A stretch of DNA of 64,000 nt from an uncultured Gammaproteobacteria bacterium (GTDB taxonomy: Bacteria > Patescibacteriota > Microgenomatia > Levybacterales > UBA12049), in NCBI GenBank assembly GCA_964521295.1, contig CAZFRF010000001.1:140675-204674 (forward strand), given 5' to 3'. Position numbers and translations under genes: made by a program. The notes under the pieces were generated by a model. The model made no database searches and had not been told where the DNA came from. It saw only the letters and a program-made list of their open reading frames with translations. This document shows, one piece after another, positions 1-64,000 of the stretch (positions within the stretch are counted from its first letter, which is position 1; each line of letters opens with the position of its first letter).

Positions 1-1887
1 CGTTGCCACCTTTAAATTAGTTGCTCCGTGCTGCATTGTTCCATACATTTGACCTGCTCCCCTAAGTTGTAAATCTAGTTCTGCAAGTTTTGCCCCTGAG
101 AAAATTTCTTCCATTGATTTTAGTCGTTTTAGGGTTAAGGGATTTTTACTACTTGTAAAAAGAATGCAGAAACTTTCTTTGACTCCCCTGCCCACTCTAC
201 CTCTTAGCTGATGGAGTTGTGCAAGCCCGAATCTTTCCGCTTCTTCAATTACCATAATTGTTGCATTAGGAATATCAATTCCTACCTCAACCACTGGTGT
301 TGATACTAATATATCCAATTTATGATCTTTGAAATTTTTGAGTATTTCATCTTTTTCTTTGGCTTTTAGTTTTCCATGCAAAAGACCAAGTCGTAATTTT
401 GGAAATACTTCTTTTTTTAATCTTTCAAATTCTTTTGCTGCCGCCTTTACGGTTATCATACTTTCTGATTCTTCTATAAAAGGACAAACAATAAAAACTT
501 GATCTTTATTTTTGACAACTTTTTCCTCAATCCATTTATATGCACCGTTTCTTTTGCTTGGTGGAACAAGCCAGGTTTTAATTTGCTGTCTTCCCTTTGG
601 CATTTCATCTAAGATTGATAAGTCTAAATCTCCATAAAGGGTAAGGGCAACAGTTCTAGGAATTGGGGTAGCAGTCATGGTGAGTAAATGTGGGTTGTCG
701 CCTTTTTCTCTAAGTAGAGATCTTTGTTCAACTCCAAATCTTTGCTGTTCATCGATAACAATAAAGCCTAAATTATTAAATTTAACTTTGTTATAAACAA
801 GTTTATGAGTACCAACTAAAATATCAAAATCTGGATTAATTTTTTTAGTAGATCCAGTTGCTAGTTCTATTTTTATTTTTAAACTATCTAATATTTTTTG
901 TAATGTTTGATAATGTTGATTAGCCAAAATTTCTGTAGGTGCCATAAAAGCAACTTGATAGTCATTTAATACTGCTGCATATGCTGCTACTGCAGCGACA
1001 ATAGTTTTACCGCTTCCAACATCTCCTTCTAAAAGCCGGTTCATTGCTTTGTTGCTTTGTAAATCCATTAAGATTTCAGTTATAGCATTATTTTGTGCGC
1101 TGGTTAAATCAAAGGGTAAAGATTTAATTAATTTATCTATTTTTGATTTATACGTCTCTATTGCCCAAGGTTTTTTGATTAATTTTTTGCTCCAAGTATT
1201 TTTTCTAACGACTGAAGAAAGTTGCATTTCCAAGAGTTCATTAAAAGCAAGTCTTTCTTTTGCTTTTTGAGCATTTTCTAAAGAATTTGGAAAATGAATT
1301 TCAGAAATTGCTGATTTTAAATTTAATAAATTATTTTTACTCAATATGTTTTCTGGTAAATATTCTTCAATGTTTTCAAGTTCTGAAATTAATTTATAAA
1401 CTTGACGTCGTAGCCATTTTGAAGATACTCCCCGGGTTTCAGGATAGATAGGTACAAGCCTACCGGTATGAATAGTTTTATTGTTAAAAATTACTTCATA
1501 GTCAGGAGATTTAATAATTGTTTTGTAGCCATCGTTTTCAACCTTTCCTGATACTGAAAGAATGTCGCCTTTGTTTATTGCCTTAGGGATAAAAGGTTGA
1601 TTGAACCATAATAAATCTAAGATACCGGTGTCATCTTTAATTTTGGCTTTTTGCAGAGTTTTCCATTTTTTAATATATTTATTTTCAATTTCAGCTATTT
1701 CTCCTTGAACCGTAGCTATTTCTCCTGGTTTAAGATCAGCAATCTTATAAATATGGGAAAAATCTTCATATCTAAATGGAATGTGAAACAAAAGATCTTC
1801 AAGTTTAAATATACCAAGTTTCTCTAGTCTAGAAGCGTACATTTTGTACGATCGAGACACGTCTCTAATCGATGTGTTTAAATCCAT
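1..1887 (-). CDS. recG: ATP-dependent DNA helicase RecG, 3'-partial (the C-terminal part lies beyond window start)
   Basis: Reading the minus strand from ATG at 1887 gives MDLNTSIRDVSRSYKMYASRLEKLGIFKLEDL..., a wedge-domain-like N-terminus. The downstream Walker A GDVGSGKT is followed by IVAAVAAYAAV, and the frame stays open to position 1. Confidence 0.8.
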   Translation of the reverse strand, partial: MDLNTSIRDVSRSYKMYASRLEKLGIFKLEDLLFHIPFRYEDFSHIYKIADLKPGEIATVQGEIAEIENKYIKKWKTLQKAKIKDDTGILDLLWFNQPFIPKAINKGDILSVSGKVENDGYKTIIKSPDYEVIFNNKTIHTGRLVPIYPETRGVSSKWLRRQVYKLISELENIEEYLPENILSKNNLLNLKSAISEIHFPNSLENAQKAKERLAFNELLEMQLSSVVRKNTWSKKLIKKPWAIETYKSKIDKLIKSLPFDLTSAQNNAITEILMDLQSNKAMNRLLEGDVGSGKTIVAAVAAYAAVLNDYQVAFMAPTEILANQHYQTLQKILDSLKIKIELATGSTKKINPDFDILVGTHKLVYNKVKFNNLGFIVIDEQQRFGVEQRSLLREKGDNPHLLTMTATPIPRTVALTLYGDLDLSILDEMPKGRQQIKTWLVPPSKRNGAYKWIEEKVVKNKDQVFIVCPFIEESESMITVKAAAKEFERLKKEVFPKLRLGLLHGKLKAKEKDEILKNFKDHKLDILVSTPVVEVGIDIPNATIMVIEEAERFGLAQLHQLRGRVGRGVKESFCILFTSSKNPLTLKRLKSMEEIFSGAKLAELDLQLRGAGQMYGTMQHGATNLKVAT

Positions 1888-1891
1888 ATTG

Positions 1892-1999
1892 TTATTGTGG
1901 TGGCGGAATGAAGGCTAACACAGAACTAGCTATTAATGCAAGTGAAGCAATTATAACGATTATTTTCCAGATCCATTGATGTTTTCTAAACAAATCCAT
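1892..1999 (-). CDS. tiny hydrophobic ORF (35 aa, MDLFRKHQWIWKIIVIIASLALIASSVLAFIPPPQ) between tyrS and recG
   Basis: ATG/TAA ORF not in the supplied track; predicted single TM helix. It may be spurious. Confidence 0.15.
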   Translation of the reverse strand: MDLFRKHQWIWKIIVIIASLALIASSVLAFIPPPQ

Positions 2000-2002
2000 A
2001 AT

Positions 2003-3178
2003 TTATTCTAACACAATTTTTGCAAATTTCCTTTTACCAACTTTTAGAAGTCCTGGCTTTGCAATATCATTTGTATTGGTAATTTTTATATCATTAAGAC
2101 TTACTCCACCCTGTTCTACCAGTCTTTTGGCATCAGACCTGCTTTGCGCAAACTCACCAATTAAAAGAATATCTAAGATTGTATGATTAGCTTTTACTGA
2201 TAATTCCAGAAGCTCTTCTTCAACTGGTAATTCTTTATTTTGAATTGTTTTTTCAAAATCTTCTTTTGCTTTCAAAGCCTCTTTTTCGCCATTTAACTCT
2301 TTAACGATTTGAAACGCTAATTCTTTTTTTATATTAATTGGATTTTCTTTTTTTAAACGTTTTTTAATTTCTTCAATTTTATCTAACTCTAGATTTGTAG
2401 CTAGGGTAAAATATTGAATGATTAGATTATCTGTTATTGCCATAACTTTTCTATACATATCAATTGAGGTGTCATCAAGCCAAATCGCATTCCCCCAAGA
2501 TTTGCTCATTTTTCTTCCATCTGTTCCTTCTAGAATGGTTGTAGTTAATACGAATGAGTCTTTATTTTTTAAATCTTTAGTGAGCATTCTGCCGGCTTGC
2601 ATATTAAACGTTTGGTCTGTTCCACCAATTTGCAAATCAGTATCCAAAAAGAAGCTGTCATAGCCTTGCATAACAGGATAAAAGAATTCATGTAAACCTA
2701 CTCGTTTATTGTCTTTAAGTCTTTTTCGAATCAACTCTCTGCCAACAAAGTCGCCAACGTTAAAATGTTGCGCAAGTTTAATGATGTCTGCAAAAGTTAA
2801 TTTTTTAAGCCACTCACTGTTGTATCTTACTTTTACTTTTGAGAAATCAACAACTTTTTCTGCTTGTTTTTTGTAGGTTTTAAAATTTTCTTCAATTTCT
2901 TCAATTGACAAAGCTGGTCTTTCCGTATCTTTGTCTGATGTATCGCCAATTAGGGCCGTAAAGTCACCAATTAAAAAAGTAACGTTATGACCCAAAGTGG
3001 CAAATTCATTTAATTTTCTTAAAACTACGCTGTGACCCAAGTGAATCTTAGTTGAAGTTGGATCAATGCCTAAATATACATTAAGTTTTTTATTGTTTTG
3101 AAGTTTACCTAATAATATTTTTTGATTAGGAATTATATTAGCAACGCGTCTGGTCAATAACTCATCAAACTTGCTCAT
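2003..3178 (-). CDS. tyrS: tyrosyl-tRNA synthetase
   Basis: Class I HIGH motif (TKIHLGHSVV), KMSKS motif (RKMSKSWGN) and a C-terminal S4-like domain. Confidence 0.85.
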   Translation of the reverse strand: MSKFDELLTRRVANIIPNQKILLGKLQNNKKLNVYLGIDPTSTKIHLGHSVVLRKLNEFATLGHNVTFLIGDFTALIGDTSDKDTERPALSIEEIEENFKTYKKQAEKVVDFSKVKVRYNSEWLKKLTFADIIKLAQHFNVGDFVGRELIRKRLKDNKRVGLHEFFYPVMQGYDSFFLDTDLQIGGTDQTFNMQAGRMLTKDLKNKDSFVLTTTILEGTDGRKMSKSWGNAIWLDDTSIDMYRKVMAITDNLIIQYFTLATNLELDKIEEIKKRLKKENPINIKKELAFQIVKELNGEKEALKAKEDFEKTIQNKELPVEEELLELSVKANHTILDILLIGEFAQSRSDAKRLVEQGGVSLNDIKITNTNDIAKPGLLKVGKRKFAKIVLE

Positions 3179-3235
3179 AGCCTCAGTATAGCATATTTTT
3201 AACTTGAGCTTAAATTTGCTATACTAGATGATATT

Positions 3236-5668
3236 ATGCTTGATTACGCAAGAAGATCAAGAAGACGAAGTAGTTATTTTACCCTGTCACTTCCAAATAT
3301 TCCTGGATTAAATAAGGGATTTAAAAGTTTAAATAATACACCTAAAATTGAAATTTACAGTAGGCTTTTAAAGTTTGCATTTATCGGTTTAATTGGGTTA
3401 ATTGTTTTTATGGTCTTTCTCTTTATTTGGTATGGAAGAGATTTGCCTGCTCCTGGAAAATTAGTCGAAGCGCAAGCAAATGGATCAAGTGGTATTTATG
3501 ATCGAAATGGTGAGCTTCTCTACTCTGTTTACCAAGATCAGAATAGAATTTACGTAAAACTAGATAAAATTCCTAAATATCTCCAGCAAGGTACGATTGC
3601 CATTGAAGACAAGAATTTCTACGCCAACAAAGGCTTTTCTTTTACAGGTTATATTAGAGGACTTATTATTGATCCAATTTTGCGAAGAAGAGTAACAGGG
3701 GGCTCTACAATAACCCAGCAGTTAGTTAAAAATGTCTTACTTACCAGTGAAAGAACATTGCCTCGTAAGGTAAAAGAGCTTATGCTCTCTATTCAGGTTG
3801 ATAGAAAATATTCAAAAAATGAAATCTTAGAAATGTACTTAAATGATGTTCCTTATGGTGGGACAGCTATTGGTGTTCAAGCTGCAGCGCAAGTATACTT
3901 TAGTAAAGATGTTAAAGACTTAACTTTAGGTGAATCAGCTTTTCTAGCTGGTCTTCCTCAGGGGCCAAGTCTTTACTCGCCTTTTTCTGGGAATAAATAC
4001 TACTTAGCTAGAACTCAGGCTGTTTTAAATCAAATGGTAAATCAGGGTTACGTAAACAGAGCTCAAGCAGACAAAGCATATAAAGAGATTGAAGCTAAAA
4101 AATTTGCCCAAACCCCTGTAGGTATTAAGGCTCCTCATTTTGTTATGTACGTCAAGCAACTTTTAATTAATCAGTTTGGTGAATCGGCAGTTGAGAGTGG
4201 AGGCTTAAGAGTTAAGACTACTTTGGATTATAAGATAGAAAAAGAGGCCGAGAAAATTGTTAATGAAGAAATAGGCAAACTAAAAAATTATAAAGTTGGA
4301 AATGGTGCCGCCATGGTTACGAGTCCCAAGACGGGTGAAATATTAGCAATGGTTGGAAGTGAAGATTATTTTAATATTAAAAACGATGGTAATTTCAATG
4401 CAGCGACAGCATATAGACAACCTGGATCCTCCCTTAAGCCTTTAACTTATGCAGTTGCCTTCTCTAAGGGCTATACACCTTCGACTCTTTTATTAGATAC
4501 TGAAACAAATTTTAAAGCAACTGATACTGAGAAAGATTATATTCCTGGAAATTACGATGGAAAGTTTAGAGGACCAGTTCAGGTAAGATTTGCGCTTGCT
4601 AATTCTTTGAATATACCAGCAGTAAAAATGTTGGCAATGGTAGGTGTAAAAAATGTAATGCAAAAAGGCTATGAAATGGGAATTGAAAATTGGCAGCCAA
4701 CTGATGATAACTTAAGGAATGTTGGTTATTCTCTTGTTTTAGGGGGAAGAGACGTTCGCTTAGTTGATCAAATGGAGGCATATGGAGTTTTTGCCAATGG
4801 TGGAGAAAAGCAACCGTTAGTATCAATTCTTGAAGTTCGTGACGCCAAAGGTAATGTAATATACAAATATAATCCTCCCTCTTCTCAGAGAATTTTTTCT
4901 CAAGAAATTAGTTTTCTAATTTCTCACATTTTACTTGACAATACAGCCAGAAGCGCAACTTTCGGGCAATATTCATATTTAAATGTTCCCAATCATCCAA
5001 GTGTTTCAGTAAAAACAGGTACTACAGATCAAAAAAGAGATAATTGGACAGTTGGATATACAAAATCATTTGTTGTTGGAACATGGGTTGGAAATAACAA
5101 CAATACACCGATGGGAAACATCTCCTCAGGTGTAACTGGAGCTGCTCCGATTTGGAATAGGATTATGAGTTTTGTTTTAAAAGGAAAATCCGATGAGCCT
5201 CCACAAAAACCAGATAACGTAGTAGCTTTAACTATTGATGCGTACGGCGGTGGATTACCAGTAGACGGAAGGCCAACTAGGAGTGAGTATTTTATAAAAG
5301 GGACTGAGCCAACTACTCCAGCAGCGATTTATCAAAAAGTAAAATTATCTAAGCATCAAGGAGGAAAATTAGCAAATTCTGCAGAGATCTCGGCAGGTGA
5401 TTATGATACTAAAGATTTTATAGTGTTTGCTGAAAAAGACCCAATTTCAGTTGATGGAAAAAATAGATGGCAAGATGGAATCACTGCTTGGTTAAAGAAA
5501 ACATTTGCAGCAGATCATCCTGAGTATTATCCCCCAACAGAAACTTCTGATTATAAACCAGGAGAAAATAATTCAAATAATAACAACAATAATCCTACTT
5601 CGACCCCTTCACCTACTCCAACGGGGATTATTCCAACAGTTTCTTTAACCTTAACTCCTACTCCTTAA
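3236..5668 (+). CDS. class A penicillin-binding protein (bifunctional transglycosylase/transpeptidase, PBP1A-type)
   Basis: N-terminal TM helix; GT51 motifs EDKNFY, GGSTITQQL, RKVKEL; transpeptidase SxxK (GSSLKP) and KTGT motifs. The C-terminus is an Asn-run plus a Pro/Thr/Ser low-complexity tail. Confidence 0.85.
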   Translation: MLDYARRSRRRSSYFTLSLPNIPGLNKGFKSLNNTPKIEIYSRLLKFAFIGLIGLIVFMVFLFIWYGRDLPAPGKLVEAQANGSSGIYDRNGELLYSVYQDQNRIYVKLDKIPKYLQQGTIAIEDKNFYANKGFSFTGYIRGLIIDPILRRRVTGGSTITQQLVKNVLLTSERTLPRKVKELMLSIQVDRKYSKNEILEMYLNDVPYGGTAIGVQAAAQVYFSKDVKDLTLGESAFLAGLPQGPSLYSPFSGNKYYLARTQAVLNQMVNQGYVNRAQADKAYKEIEAKKFAQTPVGIKAPHFVMYVKQLLINQFGESAVESGGLRVKTTLDYKIEKEAEKIVNEEIGKLKNYKVGNGAAMVTSPKTGEILAMVGSEDYFNIKNDGNFNAATAYRQPGSSLKPLTYAVAFSKGYTPSTLLLDTETNFKATDTEKDYIPGNYDGKFRGPVQVRFALANSLNIPAVKMLAMVGVKNVMQKGYEMGIENWQPTDDNLRNVGYSLVLGGRDVRLVDQMEAYGVFANGGEKQPLVSILEVRDAKGNVIYKYNPPSSQRIFSQEISFLISHILLDNTARSATFGQYSYLNVPNHPSVSVKTGTTDQKRDNWTVGYTKSFVVGTWVGNNNNTPMGNISSGVTGAAPIWNRIMSFVLKGKSDEPPQKPDNVVALTIDAYGGGLPVDGRPTRSEYFIKGTEPTTPAAIYQKVKLSKHQGGKLANSAEISAGDYDTKDFIVFAEKDPISVDGKNRWQDGITAWLKKTFAADHPEYYPPTETSDYKPGENNSNNNNNNPTSTPSPTPTGIIPTVSLTLTPTP

Positions 5669-7598
5669 TTTGAGCTTCAAATTTCTCTTTAAGCATTTCT
5701 AGAATTTTAACTCTTATTGCTCCAACCTCTTCTTTGGTTAAGTTTTTTTCAAAATCTTGGAAAATAATATGGAAAGTCCTACTGTTTTCGAAAGAATCAA
5801 GAAGAGTTACATCAACTATCAATTTGTTAATATTTTTTATCTCATTAATTATCTCCTGAGTCTCACCAGAAGTTATAACAGAGATGTCTTGGGTCATTGG
5901 TGGAAACTTTGCAAAAGGAATAAAATTCTTTTTTAGATTTGCATGTTGTAAAATAATTTCTAAATTTAATTCAAAATCTACTAGATTTTCATCTAAGACT
6001 TCTATTTCTCCTAGATATTCTTTATCTAAATAAATAGATGCTCCCGTTCCTCCCTTTTGTGATTTTTTAAAGACTAAATTTTTAATTCCCAAATCTTCGC
6101 ATACGCTTTCAATAAGACCTTTAACACTAAAAAAATTTAAATTTCGTTCTTTAATTATTCCAGAAAGAGTTAAAATTTCCTTAGGTAAATCATTTTTTTG
6201 TTTAATATAAATATTCGCAACTTCAAAAATTTTAAGTTTTTCTTTAGAACTATTTTCCTTTTCAACCAAAAGTAAACTTGGGATTAAAGTATTGCGTAGA
6301 TATTCCATATCCGTAGTAAGAGGATTTTTTATTCTTACTGCATCCTCAATTGGGCCTTCGAATAAGTCTTCAGAAATAAAAGAATATGTATATACTTCTG
6401 TAAAGCCTAAATATTTAAAGGCTGTTTTTATTTTTTGTTCAAAGTAAAAATTATTTGCAAATAGTAATTTTTTCGAACTTAGAAATGTTGGAATAATGCT
6501 GTCAATTTTGTGATATCCATAAATTCTAGCAATTTCTTCAATAATATCTTCTTCAATTTTTACATCTGGTCTCTCTGTAGGCGTTTCTATTTCAAGAGAG
6601 TCTTTTAATTTTTTAACATTAAAACCTAAGTCAGTTAAAATGCTTGCGCATTTTTCTAATGAAAGTTCTGCGCCAATTAAAGAGTTAATTTTTTTAAGAG
6701 AAACTGTAATTTTATTTTTGATGGGTTTATTTGGGTAATAATCAAAAATTTCAGAAATAACTTTGCCTTTAGCAATTTGTTGGTATAAATCAATTCCTCT
6801 TTCTAACGCCTTAGTCATTAATTCTGGATCTAATCCCTTTTCATTAATAATCGCTGCTTCAGTTCTAATCCCTAAATTCATTGAGGTTTTTCGAATGTTT
6901 AATGGATTGTTGTTGTCCATAAAAAACAATATTCTTTTTGTATTATTATTTACAACACTATTTTGTGTTCCCATTATTCCCAGTAAATCTATTATTGTTC
7001 CATTGCCATCTTCTGCAACTATGTCTCCCCCATTTAAGGAGTATGTTTTTCCATCAAGAGTCGTTATTTTTTCTTCTTTTTTACTTTCTCTAATAATCAT
7101 TTCTTTTGGCAAGAGATCAAAATCGAATACATGAGTTGGATGACCTGTTTCTCGCATAACATAATTTGTAACATCGATTAAATTGTTTAAACTTCTTATG
7201 CCTGATAATTCTAATCGTTTACTAATTTCTGCAGGGCTATCTCCAGTTTCTACTTCCATAACCACTGCACAAATTCTATTAACAAGTTTTGGATCTGCTT
7301 TTATTTTTATTGGGAATTTTTCAGAGGATTTTGTAAAAGATGCATTTCTAGGGTTTTTAAAAATCGCTTTTTTACCATTTTCATTTAAAGAAAGGGCTGC
7401 TTCCTTAGCAATATTTTTAACTGACATTAAATCTGATCTATTGGTGGTTACTTCAATGTTGTAAACAATGTCATCATTTATTTTTTCAGTTCTTTCGACA
7501 GATACACTAACTAAAGAAAGATCTTTAGCAATTGTATTTGCATTTTCTTTTGTTTCTAAAAATTCTCTAAGCCACGAATCAACTATTTTTATATTCAT
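5658..7598 (-). CDS. pheT: phenylalanyl-tRNA synthetase beta subunit (short form, 646 aa)
   Basis: Lies immediately downstream of pheS on the same strand. It has B3/4 and B5-like regions and a C-terminal FDX-ACB-like end (LTKEEVGAIRVKILE). Confidence 0.75.
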   Translation of the reverse strand: MNIKIVDSWLREFLETKENANTIAKDLSLVSVSVERTEKINDDIVYNIEVTTNRSDLMSVKNIAKEAALSLNENGKKAIFKNPRNASFTKSSEKFPIKIKADPKLVNRICAVVMEVETGDSPAEISKRLELSGIRSLNNLIDVTNYVMRETGHPTHVFDFDLLPKEMIIRESKKEEKITTLDGKTYSLNGGDIVAEDGNGTIIDLLGIMGTQNSVVNNNTKRILFFMDNNNPLNIRKTSMNLGIRTEAAIINEKGLDPELMTKALERGIDLYQQIAKGKVISEIFDYYPNKPIKNKITVSLKKINSLIGAELSLEKCASILTDLGFNVKKLKDSLEIETPTERPDVKIEEDIIEEIARIYGYHKIDSIIPTFLSSKKLLFANNFYFEQKIKTAFKYLGFTEVYTYSFISEDLFEGPIEDAVRIKNPLTTDMEYLRNTLIPSLLLVEKENSSKEKLKIFEVANIYIKQKNDLPKEILTLSGIIKERNLNFFSVKGLIESVCEDLGIKNLVFKKSQKGGTGASIYLDKEYLGEIEVLDENLVDFELNLEIILQHANLKKNFIPFAKFPPMTQDISVITSGETQEIINEIKNINKLIVDVTLLDSFENSRTFHIIFQDFEKNLTKEEVGAIRVKILEMLKEKFEAQIKE

Positions 7599-7599
7599 A

Positions 7600-8646
7600 T
7601 TAAAATTGTTCTAAGAAATCCATTTTATTTGCATAGAGTGAGCGTAAGTCGTCGATTTCAATTCCTTCCTTCATCATTAATACCCTCTCTACTCCCCAAC
7701 CGAAAGCAAAGCCATTATACGTTTTTGGATCAACTCCGCAATTTTTTAATACATTAGGGTGAACCATTCCCGCTCCTCCCATTTCAAGCCAACCTTCTTT
7801 GCAAAGCTTGCAGCCTTTGCCTTTACAAACACCACAGCTAACATCAATTTCAAATGATGGTTCTGTAAATTCAAAATGATAAGGTCTAATTCTGGAAACA
7901 CGATCTTCTCCGAAGTAACTTTTAACAAAATAATCTAAAACACCTTTTAAGTTAGCAATGGACAAGTCTTTATCTATAGCCAGTCCTTCAAATTGATGAA
8001 ACATTGGGGTATGCGAAACATCAGATTGTCTTCTGTAGCATTTTGCTATGTTTAACATTTTTATGGGCGGCTTGGTTGTTGTCAGTTCTCTTATTTGACC
8101 GCTAGATGTATGGGGTGTTAAAAGCATAGGTCCGAATTTTGAGCTCTCTTTTTCATCAATAAAGAATGTTTCCCAATCGTCTCTAGCTGGATGATTTTTA
8201 GAAAAGTTTAATGCCTCAAAAGCATACCAATCATATTCTACTTCAGGATACCTAACTCTGATAAAACCAATTTTTTCAAAGATTGATTCTATCTCTGTAA
8301 TCGCTTGAGTAACTAAATGCAAGTGTCCAATATTTGGTTTAACTCCTGGATTTGTTACGTCAATTTTTTCAATTAAACTTGTCTTTCTTTGATGGTTTAA
8401 ACTTTGTTTCTTGTCTTCAATAGCGTCTTCAATAGTTTGTTTTACATCGTTTGCAAGCACACCAATAGCAGGTCTTTTTTCAACCGGTACGTTTTTAATT
8501 TCTTTTAAGGCAAGAGTTAGCTTGCCACTTTTACCTAAAAATTGAAGTTTTGTTTCTTCTAAATTATCTAAATCTTCAGCCTCTAAAATAAAAGCAAGAG
8601 CTGTATTTTTAATTCCAATAAGTTCTTCTTCCATATTTACAATCAT
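7600..8646 (-). CDS. pheS: phenylalanyl-tRNA synthetase alpha subunit
   Basis: Class II core motifs (FRxE-like FHQFEGL, GWLEMGGAGMVHPNVL, GFAFGWGVERV). Confidence 0.9.
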   Translation of the reverse strand: MIVNMEEELIGIKNTALAFILEAEDLDNLEETKLQFLGKSGKLTLALKEIKNVPVEKRPAIGVLANDVKQTIEDAIEDKKQSLNHQRKTSLIEKIDVTNPGVKPNIGHLHLVTQAITEIESIFEKIGFIRVRYPEVEYDWYAFEALNFSKNHPARDDWETFFIDEKESSKFGPMLLTPHTSSGQIRELTTTKPPIKMLNIAKCYRRQSDVSHTPMFHQFEGLAIDKDLSIANLKGVLDYFVKSYFGEDRVSRIRPYHFEFTEPSFEIDVSCGVCKGKGCKLCKEGWLEMGGAGMVHPNVLKNCGVDPKTYNGFAFGWGVERVLMMKEGIEIDDLRSLYANKMDFLEQF

Positions 8647-8676
8647 AGCAAAAACTAAAGCAAAATGCTGTTTAGT

Positions 8677-8895
8677 TTATCCTTTTGATTCTTGTCTTTG
8701 TTGTGCTTGGTGCATTACTTGTAGTGCATCAATTGCGCCTGGTGTGTTTGCTGCAAGATGAGCAAGTCTCATTACTGCTTGAGCTGCAGCTTCTGGATTA
8801 GCTCCAGCCTTAGCCATTGCTGCTTCATTATGCGCAACTCCAACAACGTGGGTTACATCAACTATTGGTTTTCTTTCAATTCCTTTTCTTGTCAT
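8677..8895 (-). CDS. small G+C-rich hypothetical protein (72 aa; MTRKGIERKPIVDVTHVVGVAHNEAAMAKAG...)
   Basis: The internal ATG at 8893-8895 is preceded by AAGGAGGTG with 7-nt spacing. The supplied ORF (to 8943) uses a TTG start and reads through the upstream terminator hairpin. G+C is higher than in its neighbours. Confidence 0.4.
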   Translation of the reverse strand: MTRKGIERKPIVDVTHVVGVAHNEAAMAKAGANPEAAAQAVMRLAHLAANTPGAIDALQVMHQAQQRQESKG

Positions 8896-8913
8896 ATTAA
8901 TCACCTCCTTTAC

Positions 8914-8985
8914 AATAAAAAAACCTCCCGGTTGGGAGGTCAAATGCTTTTTGGCACTTATTTACCTCCCGTTAGGGATAGTAAA
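8914..8985 (-). promoter_or_regulatory. leader/terminator element A: small hairpin (tccc-GTTA-ggga on +) followed by the greA terminator hairpin (acctccc-ggtt-gggaggt + U-tract on the minus strand) and then the SD of the downstream gene
   Basis: 7-bp perfect GC-rich stem at 8923-8940; A-run at 8914-8922 on + (U-tract on minus). The 3' arm of the small hairpin (GGGAGG) is complementary to the terminator 5' arm (CCTCCC). Confidence 0.6.
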
Positions 8986-9021
8986 GTAAAAACCAAAAAA
9001 GTTTCTTAAATTCATATAGAC

Positions 9022-9050
9022 AATATAACAGATAGCCTGTTCTTATTCAA
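9022..9050 (-). promoter_or_regulatory. candidate sigma70-type promoter (TTGAAT-17-TATATT on the minus strand) driving the leader of the 8677..8895 gene
   Basis: Hexamers read on the minus strand; the -35 box overlaps the greA stop. Confidence 0.35.
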
Positions 9051-9495
9051 TAGAAACTATTAAATATTCAACAATTCCTGTTGGTGTTTTAATTTGTGCT
9101 TTTTCTCCAATTTTTTTTCCAAGTAATGCATAGCCAAACGGAGATTTGTTAGAAATTTTCCCAAGTGACGGATTTGCTTCAAACTCGCCTACTATTAAAT
9201 ATTCTTTTTCAAGCTTTTCATTTTTAATTTTAACTTTATGTCCAATTTGAATAATTTCTTTTCCCTCAGGGGTAAAGACCTTAGCAGATTTTAATAAATA
9301 TTTTAGATTGCGCATTTCTCTATCGATATCAGAAAGCTCAAATTTAGCGGCTTTATACAAACCGTTTTCAGATAAATCTCCCATTTCTCTGGCTCTTTTT
9401 AATGTGGCGACAGCTTCAGGTCTTTTGACAACTAAAGCTTGAAGTTTATCTTCAATTTCTTTGATTCCTTGTTTTGTAAAGGGAATTATTCTCAT
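9043..9495 (-). CDS. greA: transcription elongation factor GreA
   Basis: 150 aa; N-terminal coiled coil and C-terminal FKBP-like domain (GKISNKSPFGYALLGKKIGE). Confidence 0.9.
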   Translation of the reverse strand: MRIIPFTKQGIKEIEDKLQALVVKRPEAVATLKRAREMGDLSENGLYKAAKFELSDIDREMRNLKYLLKSAKVFTPEGKEIIQIGHKVKIKNEKLEKEYLIVGEFEANPSLGKISNKSPFGYALLGKKIGEKAQIKTPTGIVEYLIVSIE

Positions 9496-9498
9496 TTA

Positions 9499-10266
9499 TT
9501 AAAAACCACTTGCGGCTGTTGCTCTTCCTTCAAGTTCTGCAATTCCAGTAAGTAAGGAAATTTGTTGAACAGAGTTAACAACATTATGTGAGACAGCGAA
9601 AAATTCTTGACCCGGTTTAATAAAGGGCGCATCAATACTTGGACTACCAAGTAAGCCAATATTTAGGTGTAAAGCTTCTTCAGTGTCAACCTGAATATCT
9701 CTTGGTTGCAGTCCGAACGGAGCCATAGTTGTATAGGCTCTTTGCATTCTAGATTGGATGCCTTCGTTAAGTTCTGCACCAGCGTTTTGAGCAATAAAAG
9801 TAGCAAATGCAGGAGTTCCATCCATTGAGATTGCCCAATTGTCGCCTGGTTTTTGACCAAGGTTTAAATGAAGACGTGTTAATTGAGGAATATCTGTTTG
9901 CGGATCTGCATCTAAGAACGTAGAAAAATCAGTTAGAAGTAATCTTAGAGTTGCAACTCCATTAGTAATATTATCCCAATCTACTCCAAGATGAGTTGGT
10001 TTGGGTAGATCAAATTTATATGTGATCCAATCAGGATGAGCTCCTTCATGAGTTTCTAAAACTCCGCCATAACCCCAGCCGTGTTCTGCGCTTGGTTGTA
10101 CAAATTGTCCAGGAACACTAGAGAATCCTCTTCTTATTTGGACAGTGTCTTTATCAAATGTATTTCTATCTGGAGCAATTGATTTGGGAATATGAATTTG
10201 CAGAGCTTCACCAGTTGTAGCTAATCTATAGACTGCCTTCGGGTTTTCTTGTAGATTTCTAGCCAT
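9499..10266 (-). CDS. hypothetical protein (255 aa), G+C-rich, inserted between rplT and greA
   Basis: Long ORF with clearly higher G+C than the flanking ribosomal genes. TATAAT lies 7 nt before the ATG (leaderless-type) and there is no recognisable SD. No motif recognised. Confidence 0.45.
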   Translation of the reverse strand: MARNLQENPKAVYRLATTGEALQIHIPKSIAPDRNTFDKDTVQIRRGFSSVPGQFVQPSAEHGWGYGGVLETHEGAHPDWITYKFDLPKPTHLGVDWDNITNGVATLRLLLTDFSTFLDADPQTDIPQLTRLHLNLGQKPGDNWAISMDGTPAFATFIAQNAGAELNEGIQSRMQRAYTTMAPFGLQPRDIQVDTEEALHLNIGLLGSPSIDAPFIKPGQEFFAVSHNVVNSVQQISLLTGIAELEGRATAASGF

Positions 10267-10287
10267 TCTGGAGATTATATCAAATTA

Positions 10288-10632
10288 TTATTTAACAGAG
10301 GCAACTAATTTGGTGAAAGTTGCTGGATCGTTAGTTACTAAATCTGCGAGAATTTTTCTATCTAATTCAATTTTTTCTTTTTTAAGTTTTCCAATAAGTA
10401 CGCTGTATGATGTACCTTCTTTTTTAGCAGCTTCACCGATTCTTATTTGCCATAAGGATCTAATATTTCTCTTTTTTAATTTTCTACCATGAAATGCATA
10501 GGCACCAGCATGAAGACTTGCTTCATGTTGCATTTTTGTAAGTTTTGATTTAGTACCTCTATAGCCTTTGGTTAAGACTTTTAATTTATTATGTTTTCTT
10601 TTGGAAACTAATCCTCTTTTAACTCTTGCCAT
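10288..10632 (-). CDS. rplT: 50S ribosomal protein L20
   Basis: MARVKRGLVSKRKHNKLKVLTKGYRG... is the typical L20 N-terminus. Confidence 0.9.
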   Translation of the reverse strand: MARVKRGLVSKRKHNKLKVLTKGYRGTKSKLTKMQHEASLHAGAYAFHGRKLKKRNIRSLWQIRIGEAAKKEGTSYSVLIGKLKKEKIELDRKILADLVTNDPATFTKLVASVK

Positions 10633-10633
10633 A

Positions 10634-10831
10634 TTATAATTCTCCTAATAATTTCTTGATATTTCTACCAAATCTACCACCTAGAACTGCTGGCTCTTTT
10701 TGTCTTCTGATTCTAGATTTACTTTTGTTTTTCTTTTTATGACTGCCATATTGATGTTCAAACATTACCTTACCTTTTTTGGTAACTTTAAACCTCTTGG
10801 CTACTGATTTCTTGATTTTCATCTTTTTCAT
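10634..10831 (-). CDS. rpmI: 50S ribosomal protein L35
   Basis: Small basic protein (MKIKKSVAKRFKVTKKGKV...) between infC and rplT. The true start is probably the internal Met, since the 5' end overlaps infC. Confidence 0.8.
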   Translation of the reverse strand: MKKMKIKKSVAKRFKVTKKGKVMFEHQYGSHKKKNKSKSRIRRQKEPAVLGGRFGRNIKKLLGEL

Positions 10832-11372
10832 TTTGTTTTTTCCTTTCTGGTGAGATTAAAACTATTAATTTTCTGCCCTCTAGTCTTCTCTCTCTGTCTA
10901 CCTTCGATATATCCGAAAGCAAATCTAAAGCTTTATCCAAAGTTCTGTGTCCAAACTCAGGATGAGTAATTTGCCTTCCGCTAAAAGAAACGACTAATCT
11001 GACTTTATCTCCGTTTTGCAAAAACTCTCTTGCTCTACCTACCATTACTTGAAGATCATTGTCTCCCATAAATGGTCCTAGGCGAACTTCTTTGGTTTCA
11101 GTAGTTTTTGCATTTCTTTTCTCTTCTCTTTTTTTCTTTTCCTCTTGATACAAAAACTTCTTGAAATCAATTAATTTTGCTACCGGTGGCTTAGCCATTG
11201 GAGCTATCTCTACTAGATCAAGCTCTTGTTCTCTTGCCAAATTTAAAGCTTCAAATTTGGAGAGTACTCCGATTTGCTTTCCTTCTGAGTCCAAAACCCG
11301 AAGTTCAGTTGCAAAAATTCGTTCGTTAGTGCGATAAAATTTTCTATCGTCTTTTTTAAACTTTTTTATCAA
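10788..11372 (-). CDS. infC: translation initiation factor IF-3
   Basis: N- and C-domains of IF3 (RVLDSEGKQIGVLSKFEALNLAREQELDLVEIAPMAKPPV...), in the conserved thrS-infC-rpmI-rplT order. Confidence 0.85.
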   Translation of the reverse strand: MIKKFKKDDRKFYRTNERIFATELRVLDSEGKQIGVLSKFEALNLAREQELDLVEIAPMAKPPVAKLIDFKKFLYQEEKKKREEKRNAKTTETKEVRLGPFMGDNDLQVMVGRAREFLQNGDKVRLVVSFSGRQITHPEFGHRTLDKALDLLSDISKVDRERRLEGRKLIVLISPERKKQNEKDENQEISSQEV

Positions 11373-12576
11373 TTTCGTCTTTTACCTTTGTTAAGAAATC
11401 TGAAATTTTCAGTACTCCTAAGTCTTTTCCATCTCTTAGCCTTAAAGAGACACTGTCATTTTCGACTTCCTTGCCTCCTATTATACCTAAAAATGGAATT
11501 TTTTGCAAAGTAGCGTTTTTAATCTTTTCTCTTAATGGGTCGCTAGAGCTATCTAAATATACTCTTACTCCCTGTTGGGTAAGATCTTGGCTAAGTTTTT
11601 TAGCAAATTCTAGTTGTGCGTCGGTAATTGGAAGTAAGGCTACTTGAGTTGGAGAGAGCCACAATGGGAAGTTTCCTTGATAGTGTTCAGTAAGAATTCC
11701 AATATATCTTTCAAAGCTACCTAGGATTGCTCTATGGATCATGACAGGCCTACCAAAGCTACCATCTTTTTGGACATATTTTAAGTCAAATGCTTCAGGC
11801 ATATGGAAATCTAGTTGAACTGTTGCAAGTTGCCATTCACGACCTAAGGAATCTTTAATATGAACATCAATTTTGGGTCCGTAAAATGCTCCATCTCCTT
11901 CTTTAAGGGAATATTTTAAGTTTTTCTTTTTTAAAGCTTCTTCTAAGTCTTTTTCAGCTTTTGTCCAGTTGTCCTCTGTGCCTGCGAAGAGCTCGGGTCT
12001 AGTGGCGAGTCTAAAATCAAATTCAAAACCGAATTTAGTATAGAATTCAATCATCATATCTAAAATATTGGAAACTTCTGAAAAAATATCATCTTCTGAA
12101 GCAAAGATATGGGCGTCATCCATGGTAATTTGTCTTACTCTTAAAAGTCCGTTTACTTCCCCACTCTTTTCTCTTCTGTGAAGCCTGCCGATTTCGGAAA
12201 GTCTTAAAGGAAGTTCTCTATATGATCTTGGTCTAAATCTATAGGCAATTGTTGCTTCAGGACAGTTCATTGGTTTTAGAGTATATAGCTCTCCTTTGGT
12301 ATCGTCTTCTGGATTATCCGATAGGTGCAGGTTGTACATGTTGTGTTCACCAAATTTAGTCCAGTGGCCTGATTCTTTAAACAGTTGGGATTTGATCATA
12401 ATAGGAGTTGAGATTTCTTGATAACCCGCTTTATCTAGTAAAAGTCTAATGTATTTTTCTAGCTCTTTAAAAATGATCATGCCTTTTGGAAGCCAGAAAG
12501 GAGCACCTGGTGCATATTCATGTGAGAAAAATAGTTCTAGTTCTTGGCCTAATTGTTTGTGATCTTTTAAATCCAT
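11356..12576 (-). CDS. thrS: threonyl-tRNA synthetase, short form (catalytic + anticodon-binding domains only)
   Basis: Class II motifs (FRxE: RLHRREKSGE; motif 3 region GSFERYIGIL). It has a C-terminal anticodon-binding domain but only 406 aa, so the TGS and editing N-terminal domains are absent. Confidence 0.8.
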   Translation of the reverse strand: MDLKDHKQLGQELELFFSHEYAPGAPFWLPKGMIIFKELEKYIRLLLDKAGYQEISTPIMIKSQLFKESGHWTKFGEHNMYNLHLSDNPEDDTKGELYTLKPMNCPEATIAYRFRPRSYRELPLRLSEIGRLHRREKSGEVNGLLRVRQITMDDAHIFASEDDIFSEVSNILDMMIEFYTKFGFEFDFRLATRPELFAGTEDNWTKAEKDLEEALKKKNLKYSLKEGDGAFYGPKIDVHIKDSLGREWQLATVQLDFHMPEAFDLKYVQKDGSFGRPVMIHRAILGSFERYIGILTEHYQGNFPLWLSPTQVALLPITDAQLEFAKKLSQDLTQQGVRVYLDSSSDPLREKIKNATLQKIPFLGIIGGKEVENDSVSLRLRDGKDLGVLKISDFLTKVKDEIDKKV

Positions 12577-12616
12577 GAGCGTATTTTATCAGCTTTTCTA
12601 AATTTTGTATACAAAG

Positions 12617-12844
12617 CTAGTGTTGAATAAGTTGTGGATTTTTAGCTATGACAAAATTTATTACATCAGCTATAAAATCACCTACGAAGGGTACTAAATT
12701 AATATTTCTTAAAATAAATCCTAAAAGCGTTACAATTACGGCAAGCCCAATGGTTGCACCTAGTGCCCAGGCAACTCCGCCAATGAAATTGTCAAGGAAA
12801 ATTTGCCCTCGTCTTTTTTTATGTACTGCTTCTTGTGGTTCCAT
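12617..12844 (-). CDS. small membrane protein (75 aa)
   Basis: Basic N-terminus followed by two predicted TM helices. Confidence 0.35.
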   Translation of the reverse strand: MEPQEAVHKKRRGQIFLDNFIGGVAWALGATIGLAVIVTLLGFILRNINLVPFVGDFIADVINFVIAKNPQLIQH

Positions 12845-12887
12845 AGTTAAAGCATGAAGTAAAATTTAAATCTTGTCAAGTTATGGA

Positions 12888-12916
12888 TTGACAGAAGCTT
12901 CTAGAATAAATATAAT
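12888..12916 (+). promoter_or_regulatory. near-consensus sigma70 promoter TTGACA-17-TATAAT
   Basis: TTGACA at 12888-12893 and TATAAT at 12911-12916. The ATG at 12927 lies about 10 nt downstream, giving a leaderless or very short-leader transcript. Confidence 0.5.
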
Positions 12917-12926
12917 TCCATCCAAT

Positions 12927-13280
12927 ATGAGAAGACTTGAATTAGGTGCGTTAATATTAGGCACGAGTATTGCATCTGTGGCTGTAGGTGGAGTTGTTGT
13001 GAGTTTAAATGAAAGAATTCAACCAGAAAAGCAGCAAGGTTTGAGCACAGATGCTTCAATTCGTCCATCATTTGGTAATGATGCTCAAGTCCAACAACCT
13101 CCTCAGGTTACTATTGAGTACTTAACACGTTTAGATGGTGATGCGGGTCTTTCAAGATTAACTGATAGAGATAAGGGAAACGTTTGCTATGCAGTAGTTC
13201 TTAATGATGGAGCTGGAAGAAGCGGTGTTGCTATAGATTGTGTGAATGATCAAGTAGCACCAGTAGCTACTCCACGCTAA
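12927..13280 (+). CDS. small G+C-rich secreted/membrane-anchored hypothetical protein (117 aa from the MRRLELGALILG start)
   Basis: N-terminal hydrophobic segment. The ORF-track start at 12873 lies upstream of the promoter. G+C is elevated. Confidence 0.35.
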   Translation: MRRLELGALILGTSIASVAVGGVVVSLNERIQPEKQQGLSTDASIRPSFGNDAQVQQPPQVTIEYLTRLDGDAGLSRLTDRDKGNVCYAVVLNDGAGRSGVAIDCVNDQVAPVATPR

Positions 13281-13284
13281 CTAA

Positions 13285-13854
13285 TTAAAGACCAAGATAA
13301 GGTGCAATTTGTTGCATTGAGGTTAAGGCAATTTGAATAAATTCATTTAAGGGGATATTTAACTTTTCTTCACACATTTTTATATTTTCTCTTTTTGCTC
13401 CTTTAGCAAAACTTTTTTCTTTAAACCTATTTAAAACAAAATTTAAATCAATGCTGGAGAGTTTTTTATCAGGACTTATTAATGCGCAAGCGACAATAAG
13501 GCCCGTTAGTTCATCAGAACAACAGATGCTCCAGTCAAGAAGTGATTGAGGTTCAACCTTGGTGTATTTATAATTGTGAGCCATGATTGCGTAAATGAGT
13601 GATTCATCAATTTTTCCACCTAATATGTCTTTGGCAAGAAGCCCATGTTTTTCTGGATGATCTTTGGATTTTTCATAGTCAATGTCGTGTAAAAGACCAA
13701 CAAGTCCCCATTCCTCTAATGCTTGGGCGTTGGGATTTTCATTTAAACGAAGATATAGCGCGCGCATTACTGCCTCAGCTGCGAACATATGTTTTATGAG
13801 ATTGGGGCTTTTAACATTATCTGTTAAAAGTTGATATGCTTCTTCCCTTGTCAT
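13285..13854 (-). CDS. HD-domain phosphohydrolase, YqeK-like (putative Ap4A/dinucleoside polyphosphate hydrolase)
   Basis: 189 aa. It has an H...HD metal-binding signature (LLHDIDYEK, IMAHNY) and size and architecture like Gram-positive YqeK. Confidence 0.55.
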   Translation of the reverse strand: MTREEAYQLLTDNVKSPNLIKHMFAAEAVMRALYLRLNENPNAQALEEWGLVGLLHDIDYEKSKDHPEKHGLLAKDILGGKIDESLIYAIMAHNYKYTKVEPQSLLDWSICCSDELTGLIVACALISPDKKLSSIDLNFVLNRFKEKSFAKGAKRENIKMCEEKLNIPLNEFIQIALTSMQQIAPYLGL

Positions 13855-13874
13855 TAATCTATTGTAGCAAATTG

Positions 13875-13949
13875 TGGGCCCTAGAAGAGTCGAACTTCTG
13901 ACCTTTACAATGTCAATGTAACGCTCTAACCAACTGAGCTAAGAGCCCG
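13875..13949 (-). tRNA. tRNA-Val (GAC)
   Basis: Cloverleaf on the minus strand: acceptor gggctct/agggccc, anticodon loop TTGACAT, T-loop TTCGACT. Confidence 0.8.
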
Positions 13950-14018
13950 TTTCTTTGCTAATTCTAACAAACTAAGTCTTTAAAGGCAATTTACGTTTTC
14001 TTACAAAATATTATAGGC

Positions 14019-14582
14019 TTGATATTAGCTTCAGTTTGTGCTAAAATGTTGCCAATGATTAGATCTCCCGAAGGTTCACGTTGGGGACTTGTTGCACCTG
14101 AGACTCATGTAGATGCAGGCTTATCTGGCGTGGAAAATCATGAAAATTGTGTATTCTGTCGTATGATTGCGGGAAAACAAAAATCTCATCTATTTTTAAA
14201 TGAAAATGATGTTACAGGTTTAATTTCCTTAGAAGGTCATCCTCTATTTGTTCCAAATTATCATATTGAAAAATCTGATCTAGAAAAGGGGTCAGGTATT
14301 GTTGAGGTTGGTAGAGCATTTGAAGCAGCAGTTAGATTCGTACCAATAATTTTAGAAGCATATCATGCATCCTCTATTAATATTGTCGCTAATTTAGGTC
14401 GTGATGCTGGACAAGAGATTCCACATGTTCATGTTCATGCTGTACCTAGGTTTCCAGGTGACAATGGAATGAAAGTGGTTATTAGAGGAACACCTCCAAA
14501 ATCTTTACACGGTGCGGTAGCGGGTGCGATGAGTAATATATATAACGAATCAAAGAAACCAGCAAATTTTGAAGCCCTATAA
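14019..14582 (+). CDS. HIT-family nucleotide hydrolase (histidine triad)
   Basis: CVFCRMIAG N-terminal motif and the histidine triad HVHVHAVPR. The exact start is uncertain (N-terminal extension before CxFC). Confidence 0.75.
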   Translation: MILASVCAKMLPMIRSPEGSRWGLVAPETHVDAGLSGVENHENCVFCRMIAGKQKSHLFLNENDVTGLISLEGHPLFVPNYHIEKSDLEKGSGIVEVGRAFEAAVRFVPIILEAYHASSINIVANLGRDAGQEIPHVHVHAVPRFPGDNGMKVVIRGTPPKSLHGAVAGAMSNIYNESKKPANFEAL

Positions 14583-15500
14583 TTATTGAGGCTTTATGGC
14601 TGCAACTGGTATTCCTAATCTTCTTTTTCTATGACCTTTTGCTTCTGAAACATGTTGAACGCTGTATGCTAAGGCTTCTCTTTCAATCTGCCTCCATGTA
14701 CCTTGCGGATCATATAAGGGTATTGCTCCAGATGCAATATAGTTTCTCGCGCCATAATATTGTCCATTAGTTAATTTAGATCTGTCTTGAACCATAACTC
14801 CTGCATTTCCTGGATTGTGTTCTTGAGAATCAAGCCTAGGAACACAGGCTAATATTTCATCTTTTAATCTTTCTCTTTCAGGTCTGATACGAGTTAGTAG
14901 TTCATCTCTTTGTTCGTCAGTAATTCTGCCAACAACAGCTAAATCAATATTGCTTGGATCTGGATGATCTGGTCTTTTAACTAATCCTTTAGCAACTGAG
15001 CCAAAAAGTAATACAGCAACGTCATGTTGTGGATCAATTTCTCTCCATTGTTCAACAATGTGTGCAGCCAAACTTCCAGCTTGTCTAAGTAGCACTTCTC
15101 TTCTTTGATAATCGACGTCTTCCATATATCTTCTACCTGCCTCTGGTTTTGGATATCTTTTAGCTAAAATCGCACAATTTTTCATTATTGCGAGTCTTGC
15201 CTTTTCTTCTACTGGCCACAGATTTGCTTTTTCCTCAGTAGTGAATCTTGTTCCTTCTTGTTTGTGTTGTCTTGCTAAAGCCATTACTCTTGCGGTATGT
15301 TCAGGGGCAACAACTTTTATGCCAAACCTAGGTAGAGTTATTAAGTAATCAGGTTTAGTTGGCGTTTGGGTAGCGATTTGTTCAGTTGGGATAACTGTCG
15401 GTAAGCTAGTTTTTTTAGCCACTGTTTGATTTCCCATGAATTGGGCAGCAATCATATCTGGTGTGAATCCTGGTCTTGGTTTTAATTCAGATGTAATCAT
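14583..15500 (-). CDS. nucleotidyltransferase-fold protein, paralog 1 (MNT/pol-beta-like GS...NIDL motif)
   Basis: LLFGSVAKGLVKRPDHPDPSNIDLAVVG fits hG[GS]x(9-13)[DE]h[DE]h, but with Asn in place of the first acidic residue. The likely ATG is at 15498-15500, since the ORF-track start is TTG. G+C-rich. Confidence 0.5.
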   Translation of the reverse strand: MITSELKPRPGFTPDMIAAQFMGNQTVAKKTSLPTVIPTEQIATQTPTKPDYLITLPRFGIKVVAPEHTARVMALARQHKQEGTRFTTEEKANLWPVEEKARLAIMKNCAILAKRYPKPEAGRRYMEDVDYQRREVLLRQAGSLAAHIVEQWREIDPQHDVAVLLFGSVAKGLVKRPDHPDPSNIDLAVVGRITDEQRDELLTRIRPERERLKDEILACVPRLDSQEHNPGNAGVMVQDRSKLTNGQYYGARNYIASGAIPLYDPQGTWRQIEREALAYSVQHVSEAKGHRKRRLGIPVAAIKPQ

Positions 15501-15510
15501 ATTTTTAAAC

Positions 15511-15575
15511 AAAAAAAACCGCCTAGTATATTAGGCGGGTAAATTTTTGCAACGAATCCCCGCCGTTAGGCGTTA
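15511..15575 (-). promoter_or_regulatory. leader/terminator element E: small hairpin cgcc-GTTA-ggcg plus terminator hairpin ccgccta-gtatat-taggcgg with an 8-nt U-tract (minus strand), 11 nt before the start codon
   Basis: Same three-part architecture as elements A-D but with a compensatory GC variant (GGCGGGG/CCCGCC). Confidence 0.55.
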
Positions 15576-15621
15576 ATAAGATCTGCAAAATTTCTACAAA
15601 CTAATTTCATGTTAAGAAAGT

Positions 15622-15650
15622 AATTGTAGTACTAATCTATTAATGTGTCA
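15622..15650 (-). promoter_or_regulatory. near-consensus promoter TTGACA-17-TACAAT (minus strand) upstream of element E
   Basis: RC of 15645-15650 is TTGACA and RC of 15622-15627 is TACAAT, with a 17-nt spacer. Confidence 0.45.
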
Positions 15651-15677
15651 AGTTTTGGGTTAATTTAGGAAGCTAAA

Positions 15678-16460
15678 TTAATTACGGCCTTTATGTGTGT
15701 GCGCTGCTCTTTTAGCCAGTAACCCTGCTTGATATTCAATGGCGCCTTTGTCTATTTCAGCCCAAATTCCCGCAGGATCATGTAGGGCATAAGCTCCTGA
15801 GGCAAGATAGACTCTAGCTTCGCCAAAATGATCTTTAGTTAAGACTTCAGGTTTTTGGACAAATACTCCTACATTTCCAGGTAGTGGATCTAATGTTTTG
15901 TCAACATTTGGACAAGTTGATCTGATTAATTCCCCCAAAGCTGTTCTTTCTTTGCGTATAGCATTTAAAAGTGCCGTGGTTGTTTCGGTTGTAAAGTTTC
16001 CAACAACAGCTAGATCAATGTTGCTTGGATCTGGGTGAAGTCTTGATTTAACAAGACCTGTTGCAACTGATCCAAACAATACAACCGCTATGTCTTTTTC
16101 AGGTTCAATATTCCTCCATTCTGAGGTGATATGATCAGACATTCTATCAGCCATATCTAAAAGTTCAATATGTCTTTCAGTGTCGATTTCATGCATAAAA
16201 CTTTCGCCGATTTGTCTTTCGGGATATCTACGGGCAGTGATTTTGCTACTTAACATTAATTGGATTCTTGCTTTTAATTCAGGCGTCCAAAGCAAAGGTC
16301 TTTGGCTTGGATCTAAAGGTGTATGAACTCTTTGTCCCTCAACAAGCGTAGTTCTTTGTCTAATTGACGATAAAACCTCACGTACAGGAGCAGGAGCAAC
16401 CACTCTTATTCCTGCATGTGGGTGCGTGATTCTTCTATCTAATTCAAATGTATTAATCAT
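15678..16460 (-). CDS. nucleotidyltransferase-fold protein, paralog 2
   Basis: VVLFGSVATGLVKSRLHPDPSNIDLAVVG is the same motif with the same Asn substitution. It is alignable with 14583..15500 over most of its length. G+C-rich. Confidence 0.5.
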   Translation of the reverse strand: MINTFELDRRITHPHAGIRVVAPAPVREVLSSIRQRTTLVEGQRVHTPLDPSQRPLLWTPELKARIQLMLSSKITARRYPERQIGESFMHEIDTERHIELLDMADRMSDHITSEWRNIEPEKDIAVVLFGSVATGLVKSRLHPDPSNIDLAVVGNFTTETTTALLNAIRKERTALGELIRSTCPNVDKTLDPLPGNVGVFVQKPEVLTKDHFGEARVYLASGAYALHDPAGIWAEIDKGAIEYQAGLLAKRAAHTHKGRN

Positions 16461-16545
16461 AAAATAAAAAAACCTCCCAATTTGGGAGGTCTATTTGTTA
16501 TTTGCTAATTTTTAGTTACGCAAATAAACCTCCTTTAAGGAAGTT
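16461..16545 (-). promoter_or_regulatory. leader/terminator element B (terminator hairpin cctccca-att-tgggagg + U-tract; upstream small element cctcctttaaggaag)
   Basis: 7-bp GC stem at 16473-16489; the A/T run at 16461-16472 abuts the start codon at 16460. Confidence 0.55.
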
Positions 16546-16594
16546 ATTCTTGCTCTTGAATTCAAATTTATAGTTCATAGTAGGTATTATAGTA

Positions 16595-17242
16595 TTATCC
16601 AACCTGTTGTGCAACTGCGCGCTCAGAAGACATGCTGTAGCTTGTTCCATGAGACTGGGCCAGGCTCCAAAAGTCTTTTTTGCCTTTTTTACCCGCTAAT
16701 GCTCCTAGCCAGCTTGCGCTAGATTCAATTCTAACTCTAGCGTTTTGAATAGTGGATAACATCCATTCAAAGAAGTTAAGGTGATATTTACCAGGTTTAA
16801 CTGCTTGAGTCATGGTTTCTCTAGTTACATCCTTAAAGGCTGATTCAAGTTCTTTGGAGGCTTGTCTCATTTTAACTAACTCTACTCTAATTTCTTCTAA
16901 TCTTTGGGATACTTCTCTGTTTTCCGCCTGAACTCTTCTAGCTTCTGCGTGGATAATTTCGCCAGCGTAATCTATTCCAGGCTCAACTTCAGCGCGTCTC
17001 TCTTTAGCTGCTTCTTTTCCAAAAGATACTTCTTGGCCTTCTTGAAGGTCTCCAGAGGCATGATGAGCAGCTTGTTGGGTCTCGGCTGCAAACTTATCCA
17101 AGCCTAAGATCTCACGCATAAGATCTTTTGAACCTTCTTTAATAAGGTCATTAGTAAAAGAGTGCGCAACATCACCAGCAAGTTCAAAACCTGCTTCAAG
17201 CTTATCTACTTCACGTAATATTTTAAATGGGTTTTTTGGCAT
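16595..17242 (-). CDS. coiled-coil hypothetical protein (215 aa), G+C-rich
   Basis: Charged, heptad-like sequence (ENREVSQRLEEIRVELVKMRQASKELESAFKD). No motif recognised. Confidence 0.4.
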   Translation of the reverse strand: MPKNPFKILREVDKLEAGFELAGDVAHSFTNDLIKEGSKDLMREILGLDKFAAETQQAAHHASGDLQEGQEVSFGKEAAKERRAEVEPGIDYAGEIIHAEARRVQAENREVSQRLEEIRVELVKMRQASKELESAFKDVTRETMTQAVKPGKYHLNFFEWMLSTIQNARVRIESSASWLGALAGKKGKKDFWSLAQSHGTSYSMSSERAVAQQVG

Positions 17243-17262
17243 ATTTAACTAGTTTGGGTATA

Positions 17263-18096
17263 TCACAGGGACCTTAAGAAATCAAGCGTTTTTTGCTGCC
17301 TGATTATAGAAGCAAGGAGATATTTATTGGCTTCCAAATTTTGTCTTTCTGCGTCAGATTTAGCTGTTGCAATAGCTTCATTTACTTCTTTTTCTTCGGC
17401 AATAATATTTTCTTCTTTAGCAATTTGTTGCAAGATGAATTCAAGTTTTACATCTGTTTCAGCTTTTTTTGCAAATTCTGCCTTAAGGTTGTCAACTGTT
17501 CTACCAGTTGATGACAAGTATTGTTCTAAAGTTAAACCTAATTTTCTAATTTCATCTAAAGTTTGAGATAACAGTTTTTCAACTTCGCTTTCAATAATGA
17601 CTGCTGGAATAACTACATTTCCTTTTGTCATTAAGATCTTAGCAATTTCATCAAAGCTAACTGGTTGTTGGGTTTGTCCAGGAACGACTACTTTAGCTTT
17701 AGCATTTACAGCTTTGACTTCTTCTTTATATCCAGTAATTGTAATAACTGGCATTTCGCAAGTTAAGGCATGAAATTCCCAATCTGCATTGTCATCAATC
17801 TTAGAAATATTAATTCTAGGAGATACAATTGGTGTAATTTTATTAGCAGCAATAGCTTGGCTATATGCCTGAGGCAAAAGTCTTCTTAAAACGTCTTCTT
17901 TAATGTGGTCCTTAGAAAGACTTTGCTCAACCATATTTTTAGGAGCCATGCCTTTTCTAAAACCAGGAATTTCCGCATCTTTGACATGTTCAGCAATAAC
18001 TTGATCTTTAGTTTGTAAAACTAAAGTCCAAGGAACTGAGATTGTGAAATCTATTGTTCCGTCTTCTAATTTTTTAAATGTTGATTTAATATCCAT
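17263..18096 (-). CDS. tig: trigger factor, short form lacking the PPIase domain
   Basis: Ribosome-binding signature IPGFRKGMAPKNMV. The start is taken at MDIKST (18094-18096) because the ORF-track N-terminal extension overlaps tRNA-Leu. Confidence 0.75.
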   Translation of the reverse strand: MDIKSTFKKLEDGTIDFTISVPWTLVLQTKDQVIAEHVKDAEIPGFRKGMAPKNMVEQSLSKDHIKEDVLRRLLPQAYSQAIAANKITPIVSPRINISKIDDNADWEFHALTCEMPVITITGYKEEVKAVNAKAKVVVPGQTQQPVSFDEIAKILMTKGNVVIPAVIIESEVEKLLSQTLDEIRKLGLTLEQYLSSTGRTVDNLKAEFAKKAETDVKLEFILQQIAKEENIIAEEKEVNEAIATAKSDAERQNLEANKYLLASIIRQQKTLDFLRSL

Positions 18097-18105
18097 ATTT
18101 ATTTG

Positions 18106-18189
18106 TGCGGACGAGAGGAGTTGAACCCCCACGCCTTTAAAGGGCACAAGGTCCTAAACCTTGCGTGTCTGCCATTTCACCACGTCCGC
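18106..18189 (-). tRNA. tRNA-Leu (UAG)
   Basis: Minus-strand cloverleaf with a long variable arm, anticodon loop TTTAGGA, acceptor gcggacg/cgtccgc. Confidence 0.8.
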
Positions 18190-18240
18190 TTGCAAATACA
18201 CGTGTCCTGCCCCCTAGTGACAGCGCTTATTATATCCTAT

Positions 18241-18798
18241 TTATAGGGAAAGCGAAAGTGTGTTTTTAGTATCGTTTAAAGCAAATTCGTTAATTCTATT
18301 CATATAGAAGGTAACGTGATCAGCCCAGACTGGAGATGAAGCATAAATACGGCCTATCTCATAGACATCTTTTGCTCCCCAAGTGTTCATGTACTTTGAT
18401 CTAATACCCTCAGATATAGTATGAATACCTTCACTCCATGAAGCAAAGTTAATAACATTGTCTCCATATACTCCCCAACCCCATCCATTATATGAATTAT
18501 AAGGAATAGCTTTACCAAAGGTAGATTCAGTACCTGCAATAGCTGCAACTAATTTCCAATCTAAGTTATATTTATCAGCTTCAGATACGAAATCCTGAGC
18601 AAATGGTGCTAAAGGAGAATCATACTTTTCTAAGAAAGCTTTAAGTGTTTTTACACGAAAGTCTCCTCCCGTATTGTAATCAACGGCAGTTGAGATAATT
18701 TTTGCAGAGGATGCTGAGGCTTTTTGCTGCGAATATGCTTTTTGAGGAATAATGATTATAATTGCAGCAATTAATACTGGCAATATCTTATTCTTCAT
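18241..18798 (-). CDS. secreted GH73-like peptidoglycan hydrolase (glucosaminidase domain)
   Basis: Signal peptide; AIAGTESTFGK is the GH73 catalytic-Glu region, then YNGWGWGVYGD. Confidence 0.5.
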   Translation of the reverse strand: MKNKILPVLIAAIIIIIPQKAYSQQKASASSAKIISTAVDYNTGGDFRVKTLKAFLEKYDSPLAPFAQDFVSEADKYNLDWKLVAAIAGTESTFGKAIPYNSYNGWGWGVYGDNVINFASWSEGIHTISEGIRSKYMNTWGAKDVYEIGRIYASSPVWADHVTFYMNRINEFALNDTKNTLSLSL

Positions 18799-18912
18799 AT
18801 GTATTTAGGGCAATTTGCCCATAAAAAAATCCTAACGTATGTATTTGGAAGGACATACCTTAGGATCTAGTACGAAGTATATCAGATAACTATAGGTTTG
18901 TCAAGAGGGTAA

Positions 18913-19554
18913 CTATAGGTCTGTGTCTTTATAATCGAGCCTATCCATATAGACTGCGATCCATTTTGCCCAGCTGCCATTAACACTTACTGGGTTATAT
19001 TTACTCATTAATTCTTCTGGGGTTTCTAGGCCTTTAGCTATATACTGAGTTGCCAATGTTTTGGTTACAACATCGATGGCTTGATTAAAGCTATCAAAGC
19101 TGGTAACTTTTTTCCCATAAATTCCAAATCCCCAACAATTATGAGTATCTTTATATTTTTTAGGGAGATTTTTACATAAAGTTGATTCTTGCATAGCTAT
19201 GGCAGGGATTAATCTGTAATCAATATCATATTTATCAGCAGCTTTAACAATTTCTCCGGCATATGGTAAAAGCGGTGATTTATGTAAAGAAAGAAAATCT
19301 TGTATTGAGCTTACTCTTGCATCTACTATTTCTGGCTTAAGAATAGTCTCTTGTCCTCCGCTAGGAAGTGCAGCGTAGGCAACTTTTGGTGTTTGATTAA
19401 GGGAAAATAGCACATCACTTCCCTGACGATAGATAAAAGAAAGAAAAAGAAGGCTAAGAATAAGGGTTGTGGGGGTTAAAAAGAAAAAGAGACTGAGCAG
19501 TAATATCTTTTTCATAATACCAGTTATATTTACAGATTTAGAGCTTAAAGTCAA
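18913..19554 (-). CDS. secreted GH73-like peptidoglycan hydrolase, paralog
   Basis: AIAMQESTLCK...NCWGFGIYGK is alignable with 18241..18798. It has an N-terminal TM/signal segment. Confidence 0.5.
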   Translation of the reverse strand: MTLSSKSVNITGIMKKILLLSLFFFLTPTTLILSLLFLSFIYRQGSDVLFSLNQTPKVAYAALPSGGQETILKPEIVDARVSSIQDFLSLHKSPLLPYAGEIVKAADKYDIDYRLIPAIAMQESTLCKNLPKKYKDTHNCWGFGIYGKKVTSFDSFNQAIDVVTKTLATQYIAKGLETPEELMSKYNPVSVNGSWAKWIAVYMDRLDYKDTDL

Positions 19555-19952
19555 GCTTTTGAGGCTGAAAAAGGCTCAGGTTTATATTCTAGTTCTAGTC
19601 TTCTTGCCTCACCAGTTTTAGGATCTTTTCCAATATCCGCTGCGCCATGTGCTTTTCTGCCTACGTTTATTCTGTGAGTGCCAGTTGTAGCGGCAAAATG
19701 ATGATTTAAGTCTCTTAATGATCTGTGTGGTCTTTTTAAAATTTTACCAGCAACTAATACTTCATAGGGATTCTCTCTGGTTTGGACAGAAAAATCTACT
19801 AAAATCACTCCAGCATGCTCGGTTTTAAATACTCCAGCTTGATTTGGGCCAATAAATCTTCCATCCATAGTTGGCATGTTTTTACCGATAAGTGTCTGCC
19901 CATTTAGTGTGAGGCTAAAATGATTTCTATCTCTCTCAGGTCCTTTAATCAT
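19551..19952 (-). CDS. hypothetical protein (133 aa), G+C-rich, translationally coupled to the downstream GH73 gene
   Basis: 4-nt overlap with the 18913..19554 start. No confident family assignment. Confidence 0.35.
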   Translation of the reverse strand: MIKGPERDRNHFSLTLNGQTLIGKNMPTMDGRFIGPNQAGVFKTEHAGVILVDFSVQTRENPYEVLVAGKILKRPHRSLRDLNHHFAATTGTHRINVGRKAHGAADIGKDPKTGEARRLELEYKPEPFSASKA

Positions 19953-20010
19953 GTCGAAATTTTAGCATATAAATTTTAAAAAGGAAATATTGATATAATA
20001 GGGCTAACTA

Positions 20011-20094
20011 GCCCGGGTGGCGAAACTGGCAGACGCGCAGTGTTCAGAACGCTGTATCCGCAAGGGTTTGGGAGTTCAAATCTCCCCCCGGGCA
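20011..20094 (+). tRNA. tRNA-Leu (CAG)
   Basis: Acceptor gcccggg/cccgggc, anticodon loop TTCAGAA, long variable arm. A TATAAT lies at 19993-19998 upstream. Confidence 0.8.
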
Positions 20095-20140
20095 CAATAA
20101 TATAGTAAAACGAAGCTAAATTTTGTATAATCAATTTTAC

Positions 20141-20223
20141 GCGGATGTGGTGAAATGGCATACACGCTACCTTGAGGTGGTAGTGCCCTTAAAAGCGTGG
20201 AGGTTCGACTCCTCTCATCCGCA
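20141..20223 (+). tRNA. tRNA-Leu (GAG) (long-variable-arm type; Ser not fully excluded)
   Basis: Acceptor gcggatg/catccgc, anticodon stem ctacc/ggtag with loop TTGAGGT. A TATAAT lies at 20126-20131 upstream. Confidence 0.65.
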
Positions 20224-20279
20224 CATTTATCTCTTGTTAGTTTCAAATTAATTACATATACTCTGTATTAATCTTTTCG

Positions 20280-20379
20280 GGGATTTGCGAAAGTCAAAAT
20301 CGGTAGTAAACTCTACGAGCGAAAGCACGAGTCTGTGAAACTCAGACAGCGACCGTAAAGTCGGGATGAAAGAAAGATT
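20280..20379 (+). promoter_or_regulatory. candidate structured 5' leader (possible riboswitch-like element) upstream of the EamA transporter
   Basis: About 100 nt, G+C-richer, with two GNRA-loop hairpins (gcGAAAgc twice), hairpin gtctg-tgaaact-cagac and hairpin cgac-cgtaaa-gtcg immediately before the SD/ATG. Class unidentified. Confidence 0.2.
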
Positions 20380-21288
20380 ATGAAAAAAATACTTGGTCTT
20401 GGACCATTATTTATTGTTATTGCTGCGAGTCTTTGGGCTTTAGATGGCGTATTAAGAATTTCTCTCTATTCTCTTCCCCCAGCTACTATTGTATTTTATG
20501 AACATCTTTTTGGTTTTGTAATTTTGAGTTTTATTTTCTTTAAATGGATTAAGGATTTAAGAAAAATGACTCGAAAAGAATGGATTGGTATAGTAATAGT
20601 CTCACTTTTCTCTGGAGCTTTAGGTACAATTTTTTATACTCTAGCTTTGCAAAAAGTTAATTTCATTTCTTATAGCGTAGTAGTTCTGTTGCAACAGCAA
20701 CTACAACCTATTTGGGCAATACTTGCAGCGTCACTTCTATTAAAAGAAAAAATATCTAAAAAGTTTCTTTTTTGGACTGTAATAGCTTTAATTTCTGTCT
20801 ATTTTGTTACTTTTAAAGATTTAACTTTTAATTTGCAAACTGGGCAGGGTGTCGCTATTGCCGCTTTGCTTGCTTTAGGTGCTGGATTCATGTGGGGTAG
20901 CTCAACAGCTGTTAGTAAGTTAGTTTTAAAAAAAGTTAGTTTTTTAACTGCAACAGCAGAGAGATTCTTCTTAGCGCCTATTTTTGCTTTGGGATTTGTT
21001 ATTTTGCAAAACCAAACAGCCTCTCTTTTTGCTTTGAATGCAAATCAGATAAATACTCTAGTAATTATAGCTTTGTCTACAGGAATGGTTTCTTTAGTTA
21101 TCTATTATTATGGTTTGAAAAAAACCAGCGCAAGGGTTAGTGCGATCTGCGAAATGGCTTTTCCAGTTACAGCAGTTTTAATAGATTACTTTTATTTTCA
21201 TAAAACGCTCTCCCCTACCCAGATTATAGGAATAATCTTTTTAATCTTTGCTGTCTTTAAGGTTTCGCAGCAAAATAAGAAAGCATAG
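20380..21288 (+). CDS. EamA/DMT-family (drug/metabolite transporter) permease
   Basis: 302 aa with about 10 predicted TM helices in two EamA-like repeats. Confidence 0.7.
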   Translation: MKKILGLGPLFIVIAASLWALDGVLRISLYSLPPATIVFYEHLFGFVILSFIFFKWIKDLRKMTRKEWIGIVIVSLFSGALGTIFYTLALQKVNFISYSVVVLLQQQLQPIWAILAASLLLKEKISKKFLFWTVIALISVYFVTFKDLTFNLQTGQGVAIAALLALGAGFMWGSSTAVSKLVLKKVSFLTATAERFFLAPIFALGFVILQNQTASLFALNANQINTLVIIALSTGMVSLVIYYYGLKKTSARVSAICEMAFPVTAVLIDYFYFHKTLSPTQIIGIIFLIFAVFKVSQQNKKA

Positions 21289-21339
21289 TTTGTACAAATT
21301 TAGTTAATTTGATAAAATTAGATCCTAATGGACGATTAG

Positions 21340-21405
21340 CTCAGCTGGTAGAGCGCTTCATTTACACTGAAGATGTCGCGAGTTCGAATCTTGCATCGTC
21401 CACCA
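21340..21405 (+). tRNA. tRNA-Val (UAC), CCA encoded
   Basis: ggacgattagctcagctggtagagc..., anticodon loop TTTACAC, 3' atcgtcc-a-cca. Confidence 0.8.
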
Positions 21406-21479
21406 GGCTGAGATAGCCAAGGTGGTCAAGGCACCTGTCTGAAGAACAGGCTATATGTGTTCGACTCACATTCTCAGCA
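21406..21479 (+). tRNA. tRNA-Phe (GAA)
   Basis: Acceptor ggctgag/tctcagc, anticodon loop CTGAAGA, T-loop TTCGACT. It directly abuts tRNA-Val. Confidence 0.8.
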
Positions 21480-21518
21480 CATTGACTTTTTTGGTGTTGT
21501 GTGTAAAAATCCCCTATT

Positions 21519-21887
21519 ATGACAAGTCCAACCGAAAGATTAAGAAGGCAAGTTATTGAAAGATACCATTTAGTTGTGGGAGAGGTTGAGGTTGTGGTTC
21601 CCGTTGAAGATGTGGAAGTAAGGCAAGCAGTTGGTCATGGAGATAGCTTTGTCGTCGAAAGCACTGTCGGAAATTCAACCTGGGAAGTTACTGGTTTTGA
21701 ATCTAGAGAAAAAGATAGACCTCATACCCGAAGACAAAATCCTGTAGGTTTAGATGTAATAGCACTAGGTATTAGTGGGGTTAGAGGCGAAATCATAGGT
21801 GAAGGGCAAGAAGTAAGAGGAAGAGTTGATAGATTTCCAGTAGCAAGCGTTGCAACTGCAATCCATAAGTTTAATAAGCCTCGTTAA
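21519..21887 (+). CDS. hypothetical protein (122 aa), G+C-rich, embedded in the tRNA cluster
   Basis: ORF with markedly higher G+C; no motif recognised. Confidence 0.3.
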   Translation: MTSPTERLRRQVIERYHLVVGEVEVVVPVEDVEVRQAVGHGDSFVVESTVGNSTWEVTGFESREKDRPHTRRQNPVGLDVIALGISGVRGEIIGEGQEVRGRVDRFPVASVATAIHKFNKPR

Positions 21888-21925
21888 TTGAGCTTAACTT
21901 CAGATTTTGATATAATCATTTTCAC

Positions 21926-21997
21926 GCGGGCGTAGTTCATCGGTAGAATGTCTCCTTGCCAAGGAGAAGGCAGTGGGTTCGATTCCCATCGCCCGCT
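21926..21997 (+). tRNA. tRNA-Gly (GCC)
   Basis: gcgggcgtagttcatcggtagaa..., anticodon loop TTGCCAA. A TATAAT lies at 21911-21916. Confidence 0.8.
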
Positions 21998-22039
21998 CAC
22001 TTTCTTGACTAAATTTTTCCGATAGGCTATATTATTTTT

Positions 22040-22459
22040 ATGGACAATAATTTAGGACAAGTACAAACTCCAATTCCTTCTCCAACTCCAATTCCTGTTC
22101 AACCAAGTGTTAATCCGCAAATGCCGATCAAGTCAAATAGCGGATCAGGGTTTAAGATGTTTATTCTCCTCTTACTAGCTTTATTAGTCGTAGTTATTGT
22201 TGGTTCGGTTGCTTATTTTTTCCTAATGAGCTCTAAGCCTCAAACAACTTATACACCTTCAGAAAATTCTATGGCAAATGTAAAAACAGCCCCAACCGCG
22301 GTTCCAACTCAGCCTCAGGCTGATATCCAAAGTAAAATTGCAACCGATACACAGTTAGATAGTGATATGAAAACGCTTGAAGCCTCTCTTAATAATTTAG
22401 ATTCAGATTCAAAAGAAATTGATACAAGTCTTTTAGATAAGGAGACAAATTTACAATGA
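22040..22459 (+). CDS. membrane-anchored hypothetical protein (139 aa)
   Basis: Pro-rich N-terminus and a single TM helix (MFILLLLALLVVVIVGSVAYFFL). Confidence 0.4.
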   Translation: MDNNLGQVQTPIPSPTPIPVQPSVNPQMPIKSNSGSGFKMFILLLLALLVVVIVGSVAYFFLMSSKPQTTYTPSENSMANVKTAPTAVPTQPQADIQSKIATDTQLDSDMKTLEASLNNLDSDSKEIDTSLLDKETNLQ

Positions 22460-23304
22460 AAAAAATATTATTAACTTTAGCCTTATTGACTTTCGTTTTT
22501 CCAAGTTTTGTTAGTGCTCAAGAGGAAACGACAACGACAACGGCAACAACTACCCCTGTTCAAGAAGTTTCTCCTACAAAATCTCTTAAGAATAAAGTTC
22601 CAGTTCTTAAACCTACTAAAGCTTTAGAGATGAAGAGAGCAACTTCTCCAAAACCAACCGTAAATGTTGATCAAAAAGTTGCAGACTTGCAAAAGCGTGG
22701 AGATATGGAAATTGAAAGAAGAATTGTTGCCTTAAACAAGTTAATCGAAAGAATTGATAAAATTCGCAAGCTGTCTGCTACTCAAAAAACAGAACTTAAA
22801 GCAAGGGTCCAGACTGAAATTGATACGTTAAATGCGTTAAAGGCTAAAATCGACGCAGATACAGATATTACAACACTCAAAGCTGATGTTAAATCAATAG
22901 TTGATTCGTATAGAGTATTTGTTGTATTCATGCCTCAGATTCGGTTAATAGCAGCAGGAGATAGGCTTTTAACTGTTGCAGCTAATTTATCTGCAATTAG
23001 TACAAAATTACAAACTAGGATTACGGAGGCACAAGCCGCAGGTAAAGATGTTACCCAATTAAATACTTACCTAACTGATTTAAACGCAAAAGTAGCTAAC
23101 GCTAATACTCAAGCAAATGCGGTTATAACTGAGGCTCTGACTTTAACTCCAGAAGGTTATCCTGGAAATAAGACAACTATTCAAGCATTAAGAGCAAAAA
23201 TAAAAACAGGAACAGCAGATGCTCAGACTGCAAGAAAAGATGCACAAAGCATCTTGAAGCAATTAAAAACTTGGGTAAAAGTGAGTCCAACCTCAGCTAT
23301 TTAA
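22456..23304 (+). CDS. secreted coiled-coil hypothetical protein (282 aa)
   Basis: Signal peptide, Thr-rich linker and a long predicted coiled coil. It overlaps the upstream gene by 4 nt. Confidence 0.45.
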   Translation: MKKILLTLALLTFVFPSFVSAQEETTTTTATTTPVQEVSPTKSLKNKVPVLKPTKALEMKRATSPKPTVNVDQKVADLQKRGDMEIERRIVALNKLIERIDKIRKLSATQKTELKARVQTEIDTLNALKAKIDADTDITTLKADVKSIVDSYRVFVVFMPQIRLIAAGDRLLTVAANLSAISTKLQTRITEAQAAGKDVTQLNTYLTDLNAKVANANTQANAVITEALTLTPEGYPGNKTTIQALRAKIKTGTADAQTARKDAQSILKQLKTWVKVSPTSAI

Positions 23305-23803
23305 GATAATCTTCTAAGCCTTTTCTTAATGAATCAAAAGCAAGTTCTTGCTGTAGGACTTCTGCTTTATTAAAGAATTGATAATCTGTAATATCATCAT
23401 TGATCGATAATTCTCCTGATTTTATTTTAGCTTCGACTACTACTCCGAATGTTGGAATATTTACTCCTTCATATAAATAATAGTCATTATAAATACCAAC
23501 TAGCTTTGTCATTTCAATTTCTATTCCCAATTCTTCTTTTATTTCTCTTTTAACTGATTCTTCAAAAGACTCGCCTGGTTCAATAAATCCTCCAGGTAAA
23601 TCCCAATATCCTTTTTTAGGTTCTGATTTTCTTTTAACTAACATAATTTGATTTTTCTCATTAACAATAATTACCCCATTACAAGGAACAGGATTTAGAT
23701 ATTGTTTAAATTTGCAGTTTGGGCAAATAAGTAAGCGGTTGGAGTTTTTAGAAAATTCAGTTTGGCACCGAGGACAATATTTATAAACGTCGACAAGTTC
23801 CAT
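23297..23803 (-). CDS. NUDIX hydrolase with N-terminal zinc ribbon
   Basis: CxxC...CxxC N-terminus, then Nudix box GGFIEPGESFEESVKREIKEELGIE. Confidence 0.75.
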   Translation of the reverse strand: MELVDVYKYCPRCQTEFSKNSNRLLICPNCKFKQYLNPVPCNGVIIVNEKNQIMLVKRKSEPKKGYWDLPGGFIEPGESFEESVKREIKEELGIEIEMTKLVGIYNDYYLYEGVNIPTFGVVVEAKIKSGELSINDDITDYQFFNKAEVLQQELAFDSLRKGLEDYLK

Positions 23804-23804
23804 G

Positions 23805-24395
23805 TTAGTTGGTTTTTCTAAGTTTTAATTTGTTGTTGATAGCAAATACTATAATAAATGAGAAGACAGTTGTTAGTAGCCAAGCGATGATAGTTTGTTG
23901 GAGCAGTAAGGTTTCACGGATTTCAACTTCCCTTAAGGACTTACCAACTACTGCATAGCCTTCCTTTATGCCTTTATAGTAAACAGCAACTATAGCACTT
24001 CTGACTCCATCTTCAGGTTGCCATGTTAATTTAGAGTAATCTTTACCTTTTGCGTTATCCAGAACTCCTGTTGGGAAAACTGGTGCTTTGCCATGTAAAA
24101 CAGCAGAGTATGAAACTAGCTTTTTATTTTTATCAAAGAGCATTAAATATGGAGCAAGGCTTTTTGAAATTTCTGTTTTACCATTATCGTTAAAGGTGTA
24201 GTTTCCTCCTCCGCTTAAGTATATTCCTGCGTCAGTTGCCATTTGAATTTGAGGATCATTGGCATTTAGTCTATAGTTTTGTTGAATCGCCCAATAGATA
24301 AAACCATAAATTATTGTGAAGGTGATAAAAAGGGGAAGCCAAAGTTTTAATACCTGTTTCATGCTATTTAAGTATAGCATACTACTCATTTGCAA
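23805..24395 (-). CDS. membrane protein (196 aa), two TM helices flanking a periplasmic domain
   Basis: It starts 14 nt inside the stop of the upstream ParB-like gene and ends 2 nt before the NUDIX start, which is an operon-like arrangement. Confidence 0.4.
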   Translation of the reverse strand: MQMSSMLYLNSMKQVLKLWLPLFITFTIIYGFIYWAIQQNYRLNANDPQIQMATDAGIYLSGGGNYTFNDNGKTEISKSLAPYLMLFDKNKKLVSYSAVLHGKAPVFPTGVLDNAKGKDYSKLTWQPEDGVRSAIVAVYYKGIKEGYAVVGKSLREVEIRETLLLQQTIIAWLLTTVFSFIIVFAINNKLKLRKTN

Positions 24396-25683
24396 AAGCT
24401 TGTTTTAAAGCCTTAACCGTTATTTTTTGCGCATCTAATTCCTGAGCCAATCTTTCTCTTTCTTCCTCGGGAAGAGTCCCTGCGATAAAAGGTAGCATTC
24501 GAGTAGCTACTGCAATGTAGTGCTCTAGAGAATAAACTACACTCCTGTCTTTAAATGGGTAGTCCTCAGGTCTTAATACTCCGTCTTCAAAAAGACGATT
24601 TAATAGGCTTAAGTAGGAAGCACTTCCTCTAAATGCTTGGTCTGCTTCTCTGGTAACAACATGGCGAATGCTAGGTGGCTTGGGTTTTTCTCCATTTGGT
24701 TGATCAACTAAGTCGCTAAATAATCCATCTCCAAACATTTCTAAATTTCCATCTCGAGTGTTTCTAATAAACGCGCCAATAATTTTTTCAAATTCTTTGG
24801 CTGGCATGTTTGAGGCAAGTGCAAGTCTTTCATAATGCTCTACCCAATTCCTTTCAATACCTGCATCGATTAATCTTCCTATTTGTACTGCGATTCCATA
24901 AGACATAATTCCATCTTTTACTCTTTGTTGCGTTTCGGAAGATAACATACTAAACCTTAATGCATCTCTAACGACTTCTGGAGATCTTCTAACTTTTTTA
25001 GAAAAATCTGTTAATGTTAAACCAGGAATCAATTGCCTTTCAACTGCATAAAACCTACTAATCCAATCAGCCTCCTCTTCTTGCGGAGGTCTTTCATGCG
25101 TATTTTCTGCAAGTTGTATAGTTAATGCTTCTTGAGCTGTAATACTATCTCCAATTCTTACTTCTAATCCTTTGGGGAAATGAGCATCAAAACAAGTAGG
25201 TGCTCTTTCTTGACTTTGTTGTTGCTTGGTAATTCTCTGACTACAGTCTTCACAAGGATGATCTACTAAATGTTTAGCGGCTCTAAACCGACGTTCTCCT
25301 GCAATTAAAACATAATAATGTGGTTGTCCGTCTTCTTCAATTGTGGGAGAAAGTTGATCAGTTGATATTTGTGTTTTCCAAGCAAGATTTATTACTGCTA
25401 AATAATTGTCCAGCATGCCCTCTGTCCAGCGAGCAACCATTGGCGGATTTATTTGTCCCTCTCCAGCAAGACTTTCTGCTAGATCAGCTATATGTTCAAA
25501 AGTTCTTCTAACTTGAGGAAGTGTATTAACTACTCCAATGGGTAAAAAATCCGATCTATATTTTTGTCTTTCAGCATCTGATAAGCCAAGTAGACGTGGG
25601 TCAAATAGTTCTGCAGTAGCACCGGAAGGAGTAGCTCCATTGCCTTTTCTATCTTTTTCAATTCTTACTCCTGCCATATGCAA
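24382..25683 (-). CDS. ParB/Srx-domain protein with a long C-terminal extension (433 aa); no adjacent parA
   Basis: ParB N-terminal domain motifs HIADLAESLAGEGQINPPMVAR, YYVLIAGERRFRAAK (GERRxRA) and LAENTHE (ENLQRE-like). G+C-rich. Confidence 0.6.
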   Translation of the reverse strand: MHMAGVRIEKDRKGNGATPSGATAELFDPRLLGLSDAERQKYRSDFLPIGVVNTLPQVRRTFEHIADLAESLAGEGQINPPMVARWTEGMLDNYLAVINLAWKTQISTDQLSPTIEEDGQPHYYVLIAGERRFRAAKHLVDHPCEDCSQRITKQQQSQERAPTCFDAHFPKGLEVRIGDSITAQEALTIQLAENTHERPPQEEEADWISRFYAVERQLIPGLTLTDFSKKVRRSPEVVRDALRFSMLSSETQQRVKDGIMSYGIAVQIGRLIDAGIERNWVEHYERLALASNMPAKEFEKIIGAFIRNTRDGNLEMFGDGLFSDLVDQPNGEKPKPPSIRHVVTREADQAFRGSASYLSLLNRLFEDGVLRPEDYPFKDRSVVYSLEHYIAVATRMLPFIAGTLPEEERERLAQELDAQKITVKALKQAFANE

Positions 25684-25708
25684 AATATACAGATGAGCTA
25701 AATTAATT

Positions 25709-26290
25709 TCAAGGAGTAATTTGCAGTTTAGGCCATTTCTTTAACCATTCTTTATTTTTAATTCTATTTATAAAAAGATCTGGATTGTGCTTGTAGGTTT
25801 TTTCATAATTTGGTATTTTTGTTAGTTTTAAATTTACTAAATCATCAATTCCCCATGGAGCTCCGACTTTTATTTTTCCTTTTTCTAACTTAACGCCAAC
25901 ACACGTTGCTGTCTCTGACCATTCCGCTAATGCCTCAAGGGAATTCTTATATGGTCTTCTTTTGTGATAGATATGCATTCTAGCTTGGTTAGTTACTGAC
26001 CATTTAATCTTGGGGAAAAGTTTAGTTAAATATTTTTGATATTCCTCTTCCTTTTTACTAGTAAAAGTATCTAGTTCATTTTTGGAAAAATCATTTTTAT
26101 CAAAATATATAACATCAATATCTGGTATTGGAGTTCTTGTTTTAAAATTATGTAGATAGTCCCAGATTTTACTTCTTACAAATCCGGCCCCAATCCACCA
26201 ATCAGGAAGATTAAGTTTCTCTACAGTATTTAAAACATTTATCATCCAATCATCTTGAGCAATTACTTTTGCGATGTCTTTAGTGGTCAT
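25709..26290 (-). CDS. nucleotidyltransferase-family protein (GAG...DIDV motif)
   Basis: IGAGFVRSKIWDY...PIPDIDVIYFD resembles an NTase-fold core. Confidence 0.4.
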   Translation of the reverse strand: MTTKDIAKVIAQDDWMINVLNTVEKLNLPDWWIGAGFVRSKIWDYLHNFKTRTPIPDIDVIYFDKNDFSKNELDTFTSKKEEEYQKYLTKLFPKIKWSVTNQARMHIYHKRRPYKNSLEALAEWSETATCVGVKLEKGKIKVGAPWGIDDLVNLKLTKIPNYEKTYKHNPDLFINRIKNKEWLKKWPKLQITP

Positions 26291-26700
26291 TTATTTTTTG
26301 AGGAAAAATATTCTTGCATTGGTTTCCAATAGAAATCTTTCCAACCTGTTTCTAAATCCTCTAAATATATTTCTGGTATGCCTGTTTGTTCAAATTCAAG
26401 TTTAGTTTGATTTTTTCCATGTTCTAAGAACTTAATTGTTATTTTACTAAAATGGTCTTCTGGCCACTGGTCTTCCTTTTCCCTCCAATTTTGTACAATC
26501 GTAAGTGTTTTTGGATCAATCTCTAAATTTTCTCCTTCAATATATTTATCCCAAGCGGTGAATTTTCCACCAACTACTGGATCAATTTTTGCCCCCCCGC
26601 CTGTCATCTCAGAGTGTGATTTACTATCTAGCCAAGCAGCAAAGGCAACATCGGGAGAACAATCTAAAACAACTGATTGCTTAATGGTTTTATCGTTCAT
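26287..26700 (-). CDS. SRPBCC/AHSA1-like small protein
   Basis: 137 aa with Trp-rich AHSA1-like sequence; overlaps the downstream gene by 4 nt. Confidence 0.4.
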   Translation of the reverse strand: MNDKTIKQSVVLDCSPDVAFAAWLDSKSHSEMTGGGAKIDPVVGGKFTAWDKYIEGENLEIDPKTLTIVQNWREKEDQWPEDHFSKITIKFLEHGKNQTKLEFEQTGIPEIYLEDLETGWKDFYWKPMQEYFSSKNK

Positions 26701-26747
26701 TGTTAGATTATAGCAAATACATTTTAGACGTGTTAGAATTTTAAATT

Positions 26748-27632
26748 ATGAAAAAGCCGCATTTTTTTAAAGCCAAGTCTAGACTTGGGCTTGTTAATAA
26801 ACCAAATAGAATGCCTGAATTAAATCTAGGAGTAGAACAGGGTCCTGATGTTATTTTAGAAAGTAATTTTTTAAATGAAATAGAAAATGCAACTGTTTCG
26901 AATTTTCATTTCCCTACTCCAGAAACAATTTCTAAAAATGAATTTTTTAATACTCTTTCCCAAAGCATGGTTAATTTTAAAAATTTAATAAATGCTAATA
27001 TAAAAAAATCTCAAATGCAGGTTGTTATTGGTGGAGATCATAGCGTTTCTCTTCCATCCTTCTTAGCGCTTTTAGAAAGAGTTGAGGATATTTCTAAAGT
27101 TGGCTATATTCATTTTGATTCTCATGGAGATATTAATCTTTTTAAAGATAGTCCTTCACAAAATTTTCATGGAATGTATCTAAGGCCACTTTTTTCAAAA
27201 TTTGATATTGAGCAGATTGATAAATTAATACCAAATAAATTGTCGCCTAAAAATTTATTAATAGTTGGTAATCTAGATTTAGATCAGGGAGAAAAAAACT
27301 TTATAGAAAGTTGTGGTATTCAAACTATTTCACAAGACAATTTTGAATTAGAAAATGAAAAATATTTAAAAATCTTTACAGATTTTGTTAAAAACTTTGA
27401 ATATTTACATGTAAGTTTTGATGGAGATGTGTTAGATAAAAGCATTTTTAAAGCAACTGGTATCCCAGCTGAAAGAGGTTTTTTGCTTTCTGAAGTATTA
27501 ACGTTATTTAATATTTTAAAAACTCATAAAAAATTAAGTTTTGACGTTTGTGAATTTAATCCTAAAAAAGAAGGAGCAATTGAATCAAAAATTATTGTTC
27601 AAAAATTACTTAAAGAAATTATTATGCAGTAA
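26748..27632 (+). CDS. arginase/agmatinase/formiminoglutamase-family metallohydrolase
   Basis: GGDHSVS and HFDSHGDIN manganese-binding motifs typical of the ureohydrolase family. Confidence 0.6.
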   Translation: MKKPHFFKAKSRLGLVNKPNRMPELNLGVEQGPDVILESNFLNEIENATVSNFHFPTPETISKNEFFNTLSQSMVNFKNLINANIKKSQMQVVIGGDHSVSLPSFLALLERVEDISKVGYIHFDSHGDINLFKDSPSQNFHGMYLRPLFSKFDIEQIDKLIPNKLSPKNLLIVGNLDLDQGEKNFIESCGIQTISQDNFELENEKYLKIFTDFVKNFEYLHVSFDGDVLDKSIFKATGIPAERGFLLSEVLTLFNILKTHKKLSFDVCEFNPKKEGAIESKIIVQKLLKEIIMQ

Positions 27633-28269
27633 TTGGAAATGTTTCTATGTAGGCAATAACTTGATCTATAGATGCGACGGTTTTTGCAGTAAATTCATCG
27701 TTTACTTGGGGATGAAATCCTAGGACTCCAAGTTTTGTTTGATCGGCTCCTGCCTGCCCAACTCTATCCAGATACGGCTTAATTGGCATTAAGCAAATTC
27801 CAAATCTTTCTTGAATTTCTTCGTCAGCATAAAGATCAATATAATCCAAGCACTTAGGACCTTTGAGATTAATTAAATCGCAACCTATTCCAGGTCTATG
27901 ATGTGGACAGCCAACCATTTTTCCGCTTACTGGTGTTTCATTAGACCTTCTGTTTCTAAGTTCAATTAATTCGTAGTTAAAAACTGTATCTAATCCGTCA
28001 ACAGCATATTCATCTGGTATTTCGCAGCTTCCAACTCCTATTCCGTCCATTTCCCAGGCTCTTTTAGCTATGCGCTTATATATTTCAAGCCAAAGGGTAT
28101 TGTGCGCTCCAGCAATAGCTTGATATTGAGAGATAGCATGAGCAATTGGACTTTCTATTTCTGCTTTAAAATCTGCATAGGTAGAAAGATTTGGATTGTG
28201 TTGAAATCCAGGAGTCATGTAGGGACTAATGTCTGGTCGGGGTATAAATTTTGGATTTTCCATGGGCAA
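27622..28269 (-). CDS. hypothetical protein (215 aa), G+C-rich
   Basis: Long ORF with several Cys/His (GCPHHRPGIGCD). No family recognised. Confidence 0.4.
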   Translation of the reverse strand: MPMENPKFIPRPDISPYMTPGFQHNPNLSTYADFKAEIESPIAHAISQYQAIAGAHNTLWLEIYKRIAKRAWEMDGIGVGSCEIPDEYAVDGLDTVFNYELIELRNRRSNETPVSGKMVGCPHHRPGIGCDLINLKGPKCLDYIDLYADEEIQERFGICLMPIKPYLDRVGQAGADQTKLGVLGFHPQVNDEFTAKTVASIDQVIAYIETFPITA

Positions 28270-28306
28270 AGTATAACATTATGAGGATAAATATACAAAC
28301 TATAGG

Positions 28307-29050
28307 TTAAGGTTGTTTAACATGAATACTACTGCTTCCCTTTACATCTTTTACTATTGCTTTTACCCCATGAAACAAGGACCTGGCAAGTAAGGGTGGA
28401 GTGTGGGAAACAACGTACAGAGTACTAGGTACTGAGGTTAATGTAAACCTGCCAATATTTCCAACTGTAGGTTTAATTTGAATTGCTCCTTGAGAATAAT
28501 CTCTATGAAAATCAACGAGTGTATCAAACGCATTAATACTACCTGTTAAGCGCATAAAGTAGCGAGAATATTCAGGATAGGTTGGAAGTTGTTTAGTTTC
28601 TTCGGGCAAGAAGTAACTAAACAATCTTGCAGTAACCATGCCCTCCGCTTGAGTTAATCTTCCTAAGCTTATCGGATCTTGCTCTGATTTTATTTTTTCA
28701 GTTAGACGTAGTAATCTTTCTAGATTTCTTAAAAATCCATTTTTTTGATCAGGTGAAATTTCACCAAGATTTACTTTTAATTTTTCCATTTCCGTTGCTA
28801 AAGCCTGATTCCCTCCCCAATCAAATTCTGTATTTCCTGATAGATATTCAACTGCAGTTTGATAAGTTGCTTTTCTTTTTACTGGATCTACTTCCGCATC
28901 GACATGATCATCTGCAATACGAATTGCACGAGTTAGATTTAGCCACACAGGTACTATCCCCTCTGGTAAGGGAGCTTTTAATTTTTGTTCAGCAACATTT
29001 TTTAATAGTCTGACTGTTCCTTGTCCAACTAGTTTTTCAGAGTTTGACAT
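28307..29050 (-). CDS. hypothetical protein (247 aa) with a DDxxD motif (possible terpenoid synthase-like fold)
   Basis: IADDHVDAEVD (DDxxD) near the N-terminus and a later acidic DTLVDFHRD segment. G+C-rich. Very tentative. Confidence 0.35.
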   Translation of the reverse strand: MSNSEKLVGQGTVRLLKNVAEQKLKAPLPEGIVPVWLNLTRAIRIADDHVDAEVDPVKRKATYQTAVEYLSGNTEFDWGGNQALATEMEKLKVNLGEISPDQKNGFLRNLERLLRLTEKIKSEQDPISLGRLTQAEGMVTARLFSYFLPEETKQLPTYPEYSRYFMRLTGSINAFDTLVDFHRDYSQGAIQIKPTVGNIGRFTLTSVPSTLYVVSHTPPLLARSLFHGVKAIVKDVKGSSSIHVKQP

Positions 29051-29107
29051 AAGCAGTGATTATAGCACTTAACGGAAGTTTTTGAGTATTTCTGAATATT
29101 TGTAGGA

Positions 29108-30046
29108 TTATTTTGTTATTTCTAGAATTACAAAAAGTAGATAAACACCAAGCATTATTAATCCGTTTTTACGAGACACGAAGTTTCGTGTTCTAAAGAA
29201 AAAATAAAACAAAGAAAGGGCAATCAAAATGAACATAAATGTAACGAAGAAATTGCTAACTGTTAATACTTCTCCGTTGTGAAGAATAGTAAAAAAACCA
29301 AACATAAAGCTAGTAACTGCTGCTCCTCCAATGTAGTCTCCCATTGCCAATTCTTTTTTGCCTGAAATAACTGATCTGATAGCAAGTGTAAGTTCAGGTA
29401 AATCTGTTCCTAGAGCAATAACAATAAGACTAATATAAAATGCGGGAATCTTAATTATGTCTGCAAAGTAAATTGTTTTATCAACAATTAATTGACTAGA
29501 AATGAAAATAATAATTAAACCAGCAATTATTTTAAGGATGTCTTTATAGGAATATACTTTTAAATTTAATAATTGTTGGTTATTGCGATTAAATATTCCC
29601 TTTTTTCGTTCTATTAAAAAAAGTAGAATTACATAAATAATCATTAAAATCGCTCCTTCTAGATTAGTGACTTTTTTATCTAAAATAAAAAGAGAAGGTG
29701 CAATAATTACACCCATTGTTGCTAGGAGTAAATTATTATCTAATTCATGTTTTAAACTTATGCCATTTCCAAAAACTGCTAGGGCTGGAATTACAACCAA
29801 AAATAAAACAACTATACCTCCTAAAAGATTTCCTACAAATATCTCTGCGTCATGATGAGCGACTGCCTGCATGCCAACTGAAAATTCAGGGGCTTGGGTA
29901 AGTATTCCTAGGAATACAAAAGAAAAAGCAAAGGTAGAAAGTCTTAATTTACCTGAAAATTTTGTCGTAGCTGAAACAATTAATCCCGCAGCAAACCAAG
30001 TAAGAATAAAGGAGACAATGTAAATCAGTACATTAGCTAAAAACAC
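29108..30046 (-). CDS. Na+/Ca2+ exchanger (CaCA) family membrane protein
   Basis: Two alpha-repeat-like segments (GNLLGG...; GTDLPELTLAIRSVISGKKELAMGDYIGGA) and about 10 TM helices. Confidence 0.55.
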   Translation of the reverse strand: MFLANVLIYIVSFILTWFAAGLIVSATTKFSGKLRLSTFAFSFVFLGILTQAPEFSVGMQAVAHHDAEIFVGNLLGGIVVLFLVVIPALAVFGNGISLKHELDNNLLLATMGVIIAPSLFILDKKVTNLEGAILMIIYVILLFLIERKKGIFNRNNQQLLNLKVYSYKDILKIIAGLIIIFISSQLIVDKTIYFADIIKIPAFYISLIVIALGTDLPELTLAIRSVISGKKELAMGDYIGGAAVTSFMFGFFTILHNGEVLTVSNFFVTFMFILIALSLFYFFFRTRNFVSRKNGLIMLGVYLLFVILEITK

Positions 30047-30129
30047 TGTAACAATTAGTATATAAAACTAAAAATAAATGCACAAGATGCGTATATTCAA
30101 TTAATTCATTTTACTGTATAATATATTGA

Positions 30130-30582
30130 ATGCATAAAACTTTTTATGCGAGTGGATTTATATATCACCTACCTACCCAACAAATTCTCTTGCAACAAAA
30201 ACAGTCTACTATATTACCTGCATCTCCTTGGGTTTTGTTTGAGAAAGAGCATGCAGAGAGTAAAAATCCCGAAGAAGTATTTAAGGCAATGTTATCAAAG
30301 TTACTAAATTGCAATTTAAATAATTTAAATAAAATCTACTCCTATACCAAGGATCATTCTAAAACTTATTCCTTGTTTTATGCTAGCGTTGATCAATTAA
30401 AAGAATTTTCTCCTAAAAATGGATATGTTTTTAAATGGTTTTCATTTAAAGAAATTGTAAGACTAAAAACTAATGAACAAACAAAACACGATATTATGAT
30501 TGGTCAAAGAGTGATTACTGCATTAAGCAGGGATAATTCTGTGAATTTACAAAAAATGATTGTAGATGCAGTAAGCGAATAA
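30130..30582 (+). CDS. hypothetical protein (150 aa)
   Basis: AT-rich ORF; no motif recognised. Confidence 0.3.
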   Translation: MHKTFYASGFIYHLPTQQILLQQKQSTILPASPWVLFEKEHAESKNPEEVFKAMLSKLLNCNLNNLNKIYSYTKDHSKTYSLFYASVDQLKEFSPKNGYVFKWFSFKEIVRLKTNEQTKHDIMIGQRVITALSRDNSVNLQKMIVDAVSE

Positions 30583-31797
30583 TTATTCAACAAAGGTAAG
30601 AGCAATTCCTTTTTTCCCCGCTCTTCCCGTTCTTCCAATTCGATGAATATAATCGTCATAGGATTCCGGTGCATCGTAATTGATGACATGTGAGACATTA
30701 TCAATGTCTAGACCTCTTGAGACAATGTCGGTTGCAGTTAATATTTGAATTTCGTGATTTTTAAATTGTTGAATTGCTCTTTGTCTTTGACCTTGCGTTT
30801 TGTTACCGTGAATTGCTGCAACTTTAAATCCCCTATTTAGTAAATCATTGGTAAGTTTTTGAACTCTCCATTTGGTTCTACCAAAAATAATTACTTTATC
30901 AAATTCAGGTTGAGTTAGTAAATTATGTAAGGCATCAATTTTTGTTTCTCCATTGGCTAATTTAATAATGTCTTGATCAATATTATTTACTGTTTCCTGT
31001 GTTTTAGCAGAAATTGTAACGGGGTTAGTTACAAAACTATTTAGAATTTCTTCAGTTTTTTTATTTATTGTTGCTGAGAAAAATAATGACTGTCTTTTTT
31101 TGGGAAGAAAAGAAATAATAAATTTAATATCATGAATAAAGCCAATGTCGACCATTTTGTCTACTTCATCCAAAACAACATTTTGAAATAAAGACAAGTC
31201 AATTCCTTTTCTAACTATTAAATCCTTAAGTCTTCCTGGAGTAGCTATAACAAAATGAGGATTGTGGTTAAGTCCATGTTTTTGCTTTTTAATATCAACC
31301 CCACCAATAAGTGCTACTACTTCAAGTTCAGTTCCTTTTGCAAAAATGCGATATTCATCTCTTATCTGAACAGCGAGCTCTCGAGTTGGAACTACAATTA
31401 AAGTGCGTTGGCTTCGGTCGAGAAAAGATTTATTAATAAGTGAAATTAAGAAAGCTGCCGTTTTACCAGTTCCAGTGTTGGCCATCGCAATAATATCTTT
31501 TCCATTAACAATTTCTGGGATAGTTTTTTCTTGAATTTCTGTTGGAATTTCATAACCATGATCTTTGATATTGCGTTTTAATTTATCAGTTATATTAAAT
31601 TCTGAGAAGTCTTTCGTTACAATGCTCTCTCTAACTACCTGAGTATTTATTTGAGTATCTTGATTTACTTTTTGAATAAATAAATTATGATCTAATTTTT
31701 TAATTTGTTTTTTATAATTATTTCTAAATCTTGGTTTAGAAAATTTAAAGGAATTAGTACTTCTTTTCATTTTTCTAAAATTATTATCGTTATACAT
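30583..31797 (-). CDS. DEAD-box ATP-dependent RNA helicase
   Basis: Motifs AMANTGTGKT (I), DEVD (II), SAT (III) and HRIGRTGRAG (VI). Confidence 0.85.
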   Translation of the reverse strand: MYNDNNFRKMKRSTNSFKFSKPRFRNNYKKQIKKLDHNLFIQKVNQDTQINTQVVRESIVTKDFSEFNITDKLKRNIKDHGYEIPTEIQEKTIPEIVNGKDIIAMANTGTGKTAAFLISLINKSFLDRSQRTLIVVPTRELAVQIRDEYRIFAKGTELEVVALIGGVDIKKQKHGLNHNPHFVIATPGRLKDLIVRKGIDLSLFQNVVLDEVDKMVDIGFIHDIKFIISFLPKKRQSLFFSATINKKTEEILNSFVTNPVTISAKTQETVNNIDQDIIKLANGETKIDALHNLLTQPEFDKVIIFGRTKWRVQKLTNDLLNRGFKVAAIHGNKTQGQRQRAIQQFKNHEIQILTATDIVSRGLDIDNVSHVINYDAPESYDDYIHRIGRTGRAGKKGIALTFVE

Positions 31798-31802
31798 ATA
31801 TT

Positions 31803-33044
31803 TTAATTAATATCATTTGAAATTTTGTTATTTACTAACTTATCTAACATTTGATGAAAATTATAAAACTGTTTTGTGGCTGTAAAGTTTAACTCAACAT
31901 TTTTTATTCCCGCGTTTATAAATTTTGTTCTTAATGAAGCATCATTTAGTAGAGTTTCAATTCTTTGAGCAATAATACTTGGGTCATTTGGTAAAACCAG
32001 GAATCCATTATACGAATCACTAATAATCTCAGGTATTCCTCCAACTTTTGTGCCAATAACAGGTAAGCCAGAGGCCATTGCCTCGATAAATACTTGTCCA
32101 AACGTTTCATTTTCTGAGGGAAGGATAAATATATTAGAACCCTTATATACACTAGGCATTTCTTTTAATTTAAATGTTTTTAAAATTGTTTGCTCCTCAA
32201 TATTATGCAATTTAATATATCCCTGTAGCATTTCATAGGCGATGTTAAATTCATTTTTTAAATTTTCAGGTGGTTTACCAATAGCGATTAGTAATCTTAA
32301 ATTTTTATATCTTGGTGCAATTTTAGAAAATGCTTGAATTAAATCAATTACTCCTTTTTGTTGCAATATATCCTTTTTGCCCCTAATAATTCTAGTAGCT
32401 GTTAGGATAATTTTATTTTCTTCATTTAATCCAAGGTCTGATTTTAAATCAAATTCAGGTTTAACGTTTTTATTGAATAATTTGGTATCAACTCCAAGAT
32501 AGTGAGTAGATATGTAATTAATATCTGTTCCTTTTTGGAAGCAATCGCCTGCAACGCTTTTACTAACGCATGTAATTGCATCCCATTTCAATTGATTAAT
32601 TAACTCAGTTTGTAATTCTGTCATTGCAAATGAATGTAATTGCAAAACCAATGGTATTTTGTATGTCATAGTTACCATCGTAAGTAGCAAGCTATATGCT
32701 GCAGGTAAATCAGTATGAAAATTTTCAGCGCAGATTATATCAATCTTTTCTGATTTAATTACGTCTTGTAAATTTTGAGCAAAAGTTTGTGCTTTTAAAG
32801 AAATGTCTTTCTTGCTTGGAATATTACTTCTTGATAAAAACAGGCTATTTAGATAATGGATGGTTACATCCCCTTCCTTAGTGGTGTAATCTTCTTTGTC
32901 TGTAGGCAGCATTAAATAAAGATGAGATTTATCTCCATCTTTGTAGTAATTAACTAGATTAGAGATATAACGCTCAATTCCCCCTATACTTTCAAATGGT
33001 GAATTTCGGCTAATAAATAAAATATTCATATAATTTATCCACAA
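31803..33044 (-). CDS. glycosyltransferase family 1 (GT4-type)
   Basis: C-terminal GT1 signature region (FILPSENETFGQVFIEAMASGLPVIGTKVGGIPEII). Confidence 0.7.
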   Translation of the reverse strand: MWINYMNILFISRNSPFESIGGIERYISNLVNYYKDGDKSHLYLMLPTDKEDYTTKEGDVTIHYLNSLFLSRSNIPSKKDISLKAQTFAQNLQDVIKSEKIDIICAENFHTDLPAAYSLLLTMVTMTYKIPLVLQLHSFAMTELQTELINQLKWDAITCVSKSVAGDCFQKGTDINYISTHYLGVDTKLFNKNVKPEFDLKSDLGLNEENKIILTATRIIRGKKDILQQKGVIDLIQAFSKIAPRYKNLRLLIAIGKPPENLKNEFNIAYEMLQGYIKLHNIEEQTILKTFKLKEMPSVYKGSNIFILPSENETFGQVFIEAMASGLPVIGTKVGGIPEIISDSYNGFLVLPNDPSIIAQRIETLLNDASLRTKFINAGIKNVELNFTATKQFYNFHQMLDKLVNNKISNDIN

Positions 33045-33245
33045 ACTTTCATGTTTTGCAAAAATGAAATGGATTTAATTATTGAGTAGATAAATTCGAA
33101 GTAATCAAATATCCTATCTATTAAAACAAAATCAAATATGAGCTTTTATTACAATTTGTAGTTAATTCATTGTACCCTAGTTGCAAGTTAAAGTCAATCA
33201 GACTATAGGTTTAAACAATTTGTAGAGATATCGATATTATTAAAA

Positions 33246-33280
33246 AAACTCCGCCATTAAGACGGAGTTTTGTTTTTTAA
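33246..33280. terminator. bidirectional intrinsic terminator (aaactccgtc-ttaa-gacggagttt flanked by A- and T-runs)
   Basis: 10-bp stem with T-run on + and A-run upstream. It lies downstream of the Hsp20 gene stop. Confidence 0.6.
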
Positions 33281-33292
33281 GACACGGTTTAT

Positions 33293-33739
33293 TTATTCTT
33301 CAAGATTTACTTGAATTTTTTTAGGTTGTGATTTAGGAGATTTCATAAAAGCTACAGTCATTATACCGTGCTTATATGTAGCTTTAGGATCTGAGTTTGT
33401 GTCTATATCACCTGGCACTGCAACTCTATAAGAGAATACTTTTGAAGCGTGTCGGTAATATTTTCTATTCTTGTCTTTTTCTTCCTCTTTTTCCTCTCCC
33501 CTTATCCAAAGATATCCATCTTGAAATGTTATCTCAACATTTTTAGGATCTATTCCTGGTAAAGATGCATCAATATAAACTTGATTTTCATCTTCAGAAA
33601 TAGATAAACCACTTGAACTGCTTGAAGTAGTTAGTAAGTCATCATCCTCCCAGATAGATGGAATCTTTATTGATGGAAAAGAAAACCAATTGTTTGGAAC
33701 AAGGTCGTATGCCATATTTCTCACCTCCTTCTTTAACAA
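33293..33739 (-). CDS. small heat-shock protein (Hsp20/alpha-crystallin)
   Basis: Alpha-crystallin domain (DENQVYIDASLPGIDPKNVEITFQDGYLWIRGE). The true start may be the internal MAYDLV. Confidence 0.7.
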   Translation of the reverse strand: MLKKEVRNMAYDLVPNNWFSFPSIKIPSIWEDDDLLTTSSSSSGLSISEDENQVYIDASLPGIDPKNVEITFQDGYLWIRGEEKEEEKDKNRKYYRHASKVFSYRVAVPGDIDTNSDPKATYKHGIMTVAFMKSPKSQPKKIQVNLEE

Positions 33740-33833
33740 TCTGTAATGTTAGCAATAATATACAACGAGTGCTAATTGTTGTCAAGACCCTTTTTTTAAT
33801 TAAATGCTTTCTTAAAATAGGAGATAGAAATAT

Positions 33834-34754
33834 TTAATTGTTATTGAAGAAATTCCAAATCAGAGCTGTAGCAGGAACGCTTTTTCCCAGTAGGATATTT
33901 TTATATTCCATAATGCTACCAAACCAAGCGTGTCCGCTGTTTTTAATTGTATAGGCTTCAATGTTTTTTAATTTATTTACCCCCTCATATTTATCAAGAA
34001 TTAAGTTCTCGTTTTCAGTGCTATCTTTTTTTATTGCTTGATTATTATTTACCCAAAAATCTACGGATTCCTTAAAAGACGTAAAAGTTGCACTTTTGTC
34101 TTTATTTAATCCTCCATGATATGGTATTAAGTTATCATTTTTACCATGCATAATTAAGATTGATACTGAGGCCTTAGGTTTCGGCAGGTTAAAATATGGA
34201 TCATTTGTTTTTACCTTTCCACCGATTGACCCAGATACAATTGCAAAAGCAGCAAATTTTTCAGGAGTATCAGCAGCAATTCTATATGTTAAAAGTCCCC
34301 CATTTGAAAAACCAGTTAAATATATTTTTTTAGGATTTACTTTATATTTTTTGGTTAAATCATCAACTAAGTTATTGATGAATGAAACATCATCTGCTTT
34401 ATTATTGAATGCTTCTCCGCAACACGATCCACCATTCCAGGAAAACTTCTTAGTTTTAATATTCTGTAAGCCATAAGGATAAACAACAATAAATTTTTGT
34501 TTATCTGAGAGTCTGCTCAGTCCTGAATATTGTTCAATAAATCTTGGATGATCTCCAAATCCATGTAGAGCAACCACTAATGGATATGAATTAGTTGGTT
34601 TATACCCAGAAGGCAGATGTAAAAGATACTCCCTATTAGTGTTTTGAAACTTAAAAGAATATTTTTTTGTTGATAAGAGTGAGAAATAATTTAGTACAAT
34701 GATAATTGAAAAAGAAAACAAAAGTACAATTAAGATTATTTTTATTTGCTGCAT
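33834..34754 (-). CDS. secreted alpha/beta-hydrolase esterase (PHB-depolymerase/LpqC-like)
   Basis: Signal/TM N-terminus, HGxGD-type oxyanion region (VALHGFGDHP) and GxSxG nucleophile (GFSNGG). Confidence 0.55.
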   Translation of the reverse strand: MQQIKIILIVLLFSFSIIIVLNYFSLLSTKKYSFKFQNTNREYLLHLPSGYKPTNSYPLVVALHGFGDHPRFIEQYSGLSRLSDKQKFIVVYPYGLQNIKTKKFSWNGGSCCGEAFNNKADDVSFINNLVDDLTKKYKVNPKKIYLTGFSNGGLLTYRIAADTPEKFAAFAIVSGSIGGKVKTNDPYFNLPKPKASVSILIMHGKNDNLIPYHGGLNKDKSATFTSFKESVDFWVNNNQAIKKDSTENENLILDKYEGVNKLKNIEAYTIKNSGHAWFGSIMEYKNILLGKSVPATALIWNFFNNN

Positions 34755-34793
34755 TATAAAAGTATAGCATTTTAGAAAGTGTAGTTATGACTT

Positions 34794-35747
34794 TTAGCTC
34801 AGTAATGTTTGAAGTCTAGGCTTATTAAGTTCTGTATAAAATACTTGTCTATCAATCCAACTACCTACACGTGATCTTTTTCGGTGACCTACATAATATG
34901 TTTTATCGCTATCCTCAACGATCATTCCATGTCCTATTCCCTTTTGAGGAGGAAATAATGCTTCAGTTGCCATTTCCCAGGATGCTGTCTCTAAAGGGTC
35001 TCCACCTTTATATTTAATTACTCCTGTTGAATATTCATCTGTCCAACTAGCATTTCCGGCTACAGTTAATCCTCTAAATTCCCCATCAAGTTCTATAGCT
35101 TGTGGCCCTTCGAGTATGGGTTGTACAGAGCAGCACCAAGGAATTGTTGGTCTTGCGACTAATCTTCTTGGACCAAGCTTGGTTGGACTTTCTCTTTTGG
35201 CAATATATATGTTTTGAGGAAATTGATCCGTAGGCTTTTCCCATCCCGACCAAACCGCATACGACTCGGGTCCTTGAGATCCAGGAATATTAATAAATGT
35301 CATATCAATTGCCCATGAGTCATCATCTTGGGGTGCTTCGATTTGTCCTAGGTCGGTCCATGGCCCAAGAGGACCATCATTTGTTCCATATACCCTTATT
35401 CTATGAGTATCATTATTTCCATTAACAGATTGAGCAACATATAAATAGTCTCCATCGATTTCACCAGCCCAGGATTGCGTCAAGATATTATCTAGAGATG
35501 TTCCAAGTGCAACTGGTTGTGCAGATGGAAGTTGCTCTATGGCTGGAGACGTGCGAAGAGTATATCCTTGTATTCCTTTATGTGCCAAGGGAGATGGGTC
35601 CAAATTTCCCTGGAGAAGAAGGTGCCAATTCCTACCTCTTTTAAAAAGAAAAGGATCAGCTCCAGCACATATATCCACTCCTAGAATTTCAGGAGCCAGA
35701 GATATCTCAGGCATTTGGCCTGCTCTCGTTTCAGATAAAGCCGTCAC
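34794..35747 (-). CDS. hypothetical protein, possibly a beta-propeller glycoside-hydrolase-like protein (317 aa), G+C-rich
   Basis: Repeated W/D-containing segments. Only weak resemblance to GH43/GH130-type folds. Confidence 0.3.
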   Translation of the reverse strand: MTALSETRAGQMPEISLAPEILGVDICAGADPFLFKRGRNWHLLLQGNLDPSPLAHKGIQGYTLRTSPAIEQLPSAQPVALGTSLDNILTQSWAGEIDGDYLYVAQSVNGNNDTHRIRVYGTNDGPLGPWTDLGQIEAPQDDDSWAIDMTFINIPGSQGPESYAVWSGWEKPTDQFPQNIYIAKRESPTKLGPRRLVARPTIPWCCSVQPILEGPQAIELDGEFRGLTVAGNASWTDEYSTGVIKYKGGDPLETASWEMATEALFPPQKGIGHGMIVEDSDKTYYVGHRKRSRVGSWIDRQVFYTELNKPRLQTLLS

Positions 35748-36072
35748 ATGATGAATATATCAAATTAGGTCAATATTTCAAGGTTTTAAGGATGAGATTT
35801 TCGTGGCTAAAGTGTAAGAAAATGGAAAGAAAACTATTTTCGCTTTGTTTTTTGGATAAAATACAGTCCTCCTAAAAGTATTCCATAAATTACTAAAGCA
35901 AGTAGAGTAACAATTAAAAGATTTGGTCCTTCTGGGTCATTTATAAAAAAAAGAATCCTCTTGAAAGTAAAAGAGAGATAAGTCCGAGAATTATTAATTG
36001 ATATTTGCTTGCTTTAATATTCATTTGAATAATTCTTCGTATGCTATCTTTGCCGAACGAAGTTATAACTTA

Positions 36073-36807
36073 TTATGGATTTAAATATTCGTTTAATTTG
36101 GATAATTCTTCTGAATAAACATTTTGAACTATATCGTGTTCCCAAGGACTATGATCCTGGCCTTTTAGAATCATGTAGGGTTGATTTTTGGCTTTTACTA
36201 ATTTGATCACTTTTTCTCTTAAGTTCTCGTTTATGTATTTATCTTTTTCGCCATAAACTAGATGAATTCCACCGTTATATTCTTCCAAGCATTTAAAAAA
36301 TTTTGCGTTTCTTGCTTCTTGCCAAAATTTTCCTTTATATTGTTGACCAGCTTCTTCAAAAATTTCCTCACTGTTTCCTGAAAAATCTCCATCATTTACG
36401 CCCGGAACCCAAAGTAAGACACAAGGAATTTTATTTTTCAATTCTGGCTTCGCAGTTGCAATAATTACTGCTGCTGCTCCCATGCTTTGCCCAAGTAGTG
36501 CAACTTTATAATTTAGATTTAGATATTTTTTCGCGAAATAAACTATCGTACTAACCCATTCATCATATGAAACATCAATATAATCGCCATCAGAATTTCC
36601 ACTGTTTGGCAAATCAATTCTTAGAACTGAATAATTTTCATTATTTAAAATTCGTTGAAAATCTACAAATTGCCTTGCGGGACCAGTGCTATTGCCTCTA
36701 AAACCATGAATCATGATAATTATATTTTTTTGTTTTGTAGATATCGGCTCAGATAAATAACAGAAGATTTTTTTATTATTTATTAATTCAAAAAAAACTT
36801 TATCCAT
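36073..36807 (-). CDS. alpha/beta hydrolase
   Basis: HGFRGN and GQSMGAAAV (GxSxG) motifs. Confidence 0.55.
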   Translation of the reverse strand: MDKVFFELINNKKIFCYLSEPISTKQKNIIIMIHGFRGNSTGPARQFVDFQRILNNENYSVLRIDLPNSGNSDGDYIDVSYDEWVSTIVYFAKKYLNLNYKVALLGQSMGAAAVIIATAKPELKNKIPCVLLWVPGVNDGDFSGNSEEIFEEAGQQYKGKFWQEARNAKFFKCLEEYNGGIHLVYGEKDKYINENLREKVIKLVKAKNQPYMILKGQDHSPWEHDIVQNVYSEELSKLNEYLNP

Positions 36808-36855
36808 TAGTTAATTATATCAGAAGAAGTTGGGGCATCTGCAGAAGATCATAGG

Positions 36856-37329
36856 CTATTTTATCAATTCTAATATCTGATTTACTGTTTGCTCTGGGGA
36901 TTGATTAGAATTGTCTATTATTGTTCCAAAAGATGGATTATTAATGCCAATATTATAATGATATTTAATTCTTTCTCTCTCCCAGTTGTCTAGTTCTCTT
37001 GTTCCCCTATTTGTAATAGTTTTTTCAAGATTTGGATTAAAAGTAAATACAAACACTTTTATTCCCTCAAGATGTTTCATTAAGTATTTATAATTCTTTT
37101 CTGATAAAGGATATGTAACTATTACATTTAAATTTCTTTTAACGAAGTTTTTTATTAATGACGCTGTATTCTCAAGATTTATAGGAATTGCATCTTCCAA
37201 GGGCATCCAATCAATAAACTCTCTTAATCTATCAACTTCAATATGAGCTGTATTATTAATTTTCTTTAATAATATTTTTGCAACTGTAGATTTCCCAGAA
37301 TTTATAGAGCCGTTAAGAAATATAACCAT
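36856..37329 (-). CDS. P-loop NTPase/kinase-like small protein
   Basis: Walker A GSINSGKSTVAK at the N-terminus; 157 aa. Confidence 0.45.
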   Translation of the reverse strand: MVIFLNGSINSGKSTVAKILLKKINNTAHIEVDRLREFIDWMPLEDAIPINLENTASLIKNFVKRNLNVIVTYPLSEKNYKYLMKHLEGIKVFVFTFNPNLEKTITNRGTRELDNWERERIKYHYNIGINNPSFGTIIDNSNQSPEQTVNQILELIK

Positions 37330-37529
37330 ATATTTATTATAACAAATATATGACTTTGAGGCTAAGTTGCTGAGCGTTCTGGTTAAGCTCCTTTCAATCG
37401 TTATAATGAATCGGCTGCCTACGGTACTAGACTAGGTAGTAATGAGTAATGCCTAACCGAACCCATTTCATAGCTGAATAATTCCTGTGCCTTGCAGGAT
37501 TATTAAAAATTGACTATTCTATAATAGTA

Positions 37530-38981
37530 GTGAAGAAAATTCTCACATTTACTTTTGGATTTTTTCTCTTTGTTATATCAGCGAATTCCGCGCATGCCTT
37601 TTCTGGTTCAGGGGGAGGAACAAGTGATAGTCCCTATCTTATTACACGGTGTTCTCAATTTCTAGAAATAGCTAGTAACCTCTCCTCCTATTACAAACAA
37701 GCAAATGACATAGATTGTACAGGAACCAGCTTTTCGTCTATTTCGGGTAGTTTTGGGGGTACACTTGATGGGAATAACTATGCTATCAGCAATATCACCA
37801 TAACAGGAAAAGGCTTTTTCGAGAGTACCAACGATGCCGTTATTAAAAATGTTCGTCTTATAAGTGGATCAGTCACAAATGCAGGCTCACAAGTGGGGAG
37901 TTTGATTGGTGCCTCATCAGGCAATTTGACAGTTTCACACGTATCGTCTGCTTTAAATTTAAGCTCTACGGGCGATTCTGGCGGATTTATAGGAAGAGTT
38001 TTTGAAGCAACAGGAGATACCGTTCTCATTGAGAAATGTTCGTTCACAGGGAATATTACTACTTCTGACCTTGGTACTGCGGGAGGGATTATCGGATATG
38101 CTGCGGTAGGTAGTTCAAGTACTATTCCTAATGTGACAATTAGAGATTGTTATACATCTGGGACATATACGTCAGACTATATAATCGGCGGAATTATTGG
38201 TTATAGCGGTAGTAATCCAGAAAATACAGAAATTGTAAGTATTATTAACTCTTATAGTACGATGACAGCTGTAGGAAATAGTGCAGATTATGCAGGAGGG
38301 CTTGTCGGGTATCTTCCATGGGGACAAATAACTGATTCATTTGCAGCACCCACCTTTAGCGGAACGATTACATATAAAGGAGGAATAGCAGGATACTCTT
38401 CTCCAAGTGATGTTGATATATCTGGAGTATATTTTGATAGATATATTGCCGGAACAAGCAGTTGCGGAGGTACAGGGGGGACTCTCAGCTGTACTGCGGT
38501 AAATTCGGGAAATAGCAACCCGAATTATTTCAAAGGGGATAACACGAATGCACCCTTGAATTCATGGAATTTTACGGACATATGGCAGACAAGCATAGGG
38601 GGATATCCTACTCTTCGTGGATTTATTTCTCCCTCGTCGTCCGGGTTTTCATCTAGCTCTTCAAGTTCATCAACCTCATCGTCCTGCACCACACAAGCAC
38701 CTCTTTCTGCGCCAAACTTATTTCAGATGGCTGTTTCGAGAACTTCTGTGAATTTGTTTTTTGCACCGGTATCGGGCGCAAACTCATCCTATGTCATAAG
38801 TTATGGTTTTGATGAAAATGCTAATAACTTTGCTACTTCTTTTAATTACGGCTATTCAAGCGGGGTAATCTCTTACCAGATAAACTCTCTTTTTCCGGGA
38901 AAGTGGTATTTTAAAGTAAGAGGACAAAATGGCTGTATGCCAGGCGAGTGGTCTTTCGTTAAATCTATAAAAGTAATCTAA
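37530..38981 (+). CDS. secreted surface protein with GLUG-type Gly-rich repeats and a C-terminal fibronectin-III-like domain
   Basis: Signal peptide, repeated GGIIGY / GGLVGY / GGIAGY motifs, a Ser-run linker (SSSSSSSSTSSS), and a C-terminal beta-rich domain with W/Y pattern. Confidence 0.45.
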   Translation: MKKILTFTFGFFLFVISANSAHAFSGSGGGTSDSPYLITRCSQFLEIASNLSSYYKQANDIDCTGTSFSSISGSFGGTLDGNNYAISNITITGKGFFESTNDAVIKNVRLISGSVTNAGSQVGSLIGASSGNLTVSHVSSALNLSSTGDSGGFIGRVFEATGDTVLIEKCSFTGNITTSDLGTAGGIIGYAAVGSSSTIPNVTIRDCYTSGTYTSDYIIGGIIGYSGSNPENTEIVSIINSYSTMTAVGNSADYAGGLVGYLPWGQITDSFAAPTFSGTITYKGGIAGYSSPSDVDISGVYFDRYIAGTSSCGGTGGTLSCTAVNSGNSNPNYFKGDNTNAPLNSWNFTDIWQTSIGGYPTLRGFISPSSSGFSSSSSSSSTSSSCTTQAPLSAPNLFQMAVSRTSVNLFFAPVSGANSSYVISYGFDENANNFATSFNYGYSSGVISYQINSLFPGKWYFKVRGQNGCMPGEWSFVKSIKVI

Positions 38982-39168
38982 CTGCCTTCACTTCGATTTC
39001 TATAAAAGTGTCTTAGAAATAAATAACATTTATGCATTTTTTTCCTCTAATAAATTGGGTTCTAACCCGTAAATAATTAGGGTGAAATATAAGAAAAGAT
39101 ACCGTACCCATATTATTCAGGATTTGAGGATGTGAATCATAAGGGCCGCGTTGTGATGCTGCCCGTCT

Positions 39169-39242
39169 TGGCTGCCGAGCCTGGATTCGAACCAGAATAA
39201 ACGGATCCAAAGTCCGTTGTCCTACCATTAGACGACTCGGCA
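39169..39242 (-). tRNA. tRNA-Gln (UUG), CCA encoded
   Basis: Minus-strand tgccgagtcgtctaatggtaggac...ctttgga...ttcgaatccaggctcggcagcca has U1-A72 and G73, typical of bacterial tRNA-Gln. Confidence 0.85.
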
Positions 39243-39256
39243 ATGTAATGTATATT

Positions 39257-40783
39257 TTACCAAATCTTGAAGCTCTTTAATAGTTTCTTGAGTTGTTCAT
39301 TGTTATCCTCGCTTTTTTGAATAACAAAAGTTTGATTTGTTAATCTTCTATTTTTATTTAAAGCAAATAAATATATCTCACTATTTGGCCCTAGAACTCT
39401 TATGTAACTAAAGTTATTTCTGTACTTCCCTATCTCTTTCTCATATCCTTTGCAGTCTGTTACGCAGGTATAAATATAGAAATTATATTTATCTTTATAT
39501 AACTCTAAATTTGTTGTTTTAGTTACTTCCCAGTTAATTAAAAATGGATACCACAATAAATCAGTATCAATAACATCTCCGCTATTGATTCCAATCTTTT
39601 CATATCTTGGAATAAAACTTGCAACCTTTTGCGCTAGATTATATCTATATACATTTGCTCTATTTTGATTGTTTTTAATAATTGAAATTCCAATTAGATA
39701 AATAACTGAAAACAGAAAAATAAGTAAGATGAATAAATATTTTTTGTCTTCTATTAATTTAAAGATAAATAAGGAGAAGTTAAACGTTATAAAAGGAATA
39801 AAATAATAGATTAAATAGTAATGCGTATATGACGCCTGCATATATAAAAAGACGTGAATGATTGGAAAGATAAGTAAAGCAAGGAGTATGGAATTTTGTT
39901 TAGATAATTTTTTAAACCTTGTTTTAAATATCTGAAAAAGTGAAATTAAAATTATTAAAGGATTAAAATAAATAAGTATTCTGGTAAAAAGAGTTGTAAT
40001 CCAAACAACAGGCCAAAGTTTTAAATCTAAAAGCCCCGTAAATCCTCTATGAAGTAGAGCAAATCTTAAATCACTAAAGCCATTATTGAATACATAAATA
40101 TAAATTAAAGAAAATATTAAAACAACTAAAGTTGTAAACACTAAATACAACCAAGGTTTAATATTTTTATATGTTTTAAATATAGGAAAAAGTGCAAAGA
40201 CAAAAATAATAGTTGGCCAGTCGCTCAAGAGTCCCAGGATAAGTGAAACGATACTTAATATTAAATATATTTTTCTTTTAGTAGTTAAAAAATCTAAACT
40301 AAAATTTAATGTTAATAGGCAAAAGAAAAGAACTAATGCTTCTTGACCAATCATTTTGCCAAAAAGACTACTTGCTGGGATAAGTGAATAGATAAATACA
40401 GAAATAATTGCTAATTTTTGTTTATTAAATATTTTTAATGCCAGTTTGTATATTAAAAATAAAGAACCCAAAGAATATAAAATGACAGTCAGTCTTCCTA
40501 CCCAAAATTGTTCTCCGAATATTTTAAAAAGCAATGATTCAGAAAATGACAAAAATGTCGGATGGTGAAAAAAGTAGCTTGGATTTTGAGGGAAAGTACT
40601 ACTTACTGATATTAGCGGAGTTAGTTTTGTTTCTAAGTACCCAAATTGATTAAAATTATGAGCAATTAAGGAATAGACAGTAAAATTAGTAGCGTTTGGC
40701 CCAACAAAAGGAAGATTAATGTCTTTAAAAATAAATAGCGAGAAAAAAAGAAATGCAATAATAATTAATAACTTCTGCTTCAT
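39257..40783 (-). CDS. polytopic membrane glycosyltransferase, ArnT/PMT (GT39/GT83)-like
   Basis: 508 aa with more than 10 TM helices; its N-terminal region is typical of dolichyl/undecaprenyl-phosphate-sugar-dependent transferases. Confidence 0.45.
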   Translation of the reverse strand: MKQKLLIIIAFLFFSLFIFKDINLPFVGPNATNFTVYSLIAHNFNQFGYLETKLTPLISVSSTFPQNPSYFFHHPTFLSFSESLLFKIFGEQFWVGRLTVILYSLGSLFLIYKLALKIFNKQKLAIISVFIYSLIPASSLFGKMIGQEALVLFFCLLTLNFSLDFLTTKRKIYLILSIVSLILGLLSDWPTIIFVFALFPIFKTYKNIKPWLYLVFTTLVVLIFSLIYIYVFNNGFSDLRFALLHRGFTGLLDLKLWPVVWITTLFTRILIYFNPLIILISLFQIFKTRFKKLSKQNSILLALLIFPIIHVFLYMQASYTHYYLIYYFIPFITFNFSLFIFKLIEDKKYLFILLIFLFSVIYLIGISIIKNNQNRANVYRYNLAQKVASFIPRYEKIGINSGDVIDTDLLWYPFLINWEVTKTTNLELYKDKYNFYIYTCVTDCKGYEKEIGKYRNNFSYIRVLGPNSEIYLFALNKNRRLTNQTFVIQKSEDNNEQLKKLLKSFKIW

Positions 40784-40853
40784 AAATTTAAAACATCATA
40801 GCAAAACAATATTCTTGCTTCAAGGAATTTAAAAATTTAGTAAAATATTTCTT

Positions 40854-41813
40854 GTGAAGAAAATTATCTTTTCCATCTTTGTAATAGTAACTCTTCTTTT
40901 TTCCTTTTTATATTTTGTATTTTTTACAGATTCAAAAAACGAATCTACAGTTGTTTCTCCTGTTCCTGATTTTTTAAGCATTCTAAATAATAAACAAGTT
41001 TCCACCTTGTCTTTATGGCTGCCTGCTCTAGAGACAATATTTTTTTCAAGCTCTAAGGTTCCAGAAGTTAGTGCTAAAGCTGCCTTAATTTATGACATAA
41101 CCAACAAAAAAGTAATTTATGAGAAAAACCCCAAAGAAAAATTACCCATGGCCTCGCTTACAAAAATAATGACAGCAATCGTTGCTTTGGAAAATCCCAG
41201 AAAGGATGATAGGTATTTAGTAAAATCTGAAGATTTGGTTGGTGAAGATTCGATGGGACTTACTGTAAATGAAGAATTAAATCTTGAAGAGCTATTGTAC
41301 GGAATGATTTTGCATAGTGGAAACGATGCCGCTGAAGTACTTGCCTCTAATTATAATAATGGACGCATAGCTTTTATTAAGGCTATGAATGATAAGGCAA
41401 AATCTTTAGGGCTTAAAGATACTAATTTTACAAATCCATCCGGACTTGAAGGAGATGGAGATCAATATACTACTACTTATGATTTAATGGTCATTACTAG
41501 ATATGCTTTGGTTAATTTTCCTCTTTTTGCAAAAGTATCGGCAACTTTTGAACAAACTATTCCCCAAACAGAAACCCATAAAGCTTTTTTTCTTGAAAAT
41601 GAAACAAATTTAATTTCTAGCTATCCAGGCGTTAAAGGTGTTAAAACCGGATTTACTCCTGAAGCTGGATATTGCTTAGTTACCTACCTAGATTATAAAG
41701 GCAATAAGTTGATTGGGGTTTTGCTTGGTAGTGAAAATAGAAGACAAGAAATGAAAGATTTATTGGATTATTCCTTAAAATCCTTAGGCATTACTCCCCC
41801 AGCTCACTTGTAG
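40854..41813 (+). CDS. D-alanyl-D-alanine carboxypeptidase (S11 peptidase, PBP5/6-like)
   Basis: SxxK (ASLTKIMT), SGN (HSGND) and KTG (VKTGFT) motifs; N-terminal TM/signal segment. Confidence 0.8.
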   Translation: MKKIIFSIFVIVTLLFSFLYFVFFTDSKNESTVVSPVPDFLSILNNKQVSTLSLWLPALETIFFSSSKVPEVSAKAALIYDITNKKVIYEKNPKEKLPMASLTKIMTAIVALENPRKDDRYLVKSEDLVGEDSMGLTVNEELNLEELLYGMILHSGNDAAEVLASNYNNGRIAFIKAMNDKAKSLGLKDTNFTNPSGLEGDGDQYTTTYDLMVITRYALVNFPLFAKVSATFEQTIPQTETHKAFFLENETNLISSYPGVKGVKTGFTPEAGYCLVTYLDYKGNKLIGVLLGSENRRQEMKDLLDYSLKSLGITPPAHL

Positions 41814-41907
41814 CTAGTTATTGAATATATTAGCTTTGTAGAGTAAAATTAGAGTACGTCAGTCTCGACCAACTTGTCCCACGTTTACGTGGGTCGAGTC
41901 TAGACGA

Positions 41908-41995
41908 GCCGTGGTGGTGGAATGGCAGACACGAGGGCCTTAAGAGCCTTTGTCTTTAATAGGACGTGAGAGTTCGACTCTCTCCCGCGGCACCA
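41908..41995 (+). tRNA. tRNA-Leu (UAA), CCA encoded
   Basis: Acceptor gccgtgg/ccgcggc, anticodon loop CTTAAGA, long variable arm. Confidence 0.8.
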
Positions 41996-42009
41996 CATCT
42001 TTTATTTTT

Positions 42010-42082
42010 CGGGGAGTGGCTCAGTTGGTAGAGCGCGCGGTTTGGGACCGTGAGGTCGGAGGTTCGAGTCCTCTTTCCCCGA
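42010..42082 (+). tRNA. tRNA-Pro (UGG)
   Basis: cggggagtggctcagttggtagagc..., anticodon loop TTTGGGA, T-loop TTCGAGT. Confidence 0.8.
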
Positions 42083-42084
42083 CA

Positions 42085-42444
42085 TTATTTCTTGAAATAC
42101 TTTTTGGCTTCATTTAAATCTTGATTCATTTGTTCGATTAATTCTTTTTCAGATTTAAACTTTATATTAACTCGTATTTTTTTAATCAGTAAAAGTGAAA
42201 TATACTTTCCATAAACTGATTTATTAAAATCCAATATATATGTTTCAGCTTTTACTTTTGTTTCATTAAAGGTTGTGGCATTGCCAATAAAAGTTAAAGA
42301 ATTATATTTTTTACCATTGATCTTAGTTTGCGAAATATATATTCCTTGCTCTATATTTTTATTTAGCTTAGTGTTTGCAGTTGGGTATCCAAATGCTCTT
42401 CCCCTACTATTTCCTTTCCTTACTTTTCCTCTTAATTTAATCAT
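42085..42444 (-). CDS. monofunctional riboflavin kinase (RibF C-terminal-domain type)
   Basis: 119 aa; GRAFGYPTAN motif and the flavokinase beta-barrel pattern. Confidence 0.65.
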   Translation of the reverse strand: MIKLRGKVRKGNSRGRAFGYPTANTKLNKNIEQGIYISQTKINGKKYNSLTFIGNATTFNETKVKAETYILDFNKSVYGKYISLLLIKKIRVNIKFKSEKELIEQMNQDLNEAKKYFKK

Positions 42445-42944
42445 CTTAAAAATCTAGCGACACTTCTTTTGGCATCAGCAATGTCGTAATAGGCACAAAG
42501 CTTAAATTGAGGGTCTATCACTCCTTTGACCATTGCCGATAAGGTTTGTAAGTTGTCATGATGGACTAAAGTTAGAATTGGAGTAAGATTAAGACCTCTT
42601 TCGGGTTTTGACAACGCTCTTTCAAGTTCCATTCCTACCCCTATACTTGGTCCATCAACAACTGCAACAAGATGAGTTGCTTCATCAACCCATTGTAAAT
42701 CCATTTTTCGATACGCTTGGTCTCTTTCAAGTTCGGTTGTTGGAAAAAGTCCTGAGTTTTCTAGAAACTTATTTAATCTTTCCGTAGGATCTTTAATGAC
42801 TACATGTTCATCGAGTACAGTTGCTCCGCCTACTTGCATTGCCTTAACTAGTTGTGGTCCTAAATCAGGATTTGTAACTTGACCCCTTACTCCAACTGAA
42901 AAATATACTTTTTTCCCCTCAAATGGTAATTCTGGGTTTGCCAT
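42441..42944 (-). CDS. DNPH1/Rcl-like 2'-deoxynucleoside 5'-phosphate N-hydrolase / nucleoside 2-deoxyribosyltransferase-fold protein
   Basis: YFSVGVRGQ, LDEHV and DLQWVDEATHLVAVVDGPSIGVGMELERA align with the DNPH1 signature (YFCGSIRGG...DLEWLQQADVVVAEVTQPSLGVGYELGRA). G+C-rich. Confidence 0.55.
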   Translation of the reverse strand: MANPELPFEGKKVYFSVGVRGQVTNPDLGPQLVKAMQVGGATVLDEHVVIKDPTERLNKFLENSGLFPTTELERDQAYRKMDLQWVDEATHLVAVVDGPSIGVGMELERALSKPERGLNLTPILTLVHHDNLQTLSAMVKGVIDPQFKLCAYYDIADAKRSVARFLR

Positions 42945-43023
42945 GTTTTGAATAATAATGTTTTTAAGCTATTTTTGCAATAAAGTTGAGCAATCTAAAA
43001 AGTTTTAGTATAATTAACTAGTT

Positions 43024-43094
43024 GCGGGTGTAGTTCAATGGTAGAACACAACTTTTCCAAAGTTGATACGAGAGTTCGATTCTCTTCACCCGCT
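43024..43094 (+). tRNA. tRNA-Gly (UCC)
   Basis: gcgggtgtagttcaatggtagaac..., anticodon loop TTTCCAA. Confidence 0.8.
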
Positions 43095-43927
43095 CATATT
43101 ATTGATAAGGTAATTCTAATCGCCTCGTAGAATCCAAATATTCCAATACCTAGAAAAGCTAATCCTCCACCAATTAAAACTATTGGATGTTTAACAATTT
43201 TTAATGTAATTTTAGGAATTAAAAATAAGCCTATTGTCAAAAGCATATGGCCAAACATTACTCCAAGTGTAAAACCAAAAACATTAACATGTCCAAATAC
43301 TGGAATATATCCAGCAAAATCATTAATTCCCAAGACAAACGGAATAGTGAAAGAAAAAATAATAAGATTTATAAAAGATAGCTTTTTAGTTCTCGTTAAA
43401 TTTAAATCAGGAACAAAAAATTTAAGTAATGGTCTAAATAAATTATTTACCAAATCTAATTGGTTTTGCAAAAGGTTAACAGGCATTCTAATTTTAATAA
43501 AACTCTTTTTTTGTTTTAAGAATAATTCAAAACTTTCTTCAGATAGTTTAAGAAGAATTATGCTTGATAGAAGGATTGAAAGAATCATTAAGATATGGAT
43601 TTCTTTAAATAGTGTCCAAGCTATTAGTACGAGAAATGTTCCAAAGGCATTACCTATCGAGGTGCCAATTGCGATTGCAATTTTTTTCTTCCAGCCAGGA
43701 TTAGTATGCATCAGATTGCCCATAAAAATTGCAAAATCTATAGCAGTTTTTAAAAAGATTAAAATTCCGAATAGAAGTTCTCTTTTACGAAAATCTAAAA
43801 TTATTGGGAATTGAAGATTTAATGAGTCTAGGATAAGTAGTACTCCGTATAAACATGTCGAGAGAATAAAAAAAGTAAAAAAACTTAAAAGTACAGGAAT
43901 AAACTTTTCAATAATATGTTTATGCAT
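43094..43927 (-). CDS. polytopic membrane protein (277 aa)
   Basis: Very hydrophobic, about 8 TM helices; no family recognised. Confidence 0.3.
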   Translation of the reverse strand: MHKHIIEKFIPVLLSFFTFFILSTCLYGVLLILDSLNLQFPIILDFRKRELLFGILIFLKTAIDFAIFMGNLMHTNPGWKKKIAIAIGTSIGNAFGTFLVLIAWTLFKEIHILMILSILLSSIILLKLSEESFELFLKQKKSFIKIRMPVNLLQNQLDLVNNLFRPLLKFFVPDLNLTRTKKLSFINLIIFSFTIPFVLGINDFAGYIPVFGHVNVFGFTLGVMFGHMLLTIGLFLIPKITLKIVKHPIVLIGGGLAFLGIGIFGFYEAIRITLSII

Positions 43928-43990
43928 TTATATTTGGATAAATTCAACTTGATTATACAACAAAAGGCAAAAAAGTAGTAAAATATTTGG

Positions 43991-44920
43991 GTGGAAATAT
44001 TATCTATAGTTTTAATTATTGCAGGGCTGGTTTTATTCGAAGTAATTTCGAGTATCGACAACGCCATTATTAACGCTGAAGTCCTTTCTACGATGAAGGC
44101 AAAGGCAAGGCGTTGGTTTCTTTTTTGGGGAATACTGTCTTCAGTTTTTCTAGTTAGAGGCTTACTTCCTTGGCTTATTGTTTGGGTAGTTAATCCAGGT
44201 CTTGGACCAATTGGTGCTTTAATGGCTTCGTTTAGTAGTGATCCTGCTGTCGTTGAATCAATTGAAAGATCTGCTCCAATTCTTTTAATAGGAGGAGGGG
44301 TATTTTTACTTTTCCTCTTTTTACATTGGTTTTTCGTTGAGCCAAAACATTATGGACTTAGAGGTGAGGCATTTGTTCATAGGCATGGTGTTTGGTTTTA
44401 TGCGGTAGTTTCTGTACTTCTTACTGTAATTGTTTGGGCAGCTTTGCAAAAAGATCCCAATCTGGCTTTAGGTGCAGTTGTTGGTTCAACTGTCTTTTTT
44501 ATTACAAATGGATTTAAGCAAAACGCTGAAGAGCAAGAGAAAAAACTAATGGGATCAGGTAAATCTGATATTGCTAAAATATTCTATCTTGAAGCAATTG
44601 ATGCAACTTTTTCCATAGATGGAGTTTTAGGTGCATTTGCCTTTACCTTAATAGTTCCGTTAATTTTTCTTGGAAATGGAATCGGAGCAATAGTTGTAAG
44701 ACAAATTACAATTTCAAATATAGATAGGATTAAAAAGTATATTTATCTCAAAAACGGAGCTATGTATTCTATACTTTTCTTAGGAGCAATAATGCTTGTA
44801 GATAGCTTTGGATATCATATTCCAAGTTGGTTCTCCCCTGTTACTACTTTCGCAATTGTCGGCTATTTCTTCTTTAAATCTAAAAGATTTGCCAACATGG
44901 CAGGCTTAGACTCGAAATAA
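43991..44920 (+). CDS. TerC/DUF475-family integral membrane protein
   Basis: N-terminal SIDNAI motif and several TM helices. Confidence 0.45.
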   Translation: MEILSIVLIIAGLVLFEVISSIDNAIINAEVLSTMKAKARRWFLFWGILSSVFLVRGLLPWLIVWVVNPGLGPIGALMASFSSDPAVVESIERSAPILLIGGGVFLLFLFLHWFFVEPKHYGLRGEAFVHRHGVWFYAVVSVLLTVIVWAALQKDPNLALGAVVGSTVFFITNGFKQNAEEQEKKLMGSGKSDIAKIFYLEAIDATFSIDGVLGAFAFTLIVPLIFLGNGIGAIVVRQITISNIDRIKKYIYLKNGAMYSILFLGAIMLVDSFGYHIPSWFSPVTTFAIVGYFFFKSKRFANMAGLDSK

Positions 44921-44949
44921 TTTAGGTTTTTTGGTAAAATACACGTATT

Positions 44950-45022
44950 GGCCCGGTAGCTCAACGGATAGAGCGAGTGCGTTCTAAGCACCAGGTTGGG
45001 GGTTCGATTCCCTCCCGGGTCA
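44950..45022 (+). tRNA. tRNA-Arg (UCU)
   Basis: Acceptor ggcccgg/ccgggtc, anticodon loop GTTCTAA, T-loop TTCGATT. Confidence 0.7.
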
Positions 45023-45027
45023 CATTT

Positions 45028-46116
45028 TTATCTTTTCCCCTCTTTTTCAATAAATTCTTTTAGTACTTTATAAAAGAGATTTAAACTTTTTATATCAATC
45101 CACTCTTTTTCACTATGTAAATTACCTCCCTTTGGTCTAGTTAAAATTACAGGAATATTTTTTTCTACGAAAAATCTAGCGTCTGATGAGCCATGCGAAT
45201 TGATAAATCCAGTTTTTATTTTATTTTTAGATAAAATTTCTAAAAAAGATTTTAAAAATTTATCACTTTTATCGATTTTATAACTTACACCTTTAGTTTT
45301 AATTTCAATATCAATATTTTTAAATTTTCTCTTAATATTCTTAATCCTTTTAAAAACTTCTTTAAAATTAGTATCAGGTGTAAATCTAATGTCTATCCCC
45401 GCTTCAGCATAATTAGGAACTTGATTGGTAGCATTGCCACCAGAAATCTTACCAATATTTAAGGTTGTGTGATAATGTTTCGGATCATTGCATGGTTCAT
45501 TATTGAATTCATTTCTTAGGTCTAAAAGAAAGTCTGTCAAATTATTGATAGCATTCTTGCCAAGCCATACTCTTGCTCCATGAGCTGAAATTCCTTTACT
45601 TTTAACAACAATTGAGATTGCGCCTTTAGCACTTTCTTCAATTGTCCAATTTTCTCCCCCATCAGGAATAATTGCTAATTTAGACGAGTAACCACTTTCA
45701 AGTATTTTACTTGTACCATTGAATCCTCCAATTTCTTCATCGCTAACAAGCATAATTCCGAAGTCATATTGTTTTAAATTTTTATTTATATCTTTTAATA
45801 GAAAAATATAGCTAGCTACTGCAAATTTCATATCAAATACTCCTCTACCAATTAATTTATTACCTATAATTTTTGGAGCAAACATTTTATCTGATCCAGC
45901 AACTACATCGACGTGACCATTCAGCCAGATTTTCGGAGTTTTGGTTTTACGAGTTGTTATTAAAAGAGCTGAGTGATTATTTGATTTAAATAAAGTTGTA
46001 AATACTGGTAAATTGCTAATTTCATTTTTTATCCATAACAAAGCTTTCTCATTTTCATGAGTATCATTAGTTATAGTTTTAAATTCAACTAGTGTTTTTA
46101 ATAAATCATCTAACAT
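45028..46116 (-). CDS. M20-family metallopeptidase (ArgE/DapE/carboxypeptidase-like)
   Basis: HVDVV metal-binding region, GVFDMK, the catalytic-Glu region DEEIGG, and a C-terminal His (NSHGSSD). Confidence 0.65.
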   Translation of the reverse strand: MLDDLLKTLVEFKTITNDTHENEKALLWIKNEISNLPVFTTLFKSNNHSALLITTRKTKTPKIWLNGHVDVVAGSDKMFAPKIIGNKLIGRGVFDMKFAVASYIFLLKDINKNLKQYDFGIMLVSDEEIGGFNGTSKILESGYSSKLAIIPDGGENWTIEESAKGAISIVVKSKGISAHGARVWLGKNAINNLTDFLLDLRNEFNNEPCNDPKHYHTTLNIGKISGGNATNQVPNYAEAGIDIRFTPDTNFKEVFKRIKNIKRKFKNIDIEIKTKGVSYKIDKSDKFLKSFLEILSKNKIKTGFINSHGSSDARFFVEKNIPVILTRPKGGNLHSEKEWIDIKSLNLFYKVLKEFIEKEGKR

Positions 46117-46117
46117 A

Positions 46118-47080
46118 TTAAGTTTTCACCACAACTGGACCAGAGAGTGAATCTCCTGCACCGTGAATCTTTAAATTATATCTCGCATTCCATGATCCAC
46201 CTAAACACTCCCACTCAGTTGTGTTTGTATTATATCCAAAGAAAACTCTATATATCATCCACTTAAATTCATCTGATATCCCACTTTCCATAGGTGGGAA
46301 AAAACTCTGGCAATATACTCCACCTGATTCTAAACCGTCTTTTACTGCTTGCTCAATTCTTCCTCTTGAGGATGCGCCCGGTGGCCTTTTACTACCTGGT
46401 CCAGGAACATAGATAAACACATCTCTGGTTTTACTGCCTTGCAACGGTTTAATTACACATGCAGAATCAAAATCTATTTCTTCTGGTGTTGTAACTTTTT
46501 TCCATAATCCTAAGCCTTCTCCATAGCTCTTGTCCCCTTTTTTCTTTAAAGAACTAACGCTACGAGGTTCTAGGAAATGGTAGCCTGTCTCATCTGGTTC
46601 CGCGCGAACAAGGACAAGGTCTTCGGTATTTCCTTCTTCTAACCTATCAATCCATAAATGATCATCTGTTGCTTTTCTTCTGGGATCATCTGAGACAACA
46701 GATTTAAATACGGGCCAGGTAGTTCGGATTAAATCTAGTCTTTTTTGAAAATCTGGATTAAGAGCCCCAGTTAAACCAATACCAGATGGTCTTTCTTCGA
46801 CTTCATATATTCCCAAGGTATCATCTTGAACAGCACAATCTAGTCTGATGATTAAAGATGGAATGTTAAACTCTCTTTGTACAAATGTTTCTTCTTTAGG
46901 AAATATTTGTGTCCATCTATTTATTGCAGCTAAACTATCAGTAATATTTCTATCCGTAAATGGTCTTTCTTGGGGTAATACTTTAATATTCCATCCTCCA
47001 ATCACCATATCCTGAAATCCTAAGTTACTAGGAGCATTAGGCGTAGTTAGTAATGGTGGTTCAAGTTCTTTCATAAACAT
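46118..47080 (-). CDS. ATP-grasp-like protein (320 aa), G+C-rich, translationally coupled to the downstream M20 peptidase
   Basis: ACVIKPLQGSKTRDVFIY resembles the ATP-grasp K-loop (vvKP..GS.G.gV). Its stop lies 1 nt before the M20 start. Assignment is tentative. Confidence 0.35.
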   Translation of the reverse strand: MFMKELEPPLLTTPNAPSNLGFQDMVIGGWNIKVLPQERPFTDRNITDSLAAINRWTQIFPKEETFVQREFNIPSLIIRLDCAVQDDTLGIYEVEERPSGIGLTGALNPDFQKRLDLIRTTWPVFKSVVSDDPRRKATDDHLWIDRLEEGNTEDLVLVRAEPDETGYHFLEPRSVSSLKKKGDKSYGEGLGLWKKVTTPEEIDFDSACVIKPLQGSKTRDVFIYVPGPGSKRPPGASSRGRIEQAVKDGLESGGVYCQSFFPPMESGISDEFKWMIYRVFFGYNTNTTEWECLGGSWNARYNLKIHGAGDSLSGPVVVKT

Positions 47081-47168
47081 AAAAAAACCTCCCCTTTAGG
47101 GAGGTTTATCTCTTTTTAGCTTAAAATATATTAAGCCACAGAAATACCTCCCTTCTTAAGGAAGTGGT
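47081..47168 (-). promoter_or_regulatory. leader/terminator element C, ending 7 nt before the ATP-grasp-like gene start
   Basis: Terminator hairpin cctccc-cttta-gggagg with U-tract, AT palindrome gcttaatatattttaagc, and small hairpin cttc-ttaag-gaag/GGGAGG. The SD equals the 3' arm of the terminator. Confidence 0.55.
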
Positions 47169-47217
47169 ATGTAAACCAATATTGACAATTTGTTAAAATC
47201 ATTTGTTTCATAAACAT
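47131..47217 (-). CDS. candidate leader peptide ORF (28 aa, MFMKQMILTNCQYWFTYHFLKKGGISVA)
   Basis: It starts with the same ATGTTTATGAAA as the ATP-grasp-like gene (a duplicated 5' segment) and is preceded by element D. Its C-terminal codons overlap the small hairpin of element C, and its stop is the first codon of the AT palindrome. Confidence 0.3.
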   Translation of the reverse strand: MFMKQMILTNCQYWFTYHFLKKGGISVA

Positions 47218-47285
47218 AAAAAAACCTCCCATTTGGGAGGTATCAATTTGCCATTTGGCAACACAATTACCTCCCGTTAAGGAAA
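47218..47285 (-). promoter_or_regulatory. leader/terminator element D, upstream of the 28-aa ORF
   Basis: Terminator cctccc-attt-gggagg with U-tract, palindrome ttgccaaatggcaa, and small element cctcccgttaaggaaag. Its spacer is similar to element A. Confidence 0.5.
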
Positions 47286-47330
47286 GTATAGTGCCAAAAT
47301 TTGCATAAATTTATTTTCATCTTAAAGTCC

Positions 47331-47359
47331 ATTCTAGCTATTTTTTATAGGATTGTCAA
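47331..47359 (-). promoter_or_regulatory. near-consensus promoter TTGACA-17-TAGAAT (minus strand) driving element D and the leader ORF
   Basis: RC of 47354-47359 is TTGACA and RC of 47331-47336 is TAGAAT. Confidence 0.4.
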
Positions 47360-47373
47360 ATATTCACAGAATA

Positions 47374-47402
47374 TTCAGATTTTAGCTAAAATATAGTATA
47401 AT
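47374..47402 (+). promoter_or_regulatory. candidate promoter (TTCAGA-17-TATAAT) for the tRNA-His-like gene
   Basis: TATAAT at 47397-47402, 8 nt before the tRNA-like 5' end; the -35 is weak. Confidence 0.3.
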
Positions 47403-47410
47403 TAACGCAC

Positions 47411-47485
47411 GGTGGATGTAGCTCAGCAGCAGAGCGTCTGGTTGTGGTCCAGAAGGTGGCGGGGGCGGCACCCGTCTTCCACCCA
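47411..47485 (+). tRNA. tRNA-His (GUG)-like gene with non-canonical D- and T-loops (possibly divergent tRNA or pseudogene)
   Basis: G-1 paired to C73, acceptor gtggatg/cttccac (one U-U mismatch), anticodon stem tctgg/ccaga with loop TTGTGGT. The D-loop AGCAGCA lacks G18G19, and the T-loop GGCGGCA replaces TTCRANT. Overall it is similar to bacterial tRNA-His. Confidence 0.4.
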
Positions 47486-47525
47486 TAGGTGTGTAATTAA
47501 TTACACATATTGTTATAATCCACTT

Positions 47526-47990
47526 ATGCCACATATTCACGAGAAGATTGATTTTACTGTTGAAGTATTCGTTGTATATAGAAATACAGTACTTTTAAGA
47601 AAACATGACAAATATAAAGTTTGGCTGAGTGTTGGAGGTCATATAGAGCTTGACGAAGACCCAAATCAAGCAGCTATCAGGGAAGTAAAAGAAGAAGTCG
47701 GTTTGGACGCCGTTCTAGATGATTCCTTGCAGACATTTAAGAAAAATGATGCGGATTATCAAGAGTTAATTCCACCTTATTTTGTTAATAGTCATAGAAT
47801 AAATGATACTCACGAGCATGTAACTTTTACCTATTTTGCGACAGCACAATCAAATAAAATTGAGCAATTAACAGAAGATGAACAAAGCACTGATTGCAAA
47901 TGGTTTACAAAAGAAGAGATAGAACATTTAGATGATATTCGAGAAAGTGTCAAGCATTATGCCCTTAAAGCATTAAGTGTGTTAGCTTAA
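47526..47990 (+). CDS. NUDIX hydrolase
   Basis: Nudix box GGHIELDEDPNQAAIREVKEEVGLD. The start is taken at MPHIHEK because the ORF-track extension covers the tRNA-like gene. TATAAT lies 7 nt upstream of the ATG. Confidence 0.65.
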   Translation: MPHIHEKIDFTVEVFVVYRNTVLLRKHDKYKVWLSVGGHIELDEDPNQAAIREVKEEVGLDAVLDDSLQTFKKNDADYQELIPPYFVNSHRINDTHEHVTFTYFATAQSNKIEQLTEDEQSTDCKWFTKEEIEHLDDIRESVKHYALKALSVLA

Positions 47991-48152
47991 TACTTGAAAA
48001 GAATATTTATAAAAATCTATTTCCTTCTGAGAAATTGTACTATAATAGGTTCGGATAAGATGCGGTAGGCCACCCATTAGAAATTCGCTTCGTTAAATAT
48101 ACCAAGCTATAATTAATCATTACTGCCTTCGAACCTTTGATATAATCTTGCT

Positions 48153-48683
48153 ATGACTGACGAACCAATCCATTTAGTTCCATATGATTTAAATTGGGCT
48201 GTAAAGTTTGAGAAAGAAAAGAAATTTCTTAAGCAAATAATTGGTGATTACATAGTGGGAGAAATAAATCATATCGGAAGCACTTCAGTTCCCGGATTAT
48301 TAGCAAAACCAATAATTGATATTATGGTTGGCGTCGAAAGTTTAGAAGCATCACGCCCCGCAATTGAAATATTAGAAAAAAACGGATATTGTTACTATCC
48401 TTATAAAAGAAAATACATGCATTGGTTTTGCAAGCCATCACCGGAACATCGAACTCATCATCTCCATTTGGTACCTATTAATCATCCTGAATATAAAGCT
48501 AAAATTGCATTTCGTGATTTTCTAAGAGAAAATCCAAAAGCAAGGCAAGAATATGTAGCTTTGAAAATTAAAAATGCTAAAGAGTTTAGAAATGACAGAG
48601 AAGCTTATACTGAATCAAAAACTGAATTTGTAAAATCATCTGTTAAGAAAAGATTAGGCAAAGGTTTTAAATTTGAAGAATAG
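48153..48683 (+). CDS. GrpB/UPF0157-family (nucleotidyltransferase-fold) protein
   Basis: HIGSTSVPGLLAKPIIDIMVGV is the conserved GrpB core. Confidence 0.55.
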   Translation: MTDEPIHLVPYDLNWAVKFEKEKKFLKQIIGDYIVGEINHIGSTSVPGLLAKPIIDIMVGVESLEASRPAIEILEKNGYCYYPYKRKYMHWFCKPSPEHRTHHLHLVPINHPEYKAKIAFRDFLRENPKARQEYVALKIKNAKEFRNDREAYTESKTEFVKSSVKKRLGKGFKFEE

Positions 48684-48728
48684 ACAATAATTCCTAAATT
48701 GTTCTAAATTTTTTCGGATTAGAGCTTT

Positions 48729-49529
48729 TTATGAGTTTTTTCTGAGAATAAGCGTAAATACAAAAATAGCAATAGCTATAAGTACTATCGTTCCCCCGGT
48801 TGAAAGATTCATGTAAAAAGAAAGAATTATACCTGATATAACTGAGGATAAAGAGATTACTTCAGCAAGTAAAATTGTCTTTTTGAAGCTCTTCCCAAAC
48901 TGCAAGGCTGTTACTACTGGGATAACTATGAGAGCTGCTATGAGCAAGACCCCCACTATTGGAATAGAAAGTGCAACTGTAAAAGCAGCTAGAATAATTA
49001 ATAAGATATTTATTGTTTTTGTTGGAATTCCACTGACTTGAGCAGATTCTTCATCCACAGTTACATATACAAGCTCCTTGTAAAGCGCTACAACGGCTGC
49101 TATAACAATCAATCCAAGAATTCCGATTATATATACATCGAGTTGCTTGACAGTAGTAATACTCCCAAAAAGATAGCTGAAAAGATCAGTTCCGAAACCA
49201 TGAGCAAGGCTGATTAGAACTATAGCAACTGCAAGGCTTCCTGATAAGAAGATTGATAAGGCGGATTCACCATAAATTCGTTTGCTTATCCTGAGCTTTT
49301 CTATTGCAATAGAAGATAAAACAGAAGCTATTATGGCTGTTATTAAAGGATTAACCTTGAAAAGCAATCCGATAGCAACACCTGCAAGAGAGACGTGAGA
49401 CAGGGTATCAGCGATTAGGGAATATCTGCGCAAAACGAGAAATATACCAATTAGTGGAGCAATAATAGCAATAATTATTCCAGCTTCAAAAGCGCGGATC
49501 ATAAAGCTATATTGGAGAATAGAAAGCAT
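48729..49529 (-). CDS. metal (Zn/Mn) ABC transporter permease
   Basis: ZnuB/MntB/TroC-like, about 8 TM helices, last gene of an SBP-ATPase-permease operon. Confidence 0.7.
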   Translation of the reverse strand: MLSILQYSFMIRAFEAGIIIAIIAPLIGIFLVLRRYSLIADTLSHVSLAGVAIGLLFKVNPLITAIIASVLSSIAIEKLRISKRIYGESALSIFLSGSLAVAIVLISLAHGFGTDLFSYLFGSITTVKQLDVYIIGILGLIVIAAVVALYKELVYVTVDEESAQVSGIPTKTINILLIILAAFTVALSIPIVGVLLIAALIVIPVVTALQFGKSFKKTILLAEVISLSSVISGIILSFYMNLSTGGTIVLIAIAIFVFTLILRKNS

Positions 49530-50278
49530 TAGTGATGCATCTCTCCTTTCCCTATAAGTTCATGAAAGTATTCCCCTTTTAAGAATTCCTCTGGTTCCCC
49601 ATAATATTCCAGTGTTCTATTGATATATCCAAGCTCAGTTGCTTCATGCGCAACAACATCAAGCTCGTGAGTTACGAGAACTAGGGTAAGATCTAGCTCT
49701 TTATTTAGTTTTCTCAGAAGTGCATAGAACTGTTTTTGCGTTTTTACATCAACGCCTACAGTTGGTTCATCCAGAAAAATAATTTCGGGTTCACAAGCAA
49801 GAGCTCTGGCAATAAAAACTCGTTGCTGTTGTCCTCCAGATAAATCCTTTATTTGTCTGTTTTTATATTCAGTCATATCAACCTGTTTTAAAGCCTGAAG
49901 AGTTTTTTCCCTATCTTCTTTATTTGGAAAACGAAACAGTCCCCGCTTACCATATCTTCCCATAGCAACCGTTTCTTCGACGGTTATTGGATAATTAACG
50001 TCAATATAGGTTCTCTGAGGAACATAGCCAATTTTTGACCAGTCTTTGAAGCTTTTAATATTAGTTCCAAATAATTTTATTTCCCCGTCTTTTGGCTGAA
50101 GTAGCCCGAGCATTAACTTAAGAAGCGTTGTCTTTCCTCCTCCATTTGGTCCGACAAATCCGACATAGTCACCTTTATGAATTTCTAAAGATACATCTTT
50201 TATAACCTCTTCTGATGTATAGGAGAAACAAACTCTATCGAGTTCGATTATTGGCGTAGAATGAGTTACTGGCTGCAT
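49529..50278 (-). CDS. metal ABC transporter ATP-binding protein
   Basis: Walker A GPNGGGKTT, signature LSGGQQQR, Walker B IFLDEP. Confidence 0.8.
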   Translation of the reverse strand: MQPVTHSTPIIELDRVCFSYTSEEVIKDVSLEIHKGDYVGFVGPNGGGKTTLLKLMLGLLQPKDGEIKLFGTNIKSFKDWSKIGYVPQRTYIDVNYPITVEETVAMGRYGKRGLFRFPNKEDREKTLQALKQVDMTEYKNRQIKDLSGGQQQRVFIARALACEPEIIFLDEPTVGVDVKTQKQFYALLRKLNKELDLTLVLVTHELDVVAHEATELGYINRTLEYYGEPEEFLKGEYFHELIGKGEMHH

Positions 50279-51201
50279 TGTAAAGCTATTTGCAAGTTTT
50301 TTAAATTATCTTCCATTACAGTGAAATAATTTTTTCCTTGCTTTAATTCATCATCTGATATTCCTTCGATTGGATCAAGTACCATTGTTTTGGCACCAAC
50401 CTCATATGCTATTGTTTCAGATAATTTTGGGCTCACAAGACTTTCAAAGAATATATATTTAACATTATTTTGTTTTGCAAATTTTGCTACTTCTGCTAGT
50501 TGTTGCGCTGATGGTTCTTCATCTGGAGAAATTCCAGAAATTGGAACTTGCCTTAATCCGTATTGTTCTGCAAGATATGCAAATGCAGCGTGAGAGGTAA
50601 TAATATCTTTAGTGAGACAGCTAGAAAGACCTTGTCTATATTTGCTATCTAGCTCATCAAGCTTTGCAAATAGCTTACTTTCATTAGCTTTGTAATATGT
50701 TGTATTAGCAGGATCAAGAGCGATATATCCTTGGGTTATTTTTTCAGCCTCTTTTTTAGCAAGTTGTGGGTTAAGCCAAATATGAGGGTCTTGCATTTTT
50801 TCCCCTTCCTCTTCTAGCTCTTTATTTAAAAGTCCTTCTCCTGCTATAACAATTTTGACTTTTGTTCCTTTGAGATTATCTTTTATTTTGTCACCCCAAG
50901 CTTCAACTCCTCCATTAAGAACAAGCATATTTCCATCTTCTATCTGAGCGATATCTTGAGTAGAAGGATCATAATCATGAGGTTCAGCGCCAGCTGGGGT
51001 AATATTTCTAGTCTGAGCTTTTTCCCCACCTATTTCAGACGAAAAAAAGTAAAGTGGATAGAATGAAGCACTTACTTTGATGCGGTTATTTTGCATATTA
51101 CTAATTGAGTTCTTAAATATGCCTGTATTCAATAAATAGCCAAGAATTGCTATAAGCAATATTCCGGCGATGAAATAAATCCATTTATTTTTCATATTCA
51201 T
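50266..51201 (-). CDS. metal-binding periplasmic substrate-binding protein (ZnuA/TroA cluster A-I)
   Basis: Lipoprotein/TM N-terminus, conserved His residues (EPHDYDP, DPHIWL), and an acidic loop (LEEEGEKMQ). Confidence 0.7.
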   Translation of the reverse strand: MNMKNKWIYFIAGILLIAILGYLLNTGIFKNSISNMQNNRIKVSASFYPLYFFSSEIGGEKAQTRNITPAGAEPHDYDPSTQDIAQIEDGNMLVLNGGVEAWGDKIKDNLKGTKVKIVIAGEGLLNKELEEEGEKMQDPHIWLNPQLAKKEAEKITQGYIALDPANTTYYKANESKLFAKLDELDSKYRQGLSSCLTKDIITSHAAFAYLAEQYGLRQVPISGISPDEEPSAQQLAEVAKFAKQNNVKYIFFESLVSPKLSETIAYEVGAKTMVLDPIEGISDDELKQGKNYFTVMEDNLKNLQIALQCSQ

Positions 51202-51292
51202 ATGAATTATATATCCTAAATAATCCCAGACATATATTTGTAATTGTCATTACACTAATTAGTCTTGATGCAAATTTTTAGGTGAGCTTAGT

Positions 51293-51313
51293 ATATGCAA
51301 ATTAGTTGCATAT
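51293..51313. promoter_or_regulatory. perfect 8-5-8 palindrome ATATGCAA-ATTAG-TTGCATAT (candidate metalloregulator operator) between the metal ABC operon and the divergent gene
   Basis: Inverted repeat seen directly. An extra half-site-like copy GATGCAAATT lies at 51268-51277. Confidence 0.4.
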
Positions 51314-51378
51314 GTCAATCAGTGTCTAGATAGAATTAAGACCGCATAATCTTATTTTTTTCTTGATATAATTACTAT

Positions 51379-51921
51379 GTGATTAAATTTCAATCAAAGC
51401 TTTATAAAATAAAAGATTGGACAATCTTAAGACTCCCCGAAGATGCATCCAGTAAGCTCCCTACTCGAGGTATGATTATGGTTACAGGAAGTTTAAATAA
51501 TATCCCATTTAAAACTTTACTTGAACCAGATGGAAAATATGGAAATGACTTAAGGCCTAGTCATTGGTTTAAGCCTGATGAAAAGTTACTTAGCGAGGCC
51601 AAAGTTGCCGCAGGAGACATAGTAGAAGTTTTACTAGAACCAACTAAAGATTGGATAGAGCCGGAAGTACCAAAGGATGTCCAAGCAGCGCTTTCTTCTT
51701 CTGCAAAAGCTCAAGATCTTTGGAATGATATTACTCCCCTTGCAAGATGGGATTGGATTCGTTGGATTAGAGCTGTCAAAACTCCTGAAACGCGTCAGAA
51801 GCACTTAATAGTTATGCTTGATAAACTAAATAAAGGAATGAGAAGACCTTGTTGTTTTAATCGCAATCTGTGTAGTGAGCCATATGTTTCCCATAATTGG
51901 GCATTGATTTCAACGAGTTAA
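51379..51921 (+). CDS. DUF1905/YdeI-OmpD-associated family protein
   Basis: N-terminal DUF1905-like beta domain and C-terminal W-rich YdeI-like region (WDWIRWIRAVKTPETRQKHL). Confidence 0.4.
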   Translation: MIKFQSKLYKIKDWTILRLPEDASSKLPTRGMIMVTGSLNNIPFKTLLEPDGKYGNDLRPSHWFKPDEKLLSEAKVAAGDIVEVLLEPTKDWIEPEVPKDVQAALSSSAKAQDLWNDITPLARWDWIRWIRAVKTPETRQKHLIVMLDKLNKGMRRPCCFNRNLCSEPYVSHNWALISTS

Positions 51922-51925
51922 TTAT

Positions 51926-53161
51926 ATGAATAATTTATTATCAATTAAGAGAATTTATTTATTGCTAATTTTAGGGAACACTCTAGCCGCTTCTTTTATT
52001 TGGGGAATTAATACCATTTTTTTATTAAATGCAGGGCTTAGTAATTTTCAAGCGTTTTTAGCAAATGCATTTTTTTCATTAGGACAAGTTTTATTTGAAA
52101 TTCCTACAGGTGTTGTTGCGGATATGTTTGGTAGAAGAATTTCCTATATGTTAGGTAGTGTTACTTTGGCAGTGTCAACGCTTTTGTATTTATGGATGTG
52201 GCAGATTCATGGTCCTTTTTGGGCTTGGGCTCTTTCCTCTATGTTGCTTGGTTTGGGATTTACGTTTTTCTCGGGAGCACTAGAAGCGTGGTTAGTAGAT
52301 GCCTTAAAAGCTACGAAGTATAAAGGCAGCTTAGAGGATGTATTTGCTGATGGTCAAGTTGTCGGAGGAGCAGCGATGTTAGTTGGATCTTTTGCAGGAG
52401 GTATTATTGCTCAATTTACAAATCTTGGAGTTCCTTATATTTTAAGAGCAGCAGTTTTAATTCTTAACTTTTTGACTGCATTTTGGTTAATGAAAGATTT
52501 AGGGTTTAAGGAGAAAAAAACTAGTCAATTGTCATATGAGATTAAGGGAATTTTTCTTAACTCAATAGAAAATGGATTTAAAAATCCACCTGTGCGTTGG
52601 ATGATGATCACTTCCCCATTAATTAGTGGAGTTAGTTTTTATGTATTCTATGCACTCCAACCTTTTTTACTAAAACTGTATGGAGATGAAAAAGCTTATG
52701 CAATTGCAGGTTTAGTTGCGATGCTTGCTGCTTTAGCACAAATTTGTGGTGGTATCTTTGCTCTAAAAATTAGAAGCTTTTTTGCAAAAAGAACAACCGC
52801 TATGTTTACTGGTATTTTAATTGCTTCAGTCTTGCTTATCCTGGTCTCTATCTCTGCTAATTTCTGGGTAGCTCTTATCTTAATTTTTCTTTGGGGTCTT
52901 ATTTTTGCAGCCATTTCACCAATTAGACAGGCATATATTAATGCAATAATTCCTTCTGAGCAAAGAGCAACAATTTTGTCATTTGATTCTTTAATGGGTT
53001 CTTTGGGTGGAGTTGTAATTCAACCAACTCTTGGAAAAGTTGCAGATATTTCAGGATATGCTGGCTCATATTTTGTTTCTGCTATTTTCCAAGCCTTGGC
53101 ACTTCCTTTTATCTTTTTATCAAAAAGGACAAATGCTAAAGCCGATAAGATAGAAAAATAG
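51926..53161 (+). CDS. MFS transporter
   Basis: 12 TM helices with MFS-type loop motifs (GVVADMFGRR). Confidence 0.7.
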   Translation: MNNLLSIKRIYLLLILGNTLAASFIWGINTIFLLNAGLSNFQAFLANAFFSLGQVLFEIPTGVVADMFGRRISYMLGSVTLAVSTLLYLWMWQIHGPFWAWALSSMLLGLGFTFFSGALEAWLVDALKATKYKGSLEDVFADGQVVGGAAMLVGSFAGGIIAQFTNLGVPYILRAAVLILNFLTAFWLMKDLGFKEKKTSQLSYEIKGIFLNSIENGFKNPPVRWMMITSPLISGVSFYVFYALQPFLLKLYGDEKAYAIAGLVAMLAALAQICGGIFALKIRSFFAKRTTAMFTGILIASVLLILVSISANFWVALILIFLWGLIFAAISPIRQAYINAIIPSEQRATILSFDSLMGSLGGVVIQPTLGKVADISGYAGSYFVSAIFQALALPFIFLSKRTNAKADKIEK

Positions 53162-53217
53162 TCTTGACAATTTAAGTAATAAATTGGAAAATACGACGAT
53201 AACTGCCTCTTGAATTT

Positions 53218-54078
53218 ATGGCTCGTACAGAAGTTAAATATTTATTCCCTTTAAAATTTTGGCAACAAACTCCAGATTATGATGTGCAATATAATGCCGC
53301 TCAACAACGCTTTATGGATTTAAACGAGCAATTAGATCAAAAAGACATGATGGGAGTTGACGTTGATTTACTTGGTTTTACTGTAAACGGAGTTCCTGAA
53401 GCTTTTAAAGGTAGTGATTCCCCATGGGATGAAGTTGGAAGTTATGGAAATCCAAAGGCTGCATTAGAAACAGCACAATTTTATGGAGCAAGAGGAAGCT
53501 ACTCAGCTGAAGATCTAGAAGACTTTATAAATGGAAAAGGTGTTGTTGTAGTAGAGGAAATGCAACGCTTAGGTTTTAAGAGACCATCTCCGGAATCTGG
53601 ACGTTGGGTTAAATTGAAAAAAGGAGAGAGATATGTTGATCCTGAAGTTGCTGCTCAAAGAGATAGATTATATGGTACAGATGTCCATGAAGTTACCGGA
53701 AAAGAAGCAGATAGATTAAGAGGACTTATAGCGGTTGACAATACGGCAACTAAGCCTGGTGATACCTATTCTGTTGAGGTTGGTAGGCAAGGTTTAATTT
53801 ATGTTTCCAAAGATTGGGAAATGTTTCCGCGTCAACCTGGTGTTTGGATTTCCCAATTTTACATGCATGGTCATATAAATAGAGAGCAAGATGGTTTTAA
53901 TTTAGCAGCTAGAAACATAGTTATTCCGGGCAGTCAATCTAAAGATTTAAGTTTCGTTCATGTAACAGCCCAAACACCTGATCAAAGACAACAAGATTTC
54001 GTATGGCCTGTGAGTACATATGGATCGGTTTTATCAGATTTAGCTGTTAATTTAAGAAGAAAAGTTACGGGTAGATAA
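53218..54078 (+). CDS. hypothetical protein (286 aa), G+C-rich
   Basis: No motif recognised. Confidence 0.35.
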   Translation: MARTEVKYLFPLKFWQQTPDYDVQYNAAQQRFMDLNEQLDQKDMMGVDVDLLGFTVNGVPEAFKGSDSPWDEVGSYGNPKAALETAQFYGARGSYSAEDLEDFINGKGVVVVEEMQRLGFKRPSPESGRWVKLKKGERYVDPEVAAQRDRLYGTDVHEVTGKEADRLRGLIAVDNTATKPGDTYSVEVGRQGLIYVSKDWEMFPRQPGVWISQFYMHGHINREQDGFNLAARNIVIPGSQSKDLSFVHVTAQTPDQRQQDFVWPVSTYGSVLSDLAVNLRRKVTGR

Positions 54079-54084
54079 ATTGCT

Positions 54085-55293
54085 TTATTTTTCAAAAAAC
54101 TTTCTGCCTGCTAATTTTTTGGGTAAAAAAGGTAACTTTTCTTTTGGACCAACATATTTCTCTCCCCAGGTATAATTTTTAGCATAGCCAATTGATTTCA
54201 TAAACTTAGTTGGAGCATTTCTTAAATGAAGAGGAACTGGTTCATTGGGAAATTCATAAACTGCTTCTTTAGCCTTACCTAGAGCATTAGTTGTTGCTCT
54301 CGATTTAGGAGCAAGTGCAAGATAGGTTGCAACATAAGCTAAGATTAGCTGAGCTTCTGGCATACCTACTTTATTTACAGCTTCAAAGGCTTCATCGGCT
54401 TGGATTAGTGCGCCTCTATCTGCAAGGCCAATATCTTCAACAGCAAAAATAATCATACGTCTGGCAATAAATTTAGGATCTTCTCCATTTTCAAGCATTC
54501 GAGCTAGGTAATATAAGGAAGCATCGGGATCACTTCCCCGCATCGATTTAATAAATGCAGAAATTATATTGTAGTGTTCTTCTGCCTTCTTATCATAAAG
54601 TCCCGCTGATTTTGTTTGAAATATATCTTGGATAATCTTAGAAGTTATTTTTTTATCTTTATATGAACTAGCTGCGATTTCTAAGGCATTTAACATAATT
54701 CTCGCATCTCCACCTGAGAGTCTAATTAAAAGTTCCTTAGCATTTTTATCAATAGTTTTCTTTAGACTTCCTAAGCCTTTGCTTTTATCTTTAAGCGCTC
54801 GGGTAATAATTAATTCAAGTTCTTCGGGTTCTAGTGCTTTTAATACCAATATTCTACTTCTGGATAAAAGTGCTGAAATAACTTCAAAAGATGGGTTTTC
54901 AGTTGTTGCCCCAATCAAATTAATAGTTCCATTCTCTACGTACGGAAGAAGTGAGTCTTGTTGTGATTTATTCCAGCGGTGTATCTCATCGATAAATAGA
55001 ATTGTCTTAATATTTCGTTTAAGATTTTCTTTGGCAATATCAATTATTTTATGAAGATCTGCTTTACCTGATTCAACAGCAGATAAATGATGAAAATCTG
55101 CATTAATTTCCGATGCAATTATATTTGCCAAAGTTGTTTTTCCACTTCCAGGAGGACCCCAAAAAATTAAAGAAAAAGAAAGATTAGATTTAATTATTTT
55201 TTTAACTAAAGCAGTGTCAGAAGTTAAATGTTTTTGTCCAATAAATTCAGAAAAATTAATTGGTCTTAGGGTAAAGGCTAAATTCACAAACAC
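54085..55293 (-). CDS. rarA: replication-associated recombination protein A (AAA+ ATPase RarA/MgsA)
   Basis: Walker A GPPGSGKTT, Walker B IDEIHR, and the MgsA C-terminal helical domains. Confidence 0.85.
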   Translation of the reverse strand: MFVNLAFTLRPINFSEFIGQKHLTSDTALVKKIIKSNLSFSLIFWGPPGSGKTTLANIIASEINADFHHLSAVESGKADLHKIIDIAKENLKRNIKTILFIDEIHRWNKSQQDSLLPYVENGTINLIGATTENPSFEVISALLSRSRILVLKALEPEELELIITRALKDKSKGLGSLKKTIDKNAKELLIRLSGGDARIMLNALEIAASSYKDKKITSKIIQDIFQTKSAGLYDKKAEEHYNIISAFIKSMRGSDPDASLYYLARMLENGEDPKFIARRMIIFAVEDIGLADRGALIQADEAFEAVNKVGMPEAQLILAYVATYLALAPKSRATTNALGKAKEAVYEFPNEPVPLHLRNAPTKFMKSIGYAKNYTWGEKYVGPKEKLPFLPKKLAGRKFFEK

Positions 55294-55315
55294 ATTTTAA
55301 CACTTTAGATTATTA

Positions 55316-56251
55316 TTGTATAATTCTAGCATGCCAGAAGCAATTGGTGCGCCAAAAAGTTTAGATATAGAACATAAAGGTCCAGATTTAGTCGTTACTT
55401 CTTCAACTTTTTACAGAGATTGGTATCCTGGAGATTTACTTTCTTCAAAGGATGCCGATAAGGTTAGGGGTGATTTAACTTTGAGCACATTGGATCGAGT
55501 AATTCAGCGTGGATTTAAAGTAATAGATATTGATGGAGGTAGTACTCAGGATTTTTTAACTGCATTACAAACTATTGGAGCAACGGTTGTTCCTCAAAAA
55601 GAGTCTGGTATTTCTGCGGGGAAAAGAGAGGCAATTATAGAAGCGATGCGATTTGATCCTAAAGCAATATTTTTAAGTGAACCAGAAAAACCAAGCATTA
55701 TGGCGGCAACAGAAAGTTTACTTAGGCCAATAGCAGAAGAAGGTGCTGATATTGTTTTTGCTAAAAGAGACAAAAGTTCTTTTGATTCTTATCCACCTGT
55801 ACAAGCACATTTTGAGCAAAGATCAAATGATGTTGCAAATGCATTACTAAAGTCTCGCGGTCTATTGCCGAATACTCCAGATGCTGATTTGGATTGGTGG
55901 ATGGGAATGAGAATGATTAAAAATTCACCTGAAGTTACAGAATTATTTCTAACTAAATATGATATTAATCCTTTTGGCACAGGTCTAGATAATGTAATAA
56001 ACTTAGAGGCATGGTCAAATGCTTTGTATTTGCCTGTCGTTAGAGCTCTTTCGCAGGGGTTGCAAGTTGTGAGTGTTCCAGTCCATTATGAACATCCAGA
56101 AGTTATGACTCAGAGTGAAGTTGGAAGTACGCAATTTGATAGAAAAAGAGAACTACAATTTAGAGGAATAATTACCGCAATGATTGAAATGGTAAGAAAA
56201 ATTGAAGAAGAAAAGGGATCATCTAAGGCTTCACGTTTAAGAAAAATCTAA
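55316..56251 (+). CDS. hypothetical protein (311 aa), G+C-rich; possible GT-A-like fold
   Basis: VIDIDGGSTQDF is weakly reminiscent of the GT2 DDGS motif. Very tentative. Confidence 0.3.
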   Translation: MYNSSMPEAIGAPKSLDIEHKGPDLVVTSSTFYRDWYPGDLLSSKDADKVRGDLTLSTLDRVIQRGFKVIDIDGGSTQDFLTALQTIGATVVPQKESGISAGKREAIIEAMRFDPKAIFLSEPEKPSIMAATESLLRPIAEEGADIVFAKRDKSSFDSYPPVQAHFEQRSNDVANALLKSRGLLPNTPDADLDWWMGMRMIKNSPEVTELFLTKYDINPFGTGLDNVINLEAWSNALYLPVVRALSQGLQVVSVPVHYEHPEVMTQSEVGSTQFDRKRELQFRGIITAMIEMVRKIEEEKGSSKASRLRKI

Positions 56252-57066
56252 TTTATCTTACTAAGGTATTCCAATGTTCCTTTGTCATATTTTTGATCAG
56301 TAATGATAATTTCGAATTGGTAGTTATTTATGTCTATTTCCTTTTCTCCTGTAAAAACAAATTTAACTAAATACCCTTCTTTGCTTAAATGTTCTGCCAT
56401 AGCAAGATCTGAAAGACTATCTCCAAATGTAATAAATTTATCTTTGCTATGTCCCTTTGATTTTAGCCAAGCAAGTATTTTAGAGACACCAAAATCTTTG
56501 CCTACAAAATTATTTTCAATGTCAGTATCAATTGTTGTAGGTATGAAATTTATTTTACTTTCTTTATCTAGTTTTTCTAATATTTTTTTAATTTCAATAT
56601 CTAATAATGGATGAATTTCATTAAAATGTTTTAAAGTAATTTCTTCTTTCTTTTCTACGGTGACCATGGTTTGTTTTTCCTCGTCATAAAAAACATCGTT
56701 AGGAAACTTAGTAGCAATCATTTGCCTGACTGCATTTTTAATGTCATCGTTAATATTAATAGACTTGTCGATAAATATTTTTTCTACTCCATTAGTATCA
56801 AAAGTTAATACTACCCCACCTTTTTCGCAGACTGCAATTAAATTCTTTAAAAGACTTTTATCTTTTATTTCTTTTTCAATATTGTTAATAATTGCGTTTT
56901 TTACCCAAGATAATGGACGACCTGTGTTAAGTGCAACGGGTTCATTTTTCAAAAGTAATTGAATCAAAAACTGAAGTATTTGAGGATTTTCAATCCTATG
57001 AGTATCGATTGAAACCAGCACTCCATCTATGTCGAAAATAAAAGCTTCGTTTCCAGAAATATTCAT
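56248..57066 (-). CDS. HAD-superfamily hydrolase
   Basis: Motif I FIFDIDGVLV at the N-terminus and a C-terminal GDSLSD. Confidence 0.5.
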   Translation of the reverse strand: MNISGNEAFIFDIDGVLVSIDTHRIENPQILQFLIQLLLKNEPVALNTGRPLSWVKNAIINNIEKEIKDKSLLKNLIAVCEKGGVVLTFDTNGVEKIFIDKSININDDIKNAVRQMIATKFPNDVFYDEEKQTMVTVEKKEEITLKHFNEIHPLLDIEIKKILEKLDKESKINFIPTTIDTDIENNFVGKDFGVSKILAWLKSKGHSKDKFITFGDSLSDLAMAEHLSKEGYLVKFVFTGEKEIDINNYQFEIIITDQKYDKGTLEYLSKIN

Positions 57067-57074
57067 AGGATACG

Positions 57075-58898
57075 TTATCTTGAATTTCTTACTCTTTCAA
57101 GTTTTGTAAGATATTTTTTTCTAAGTCTTAAATTTTGGGGAGTTACTTCCAAAAGTTCATCATCTTCCAAAAAGTCTAAACATTGCTCAAGACTCATGAT
57201 AGTTGCTGGAGTTAAAGCGCCTAAGTTAACATCAGAGGTTGAGGCTCTCATATTAGTTTGTTTTTTCTCTTTGGTAACATTTATTTCAATATCGTCAAAT
57301 CTCGTATTTTCCCCTACAATCATTCCCTCATAAACCTTAGTTCCTGGTTCAATAAAAGTAATACCTCTTTCTTGAGCGTTGTTTAATCCGTAGTGAAGTG
57401 CATTTCCTGCCTCTGAAGCAATTAATACTCCATTTCTAAGTTTAGCAATAGGTGGAGTTAATGGTTCAAAATCTGCAAATTGAGAATTAATAACAGCAGT
57501 GCCTTTGGTTGAAGTAAGTAAAGTGCTTCTAATACCGAGTAAGTTTTTAGATGGTATTTTATACTCAAGTCTTGTATTGCCCTTACCGTCTGCCTGTAAG
57601 TTAGTCATTTGACCTTTTCTTGCTCCCATTTCGGAAGTAATTGCACCAACAAATTCATCAGTTACATCAATCGTTACATCTTCAAATGGTTCATAAACTT
57701 GTCCATCTACATTTTTAGTGATAACTTCGGGCTTACCAACTTGGAATTCGTAGCCCTCTCGTCTTAAGGTTTCAATTAAGATGGATAAATGTAGTTCTCC
57801 TCTACCTGAAAGAATGAATTTTTCACCAACTTGTTCCATTCTCAAGCTAATATTGGTTTCTAATTCTTTAACTAGTCTTTCATGAAGTTGTCTTGAGTTG
57901 GTAAATTTACCTTCTTTACCTGCAAACGGTGAGGTATTAGCAGAAAGCGTTATTTTAATAGTTGGCTCTTCAACTGTAATTCTTGGTAATGCTTCAGGGT
58001 TTTTGGCATCGCAAACTGTATCACCAATGTTGGCATTAGCAATTCCGGTTATGTCTACAACGTCTCCAGCAACTGCCTTTTCAACTTCAATCTTTTTTAG
58101 TCCATGAGAAACTCTAATGCTGTCTGCCTTACCAGTAGTTTTTGTATCATTTTCACCAAGTAGGATTAAAGGTTGGTTTTTAATTAAAGATCCTCTTCTA
58201 ATTCTGCCAATAATATGTTTGCCTTTGTGGGTATCAAAATCTAGGCTAGTTACAACCATTTGGAAATCTCCTTCTTCAACTTTTGGAGCTGGGACGAAGC
58301 TAATAATTTCATCTAAGATTGGTTCTAGAGTTTGAGCACTTATTACTTCATCAAGAATTTTAGATGCTTTTCCTTCTCTACCAATTGCATAAATAGTTGG
58401 AAAATCTAATTGATCAGTATGAGTTGCAAGCTCTAAGAAGAGATCATGAGTTTTATCAATTGTTTTACTTATGTCAGCAAGTGGTTTATCAATTTTATTA
58501 ATAACGACAATAATTTTAAGTCCAAGCTCTAAAGCTTTTTTAAGTACGAATTTAGTTTGTGGCATAGGGCCTTCTTGGGCATCAATAATCAGGAGAGCTC
58601 CATCTGCCATGTTAAGAGTTCTTTCGACTTCTCCAGAGAAATCAGCATGTCCTGGAGTATCGATAATATTGATCTTGTAAGATTTGTAATAAATAGCGGT
58701 ATTTTTGGCTAAAATAGTAATTCCTCTTTCTCTTTCTAAAGGATTACTATCTAATATAGTAGTTTGATTCATTTCAGCTTCGTTATCTCTAAAGGTATGA
58801 GATTGTTTAAGCATGAAATCAACTAGTGTAGTTTTGCCATGATCAACGTGAGCAATGACTGCAACATTTCTTATATTTTCTGATGTAAAGTTATCCAT
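57075..58898 (-). CDS. typA: translational GTPase TypA/BipA
   Basis: G1 AHVDHGKTT, DTPGHADF, NKIDK; EF-G-like domain organisation. The start is taken at MDNFTSE. Confidence 0.85.
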   Translation of the reverse strand: MDNFTSENIRNVAVIAHVDHGKTTLVDFMLKQSHTFRDNEAEMNQTTILDSNPLERERGITILAKNTAIYYKSYKINIIDTPGHADFSGEVERTLNMADGALLIIDAQEGPMPQTKFVLKKALELGLKIIVVINKIDKPLADISKTIDKTHDLFLELATHTDQLDFPTIYAIGREGKASKILDEVISAQTLEPILDEIISFVPAPKVEEGDFQMVVTSLDFDTHKGKHIIGRIRRGSLIKNQPLILLGENDTKTTGKADSIRVSHGLKKIEVEKAVAGDVVDITGIANANIGDTVCDAKNPEALPRITVEEPTIKITLSANTSPFAGKEGKFTNSRQLHERLVKELETNISLRMEQVGEKFILSGRGELHLSILIETLRREGYEFQVGKPEVITKNVDGQVYEPFEDVTIDVTDEFVGAITSEMGARKGQMTNLQADGKGNTRLEYKIPSKNLLGIRSTLLTSTKGTAVINSQFADFEPLTPPIAKLRNGVLIASEAGNALHYGLNNAQERGITFIEPGTKVYEGMIVGENTRFDDIEINVTKEKKQTNMRASTSDVNLGALTPATIMSLEQCLDFLEDDELLEVTPQNLRLRKKYLTKLERVRNSR

Positions 58899-58989
58899 AA
58901 TAAAAGCAGCTTTCGCTGCCCACTCATTATACCACACTTTAGGCCTGTATATAGAAAATGAAAGGTTGAGGTGATATACTTACAAACTG

Positions 58990-59916
58990 ATGGCACGCAA
59001 AAAACAAACTAAGAAAAAATCAAAAGTATTTATTTCAACTAAAACAACGTTGTTTATACTCATTGCTGTAGCGTTTGGTATTTACTATTTTTATTCTGCA
59101 CTTAATCTAAATTCAATTAATCATTTTAAACCAGCTAAATATTCCCCTGAATTTATTGCTAAAAAAGATGTTAAAGCTGCTGATAAAATCTATAATGTGT
59201 CTCCTACACCAACACCAAAAGAAACACCTACAAGTGTTCCCTTGGCTGGATTTTGTTTGCACGTTCCGGTTTTAATGTATCATCATATTCAGCCTTATGA
59301 AGTAGCCAAAACCTTAGGTCAAACTGCTTTAACAGTTGATAGTGCAATTTTTGATACTCAAATGCAGTATTTAGCGCAAAATGGCTACACCACTCTTTTT
59401 GCTAATGAATTTGCCAATGCATTAATAAATAAACAACAATTACCTGCAAAATCAGTAGTCATTACTATTGACGATGGCTATGAAGATAATTTTATTTATG
59501 CCTTACCTGTATTAAGAAAATATGGAATTAAAGCAAATATAATGCTTGCAAGTGGACTGATGGGAAATTCAAATATGCTTTCCTGGAATCAGGTTAGAGA
59601 CTTAAGAGCTAGTGGTTTAATACATTTCTCAAATCATACCTGGTCGCATCATCCCATGAACCAAGGAAGCAATGAGAAGTTGGAGTATGAAATAGTTACA
59701 GCTCAAAAAGAAATCGAAGAAAATACGGGTCAAAAAGTAGATACTTTTACTTATCCTTATGGAGCCTTAAGCGATAGGGCTTCAGCAATTTTGCAAAAAT
59801 TAGGTTATACAGTTGGTTTTTCAGAAATTCCTGGACAAGATCAGTGTGATAGTTTTATGATGACTATTCACAGAACTAGGGTTGGGAATTCCACCTTGGC
59901 AGCCTACGGCCTGTAG
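58990..59916 (+). CDS. polysaccharide deacetylase (NodB-homology/CE4) with N-terminal TM anchor
   Basis: TIDDGYEDN (motif 1) and HTWSHH (His motif). Confidence 0.65.
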   Translation: MARKKQTKKKSKVFISTKTTLFILIAVAFGIYYFYSALNLNSINHFKPAKYSPEFIAKKDVKAADKIYNVSPTPTPKETPTSVPLAGFCLHVPVLMYHHIQPYEVAKTLGQTALTVDSAIFDTQMQYLAQNGYTTLFANEFANALINKQQLPAKSVVITIDDGYEDNFIYALPVLRKYGIKANIMLASGLMGNSNMLSWNQVRDLRASGLIHFSNHTWSHHPMNQGSNEKLEYEIVTAQKEIEENTGQKVDTFTYPYGALSDRASAILQKLGYTVGFSEIPGQDQCDSFMMTIHRTRVGNSTLAAYGL

Positions 59917-60718
59917 CTGATTTTTTACCTAAGTGTTTTATCTCTCTATTTGCTAGATCTAAATATCTAGGAAAAGATTTTGCAATTTTTGCTTCTAAGT
60001 TAAAGCATGCTCCATTTTCTTCTGGGTGAACTGAATATTGAATTGTTGTATCTGGGCCAATCTCTGGCGCCAATCCTAATAATGATTTGGTTGATGCTAG
60101 CCAATGATGTACGTTTGAAAAGTTAACATAAGTTAGGCCTTGTTCTGTTTGTCTTAATACTCTTGCTAGCTCAAGATGAAAAGAACCAGATGTAATACTC
60201 CGGTTAGCATAAGCAATTGTTGTATCAGTTAGGGCGTCTTGAACTCTAGGAAAAACTTCTGAATTTGACCAGTGAGTATCTCCAAAATAACGTTTTTCTG
60301 CATCTAACTTATTTGCAACAACGGTATGTAGTGTCGGGACCTTTTCTTTATCGCTATCTTCTTCAACTTCATGTAGGCCTTGAGGTAAGTCATGAATTAT
60401 CATTTCTCTGGCGTGCTCAGGAGTTTGGGCTGTTGCAATACAATCAATAACAAATTGACTAAATCCTAGTACTGCCGGATTTATATCGACAAAAATAAGA
60501 CCATCTAAATTTAATTTAGGCAGTAAAGAGATAGCTCCTCCTGAACCGACTGTTAGACCGACTCCACCTAGTCTTTTTTCTCTTCGTTTTTCTAGTTTAC
60601 TTAGAAACTTAGGCGTAATTACATCGTTACAGGTTATGTGTCTTAATAAATCGCCTTTTGCAGTTGGGACATCGTTGTCAAATTTAAAATATGGTCGTAA
60701 TTCTGATTTTATTGGCAT
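59876..60718 (-). CDS. hypothetical protein, possibly Rossmann-fold SAM-methyltransferase-like (280 aa), G+C-rich
   Basis: GLTVGSGGA (GxGxG-like) followed by LIFVDINP (acidic beta2 end). It overlaps the deacetylase 3' end convergently by 41 nt. Confidence 0.3.
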   Translation of the reverse strand: MPIKSELRPYFKFDNDVPTAKGDLLRHITCNDVITPKFLSKLEKRREKRLGGVGLTVGSGGAISLLPKLNLDGLIFVDINPAVLGFSQFVIDCIATAQTPEHAREMIIHDLPQGLHEVEEDSDKEKVPTLHTVVANKLDAEKRYFGDTHWSNSEVFPRVQDALTDTTIAYANRSITSGSFHLELARVLRQTEQGLTYVNFSNVHHWLASTKSLLGLAPEIGPDTTIQYSVHPEENGACFNLEAKIAKSFPRYLDLANREIKHLGKKSATGRRLPRWNSQP

Positions 60719-60763
60719 AATCGTCCATTCTACTACAGCTACAAATATAAAGCAACTATAGGG

Positions 60764-61366
60764 TTACTCTATGGTTCTAGTAAATGTTGCATCTATAAAA
60801 GGTTCGGTAGTAGGATCCATGTCAATTCTTACATCGTTTACATTACTAAACCCATGTCGTGAGAAGGTACGCCAAGACCAAGTTGCTTGAGCTGCTTGTA
60901 TCTTATCTCCAGTTTCTTCAAAAGAGCTCATAAAAGCTTGATATCCAATACTTCTTTTTCCCCATTCGCTAACAATAGCATCAATATCTCTAAATCTAGT
61001 TAAATGAGCTAACGCTACTCCAACAAATTTTCCTGCAAAAAAATCAGGATGAACTGGGGCTTGAATACCACAAGGTTTAGGTTTTATGCGAGTAAATAAG
61101 GAAAATCGTAGTTTACCATGTCTATCAACAAACGCTTCTAAAGCGTATCTATCATTAGCCTTATCTGCATCTCTTACGTTTAAGTAATTTTGACCAATTC
61201 TTATATCTAGTGGTCTTCCAGACGCACTGAGTATTCGTCTGGTATCTATAAGTGGACTATTGGGAACACTGGTTAAGATTGGAGCAAAATCAATTCCTGC
61301 TCCAACTTTAGGATAGTCTATTTCTAAGGTTTTCATTAGTAAAACATTATAGCTAAGTAGCCTCAA
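60764..61366 (-). CDS. hypothetical protein (200 aa), G+C-rich
   Basis: No motif recognised. Confidence 0.3.
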   Translation of the reverse strand: MRLLSYNVLLMKTLEIDYPKVGAGIDFAPILTSVPNSPLIDTRRILSASGRPLDIRIGQNYLNVRDADKANDRYALEAFVDRHGKLRFSLFTRIKPKPCGIQAPVHPDFFAGKFVGVALAHLTRFRDIDAIVSEWGKRSIGYQAFMSSFEETGDKIQAAQATWSWRTFSRHGFSNVNDVRIDMDPTTEPFIDATFTRTIE

Positions 61367-61517
61367 TTTGTCAACTATAGGATATAAATATTGACCTAGT
61401 CTGTTGTATTTTGTTCTATTGATTTTCGTATAAAATTCGATTAAATTAATATCATATGCTGCCCTTTCGATTAATTATTAAAATCTTTAAAATGTATGCT
61501 TTCTGGTTTTTACTCTA

Positions 61518-62768
61518 ATGCCTAAAACCATCCTACATATTGATTTCGATTCATATTTCGCCTCTTGCGAGCAACAATTTAATCCTAGCCTACGCGGTAA
61601 GCCAATTGGAGTTACTGCAACTAATGGTAGACATTGTATTATTGCAGCTAGCCGTGAGGCTAAAAAACTAGGTATTAAATCCCCTTCTGCTACTTGGGAA
61701 GCTACAAATATTGTTCCTAGTATAATTTTTGTTCCGGGTCAATTCAAAAAGTATTGGGAGATAACTCAGAAATTTATTAATATTTGTAAGGATTATTCTC
61801 CATATGTAGAAATATTTTCACTCGATGAAGTATTTATGGATATTAGCAGTACGCAGTATTTATATAAAGATAAATATGAAATTATAAAAATCATTAAAGA
61901 GAGAATTAAAAATGAAATCGGAGAATACATAACTGTATCAGTTGGTATGTCATCGAATAAGCTACTCGCCAAACTTGGCTCAGGTTTGAATAAGCCTAAC
62001 GGATTTTGCGAGATAACGAAAGAAAACCTAGATGAAATATATAAAAAATGTAAATTAACTGATATTTGTGGAATTGGTGAACGAATTGCCCTAAGACTTA
62101 ACAAGTTGGGAGTTTATAGTCTTTTAGACTTGAGGCAAATTCCTTTTTATAGATTAAAATTAGAATTTGGGAGCGTGGAAGCAAGATTTTTGCAAAATGT
62201 TGGTTTTGGAGTCGATGATTCTTTGGTCATCCCCTACTATCTTGCACCAGAAACAAAATCTGTTGGGCGTAATTATTGCCTTCCTCATAATGAATATGAT
62301 TTTAGGATAGTTTTGCAAAATGTGTATGAATTATCAGAAGAAATAGCTTTAAAACTAAGGCGATTGAGAAAATTAGGTAAAACTGTTTTTTTCTATTTAG
62401 GTGGTAGTAAGTCTGTTCATGGCAGTAAAACCGTAAATGAATTTGAAAGCGGAAAAGATATTTTTACAGCCTGTTTAGCAATATTAGAAGATAATGGATT
62501 TGAATTTATGCAAAACGATTACATTAGAAGAATTAGTATTGGAGCATCTAATTTATCTGATGGACATTTTTTAAATCTAAATTTATTTGAAAATTTGGAC
62601 AAGAAGCATCAGGTATTACAAATAGTTGATAAAATAAATGCTAAATTTGGAGACTATACAATTAGAAATGGTTTCTTGTTGTATGCTGATAAATTAAAAA
62701 CTGTTCCGAATGGGTTTATGGCAGATAGATTTGAAAGAGTTAAGTTAGCTCAAGATACTACATTTTAA
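61518..62768 (+). CDS. dinB: DNA polymerase IV (Y-family, DinB)
   Basis: LHIDFDSYFASCE N-terminus (catalytic DxD...), SLDEVFMD, and little-finger region. Confidence 0.8.
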   Translation: MPKTILHIDFDSYFASCEQQFNPSLRGKPIGVTATNGRHCIIAASREAKKLGIKSPSATWEATNIVPSIIFVPGQFKKYWEITQKFINICKDYSPYVEIFSLDEVFMDISSTQYLYKDKYEIIKIIKERIKNEIGEYITVSVGMSSNKLLAKLGSGLNKPNGFCEITKENLDEIYKKCKLTDICGIGERIALRLNKLGVYSLLDLRQIPFYRLKLEFGSVEARFLQNVGFGVDDSLVIPYYLAPETKSVGRNYCLPHNEYDFRIVLQNVYELSEEIALKLRRLRKLGKTVFFYLGGSKSVHGSKTVNEFESGKDIFTACLAILEDNGFEFMQNDYIRRISIGASNLSDGHFLNLNLFENLDKKHQVLQIVDKINAKFGDYTIRNGFLLYADKLKTVPNGFMADRFERVKLAQDTTF

Positions 62769-63948
62769 TGTTTAATACCACGTGGGGTTTTTTAAAGGCT
62801 GCAAAGTCTTTAGTTTCATAAATTAACTCATAATTTTTATCTAATTTATATTTCTCAACCATATCTTTTTGCTCTTGAATACTTTGTTGTGAGAATCCAT
62901 GATCTATTAAGAAAACAACAACATCCGCACGGTCTAGGCCTAAAGGAATGTTATAAATATTTTGTCTTCTGGATAAGTGTGAGCCTAAATTGTTCGTTGC
63001 AGCGATGCTGTATTTTTTAGGAATACTCGTTAAGAATCTAGATATTTCTGAAGCATTGCTCATTTGCTTGGCGAACATATCAGTATTAGGTTTTTTTGAT
63101 CCTGGTAAAGGTCCAGTGATATATGCTGACCAAAGTGTAGTTATTAATAAATAGAGCATGATATGTTCTAACTTAATAAACTTAAATTTTTGCAAGATCA
63201 GTTTGGCTCCGAAGATAGCAGATACAAAGATAAAAGGAGTAATCGCTGCTGTATATTGATAATAGATTTGATGTAGTTGTGCATTGTTACTAAGTAGGTC
63301 GATCAATAGATCAGGCATAGCAAAAAGTAAAAATACAGGAGCAACAAAACTTAAGTATCCCACTGGCAAGAATATTTGATTTAGAAATATAAGGCGTGAT
63401 TTTTCAAAAATTGTTGAAAAAAGTTTGACTGGATTAAGGAGAATATTTTTTACAATTTCTCCAGTTGAGTTTCCAAAATCTGCATAATAATTAAGAGCAA
63501 AGTGGTCAGACCCTTTAACTGTTGGTATGATTTTAGAGATTAAAAGATAAGTCGTAATTCCACCAATATAAAAAATTATTAAACCTAATGAAAAATCTTT
63601 CCAGATAATTTTACGTTTATTTTCAAAATATGATCTAACAGCGATAAATAGACCAAAAACTCCAATTACTGCCCATAATTCTTCCTTACAAAGTCCAGCT
63701 AGTATTCCGAAGATAATAAATAAATAATATTTCTTTTTTAAGTAATAATAAAAAGTTCCTAATAAAAAAGTTGTTGCTAAAGTTACAGCATGAAAATCAT
63801 ACAGATTAGTGTACTGTATAGCAGGTGTAAGTAAGAAAGAAGATGCGAAAATAAGAGATATATTTTTATGTTTTAATACTTCTTTTGAAATTAAATATAC
63901 AAAAAAAGCACCAAATCCTAAAACAATCGTTTGTAGTAAAAGAAGCAT
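62758..63948 (-). CDS. polytopic membrane protein (396 aa)
   Basis: More than 10 TM helices; overlaps the dinB stop by 11 nt. Family not recognised. Confidence 0.35.
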   Translation of the reverse strand: MLLLLQTIVLGFGAFFVYLISKEVLKHKNISLIFASSFLLTPAIQYTNLYDFHAVTLATTFLLGTFYYYLKKKYYLFIIFGILAGLCKEELWAVIGVFGLFIAVRSYFENKRKIIWKDFSLGLIIFYIGGITTYLLISKIIPTVKGSDHFALNYYADFGNSTGEIVKNILLNPVKLFSTIFEKSRLIFLNQIFLPVGYLSFVAPVFLLFAMPDLLIDLLSNNAQLHQIYYQYTAAITPFIFVSAIFGAKLILQKFKFIKLEHIMLYLLITTLWSAYITGPLPGSKKPNTDMFAKQMSNASEISRFLTSIPKKYSIAATNNLGSHLSRRQNIYNIPLGLDRADVVVFLIDHGFSQQSIQEQKDMVEKYKLDKNYELIYETKDFAAFKKPHVVLNIKM

Positions 63949-64000
63949 TTTAGGAGTTGACCAGATTAAGTAAAGAGGAGAAATTAAAATTAAAATAAAA

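Follow-up and report, generated by a model that had tools for sequence, protein, structure and literature searches.

The G+C-rich gene mosaic of a Levybacteria-like genome is an amino acid composition signal carried by probably native, lineage-restricted genes

We analyzed a 64,000-nucleotide stretch of DNA (the window) from a small (~0.94 Mb), AT-rich (34% G+C) genome of the Microgenomates/Levybacteria group of the CPR (Patescibacteria). ORFs of visibly higher G+C are scattered among its conserved housekeeping genes, and an initial annotation had proposed that they form a distinct population, possibly horizontally acquired or separately regulated. Native, fast-evolving, lineage-restricted genes are the probable explanation of this mosaic; leaderless-type promoters are general in the window, and a predicted phenylalanine (Phe) attenuator lies ahead of one of the ORFs. 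The genome would hold two interleaved classes of genes, one encoding conserved housekeeping and Pfam-annotated proteins that are rich in Lys, Ile, Asn, Phe, and Tyr and mostly basic, and the other encoding lineage-restricted, fast-evolving accessory proteins that are rich in Arg, Pro, His, Gln, and Ala and mostly acidic. Codon choice and GC3 are the same in the two classes, which argues that the accessory genes are long resident and natively evolving and are not recent imports.

The G+C excess is confined to codon positions 1 and 2

Two of the flagged ORFs, designated X and Y, interrupt the row of ribosomal protein, greA, and pheST genes:

10288..10632, minus strand: rplT (L20), identified by translation; end of the thrS-infC-rpmI-rplT row and border upstream of X
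9499..10266, minus strand: X, 255 aa; GC12 (codon positions 1 and 2) 0.496, GC3 0.195; member of an unnamed, CPR-restricted family
9043..9495, minus strand: greA; ATG 3 nt past the X stop (TAA-TAA-ATG), without a -10 box or Shine-Dalgarno (SD) sequence of its own
8677..8895, minus strand: Y, 72 aa, Ala rich, lacking Phe, Tyr, and Trp; GC12 0.56, GC3 0.15
5658..8634, minus strand: pheS-pheT, identified by translation and by the Pfam families of the L081 and L082 homologues

As first annotated, X lies between rplT and greA and Y between greA and pheS, and both are richer in G+C (X, 0.396; Y, ~0.42) than their flanks (rplT, 0.307; greA, 0.309; pheS, 0.342). The same mosaic had been said to recur at 12927-13280, 14583-17242, 19551-19952, 21519-21887, 24382-25683, 27622-29050, 34794-35747, 42441-42944, 46118-47080, 53218-54078, 55316-56251, and 59876-61366, and it does: G+C at codon positions 1 and 2 was 0.480 in the 18 flagged ORFs and 0.379 in the 50 others. 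The GC12 values form a continuum with a high shoulder, without two clean modes. A quantitative G+C and GC3 comparison, which had been suggested as a check, set the flagged ORFs apart in GC12 only. GC3 was the same as in the rest of the window (0.212 for the flagged ORFs and 0.222 for the others; P = 0.31), synonymous codon fractions of the two groups were correlated at r = 0.989, and the Arg codon AGA had a share of 71% in flagged ORFs and 68% elsewhere. Since GC3 and synonymous codon usage are unchanged, the G+C excess, which resides in codon positions 1 and 2 only, is a signal of amino acid composition and not of foreign DNA.

The encoded proteins differ accordingly. Arg, Pro, His, Gln, and Ala are raised in the flagged proteins and Lys, Ile, Asn, Phe, and Tyr are lowered, so that FYMINK residues make up 0.22 of them (0.35 of the others) and GARP residues 0.29 (0.19 of the others). 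Arg accounts for 6.7% of residues in flagged proteins compared with 3.3% in others, and Lys for 5.1% compared with 8.9%, giving R/(R+K) ratios of ~0.57 and 0.27, respectively. The median pI is 6.0 for the flagged proteins, which are mostly acidic, and 9.0 for the others, which are mostly basic.

The proposal of a distinct gene population held up in terms of conservation. No Pfam family was found for 15 of the 18 flagged ORFs, compared with 9 of the 50 others (Fisher P = 1.4e-6), and flagged ORFs were absent or very divergent in relatives that conserve the neighboring genes. GC12 was inversely correlated with identity to family-level relatives (Spearman, -0.76; P = 5e-6) and to close relatives (-0.70). 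Comparison with relatives covered the window from 2 to 23 kb; beyond 23 kb, the statement on flagged-ORF conservation is one of Pfam absence and composition only. Besides X and Y, the compared region includes the following flagged ORFs:

12927..13280, plus strand: 117 aa, GC12 0.525; hydrophobic segment at the N terminus, putatively transmembrane
14583..16460, minus strand: paralogous pair of nucleotidyltransferase-like ORFs sharing 43% identity
19551..19952, minus strand: 133 aa, adjoining tRNA-Leu; TAAAAT, 6 nt, ATG

The first of these is absent even from the closest relatives. The nucleotidyltransferase-like pair is 74% and 86% identical to its counterparts in L083 and is present as a single copy in L002. 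The ORF at 19551..19952 has 43% identity to its homologue in L084, where its neighbors have 90 to 94%.

X belongs to a CPR-restricted family and is syntenic but divergent in relatives

HMMER searches with X gave 59 matches at E <= 1e-3, with a top identity of 34%. These define a family of ~250 to 290 aa with the motifs WGFG, PQL, and HNxDxPxQQLTLLxG. Neither X nor any of 45 family members matched Pfam, and X matched nothing in the PDB by sequence or by family profile. In a word-indexed protein search X matched itself alone, and the family profile retrieved only 6 unnamed proteins. The AF2 model of X is of a confident fold (pLDDT, 90.3), and no structural neighbor of the model was found in the PDB.

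Homologues of X follow rplT in the related contigs L081, L083, and L085 and stand ahead of pheS in a fourth, L082; these contigs represent at least two Levybacteria lineages. By contrast, the family-level relatives L001 to L004 have none of X, Y, 12927-13280, and 19551-19952 at the corresponding junctions, and their rplT-greA and greA-pheS gaps are just ~25 to 50 nt. Syntenic homologues of X therefore exist, as the L081, L083, and L085 loci show, but are not ubiquitous. X is 35% identical to its syntenic homologues, compared with 85 to 98% for flanking genes (rplT, 96% in L081 and L083 and ~77% in L002 and L085); identity falls sharply at the X borders, and the promoter and its spacing are conserved. 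The homologues in L081, L082, and L085, the three checked, have the same excess, with a GC12 of 0.47 to 0.50.

Between L081 and L083, X has a dN of 0.108 and a dS of 0.83 (thrS, 0.010 and 0.56). The resulting dN/dS of ~0.13, from the only pair with measurable dS, indicates that X is under purifying selection. Syntenic homologues with dN/dS below 1 were found for X, Y, 14583, 15678, and 19551. The flanking genes are near synonymous saturation (four-fold site identity, 0.5 to 0.6; dS, 0.6 to 1.5). A recent allele swap as the sole cause of the 35% identity of X was rejected because flanking dS is already near saturation, and hypermutation of the DGR type was rejected because the divergence spans the whole length of the protein.

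Leaderless-type promoters are general in the window

X is preceded by a leaderless-type promoter:

10274..10279, minus strand: -10 box TATAAT, 7 nt ahead of the X start codon, leaderless type, without an SD

The initial annotation had placed TATAAT 7 nt before the ATG of three genes. This spacing is correct for 9499..10266, whereas it is 6 nt for 47526..47990 and 10 nt for 12927..13280. The geometry recurs at the X homologues of L081 and L083 (TATAAT plus 7 nt), L082 (TATAAT plus 8 nt), and L085 (TATAAT plus 8 nt, GTG start). Because the greA ATG lies 3 nt past the X stop and lacks both an SD and a separate -10 box, we infer that the two genes share a transcript and that greA is translated by coupling. 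Relatives that lack X have a separate -10 box for greA (in L003, TAGAAT, 6 nt, ATG). X would thus have taken the promoter-proximal place in an X-greA operon that starts at the leaderless-type promoter (TATAAT, 7 nt, ATG).

Across the window, -10-like boxes spike ahead of start codons, with counts of 19, 11, and 6 at distances of 6, 7, and 8 nt compared with ~3 at each other distance. Genes with a -10 box at 6 to 8 nt have no SD of at least 4 nt at -3 to -12. This geometry was seen in ~9 of the 18 flagged ORFs and ~19 of the 50 unflagged ones, and the unflagged genes without it are mostly internal operon genes. The contrast drawn earlier between leaderless accessory genes and SD-led housekeeping genes therefore fails, since the spike includes thrS, tyrS, and pheS as well as many Pfam-annotated enzyme genes, SD sites are rare, and the best SD belongs to a flagged ORF, Y. 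Nor did a separately regulated leaderless class emerge, the geometry being general in the window. Leaderless-type promoters appear to be the general rule for the first genes of transcription units here and not a mark of the accessory class.

The pattern resembles the leaderless mRNAs of other bacteria (Actinobacteria, Deinococcus-Thermus) in its TANNNT box 6 to 8 nt before ATG or GTG and its lack of an SD; it was found in ~30 of ~68 window genes, mostly the first genes of units. It differs in its host, a member of the Microgenomates group of the CPR in which it is known from sequence geometry, and in occurring alongside a handful of strong SD sites (Y and an HSP20 gene) and tight stop-start coupling in operons. 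Our literature search found no relevant report on leaderless transcription in CPR/Patescibacteria.

A predicted Phe attenuator lies upstream of Y

The DNA between greA and pheS holds the following features in addition to Y:

9022..9050, minus strand: putative leader promoter (-35 TTGAAT, 17-nt spacer, extended -10 TGtTATATT), from a promoter scan and the sequence
8962..9015, minus strand: putative leaderless leader ORF, MNLRNFFGFYFTIPNGR and stop, 17 codons, with 4 Phe within 6 codons, from reading of the sequence
8947..9000, minus strand: hairpin 1:2, predicted pairing of the Phe-codon stretch with GGGAGGUAAAUAAGUGCCAAAAAG
8917..8941, minus strand: predicted intrinsic terminator 3:4, GACCUCCC-AACC-GGGAGGUU followed by a U-run (8-bp stem plus U7)
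8901..8910, minus strand: SD sequence AAGGAGGTGA, 5 to 8 nt before the Y ATG depending on the motif end counted
8632..8647, minus strand: pheS promoter, leaderless type, -10 TATGAT (8647-8642), 7 nt, ATG (8634)

The leader upstream of Y looks like a pheM-style attenuator that senses Phe. The leader ATG stands 6 nt past the extended -10 box, the leader ORF has no SD, and its stop codon falls inside RNA segment 2. The predicted fold with hairpins 1:2 and 3:4 has an MFE of -33.6 kcal/mol (z = -4.8). In the alternative antiterminator, segment 2 pairs with segment 3 (AUUUGACCUCCC); this hairpin alone is predicted at -17.7 kcal/mol (z = -5.5) and displaces the 3:4 terminator once segment 1 is removed. 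The transcript would open, leaderless, with the 17-codon Phe-rich ORF. A ribosome stalled at the Phe codons of segment 1 would allow the 2:3 antiterminator to form and transcription to read through into Y and possibly pheST, and a ribosome at the leader stop in segment 2, or no translation at all, would let the 3:4 terminator form.

The leader promoter is nearly invariant in L081 and L083, the leader ORF is kept in both with one N-to-K change, and the same folds are predicted for both. Across the three genomes the leader DNA hardly varies, compared with just ~50 to 60% identity at four-fold sites of neighboring genes; this invariance leaves no covariation support for the helices. The attenuator is absent from L002 to L004 and L082 and present only in the closest relatives, and scanning metagenomes for the leader DNA gave no match.

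The SD core of Y, AAGGAGG, scored at 8 nt from the ATG, is the strongest SD match in the window and is kept in L081. The L081 homologue of Y occupies the same position and is 77 aa long, with 67 to 71% identity and a dN/dS of ~0.16. Y matched no Pfam family, was absent from L001 to L080, and was not found in a JGI metagenome scan. An N-run at the Y position of L083 was rejected as evidence that Y is absent there, as it is a scaffold gap. Downstream of Y, the true pheS start is MEEELIG (8634; alternative, 8646), so that pheS spans 7600-8634 or 7600-8646. In L001 to L004, L081, and L082, pheS has a matching -10 box ahead of it, and pheS-pheT is 88 to 96% identical in L081. Y and a second promoter, that of pheS, separate the terminator from pheS, and regulation may reach Y only.

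Classical examples of ribosome-mediated attenuation in aminoacyl-tRNA synthetase operons are E. coli pheM-pheST and Streptomyces trpS/leuS (PMC1262725). The candidate leader shares with them a short ORF in which cognate (Phe) codons are clustered and the stop falls in segment 2, hairpins (1:2, 2:3, and 3:4) that are mutually exclusive, a terminator that is rich in G+C and followed by a U-run, and a position just upstream of pheS. Unlike them, its leader ORF is itself of the leaderless type (-10 box, 6 nt, AUG) without an SD, the 72-aa gene Y and a second promoter intervene between terminator and pheS, and it occurs in a CPR host, in the closest relatives only. We found no attenuator reported in CPR bacteria.

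Origin of the G+C-rich ORFs

Recent horizontal acquisition was not borne out. GC3 and codon usage are native (r = 0.989), X is syntenic with its GC12 excess in relatives, tblastn against phages gave no matches for X or for the ParB-like ORF at 24382-25677, and Pfam scans of the window ORFs found no integrase or transposase domains. As in genomic islands and integron cassettes, single genes stand at junctions that are empty in relatives (in L001 to L004 for X, Y, 12927-13280, and 19551-19952), some of them beside tRNA genes. Unlike such elements, X is syntenic in L081, L083, and L085, the flagged ORFs show no synonymous-site deviation, the window ORFs include no integrase or transposase domain, flanking repeats were not noticed, the junctions are of 3 to 21 nt, and each gene has an ordinary host-type promoter. 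An integron-like or MITE-like cassette was rejected, there being no room for ends (the X borders are 21 nt upstream, which hold the promoter, and 3 nt downstream) and no attC. We consider it quite unlikely that the ORFs are instead old acquisitions from G+C-richer donors (the host, other bacteria, or mobile elements) whose synonymous sites have ameliorated while amino acid composition keeps the donor signature, although individual ORFs may have come from such an ancient transfer. An R/(R+K) of ~0.57 is usually seen in genomes of far higher G+C, and such an origin would also suit the absence of four of these ORFs from L001 to L004, the location of several beside tRNA genes, a classical target of integration, and the presence of other cargo in the greA-pheS slot of L001. 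However, codon usage is indistinguishable and GC3 equal, the X-family genomic contexts that could be read are all CPR-like housekeeping DNA, phage matches and mobile-element domains were lacking in the searches just described, and the X junctions are too tight for element ends. The X protein is fast (dN, 0.1 to 0.7), yet its homologues in L081, L082, and L085 have a GC12 of 0.47 to 0.50, so that the composition looks stationary and selected and not like a decaying relic.

X and ORFs such as 19551-19952 might instead be hypervariable loci shaped by diversifying selection or by repeated replacement of alleles, for example in host interaction or defense, with their flanks serving as recombination anchors. 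We regard this as unlikely, although identities of 35% (X) and 43% (19551) beside adjacent genes at 90 to 98%, the sharp drop at the ORF borders with promoter and spacing conserved, and the different orphans that fill equivalent slots in L085, L090, and L001 would fit it. The dN of X between the window and L081 (0.72) is, moreover, ~1.7-fold above a simple clock extrapolation from the L081-L083 pair, so allele replacement at the X locus is possible. With flank synonymous sites near saturation, however, a weakly constrained protein reaches ~35% identity unaided, and the dN/dS of X (0.13) is that of purifying selection. That the flagged ORFs are noncoding or miscalled and owe their G+C to structured RNA or chance is highly improbable, and for X and Y it is effectively refuted. 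Most flagged ORFs do lack a Pfam family, and X matched only itself in the word-indexed search; on the other hand, ORFs this long are improbable by chance at 34% G+C, G-rich first codon positions with low GC3 are a typical coding pattern, an Rfam scan found no RNA family at flagged ORFs, five of the ORFs have syntenic homologues with dN/dS below 1, and X has 59 homologues and a model of pLDDT 90. A more speculative elaboration, to which we give little weight, is that the GC12-rich ORFs form one coherent, rapidly diversifying set (e.g., episymbiont-host interaction proteins) whose composition is held by selection and not ancestry, X, which lies promoter-proximal to greA and recurs next to genes for ribosomal proteins or aminoacyl-tRNA synthetases, being a hypervariable member with a new fold and the leaderless Phe-leader attenuator driving the aromatic-free Y being a CPR-specific starvation switch.

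Discussion

Native, fast-evolving, lineage-restricted genes, our preferred explanation, have precedents in the ORFan and accessory genes of reduced genomes. Like these, the flagged ORFs lack recognized families, occur in some relatives and not in others, evolve faster at the protein level, and sit amid conserved housekeeping genes and beside tRNA genes. Bacterial ORFans are typically shorter and more AT-rich than native genes. The flagged ORFs, in contrast, exceed the rest of the window in G+C at codon positions 1 and 2 and are entirely native in codon usage, and X keeps its synteny in at least two Levybacteria lineages, with a predicted fold that is well defined. The GC12 trend of lineage-specific genes here thus runs opposite to the usual finding of AT-rich ORFans.

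A visible G+C mosaic in an AT-rich reduced genome can be purely an effect of amino acid composition, and inferring horizontal transfer from it requires that GC3 and codon usage be checked first. GC12 or the Arg/Lys ratio may serve to predict, at little cost, which genes are lineage specific and fast evolving (rho, ~-0.76 here). The X family, compact, confidently foldable, without a solved relative, and adjoining translation and transcription genes, is a reasonable target for structural and functional work. Leaderless-type promoters at unit starts in a Levybacteria-like genome bear on the calling of gene starts in CPR MAGs. A textbook-style Phe attenuator on a leaderless transcript would, if true, mean that amino-acid-auxotrophic CPR cells sense tRNA charging.

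Gene order and source genome

The window has an overall G+C content of 33.9% (range per 1 kb, 0.26 to 0.41) and lies on a contig of 935,984 bp. The best matches of GreA, trigger factor, and the products of neighboring genes were in MAGs labeled Levybacteria/Levyibacteriota, Microgenomates, or Patescibacteria, which identifies the source as a CPR genome. The minus-strand housekeeping row reads as follows:

11356-12576, minus strand: thrS, first of the row
Between thrS and rplT, minus strand: infC, then rpmI
10288-10632, minus strand: rplT
9499-10266, minus strand: X, a 255-aa ORF, after rplT
9043-9495, minus strand: greA, after X
greA to pheS, minus strand: spacer of 390 nt, containing Y
8677-8895, minus strand: Y, a 72-aa ORF
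Thereafter, minus strand: pheS, pheT, and the gene for a class-A PBP, which ends the listed row

Composition of the G+C-rich ORFs

The initial annotation singled out 18 G+C-rich ORFs, here called flagged, and comparison with the other 50 ORFs of the window confirmed the mosaic. G+C at codon positions 1 and 2 (GC12) was 0.480 in flagged ORFs versus 0.379 in the rest. The excess was confined to these positions, G+C at position 3 (GC3) being 0.212 versus 0.222 (P = 0.31; 68 ORFs for both measures). The difference is one of amino acids: synonymous-codon fractions in the two sets were correlated at r = 0.989, and AGA made up 71% of Arg codons in flagged ORFs versus 68% in the rest. Flagged ORFs were enriched in Arg (2.1-fold), Pro (1.6-fold), His (1.5-fold), and Gln (1.45-fold) and depleted in Lys (0.58-fold), Asn (0.62-fold), Ile (0.64-fold), and Phe (0.67-fold), with a median pI of 6.0 versus 9.0.

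P values on GC12 itself are circular because the ORFs had been picked by G+C; associations with Pfam and with conservation are independent of that choice. A Pfam family was lacking in 15 of 18 flagged ORFs versus 9 of 50 others (Fisher P = 1.4e-6). GC12 correlated negatively with protein identity to family-level relatives (Spearman, -0.76; P = 5e-6) and to close relatives (-0.70), both computed over the part of the window for which relatives were available (up to 23 kb). The GC12 histogram was a continuum with a high shoulder and no two separate modes. In this AT-rich genome, the less conserved proteins are the less AT-shifted ones. The ORF at 37530-38981 (plus strand) has an unusual codon-position profile (GC2 of 0.53, above GC1 of 0.39). 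Its product, 483 aa long and rich in Ser, Gly, and Thr, matches no Pfam family and opens with a hydrophobic stretch resembling a signal peptide; it is probably secreted or located at the cell surface.

Promoters and translation starts

X is preceded by TATAAT (10279-10274), 7 nt, and then ATG, with no Shine-Dalgarno (SD) motif, and the layout is repeated ahead of its homologues. Both strands were scanned for hexamers close to the -10 consensus ahead of a start codon, counting only ORFs of 100 codons or more. Spacings of 6, 7, and 8 nt gave 19, 11, and 6 cases, versus about 3 at each other spacing. This leaderless geometry was found in about half of the flagged ORFs, at tyrS, thrS, pheS (true start, 8634; MEEELIG), and an HD-like protein gene, and also at the arginase, esterase, NUDIX, GrpB, and MgsA genes. 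SD motifs were scarce (Y, the HSP20 gene, rplT, and 22456-23304). The supposed contrast between leaderless flagged genes and SD-led housekeeping genes thus finds no support, and the geometry is a window-wide rule and no marker of the flagged class.

The window greA lacks both a -10 box and an SD motif and starts 3 nt past the X stop, whereas in L003, a family-level relative without X, greA is preceded by TAGAAT, 6 nt, and ATG. This suggests that X is the promoter-proximal gene of an X-greA unit.

The longest trigger-factor ORF (17263-18147) opens at a GTG overlapping tRNA-Leu (18105-18189); because homologues are 277 aa, translation probably begins at the ATG at 18096 (ORF 17263-18096). For 24382, 27622, 55316, and pheS, too, the longest ORF begins a few codons ahead of the likely start, which in each case lies 6 to 8 nt past a -10 box.

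Distribution and rates of evolution

Four family-level relatives (L001 to L004) keep the whole housekeeping row, with proteins 55 to 82% identical to those of the window. Their rplT-greA spacers are about 10 to 25 nt, and the greA-pheS spacers of L002 to L004 are about 35 to 50 nt. X, Y, 12927-13280, and 19551-19952 were absent from all four. In L001, the greA-pheS slot (8447-10968) is filled with other cargo of ordinary composition (411- and 234-aa ORFs); the same slot has therefore been reused in different lineages.

An exhaustive HMMER search returned 59 X homologues (E ≤ 1e-3; nearly all 250 to 290 aa; top identity, 34%), ruling out that X is an orphan. Homologues lie between rplT and greA in the closest relatives, L081 (Logan SRR17233806) and L083 (GCA_964540925.1), after rplT and a 94-aa orphan in L085/L090 (GCA_016199085.1, a more distant Levybacteria MAG), and directly upstream of pheS in L082. 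X is thus an old, patchily retained resident of the rplT/greA/pheS neighborhood. Two remote members are flanked by a DUF4012 gene and rplY. Y had a homologue in L081 only, its site in L083 being an assembly gap. Equivalent slots of relatives (the rplT-X junction, near an EamA gene, and past DUF5660) hold GC12-rich orphans (0.48 to 0.55; L085 4682-4966, L090 7794-8222 and 11664-13337) with no detectable similarity to window ORFs.

Between the window and L081/L083, thrS, infC, rpmI, rplT, pheS, and the HD-like protein (13285-13854) are 95 to 98% identical, pheT 88%, greA 83 to 85%, 14583-15512 74 to 77%, Y 67 to 71%, the HIT gene (14019-14582) 66 to 69%, 19551-19952 43 to 46%, and X 34 to 37%; 12927-13280 is absent from L081 and L083 too. 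These low identities require no special mechanism: four-fold degenerate sites of flanking genes are just 50 to 60% identical (dS, 0.6 to 1.5). In the closer pair, L081 and L083, X has a dN of 0.108 and a dS of 0.83 (omega, about 0.13) and thrS a dN of 0.010 and a dS of 0.56 (omega, about 0.02). X is thus a functional gene subject to purifying selection, although it evolves about ten times as fast as thrS. X homologues in L081, L082, and L085 have a GC12 of 0.47 to 0.50 versus 0.31 to 0.42 in neighbors, with GC3 at the local value. Such constant composition despite sequence turnover favors selection on the properties of the protein over a donor signature in decay. Two tandem paralogue pairs were seen, 14583-15512 with 15678-16460 (43% identical; nucleotidyltransferase-like, one copy in L002) and 18241-18798 with 18913-19554 (34%).

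A predicted attenuator ahead of Y

The greA-Y spacer has the features of a leader-peptide attenuator:

9050-9022, minus strand: leader promoter, -35 TTGAAT, 17-nt spacer, extended -10 TGtTATATT
9015-8962, minus strand: leader ORF, ATG 6 nt past the -10, MNLRNFFGFYFTIPNGR-stop
8941-8917, minus strand: terminator, 8-bp G+C-rich stem and U7, after the default hairpin

The predicted default fold (MFE, -33.6 kcal/mol; z = -4.8) consists of a long hairpin, in which GGGAGGUAAAUAAGUGCCAAAAAG (segment 2) pairs with the Phe-codon stretch (segment 1), and then the terminator. With segment 1 removed, segment 2, which contains the leader stop codon, is predicted to pair instead with AUUUGACCUCCC (-17.7 kcal/mol; z = -5.5), at the expense of the terminator. 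The logic is that of classical attenuation, as in Escherichia coli pheM-pheST and Streptomyces trpS/leuS (PMC1262725); unlike those, the window element would belong to a transcript that is leaderless. Over its 130 nt, the element hardly varies among the window, L081, and L083 despite near-saturated synonymous sites nearby, and genomes that lack Y (L002 to L004 and L082) lack the element as well. It certainly precedes Y, which lies downstream of the terminator with a strong SD; because pheS has retained a -10 box of its own (8647-8642), added read-through into pheST is only possible. Y and its L081 homologue (4647-4880) contain no Phe, Tyr, or Trp, notable given the putative Phe-sensing leader in front.

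CCTCCC-N(4-5)-GGGAGG hairpins occur at 16473-16489, 47088-47104, 47225-47240, and 8924-8939 (shuffles expect 0). Two, with U-runs, end 4 to 11 nt ahead of the starts of 15678-16460 and 46118-47080, which places the 3' arm GGGAGG at SD distance; each of the two may combine terminator and SD in one element.

Other RNA features

An FMN riboswitch (Rfam RF00050; 76.5 bits) at 20269-20381 (plus strand) directly precedes an EamA-family transporter gene (20380-21288), probably a riboflavin importer. A stand-alone flavokinase gene (119 aa) lies at 42085-42444. Several of the flagged ORFs lie between or next to the thirteen tRNA genes (13874-13948, 18105-18189, 20011-20224, 21330-21480, 21926-21998, 39169-39242, 41908-42083, 43024-43095, 44950-45023, and 47412-47484): 21519-21887 has tRNA-Phe on one side and tRNA-Gly on the other, and 47526-47990 immediately follows tRNA-His.

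The X family and the nature of the flagged genes

An alignment of 45 X-family sequences showed the conserved motifs W-G-F/Y-G, P-Q-L, and H-N-x-D-x-P-x-Q-Q-L-T-L-L-x-G; P-G-N-A-C-G-L-D-P, present in most members, is missing from the window's X. No aligned member matched Pfam, and a PDB search with the family profile gave no match. An AlphaFold2 model of X, built with the alignment, has an alpha/beta fold (pLDDT, 90.3; pTM, 0.90). As X lies between the promoter and greA and is found repeatedly next to rplT, pheS, or rplY, our working guess is that it acts in the cytoplasm with a functional link to transcription or translation.

The initial annotation was largely right in its observation that X, Y, and the other flagged ORFs are G+C richer; its interpretation holds in half. 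The evidence speaks against a recent horizontal origin of these genes and against a separate promoter class. What stands is that they form a population of their own, specific to the lineage and fast-evolving.

Follow-up and report, generated by a model that had tools for sequence, protein, structure and literature searches.

Candidate leader-peptide attenuators upstream of pheST and other genes in a Patescibacteria-type genome

Five hairpin-terminator elements and their leader ORFs

The window, by which we mean the whole 64-kb stretch of DNA analyzed, contains five minus-strand elements (A to E) with a common layout: a first hairpin, hairpin (i), is followed by a spacer hairpin and then by a GC-rich terminator and U-tract beside a start codon. 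All five were present where an earlier note on this DNA had placed them, and the palindromes it described in the spacers are genuine hairpins. The pattern CCTCCC-N3-8-GGGAGGTTTT matches exactly four times in the window, at copies A, B, C, and D, with no matches expected (100 shuffles). The compensatory changes reported for copy E were confirmed; its arms covary (GGCGGG/CCCGCC/GGCGG), with both partners altered together. When both strands of the window were scanned strictly for terminators, only six minus-strand sites with a hairpin and T5 were found, five of which are the elements. The U-tract ends 0 to 21 nt before the ATG (C, 0; D, 0; B, 5; E, 10; A, 21) rather than the 7 to 20 nt given previously. 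In all five copies, hairpin (i) is overlapped by a short leader ORF that was absent from the earlier description. These ORFs are ATG initiated, are 14 to 28 codons long, and each run through region 1. Feature coordinates below refer to the minus strand unless stated otherwise.

Element A precedes pheST. Its leader ORF (8962 to 9015) encodes MNLRNFFGFYFTIPNGR, with four Phe and one Tyr, and the stop codon is immediately 3' of GGGAGG. Region 1, the 5' arm of hairpin (i) (8975 to 8987), lies within the ORF, and region 2 (8956 to 8970; GGGAGGUAAAUAAGU) has either region 1 or region 3 as its partner. The terminator formed by regions 3 and 4 (8917 to 8941; GACCUCCC-AACC-GGGAGGUU) has a stem at 8941 to 8922, the last two U's of which are the first two of a 7-U tract (8923 to 8917). 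The genes putatively controlled by A (5658 to 8895) are a 72-amino-acid (aa) ORF containing no Phe, Tyr, or Trp (8895 to 8677), pheS (8646 to 7600), and pheT (7598 to 5658). The Rfam Phe_leader model aligns with A from the leader AUG to the U-tract, with a subthreshold score of 39.3 bits (E = 1.5e-5; gathering threshold, 55 bits). Element A is very probably a pheST attenuator and would sense Phe (and Tyr).

Elements D and C lie in tandem. The leader ORF of D (47267 to 47320) encodes MKINLCKFWHYTFLNGR, a peptide that is identical in the related locus L128. Regions 1 to 4 of D (47287 to 47279, 47275 to 47268, and, after the spacer hairpin, 47242 to 47235 and 47230 to 47224; whole element, 47218 to 47287) end with a U that is also the first of a 7-U tract (47224 to 47218). 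Region 4 of D (GGGAGG) is the predicted Shine-Dalgarno (SD) sequence for the leader ORF of C (47131 to 47217; MFMKQMILTNCQYWFTYHFLKKGGISVA), which begins 7 nt past it and has a core, CQYWFxYHF, conserved in L128. In C (47081 to 47164), regions 1 to 4 occupy 47164 to 47158, 47154 to 47146, and, past the spacer hairpin, 47106 to 47098 and 47094 to 47086; the final two U's of region 4 open a 7-U tract (47087 to 47081), and the start codon is at 47080. D and C also share ATGTTTATGAAA downstream of the U-tract. The genes putatively under their control (45028 to 47080) encode a 320-aa ATP-grasp-fold protein (47080 to 46118) and an M20 ArgE/DapE-family deacylase (46116 to 45028). On each of five other contigs, the ortholog of the C gene also has an attenuator; the leaders are all rich in aromatic residues, but the stems differ. 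The tandem pair would sense aromatic residues (Phe, Trp, and Tyr) plus His.

Elements B and E precede paralogous genes. The leader ORF of B (16516 to 16578) encodes MNYKFEFKSKNNFLKGGLFA, and its Lys/Asn codons are conserved in the relatives L133 and L134. Its regions 1 to 4 (16545 to 16537, 16535 to 16527, and, after the spacer hairpin, 16491 to 16483 and 16479 to 16471; whole element, 16466 to 16545) end with two U's that open a 7-U tract (16472 to 16466), and the start codon at 16460 begins the putatively controlled gene (15678 to 16460), which encodes a 260-aa nucleotidyltransferase-like protein. The leader ORF of E (15566 to 15610; MKLVCRNFADLINA) has its stop codon in the hairpin (i) loop. 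Regions 1 to 4 of E (15511 to 15572 with the U-tract) are CGCC (15572 to 15569), GGCGGGG (15564 to 15558), CCCGCCUA (15539 to 15532), and UAGGCGG (15525 to 15519), followed by an 8-U tract (15518 to 15511); the putatively controlled gene (14583 to 15500) encodes a 305-aa paralog of the B gene product (43% identity). Relatives of B and E retain the leader ORFs and arms. B probably senses Lys/Asn. Neither leader repeats any one amino acid in a run, so the sensed signal is uncertain, and for E, Phe may be involved.

It is conceivable, but unlikely, that B and E alone are translation-inhibitor attenuators in the manner of erm, cat, and lnu, at which a drug-stalled ribosome would induce nucleotidyltransferase-fold modifying enzymes. 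The leaders without amino acid runs would fit this idea, as would the downstream proteins, which have weak NTP_transf_2 matches below the cutoff (E = 3e-4 and 1e-3) and belong to a rare family of unassigned function (eight clusters found). Against it, no similarity to known resistance nucleotidyltransferases was found in Pfam, NCBIfam, or PDB, and the architecture is that of A, C, and D and of amino-acid-matched attenuators elsewhere. Moreover, the Lys/Asn codons of the B leader are kept (KSKNN versus KNSKKN) where protein identity is 51%, as expected under codon sensing.

The earlier note had described the downstream genes as G+C rich and foreign looking. The first gene after each element does have a GC content of 0.38 to 0.425, compared to a window mean of 0.339, but the claim is weak overall: pheS (0.342), pheT (0.282), and the M20 gene (0.281) are not GC rich, and the unregulated DUF5660 gene has a GC content of 0.415.

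Promoter-like sites and alternative RNA structures

Promoter-like sites previously noted upstream of A (9050 to 9022), E (15651 to 15623), and D (47359 to 47331) were found, together with an unlisted one upstream of B (16613 to 16586). As a class, such sites are no more frequent in this AT-rich window than expected (65 versus 66.7). In the site of A (TTGAAT-17-TATATT), the end of the -10 hexamer is 6 nt from the leader ATG, which predicts a leaderless transcript; the corresponding distance at B (TGCACA-16-TATAAT) is 7 nt. The sites of E (TTGACA-17-TACAAT) and D (TTGACA-17-TAGAAT) each have 11/12 matches, and L128 has a promoter-like TTGACA-17-TACAAT where D has its site. No other coding sequence lies upstream of D on the minus strand; a divergent tRNA is at 47412 to 47483 (plus strand).

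Folding supported the antiterminator proposed earlier, in which the 3' arm of hairpin (i) pairs with the 5' arm of the terminator. In all five copies, this 2:3 antiterminator was at least as stable as the 3:4 terminator (-12.2 to -26.0 versus -11.2 to -13.6 kcal/mol). We also simulated a stalled ribosome at successive leader codons and noted the position of its A site. The free RNA folded as 1:2 plus the terminator. A switch from the terminator to 2:3 occurred only with the A site at codons 7 to 11 in A (F G F Y F), 6 to 11 in D (C K F W H Y), 6 to 9 in E, and up to 15 in C (Y W F). No switch was seen for B, whose minimum-free-energy fold retained the terminator at all ribosome positions tried, so antitermination in B would have to be kinetic. 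The SD role suggested for the 3' arm of the terminator was likewise supported and means that termination and translation initiation are coupled.

Conservation in other genomes

A pattern scan identified at least 120 additional loci, most of them in Patescibacteria. Since the search pattern fixed regions 2 to 4, independent tests in this set are limited to region 1, the ORF, and the downstream gene. An ATG-initiated ORF of 8 to 45 aa that terminates no later than the first GGAGG was present at 113 of 124 pattern-matched sites, compared to 41 ± 5 (maximum, 52) in 200 shuffles. The upstream partner and the terminator arm covary, with significance at ≤3/300 shuffles in 14 of 17 attenuators (≤1 in 13 of these).

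These results bear on whether the elements could simply be ordinary 3' terminators for greA, DUF5660, and the B gene, which lie upstream, with hairpin (i) and the ORF incidental. A, B, and E do sit 50 to 80 nt past the stop codon of a co-oriented gene, where they would stop read-through transcripts, and other intrinsic terminators are rare in the window. We nevertheless consider this reading very unlikely: D has no upstream gene on its own strand and has a strong promoter match, C directly follows D, an upstream copy of the terminator 3' arm is far commoner than chance, leader ORFs are enriched approximately threefold over shuffles, and orthologous genes retain the attenuator in differing upstream contexts.

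The leader codon runs agree with the Pfam-identified genes downstream. CCC precedes a PALP enzyme (cysteine synthase-like), CC precedes both a Cys/Met PLP enzyme and a PIG-L deacetylase, and SSSSS precedes a HAD-hydrolase/2-hydroxyacid-dehydrogenase/ACT fusion (SerB-SerA-like). TT is found upstream of ThrRS, QNQQNN upstream of GatC, IIGIII upstream of IlvA, MMEMM upstream of MetE, and FYFYF or FWFYF upstream of DAHP synthase, DHQ synthase, and prephenate dehydratase. The classical pheA leader is represented by FFFSF upstream of chorismate mutase-prephenate dehydratase in Rheinheimera, Alkalimonas, and Alishewanella.

The first proposal, that the elements act as 5' leaders with promoters of their own, is supported; their assignment to an unrecognized riboregulator class is not. 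They instead have the parts that define classical leader-peptide attenuators: a short ORF passes through the 5' arm of hairpin (i), and its regulatory codons are positioned such that ribosome stalling would free region 2. A metabolite or protein binding the UAAC/UUAAC loop of hairpin (i) and setting the switch without translation has very little chance of being the explanation. The loop is alike in four window copies (UAAC, UUAAC, and UUAA), and one switch type precedes functionally unrelated genes. However, the loop similarity arises from the reading frame (..AAC GGG AGG UAA), and a hairpin (i) of 3 to 8 bp is too small and too variable for an aptamer. Across the 124 related sites, its loop and 5' arm vary freely, whereas the in-frame ORF and gene-matched codon runs persist. 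An Rfam search found no family reaching its threshold, the best subthreshold matches being Phe_leader and Trp_leader.

Least credible is the idea that the elements are a dispersed repeat, a mobile element, or a cassette boundary that has been copied to several places in the genome. ACCTCCC..GGGAGGTTTTTTT is identical in four copies, and C and D are adjacent duplicates with common sequence past the U-tract. Yet the five copies do not align beyond the arms and U-tract, with 25/162 invariant columns, among them those of the U-tract and some arm positions, and orthologs elsewhere carry quite different stems, leaving the cassette-boundary proposal unsupported. Across genomes, the location following tig-DUF5660 is syntenic, and the attenuator sequences found there have diverged. 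The arms are shared because region 4 must be an SD sequence. The copies had been called homologous; their likeness comes mainly from such design constraints, and only C and D are seemingly true duplicates.

A model for attenuation and comparison with known systems

We conclude that each of A to E is very probably (approximately 0.88) an amino-acid-sensing, ribosome-mediated (leader-peptide) transcription attenuator. This conclusion is based on the leader ORFs, on the competing structures with their folding energies, on conservation, and on the codon/gene match elsewhere; the transcription start sites, stalling, and in vivo response are predicted. Transcription would start at, or a few nucleotides before, the leader AUG, making A and B leaderless and giving D and E a 5' untranslated region of only about 3 to 6 nt, while the C leader would be translated from the SD sequence within the terminator of D. 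The leader ORF would pass through region 1 and terminate at or just past region 2 (GGGAGGU). With the sensed aminoacyl-tRNAs plentiful, the ribosome would reach the stop codon and cover region 2; without translation initiation, 1:2 would form. Either way, region 3 (ACCUCCC) would pair with region 4 (GGGAGGU plus the U-tract), terminating transcription and burying the SD sequence of the structural gene. A ribosome stalled at regulatory codons just upstream of region 1 would cover region 1, allowing 2:3 pairing around the spacer hairpin, which would block the terminator, permit RNA polymerase read-through, and leave region 4 free as an SD sequence. A counterpoint is that the genes downstream of B, E, and C are not recognizable as amino acid biosynthesis or tRNA-charging genes. 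The apparently leaderless leader ORFs, the terminator 3' arm doubling as an SD sequence, and the tandem D-C pair appear to be distinctive, and heavy attenuator use in tiny-genome bacteria of the Patescibacteria type has apparently not been described before.

The mechanism itself is textbook attenuation of the Escherichia coli trp/phe/pheST type. In E. coli, the leader of the pheST attenuator is pheM and that of pheA is pheL (Rfam Phe_leader, RF01859). As in these systems, a short Phe-rich leader peptide in A overlaps region 1 of a 1:2/2:3/3:4 switch with an intrinsic terminator, controlling Phe-tRNA synthetase or Phe biosynthesis; A aligns with RF01859 over its length, although below threshold, and the Rheinheimera and Alkalimonas scan matches are themselves pheA leaders. 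Unlike E. coli pheST, A has an apparently leaderless leader without an SD sequence, a terminator 3' arm that is the SD sequence of the next ORF, an additional ORF before pheS, and an apparently small-genome, Patescibacteria-type host. PMC1262725 cites pheST attenuation in gammaproteobacteria and is also the source for classical attenuators predicted upstream of Streptomyces trpS and leuS. Those and the trp, his, leu, thr, and ilv attenuators of Proteobacteria share the mechanism and layout seen here, and in the related loci, too, the regulatory codons correspond to the pathway or synthetase under control. The elements differ from them in controlling function-unassigned ATP-grasp and M20 deacylase genes, nucleotidyltransferase-like paralogs, and many small ORFs, and in the tandem D-C arrangement, in which read-through of D would expose the SD sequence of the C leader peptide.

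T-box leaders, which sense tRNA upstream of aminoacyl-tRNA synthetase genes in Firmicutes, share this regulatory logic: uncharged-tRNA/amino acid status selects the terminator or the antiterminator ahead of genes such as pheST and thrS. The window contains no T-box match; the elements have no specifier loop or T-box sequence and would sense through translation of a leader ORF instead. A further parallel is the mycobacterial "Cys ribulon," in which, as the preprint abstract describes it, leaderless polycysteine short ORFs control translation via ribosome-binding site sequestration (bioRxiv 10.1101/834739). Both systems, on that description, use leaderless sensory short ORFs on which a ribosome that stalls at cognate codons changes the structure of the RNA downstream and thereby frees a ribosome-binding site, both would coordinate many loci via the ribosome alone, and Cys-rich leaders ahead of cysK-like genes occur among our related loci too. 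Compared to the system as described there, the elements studied here add a canonical intrinsic terminator and U-tract, and they should therefore act on transcription and translation together.

Leader ORFs and terminators of the five elements

Elements A to E, five leaders on the minus strand of the window, are in our reading classical ribosome-mediated leader-peptide transcription attenuators, a conclusion to which we assign a probability of about 0.9. The earlier note had described in each of them a small hairpin, an AT-rich spacer that itself contains a hairpin, a GC-rich terminator with a U-tract, and an ATG, and this fivefold layout was evident when the minus strand was read again. The 3' arm of the first hairpin is GGGAGG in A to D and GGCGGGG in E. 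The terminator has the form ACCUCCC-loop-GGGAGGU, followed by 7 to 8 U residues, and lies 0 to 21 nt upstream of the ATG. The U-tracts occupy 8917-8923 (A), 15511-15518 (E), 16466-16472 (B), 47081-47087 (C), and 47218-47224 (D). The pattern CCTCCC-N3-8-GGGAGGTTTT had four matches in the window, which are exactly A to D, and none in 100 shuffles. A strict scan for a hairpin followed by T5 returned six minus-strand terminators, five of which are A to E; the remaining one, at 33269-33247, was ruled out as a sixth attenuator and is a plain terminator 3' of an Hsp20 gene. On both strands together, strict intrinsic terminators occur at eight sites in 64 kb, five of them attenuators, and a laxer scan of the window found 14 terminators against 13.7 expected. 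The rarity of strict terminators suggests that gene ends in this genome mostly lack canonical ones.

A short ORF with an ATG start, which had gone unnoticed, contains the 5' arm of the first hairpin in all five copies and comes to its end at the first GGGAGG or slightly past it. We refer to the arms of this hairpin as regions 1 and 2, to the antiterminator as 2:3, and to the terminator as 3:4. The leader ORFs comprise 14 to 28 codons and span region 1, and terminator stems of 7 to 10 bp lie between leader ORF and structural gene in all five elements. All on the minus strand and each closed by a stop codon, the ORFs are those of A (9015-8962; peptide MNLRNFFGFYFTIPNGR), E (15610-15566; MKLVCRNFADLINA), B (16578-16516; MNYKFEFKSKNNFLKGGLFA), D (47320-47267; MKINLCKFWHYTFLNGR), and C (47217-47131; MFMKQMILTNCQYWFTYHFLKKGGISVA). 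Following the model of erm-type attenuators, we also considered a leader peptide starting with GTG or TTG 5 to 7 nt past the first GGAGG. We rejected it on two grounds: a start codon is missing from this position in a large subclass, and the ORF that is conserved is located upstream, with its end at GGGAGG.

Promoter-like sites had been noted upstream of A, E, and D, and these were borne out; B has one as well. The end of the -10 hexamer is 6 nt from the leader ATG in A, 7 nt in B, 10 nt in D, and 12 nt in E, and no Shine-Dalgarno (SD) sequence is present in any of them. In other genomes, a TTGACA-like -35 element with a TAnnnT -10 element ending 6 to 10 nt before the leader ATG was found at 59 of 114 attenuators, and an SD-like sequence before the leader at only 3 of the 114. 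With about half of the attenuators showing this -10 spacing and almost none an SD sequence, the arrangement implies that leaderless leader peptides would be the norm in this group. Transcripts arriving from greA, the DUF5660 gene, or the B gene, the co-oriented genes upstream of A, B, and E, respectively, would carry a leader ORF with no initiation signal, and the element would simply terminate them.

An alignment of the five window copies has 25 invariant columns out of 162, among them the U-tract and portions of the arms, and identity is confined to the arms and the U-tract. The attenuators thus form a family defined by mechanism and not by alignable sequence, and a covariance model of the five would recover mainly the SD-like arms. 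The suggestion that the elements mark cassette boundaries, or are dispersed repeats, calls for identity between copies over the whole element, and the 25 invariant columns argue against it.

Predicted switching and coupling to translation

Each leader was folded from the AUG to the end of the U-tract, and a ribosome was mimicked by holding everything up to 12 nt past the A-site codon single-stranded. The free RNA folded into the 1:2 hairpin, the spacer hairpin, and the terminator. The 2:3 pairing replaced the terminator only with the A site at codons 7 to 11 in A (F G F Y F), codons 6 to 11 in D (C K F W H Y), codons 6 to 9 in E (R N F A), and codons up to 15 in C (Y W F). In these four elements, the terminator was back from the following codon through the stop codon. 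Element B showed no switch from terminator to 2:3 at any ribosome position in the fold, the terminator being thermodynamically favored throughout. When the segments of B were folded alone, 2:3 (-17.0 kcal/mol) was more stable than 3:4 (-13.6 kcal/mol), so that a co-transcriptional choice is plausible on these modeled energies. In none of the five elements was 2:3 (-12.2 to -26.0 kcal/mol) less stable than 3:4 (-11.2 to -13.6 kcal/mol), and the antiterminator proposed earlier is therefore competitive with the terminator.

The leader ORFs of A and D stop directly after GGG AGG, that of E in the loop of the first hairpin, and those of B and C 4 to 5 codons past region 2. This placement fits a terminating ribosome that occludes region 2, as the terminator formed at all late codons in the folding model. 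The FFGFYF codons of A, which precede pheST and coincide with the switch at codons 7 to 11, are both cognate and correctly placed. The aromatic codons of C and D are likewise correctly positioned in the model and are conserved in relatives. The Lys/Asn codons of B are conserved in relatives, and B probably senses Lys/Asn, while E possibly senses Phe. That B and E are drug-sensing variants of such attenuators, responding to an antibiotic in place of an amino acid, we consider improbable.

An ATG, GTG, or TTG lies within 5 nt past the U-tract at 84 of 126 sites. With the start codon adjoining the U-tract in this way, the 3' arm of the terminator would double as the SD sequence: the OFF state would terminate transcription and hide the SD sequence, and the ON state would do the reverse. 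Region 4 of D serves as an SD sequence for the C leader ORF at a spacing of 7 nt, so that read-through of D would license translation of the second sensor, the C leader. A second SD sequence (AAGGAGGTGA) followed by an ATG is found past the U-tract at window 8893-8916 and at L010, L011, L015, L021, L023, L028, L033, L048, L070, L087, L094, L105, and L107, loci from our scan of other genomes. At these loci, a mini-ORF (e.g., ATG GCA AGG AGG TGA) or an in-frame extension across the SD sequence begins at a start codon that directly follows the U-tract. The second SD sequence and mini-ORF could be a device for re-initiation or coupling.

Related loci in other genomes

One genome per GTDB species was scanned with GGAGGT-N17-47-ACCTCCC-N3-6-GGGAGGTTTTT, a pattern that leaves the upstream arm, the ORF, and the downstream gene free, and at least 120 loci were obtained. 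Among the matches listed, most are Patescibacteria by record name (Curtiss-, Levyi-, Davies-, Woese-, Roizman-, Dojka-, Shapiro-, and Saccharibacteria), and a Gammaproteobacteria clade of Rheinheimera, Alkalimonas, Alishewanella, and Arsukibacterium is also included. Many matches (L007, L015, L017, L020-L022, L027, L029, L030, L043, and others) come from TPA_asm MAG records labeled "uncultured Gammaproteobacteria" or "Pseudomonadales." In AT richness and in type of attenuator, they resemble the Patescibacteria matches and differ from the genuine Rheinheimera/Alkalimonas pheA leaders, and the taxonomic labels of these records may be unreliable. At two Patescibacteria loci, L048 (3880-3924, minus strand) and L094 (3163-3230, plus strand), the attenuator lies immediately 3' of 23S-5S rRNA genes.

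An ATG-initiated ORF of 8 to 45 codons ending near the first GGAGG was present at 113 of 124 sites, compared with 41 ± 5 (maximum, 52) when the upstream sequence was shuffled. At least three identical residues within some 7-residue stretch occurred in 102 of these 113 leaders, and the repeated residue corresponds to the downstream gene. Cysteine-rich leaders precede a cysteine-synthase-like PALP enzyme (SCCCTSY), a Cys/Met-metabolism PLP enzyme (NCCAILP), and a PIG-L deacetylase (LCCGNLS). SPSSSSSPL precedes a SerB-SerA-like fusion of HAD hydrolase, 2-hydroxyacid dehydrogenase, and ACT domains; HNITTQ, ThrRS; QNQQNNTR, GatC; IIGIIIT, threonine dehydratase; and YMMEMMQ, MetE. Aromatic leaders precede DAHP synthase and dehydroquinate synthase (FYFYFTS/WFYFYFTS), prephenate dehydratase (FFYFFFAF), and, in the gamma clade, chorismate mutase-prephenate dehydratase (RFFFSFTTQSGR), which is the pheL-pheA arrangement. 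This match of codon to gene is a signature of classical attenuation, and neither a riboswitch nor a repeat element would yield it.

Orthologous loci of the C, B, and E genes were picked independently of the scan pattern. The gene after C encodes a 320-aa member of a hypothetical-protein family (56 clusters) that has no Pfam domain. In an 85%-identical relative (L128), the D/C tandem is kept; the D peptide is identical, and the C peptide retains CQYWF(N/T)YHF with a divergent N terminus. All four loci at 41 to 47% identity (L129-L132) have an upstream aromatic-rich leader ORF and a terminator; peptides among them are ..FVSYILFWR, ..FSMFCYLYTH, ..GYWHYLRLF.., and ..NNWFFGFYFT. Their stems, however, differ strongly in sequence (GAGAGG/CCUCUC, GCGGG/CCCGC, GAGGCCAG/CUGGUCUC, and GCCGG/CCGGC). 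Relatives of B retain both the order tig-DUF5660-attenuator-gene and the leader, which reads MNYRFELKSKNNFLKGGLFA in L133 and MNLKLVKNSKKNSVKGGLFA in L134 (51% protein identity). The E-type leaders of the same two loci read MKFVCRNFADLINA and MKSLFIVKFLINA, respectively, and both loci have GGCGGG/CCCGCC arms. A metagenome scan for homologs of the B and E proteins gave three loci only (L123-L125), of which L123, with a 39%-identical homolog, has an E-type attenuator with E-type arms. Conservation of the elements in relatives lies at the level of peptide and codon.

Covariation between the terminator arm and its upstream partner, a check proposed in the earlier note, was assessed in 17 attenuators, which are analogous and not alignable elements. 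The best upstream partner of the terminator 5' arm was beaten in at most 3 of 300 shuffles in 14 of the 17 and in at most 1 of 300 in 13, and the partner sequence follows the arm (GGGAGGU, GGCGGG, GGCCGGU, and GAGGCUAG).

The order trigger factor, DUF5660, attenuator, and variable gene is conserved in the window (14583-18147, minus strand) and in L129, L130, and L133-L135. The variable gene is a nucleotidyltransferase-like pair in the window and L133, a single such gene in L134 and L135, and the ATP-grasp and M20 genes in L129 and L130. Attenuator-controlled genes seem to occur preferentially in the slot that follows DUF5660.

Genes predicted to be regulated and comparison with known systems

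The genes 3' of A are a 72-aa ORF, pheS, and pheT. B and E each precede one of two tandem paralogs that share 43% identity and have a weak nucleotidyltransferase signature. C comes after D and lies in front of the genes for the 320-aa protein and an M20 ArgE/DapE-family deacylase. The description of these genes as G+C rich and foreign is weak: a modest excess of GC (0.38 to 0.425 versus 0.339) is seen only in the gene directly following each element, and pheS, pheT, and the M20 gene lack it. The 320-aa protein (46118-47080, minus strand) is modeled with confidence (pLDDT, 93) as an ATP-grasp fold, and the closest structures, glutathionylspermidine and glutathione synthetases, are matched with a Foldseek probability of 1.0 and a TMq of 0.55 at about 10% identity. 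The M20 gene (45028-46116, minus strand) always follows it in the other genomes examined. Aromatic-rich leaders in every ortholog examined suggest that the role of this pair is linked to aromatic amino acid supply.

The 72-aa ORF (8677-8895, minus strand; GC, 0.425) has 22% Ala and is devoid of Phe, Tyr, and Trp, which make up about 10% of the background. It has no family match and matches none of 45 small ORFs (<150 aa) downstream of attenuators in other genomes, and clustering of those 45 revealed no common family. It could encode a small protein designed to be made during Phe starvation, or else be a spurious ORF. Depletion of sensed residues is striking in this ORF and suggestive in the B and E proteins (low F, N, and K), where it is confounded with GC content; the ATP-grasp protein shows no depletion of sensed amino acids.

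Although the mechanism is textbook and the elements themselves are no discovery, ribosome-mediated attenuation here takes up at least five loci within 64 kb of a tiny genome, and the design recurs across many Patescibacteria MAGs. The 14 tRNA genes of the window are scattered singly or in pairs with no large clusters (e.g., 13875-13948, 18106-18189, 20011-20223, 21330-21479, and 41908-42082), and the contig that carries the window's proteins is 935,984 bp long. Both observations are in keeping with a very small genome. Tentatively, and at somewhat short of even odds, we propose that Patescibacteria (CPR) and relatives, which are without most known regulators, use a large undescribed "ribulon" of leaderless leader-peptide attenuators as a main amino-acid-sensing system. 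A stereotyped SD-in-terminator platform would give joint control of transcription and translation over biosynthetic, tRNA-charging, and many unknown-function genes. If so, leader codon content would label CPR "dark matter" genes by function: aromatic for the ATP-grasp and M20 operon, Lys/Asn for the nucleotidyltransferase-like paralogs, with small ORFs without sensed residues as a further example. Leader codons offer testable hints to the physiological role of unannotated genes, and the SD-in-terminator platform with leaderless sensory ORFs is a simple search rule for annotating metagenomic genomes.

At gathering thresholds, neither the window nor 18 related loci had an Rfam match at the elements, known small riboswitches included. 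T-box had no match in the window at gathering level or around A at an E value of ≤1. Elsewhere in the window, an FMN riboswitch (20269-20381, plus strand; 76.5 bits, above the gathering threshold) abuts an ORF for a 302-aa EamA-family transporter (20380-21288, plus strand), plausibly a riboflavin importer under riboswitch control judging from this arrangement. A metabolite riboswitch would have a conserved aptamer independent of coding, and the 5' parts of the elements differ among copies. In relaxed searches, Phe_leader (RF01859; gathering threshold, 55) scored 39.3 bits for A (E = 1.5e-5), 34.3 for C, 33.0 for D, and 29.7 for B, and Trp_leader (RF00513; gathering threshold, 41) scored 32.3 bits for C and 20.0 for D, all below threshold. 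A aligns to Phe_leader from the leader AUG to the U-tract. These subthreshold matches to classical leaders indicate that the elements work and are built like leader-peptide attenuators and are not members of those Rfam families. The terminator/antiterminator switch recognized earlier is real, but the leader ORFs, the codon-gene match, and the lack of an Rfam riboswitch at the elements speak against a new riboregulator class.

Within the full-text literature that was searchable, we found no account of leader-peptide attenuation in Patescibacteria or the candidate phyla radiation and no published description of this design, and literature on Saccharibacteria and "leader peptide" held nothing evidently on attenuation by title or abstract. 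In E. coli, the pheST attenuator has a Phe-rich leader in front of pheST, and element A shares this layout. Attenuation of pheST is cited in PMC1262725, which also documents classical attenuators, including those for aminoacyl-tRNA synthetase genes, in Proteobacteria and Actinobacteria. Leaderless sensory ORFs, too, have a known counterpart in the mycobacterial Cys attenuators, as described in bioRxiv 10.1101/834739.

Follow-up and report, generated by a model that had tools for sequence, protein, structure and literature searches.

An NTase-fold protein family with apparently decayed active sites behind attenuator-like leaders in Patescibacteria

INTRODUCTION

Minimal nucleotidyltransferases (MNTs; NTP_transf_2, PF01909, of the Pol-beta superfamily), such as HI0073, the Sulfolobus protein 2rff, and the MntA antitoxins, are a close known system for the two genes studied here. 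In characterized Pol-beta-type nucleotidyltransferases (NTases), loss of any one carboxylate abolishes activity; Asn is able to ligate Mg2+. HIT enzymes, one of which is encoded next to these genes, hydrolyze nucleotide-phosphoramidate and acyl adducts, and published work reportedly treats Hint and lysyl-AMP. For regulation, the comparators are the Escherichia coli attenuators and the leaderless leader open reading frames (ORFs) of mycobacteria (bioRxiv 10.1101/834739). A limited literature search found no paper joining Patescibacteria with terms for ribosome-mediated attenuation.

Here, we analyze positions 13285 to 17242 of a 64,000-nucleotide stretch of DNA (the window). An earlier note, made from the sequence alone, had described a G+C-rich island in which a YqeK-like HD protein, a HIT hydrolase, two NTase-fold paralogues, and a coiled-coil protein might form a nucleotide-signaling or defense-like module.

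RESULTS

Gene content. The DNA of the window belongs to a small Patescibacteria (CPR) genome of low GC content, near Candidatus Levybacteria; the names Levybacteria or Patescibacteria are attached to neighboring genes and to one member of the NTase family. The features are as follows.

13285..13854, minus: HD-superfamily phosphohydrolase, 189 aa (ORF; Pfam HD below threshold)
13874..13948, minus: tRNA-Val, anticodon GAC (ARAGORN; Rfam tRNA, 69.8 bits)
14019..14582, plus: HIT-family hydrolase (Pfam HIT, E 7.9e-9; motif HVHVHAVPR)
14583..15500, minus: NTase-1, 305 aa, minimal-NTase fold, N-x-D (ORF from ATG 15500; Gly at the third-carboxylate position)
15501..15651, minus: NTase-1 leader (promoter match, leader ORF, hairpin, terminator)
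15651-15623, minus: candidate NTase-1 promoter, TTGACA-17-TACAAT (consensus match)
15610-15566, minus: NTase-1 leader ORF MKLVCRNFADLINA, near-leaderless, with its stop in the loop of a CGCC-TAAC-GGCG hairpin
15564-15558, minus: NTase-1 segment 1, GGCGGGG, able to pair with CCCGCC
15538-15519, minus: NTase-1 terminator (hairpin, then U8)
15678..16460, minus: NTase-2, 260 aa (ORF; N-D-G site)
16461..16613, minus: NTase-2 leader (-10 box, leader ORF, hairpin, terminator)
16591-16586, minus: candidate NTase-2 -10 box, TATAAT (consensus match)
16578-16516, minus: NTase-2 leader ORF MNYKFEFKSKNNFLKGGLFA, leaderless, with hairpin CTTCC-TTAAA-GGAGG
Within the NTase-2 leader, minus: segment 1, GGAGGT, which pairs with ACCTCC
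16492-16470, minus: NTase-2 terminator (hairpin, U-run after)
16595..17242, minus: DUF5660 protein, 215 aa (Pfam DUF5660, 103.5 bits)

The earlier note had correctly recognized the HIT hydrolase, the tRNA-Val, and the paralogous NTases, which share 43% identity across 247 aa (E 5e-61) and the motif FGSVAxGLVK...PDPSNIDLAVVG. Its length of 260 aa for NTase-2 holds but that of 309 aa for NTase-1 does not: the mechanical ORF (14583-15512) opens at a TTG within the terminator U-run, whereas the start at ATG 15500 yields 305 aa, identical to database protein P0009. The HIT gene probably starts at ATG 14055, for a product of 175 aa, the same length as the L006 orthologue; a TAAAAT -10 box lies seven bases 5' of this ATG, and thus the HIT mRNA would be leaderless. 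The solved structures closest to the HIT protein are the bacterial Hit/Hint-like 3l7x and 1y23. The supposed coiled-coil protein belongs to DUF5660 (130 homologues, several called Candidatus Levybacteria or Patescibacteria), and its gene follows tig after a gap of 20 nt. Mostly long helices (92-145 and 152-183) are predicted for it, albeit in a poor AF2 model (pLDDT 61).

The YqeK label of the HD protein is not supported. A TIGR00488 (YqeK) profile search gave no match, its Pfam HD score is 19.4 bits against a cutoff of 22, and no PDB chain matched it by sequence even at E<=10. Its 4483 homologues carry general names (JGI, "predicted hydrolase (HD superfamily)"; also "phosphohydrolase [Candidatus Levybacteria]"). 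It represents a very widespread housekeeping family, probably shares a transcript with tRNA-Val, and is a neighbor rather than a demonstrated functional part of the unit. A role for it as a YqeK-type Ap4A hydrolase within a module is likewise not supported, given this breadth and the equivalently placed homologue in L026, whose slot has neither NTase nor HIT.

A vertically inherited neighborhood. The backbone order in the window is two glucosaminidase-like genes, tig, DUF5660, a variable slot, convergent HIT, tRNA-Val/HD, DUF5665, thrS, and infC. Relatives as distant as about 30–45% identity keep the order tig–DUF5660–NTase–HIT (convergent)–HD–DUF5665–thrS–infC; synteny is seen in L001, L003, L006, L010, L011, L012, L015, L016, and L027, and the ThrRS proteins of the syntenic relatives are only 44-73% identical. 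The earlier note had proposed a check of neighborhood conservation, and NTase, DUF5660, and HIT genes are indeed colocalized in related genomes. DUF5660 always precedes the leader-controlled slot, including in L025 and L026, where the slot lacks an NTase. Slot contents are unrelated from genome to genome; in the window, they are two old NTase paralogues.

The NTase and DUF5660 genes had been described as visibly G+C richer than the backbone. Their GC contents (0.383, 0.398, and 0.415) do not deviate significantly from the window mean of 0.344 (sd 0.042; z 0.9-1.7), GC3 is the same as in the backbone (0.20-0.29), and the excess, which sits at the first and second codon positions, is one of amino acid composition. 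Because GC3 is native and the arrangement is syntenic within the translation-gene backbone of distant relatives, we conclude that the NTase region is a vertically inherited piece of a translation-gene neighborhood; the same two facts argue against a G+C-rich acquired island.

They also weigh against an acquired signaling or antiphage module (CD-NTase/CBASS-like, Thoeris-like, or MNT-HEPN-like) built from the HD, HIT, NTase, and coiled-coil genes. PADLOC returned a generic HIT match only, with the NTases below threshold (PDC-M05A, E 0.01-0.04), and the NTases have no SMODS, GlnE, or Cas10 profile match and no matches in PHROGs. Effector genes are absent, as are SMODS or HEPN partners, and the layout rules out a single operon, as HIT converges on NTase-1 and HD lies behind the tRNA on the other side. 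The catalytic triad that would make a signal is degenerate, and the leaders, of the amino acid attenuator type, are common to these genes and aminoacyl-tRNA synthetase (aaRS) genes (see below). A defense module is therefore contradicted already on most points and is extremely improbable.

A small family with a modified active site. Against Pfam NTP_transf_2, the two NTases score only at threshold (21.4 and 19.7 bits versus 21), and no NCBIfam family, resistance type or other, scores better than E 0.12 (MntA, E 0.16). The profile searches proposed earlier thus place the paralogues in no well-characterized housekeeping NTase family. A word index gave 8 family matches, and an exhaustive HMMER search of 1.84 billion proteins gave 71 cluster representatives, a tiny family limited to Patescibacteria. 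NTase-1 belongs to a HIT-paired subclade, and the subclade of NTase-2 takes in the single NTase of L003; the divergence of the two copies appears older than the lineage split, both having been retained since.

Active-site columns were counted over 69 aligned family sequences. Both window genes fall in the N,D,G class, which has 53 members; 7 members read D,D,D, and another 7 read D,D,G/C/S. The earlier note had seen that Asn replaces the first acidic residue in both paralogues, which is borne out by distant members with PSDIDIDL in the column of this first catalytic Asp; it had missed that the third carboxylate is lost as well (Gly198 column, Gly in 57/69). Position 147 is N, D, or (once) S and nothing else; G130, S131, S146, D149, and W233 are invariant (69/69), and D144 and D228 are retained in 62/69. 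The preceding Asp-Pro-Ser and the C-terminal Asp and Trp remain conserved in the main clade, and about 20 positions are invariant or almost so among members of 24-40% identity. In a neighbor-joining tree, the D,D,D group forms the outgroup, P0063 (D,D,S) takes the basal position, and members with D at 147 are nested among N members. The alignment and tree show stepwise decay, with the third carboxylate lost (to Gly) in the main clade and position 1 there mostly Asn and at times Asp. As both paralogues and most other family members have this Asn, the suggestion of altered or absent catalysis was a fair one. We infer that NTase-1 and NTase-2 have lost two-metal nucleotidyl transfer and are probably nucleotide binding rather than polymerizing.

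An alternative is that they are active adenylyl- or nucleotidyltransferases with a remodeled one-metal site (N147/D149 plus D144 or D228), which in amino acid starvation attach a nucleotide to a protein, a tRNA, or a small molecule while HIT strips the adduct, as an AMPylation/de-AMPylation cycle. The invariance of GS, S146, and D149, the near invariance of D144 and D228, and the toggling of position 147 between N and D indicate selection on the pocket, which could support such an unusual reaction. The tight NTase-HIT pairing at 10 loci would fit, as would L029, where, with HIT absent, the NTase has a NUDIX hydrolase and a His_Phos_1 phosphatase at its flanks. On the other hand, two of the three two-metal carboxylates are gone, no target is identifiable, and NT2-type, P0013-type, and D-D-x members have no adjoining HIT gene. 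We consider this alternative somewhat unlikely.

Leaders with matching cargo. A leader precedes each NTase gene, as had been noted; it closes with a terminator-like hairpin and a U-run just 5' of the ATG. The anatomy is the same at both: an own promoter, a leaderless ORF of 14–20 codons, a hairpin, an antiterminator, and a terminator at the start codon. The promoters are sigma-70-type consensus matches in AT-rich DNA, where a scan of the region found 25 sites versus 21.7 expected. At NTase-2, the terminator 3' arm GGGAGG also serves as the Shine-Dalgarno sequence, 12 nt 5' of the ATG. Computed folds give a 5' hairpin and a terminator. A leader pairs with its own terminator arm at -11.7 kcal/mol versus -9.0 across loci (permutation p about 5e-5), and the pairing site is the 3' arm of hairpin 1 in every leader. 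By-eye reading places the leader-ORF stop codon a few bases at most from this arm in 14/14 leaders.

Hairpins of the form CCTCC-loop-GGAGG, typical of this leader family, occur four times on the minus strand of the window, and the pattern has 5 matches overall in the window versus 0.05 expected by chance. An orthologue of the NTase-1 leader is found in L006; the L003 leader peptide MNLKLVKNSKKNSVKGGLFA has the length of that of NTase-2, with synonymous changes in the common LF residues. No Rfam family attains its threshold on the leaders; the best match of the pheST leader is Phe_leader (39.3 bits; threshold, 55).

Leader peptides MKHVFVTTTTTASF and MTQLTHNITTQNRPL each lie 5' of a ThrRS gene, MNLRNFFGFYFTIPNGR lies 5' of p72-pheST, MKKTKKHSCEKG lies 5' of an NTase-LysRS pair, and a Y/F-containing peptide lies 5' of an AroA-like gene. 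Relatives carry TTTTT in thrS leaders and KKTKK in the NTase–lysS leader, and the window pheST leader carries FFGFYF. Family member P0013 has a Lys-rich leader, and its gene is followed 8 nt downstream by one for a class I LysRS. Among the NTase leader peptides, no single amino acid is enriched: the NT1 type is Leu/Ile/Val rich, the NT2 type is Lys/Asn rich, one is Phe rich, and one is Lys rich. The Leu-Leu-Ile codons overlap the RNA-pairing segment in part (CUCCUUAU) and therefore could reflect RNA rather than peptide constraints.

Leaders of this kind could also suggest ANT/Lnu-like enzymes that modify or bind an antibiotic and are induced when an inhibitor stalls the leader ribosome, as with erm, cat, and vmlR-type leaders. 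However, the codon runs match the thrS, pheST, lysS, and aroA-like cargo, which argues for amino acid sensing rather than drug sensing. Moreover, the carboxylates used by all characterized ANT/Lnu enzymes are missing, no resistance-type NCBIfam family matches the NTases better than E 0.12, and the family is core-syntenic rather than mobile. Thus, a role in resistance is very unlikely.

Pairing with HIT. A convergent HIT gene lies directly 3' of the NTase gene at 10 loci (the window, L001, L006, L010, L011, L012, L014, L015, L016, and L027; 31% identity at L014); in the window, the two are tail to tail with adjacent stop codons. L025 and L026 have neither an NTase nor a HIT gene in the slot, and four loci have an NTase without an adjoining HIT (L003, L028, L029, and L030). 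Given the tail-to-tail arrangement at ten loci, HIT is likely, if speculatively, a partner or antagonist of the NTase.

The whole 10-kb block is syntenic throughout, however, and NTase-HIT adjacency could therefore partly be inherited gene order. Taken further, the adjacency may be functionally meaningless: lineage-specific NTase-like proteins with an unrelated or decaying role would occupy a tolerant slot, with HIT, HD, and DUF5660 as independent housekeeping genes. The presence of DUF5660 and HD without an NTase in L025 and L026, the unrelated slot cargo, and the excess of HD homologues (4483 versus 71 NTase clusters) agree with this. Set against it are the near-invariant positions among very divergent members, the retention of two paralogues since before the lineages split, the presence of HIT at ten NTase loci and its absence from the two NTase-less slots, and a dedicated regulated leader for each gene, that of a distant D-D-D member included. 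We judge a functionally meaningless adjacency to be unlikely.

DISCUSSION

We favor, at a probability of about 0.5, the reading that these are NTase-fold proteins induced by amino acid starvation, probably nucleotide binding and not polymerizing, and paired with HIT. On the model of the trp and pheST attenuators, control would turn on the 3' arm of hairpin 1, which can alternatively base-pair with the terminator's own 5' arm. A ribosome at the leader stop codon would cover the hairpin-1 arm, and transcription would terminate; a ribosome stalled early at hungry codons would leave the arm free to build the antiterminator, and transcription would run on into the NTase gene. Since the same leader type, with matching codons, is common to thrS, NTase-lysS, and pheST, a shortage of charged tRNA would lead to synthesis of the NTase-like proteins. 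These may retain binding to a nucleotide-type ligand (ATP, an aminoacyl-AMP, or an ApnA), and a read-through transcript of the NTase would be antisense to HIT.

Compared with MNTs, the window NTases are longer (~260-305 aa), with an N-terminal extension of roughly 90 residues, a C-terminal helix, and 5 inserted residues separating GS from the acidic strand; they have Asn for the first Asp and Gly for the third carboxylate, and they lack a HEPN partner. They differ from ANT(9), ANT(4'), ANT(3'')(9), and LinB in lacking the conserved catalytic carboxylates and any sequence-profile match, in being chromosomal, core-syntenic, and found in Patescibacteria only, and in having leaders of a type that carries amino acid codon runs 5' of aaRS genes. 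The degenerate NTase folds of MiD49/MiD51 and the NF45/NF90 DZF domain are eukaryotic and unrelated in sequence, whereas the window family keeps an invariant GS loop and one Asp and has a fully canonical sister group within it.

As with the HIT/Hint hydrolases tied to lysyl-tRNA synthetase and Ap4A, the neighbor here is a bona fide HIT protein, and P0013 adjoins a class I LysRS gene; the HIT–NTase link in the window differs in being one of gene order only. Like the E. coli trpL, pheM-pheST, thr, leu, and ilv attenuators, the window leaders have a short promoter-near ORF, four pairing segments with terminator/antiterminator alternatives, a stop codon placed for a terminating ribosome to mask segment 1, and codon runs that fit the cargo in relatives (thrS and lysS) and in the window pheST. 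In contrast to those attenuators, these leaders have what appear to be leaderless ORFs, the cargo Shine-Dalgarno sequence is often supplied by the 3' arm of the terminator, and the cargo, in a CPR host, is an NTase-like protein rather than a biosynthetic or aaRS gene.

Genes of the locus

All six features of the locus lie where the earlier note had placed them.

Features of the NTase locus (Pfam scores with their cut-offs)
13285-13854 (-), HD protein (HD, 19.4 bits, below the cut-off of 22)
13874-13948 (-), tRNA-Val(GAC)
14019-14582 (+), HIT protein (HIT, E 7.9e-9, 36.5 bits, cut-off 21.5)
14583-15512 (-) as an ORF, NTase-fold protein NT1 (NTP_transf_2, 19.7 bits, cut-off 21)
15678-16460 (-), NTase-fold protein NT2 (NTP_transf_2, 21.4 bits, cut-off 21)
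16595-17242 (-), DUF5660 protein (PF18904), 215 aa (103.5 bits, cut-off 24)

NT1 and NT2 are indeed paralogous (43% identity across 247 aa), and both carry the motif FGSVAxGLVK...PDPSNIDLAVVG. The ORF reported for NT1 is present, but its 309-aa form starts at a TTG within the U-run of a terminator; a start at ATG 15500 yields a 305-aa product identical to the database protein P0009. The HIT assignment is borne out by the Pfam match and by HVHVHAV in the sequence. The description of the HD protein as YqeK-like is not, as there is no TIGR00488 match at E<=1 and no PDB chain found by sequence at E<=10. This protein has 4483 homologues, named "predicted hydrolase (HD superfamily)," and is a housekeeping neighbor.

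The block had been taken for a G+C-rich island with a possible defense function. The G+C contents of the genes for NT1 (0.383), NT2 (0.398), and the DUF5660 protein (0.415) compare with a window mean of 0.344 (standard deviation, 0.042; 70 genes), but G+C at their third codon positions, at 0.20 to 0.29, equals that of the backbone. The surplus is confined to codon positions 1 and 2, because the proteins are richer in Gly, Ala, Arg, and Pro. The block is also syntenic in relatives: the order of two glucosaminidase-like genes, tig, DUF5660, NTase, convergent HIT, HD, DUF5665, thrS, and infC recurs, whole or in part, on nine independent contigs, where ThrRS is 44 to 73% and the NTase 31 to 86% identical to the window proteins. 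Of the nine, two are either named genomes of Patescibacteria or large MAG contigs, and homologues of the neighboring proteins (58 to 70% identity) are named Candidatus Levybacteria or Patescibacteria. The source of the window is therefore most likely a Levybacteria-like bacterium of the candidate phyla radiation (CPR), and the title "uncultured Gammaproteobacteria bacterium" borne by the nearest public MAGs (L009-L012) is probably a taxonomic placeholder. As for defense, the NTases have no SMODS or CD-NTase profile match, no adjacent effector, and no intact catalytic triad, and do not fit CBASS or another catalogued defense system. PADLOC and PHROGs searches of the NTases returned nothing relevant or significant. 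The defense-island idea is refuted, which removes a false lead.

Other genes of the neighborhood are worth recording. The trigger factor (17263-18147, -) is only 294 aa long and has the Pfam N- and C-terminal domains with no PPIase-domain match. ThrRS (11356-12576, -; 406 aa) consists of the core and anticodon domains only; in some relatives it is 463 or 578 aa long, with N-terminal domains. Upstream of tig, 18241-18798 (-) and 18913-19554 (-) encode two secreted paralogues whose glucosaminidase/SLT-like matches are weak, a pair kept in most related loci that reach that far.

An NTase family with an eroded active site

A word index over 5.8 billion proteins yielded 8 relatives, and an exhaustive HMMER search of 1.84 billion cluster representatives found 71 family members, 61 of them with E<1e-10. 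A scan of genomes gave only 4 loci and a metagenome scan at least two true relatives; unrelated wHTH-MNT proteins (L017-L024) were left out. Nothing significant emerged from NCBIfam (best E, 0.12), and the family profile, run against PDB sequences, returned chance matches to AMA1 only. Lower-scoring similarities of fold were to CD-NTases, TUTases, Rel, MiD49, and NF45/NF90.

Compared with the Pol-beta-type superfamily (MNT-like, PF01909), the family has the alpha-beta-alpha-beta-alpha-beta core fold and the hG[GS] loop (G130 and S131 in 69/69 sequences). The [DE]h[DE]h carboxylate pair is broken, reading N147-I-D149 in NT1 and NT2, and the third carboxylate on the following beta-strand is missing. 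The substitution of a conserved catalytic residue pointed out in the earlier note is therefore correct but understated, since only one of the three carboxylates is left.

Our census of sites covers 69 full-length members. G130, S131, S146, D149, and W233 are invariant in all of them. Asn predominates in the first-carboxylate column (147), with 54 members against 14 with Asp and 1 with Ser, and the third column holds Gly in 57, with Asp solely in the 7 most distant members. These seven read GS...PSDIDIDL...RIDTYVW, a canonical site. Taking the three carboxylate columns together, the states are N,D,G (53 members), D,D,D (7), D,D,(G/C/S) (7), S,D,A (1), and N,D,C (1). When the neighbor-joining tree is rooted on the D,D,D members, the D,D,S member comes out as basal and several members with Asp at 147 are nested among Asn members; the topology therefore implies that the third carboxylate was lost once and that position 147 then toggled between Asn and Asp. 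D144 and D228 are retained in 62 of the 69, and this retention, together with the restriction of 147 to Asn or Asp (Ser once), indicates that the pocket is still under selection. The pattern of residues suggests that the proteins bind a ligand or nucleotide but no longer carry out classical two-metal transfer, and a one-metal activity of the N,D,G proteins is possible.

A recent tandem duplication of NT1 and NT2 is rejected. In the tree they fall into separate subclades, each with single-copy orthologues elsewhere (NT2 with the single NTase of the related locus L003, NT1 with those of L001 and others), and are old paralogues.

Attenuator-like leaders

Each NTase gene is preceded by a leader, as the earlier note had observed, with a hairpin and U-run abutting the start codon; the same arrangement occurs at three other sites in the window. 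Four of these hairpins have the form CCTCCC-loop-GGGAGG-U7, and the NT1 leader has CCGCC/GGCGG instead. A search of the window for the hairpin pattern gave 5 matches against 0.05 expected, one of which (25071) is unrelated. A sigma-70-like promoter precedes each hairpin, and ORFs of 13 to 28 codons start 6 to 12 nt past the -10 box and are therefore leaderless or nearly so. Leaderless leader ORFs have reportedly been described in mycobacteria. Upstream of the terminator is a small hairpin, with the stop codon of the ORF in its loop or 3' flank. When leader anatomy was scanned across related loci, the combination of a short promoter-proximal ORF and an intrinsic terminator was found before NTase genes in 13 loci. 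The hairpins could be read as plain terminators of the upstream genes, but we reject this reading, since between the upstream stop and the hairpin there is room for a promoter and for a short ORF that is conserved, and the hairpin runs directly up to the start codon that follows.

RNAfold predicts the 5' hairpin and the terminator, and in nascent-transcript folds of the NT1, NT2, and proximal p320 leaders the 3' arm of the 5' hairpin (segment 1) pairs alternatively with the 5' arm of the terminator. Across 14 leaders the stems vary (CCTCC, CCGCC, CCCGC, CTCCC, and CCTCTC), and both the complementarity and the place of the pairing site are kept. Terminator arms pair with their own leader at -11.7 kcal/mol versus -9.0 kcal/mol across loci (permutation p about 5e-5). 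The antiterminator pairing, mutually exclusive with the terminator, covaries with it, a feature of ribosome-mediated attenuators. The leader peptides of NT2 and L003 are of equal length, share ...KGGLFA, and show synonymous differences. No Rfam family reached its threshold on the leaders, either at the gathering threshold or in E-value mode; the subthreshold matches were to Phe_leader (29.7 and 39.3 bits) and Leu_leader (20.6 bits). A separate RNA element, an FMN riboswitch at 20269-20381 (+), scores 76.5 bits against an Rfam gathering score of 66.2 and lies just after two tRNA-Leu genes, ahead of a 302-aa ORF.

In several leaders, the peptide carries codon runs that match the cargo: TTTTT for thrS, FFGFYF for pheST, and KKTKK for NTase-lysS. 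This follows the logic of classical ribosome-mediated attenuation, known from Escherichia coli trp and pheST.

Leader peptides and their cargo
MKHVFVTTTTTASF: ThrRS
MTQLTHNITTQNRPL: ThrRS
MNLRNFFGFYFTIPNGR (4 Phe, 1 Tyr), window 8914-9016 (-): p72-pheS-pheT operon
MKKTKKHSCEKG: NTase-LysRS
MTLTMALSYFKFTSL, contains Y and F: AroA-like gene
Aromatic-rich peptides (KFWHYTF; QYWFTYHF): window 320-aa ORF and M20 peptidase

The MNLRNFFGFYFTIPNGR leader resembles a pheST attenuator and is flanked by greA and a 72-aa Ala/Gly-rich ORF (8677-8895, -), ahead of pheS/pheT (5658-8646, -); its best Rfam match is Phe_leader at 39.3 bits, below the threshold of 55. Leaders of this type were also seen on related contigs at L028 ~8950-9071, L012 ~2640-2760, L030 4758-5000, and L010 ~10130-10250, with thrS (TTTTT or T-rich), NTase-lysS (KKTKK), and AroA-like (Y and F) cargo; the NTase-lysS pair is preceded by two tandem attenuators. 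Leader-peptide attenuation of aminoacyl-tRNA synthetase (aaRS) genes seems to be common in this Patescibacteria lineage. Two tandem leaders with the aromatic-rich peptides MKINLCKFWHYTFLNGR and MFMKQMILTNCQYWFTYHFLKKGGISVA occupy 47085-47345 (-) in the window and precede a 320-aa ORF without a Pfam match (46118-47080, -) and an M20 peptidase (45028-46116, -). The ORF downstream of the distal leader begins with the same four codons as the 320-aa gene (MFMK), which suggests duplication of the leader and gene start.

Among NTase leaders, the NT1-type peptides are mostly rich in Leu, Ile, and Val near the end (VVLLITP, LVLLITR, IVLLCR, DLINA), the NT2-type peptides are rich in Lys and Asn, and that of the D,D,D member P0072 contains GFAFYFNFA. 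The peptides encoded by the NT1 and NT2 leaders of the window have no one prominent amino acid. From the leader anatomy and the codon-cargo matches, we infer that the NTase genes probably belong to an amino-acid-starvation regulon.

The cargo slot and the convergent HIT gene

The DUF5660 gene always lies directly after tig and before the slot that holds the NTases in the window, regardless of what the slot contains, and therefore has no specific tie to the NTase. Its product is predicted to form long helices (a poor model, with a pLDDT of 61), and a literature search found no paper mentioning DUF5660. The slot itself is variable behind its conserved attenuator, with cargo that is unrelated from genome to genome.

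Slot cargo on related contigs
Positions: L025 5646-10645; L026 5661-7611; L027 5643-7106; L028 3557-5427
Contents: 557 aa, GCS2, MR_MLE, and M20; or 117, 197, and 76 aa with YjbQ
NTase-bearing contents: 160 aa and NTase; or 154 aa, 89 aa, and NTase

An all-against-all comparison of the slot cargo proteins gave homology only between NT1 and NT2 and for one pair of small ORFs.

HIT and NTase genes stand tail to tail, with adjacent or overlapping stop codons, in the window and at nine other loci (L001, L006, L010, L011, L012, L014, L015, L016, and L027), and the paired NTases span identities down to 31%. Where the slot lacks an NTase (L025 and L026), HIT is likewise missing from it. NTase loci without an adjoining HIT are L003 (NT2 type), L028 (D,D,S), L029 (D,D,C), and L030; L029 carries NUDIX and His_Phos_1 genes in place of HIT, and in L030 a gap of 8 nt separates the NTase from the class I LysRS gene downstream of it. 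The PDB relatives of the HIT protein are 3l7x and 1y23 (E about 1e-10). At 14042-14057 (+), a TAAAAT -10 box is followed after 7 nt by the likely HIT ATG (14055), and the HIT mRNA may be leaderless like the leader ORFs.

Proposed role and comparison with known systems

We build a model on what was observed: leaders of a common anatomy whose pairing arms covary, codon runs that match the cargo in relatives, a degenerate active site, and a conserved pairing with HIT. The NTase leaders would terminate transcription by default. A ribosome stalled in the leader would free segment 1 and let the antiterminator form, which in NT2 would also free the Shine-Dalgarno sequence, here the 3' arm of the terminator. 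A shortage of charged tRNA would thereby let the NTase-like protein accumulate and bind a nucleotide-type ligand without polymerizing. More speculatively, HIT might act on this ligand or an adduct of it, and NTase read-through, antisense to HIT, might lower HIT expression. In a bolder reading, to which we give roughly one chance in five, the N,D,G NTases would be a new CPR-specific starvation factor, induced through a hungry-codon attenuator, that binds or processes an adenylylated aminoacylation intermediate (aminoacyl-AMP, Ap4A, or the tRNA 3' end) together with the convergent HIT and aaRS genes. The paralogue lineages, with their Leu/Ile-, Lys/Asn-, and Phe-type leaders, may be tuned to separate amino acids.

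The genomes of Patescibacteria are minimal and rich in genes without annotation, and to our knowledge almost nothing is known of their gene regulation or response to amino-acid shortage. If true, the bolder reading would add a new branch of control over translation quality or supply, in ultra-small bacteria that do not synthesize amino acids themselves. The locus also offers a link, open to testing, of an orphan protein family with a HIT hydrolase, aaRS genes, and the response to amino-acid starvation. Classical leader-peptide attenuation with leaderless leader ORFs is predicted in Patescibacteria, covering aaRS genes and a variable cargo slot. The NTase family is a compact, conserved series in which the erosion of the triad can be read stepwise (D-D-D, D-D-x, N-D-G), with both canonical and degenerate members for side-by-side comparison.

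The HEPN-MNT type VII toxin-antitoxin systems do not fit, as the NTases are 260 and 305 aa long versus about 100 to 140 aa for a small MNT, and their neighbors are DUF5660 and HIT; Pfam gave no HEPN match among the neighbors, and NCBIfam MntA scored 11.9 bits (E 0.16) against a cut-off of 60. Aminoglycoside and lincosamide nucleotidyltransferases are likewise rejected, with no NCBIfam match below E 0.12, the carboxylates gone, and a likeness at the level of the fold only. The proteins are not MNT antitoxins, CD-NTases, ANT/Lnu enzymes, or GlnE, and differ from MNTs in that about 90 residues are added at the N terminus and a long helix at the C terminus. In their design the leaders resemble trp/phe-type attenuators, though no Rfam family covers them. 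The NTases descend from and work like minimal Pol-beta-type NTases but fail two defining catalytic features. We conclude that, rather than a categorically new system, they are a degenerate NTase subfamily of CPR bacteria whose regulation and genomic surroundings are unusual.
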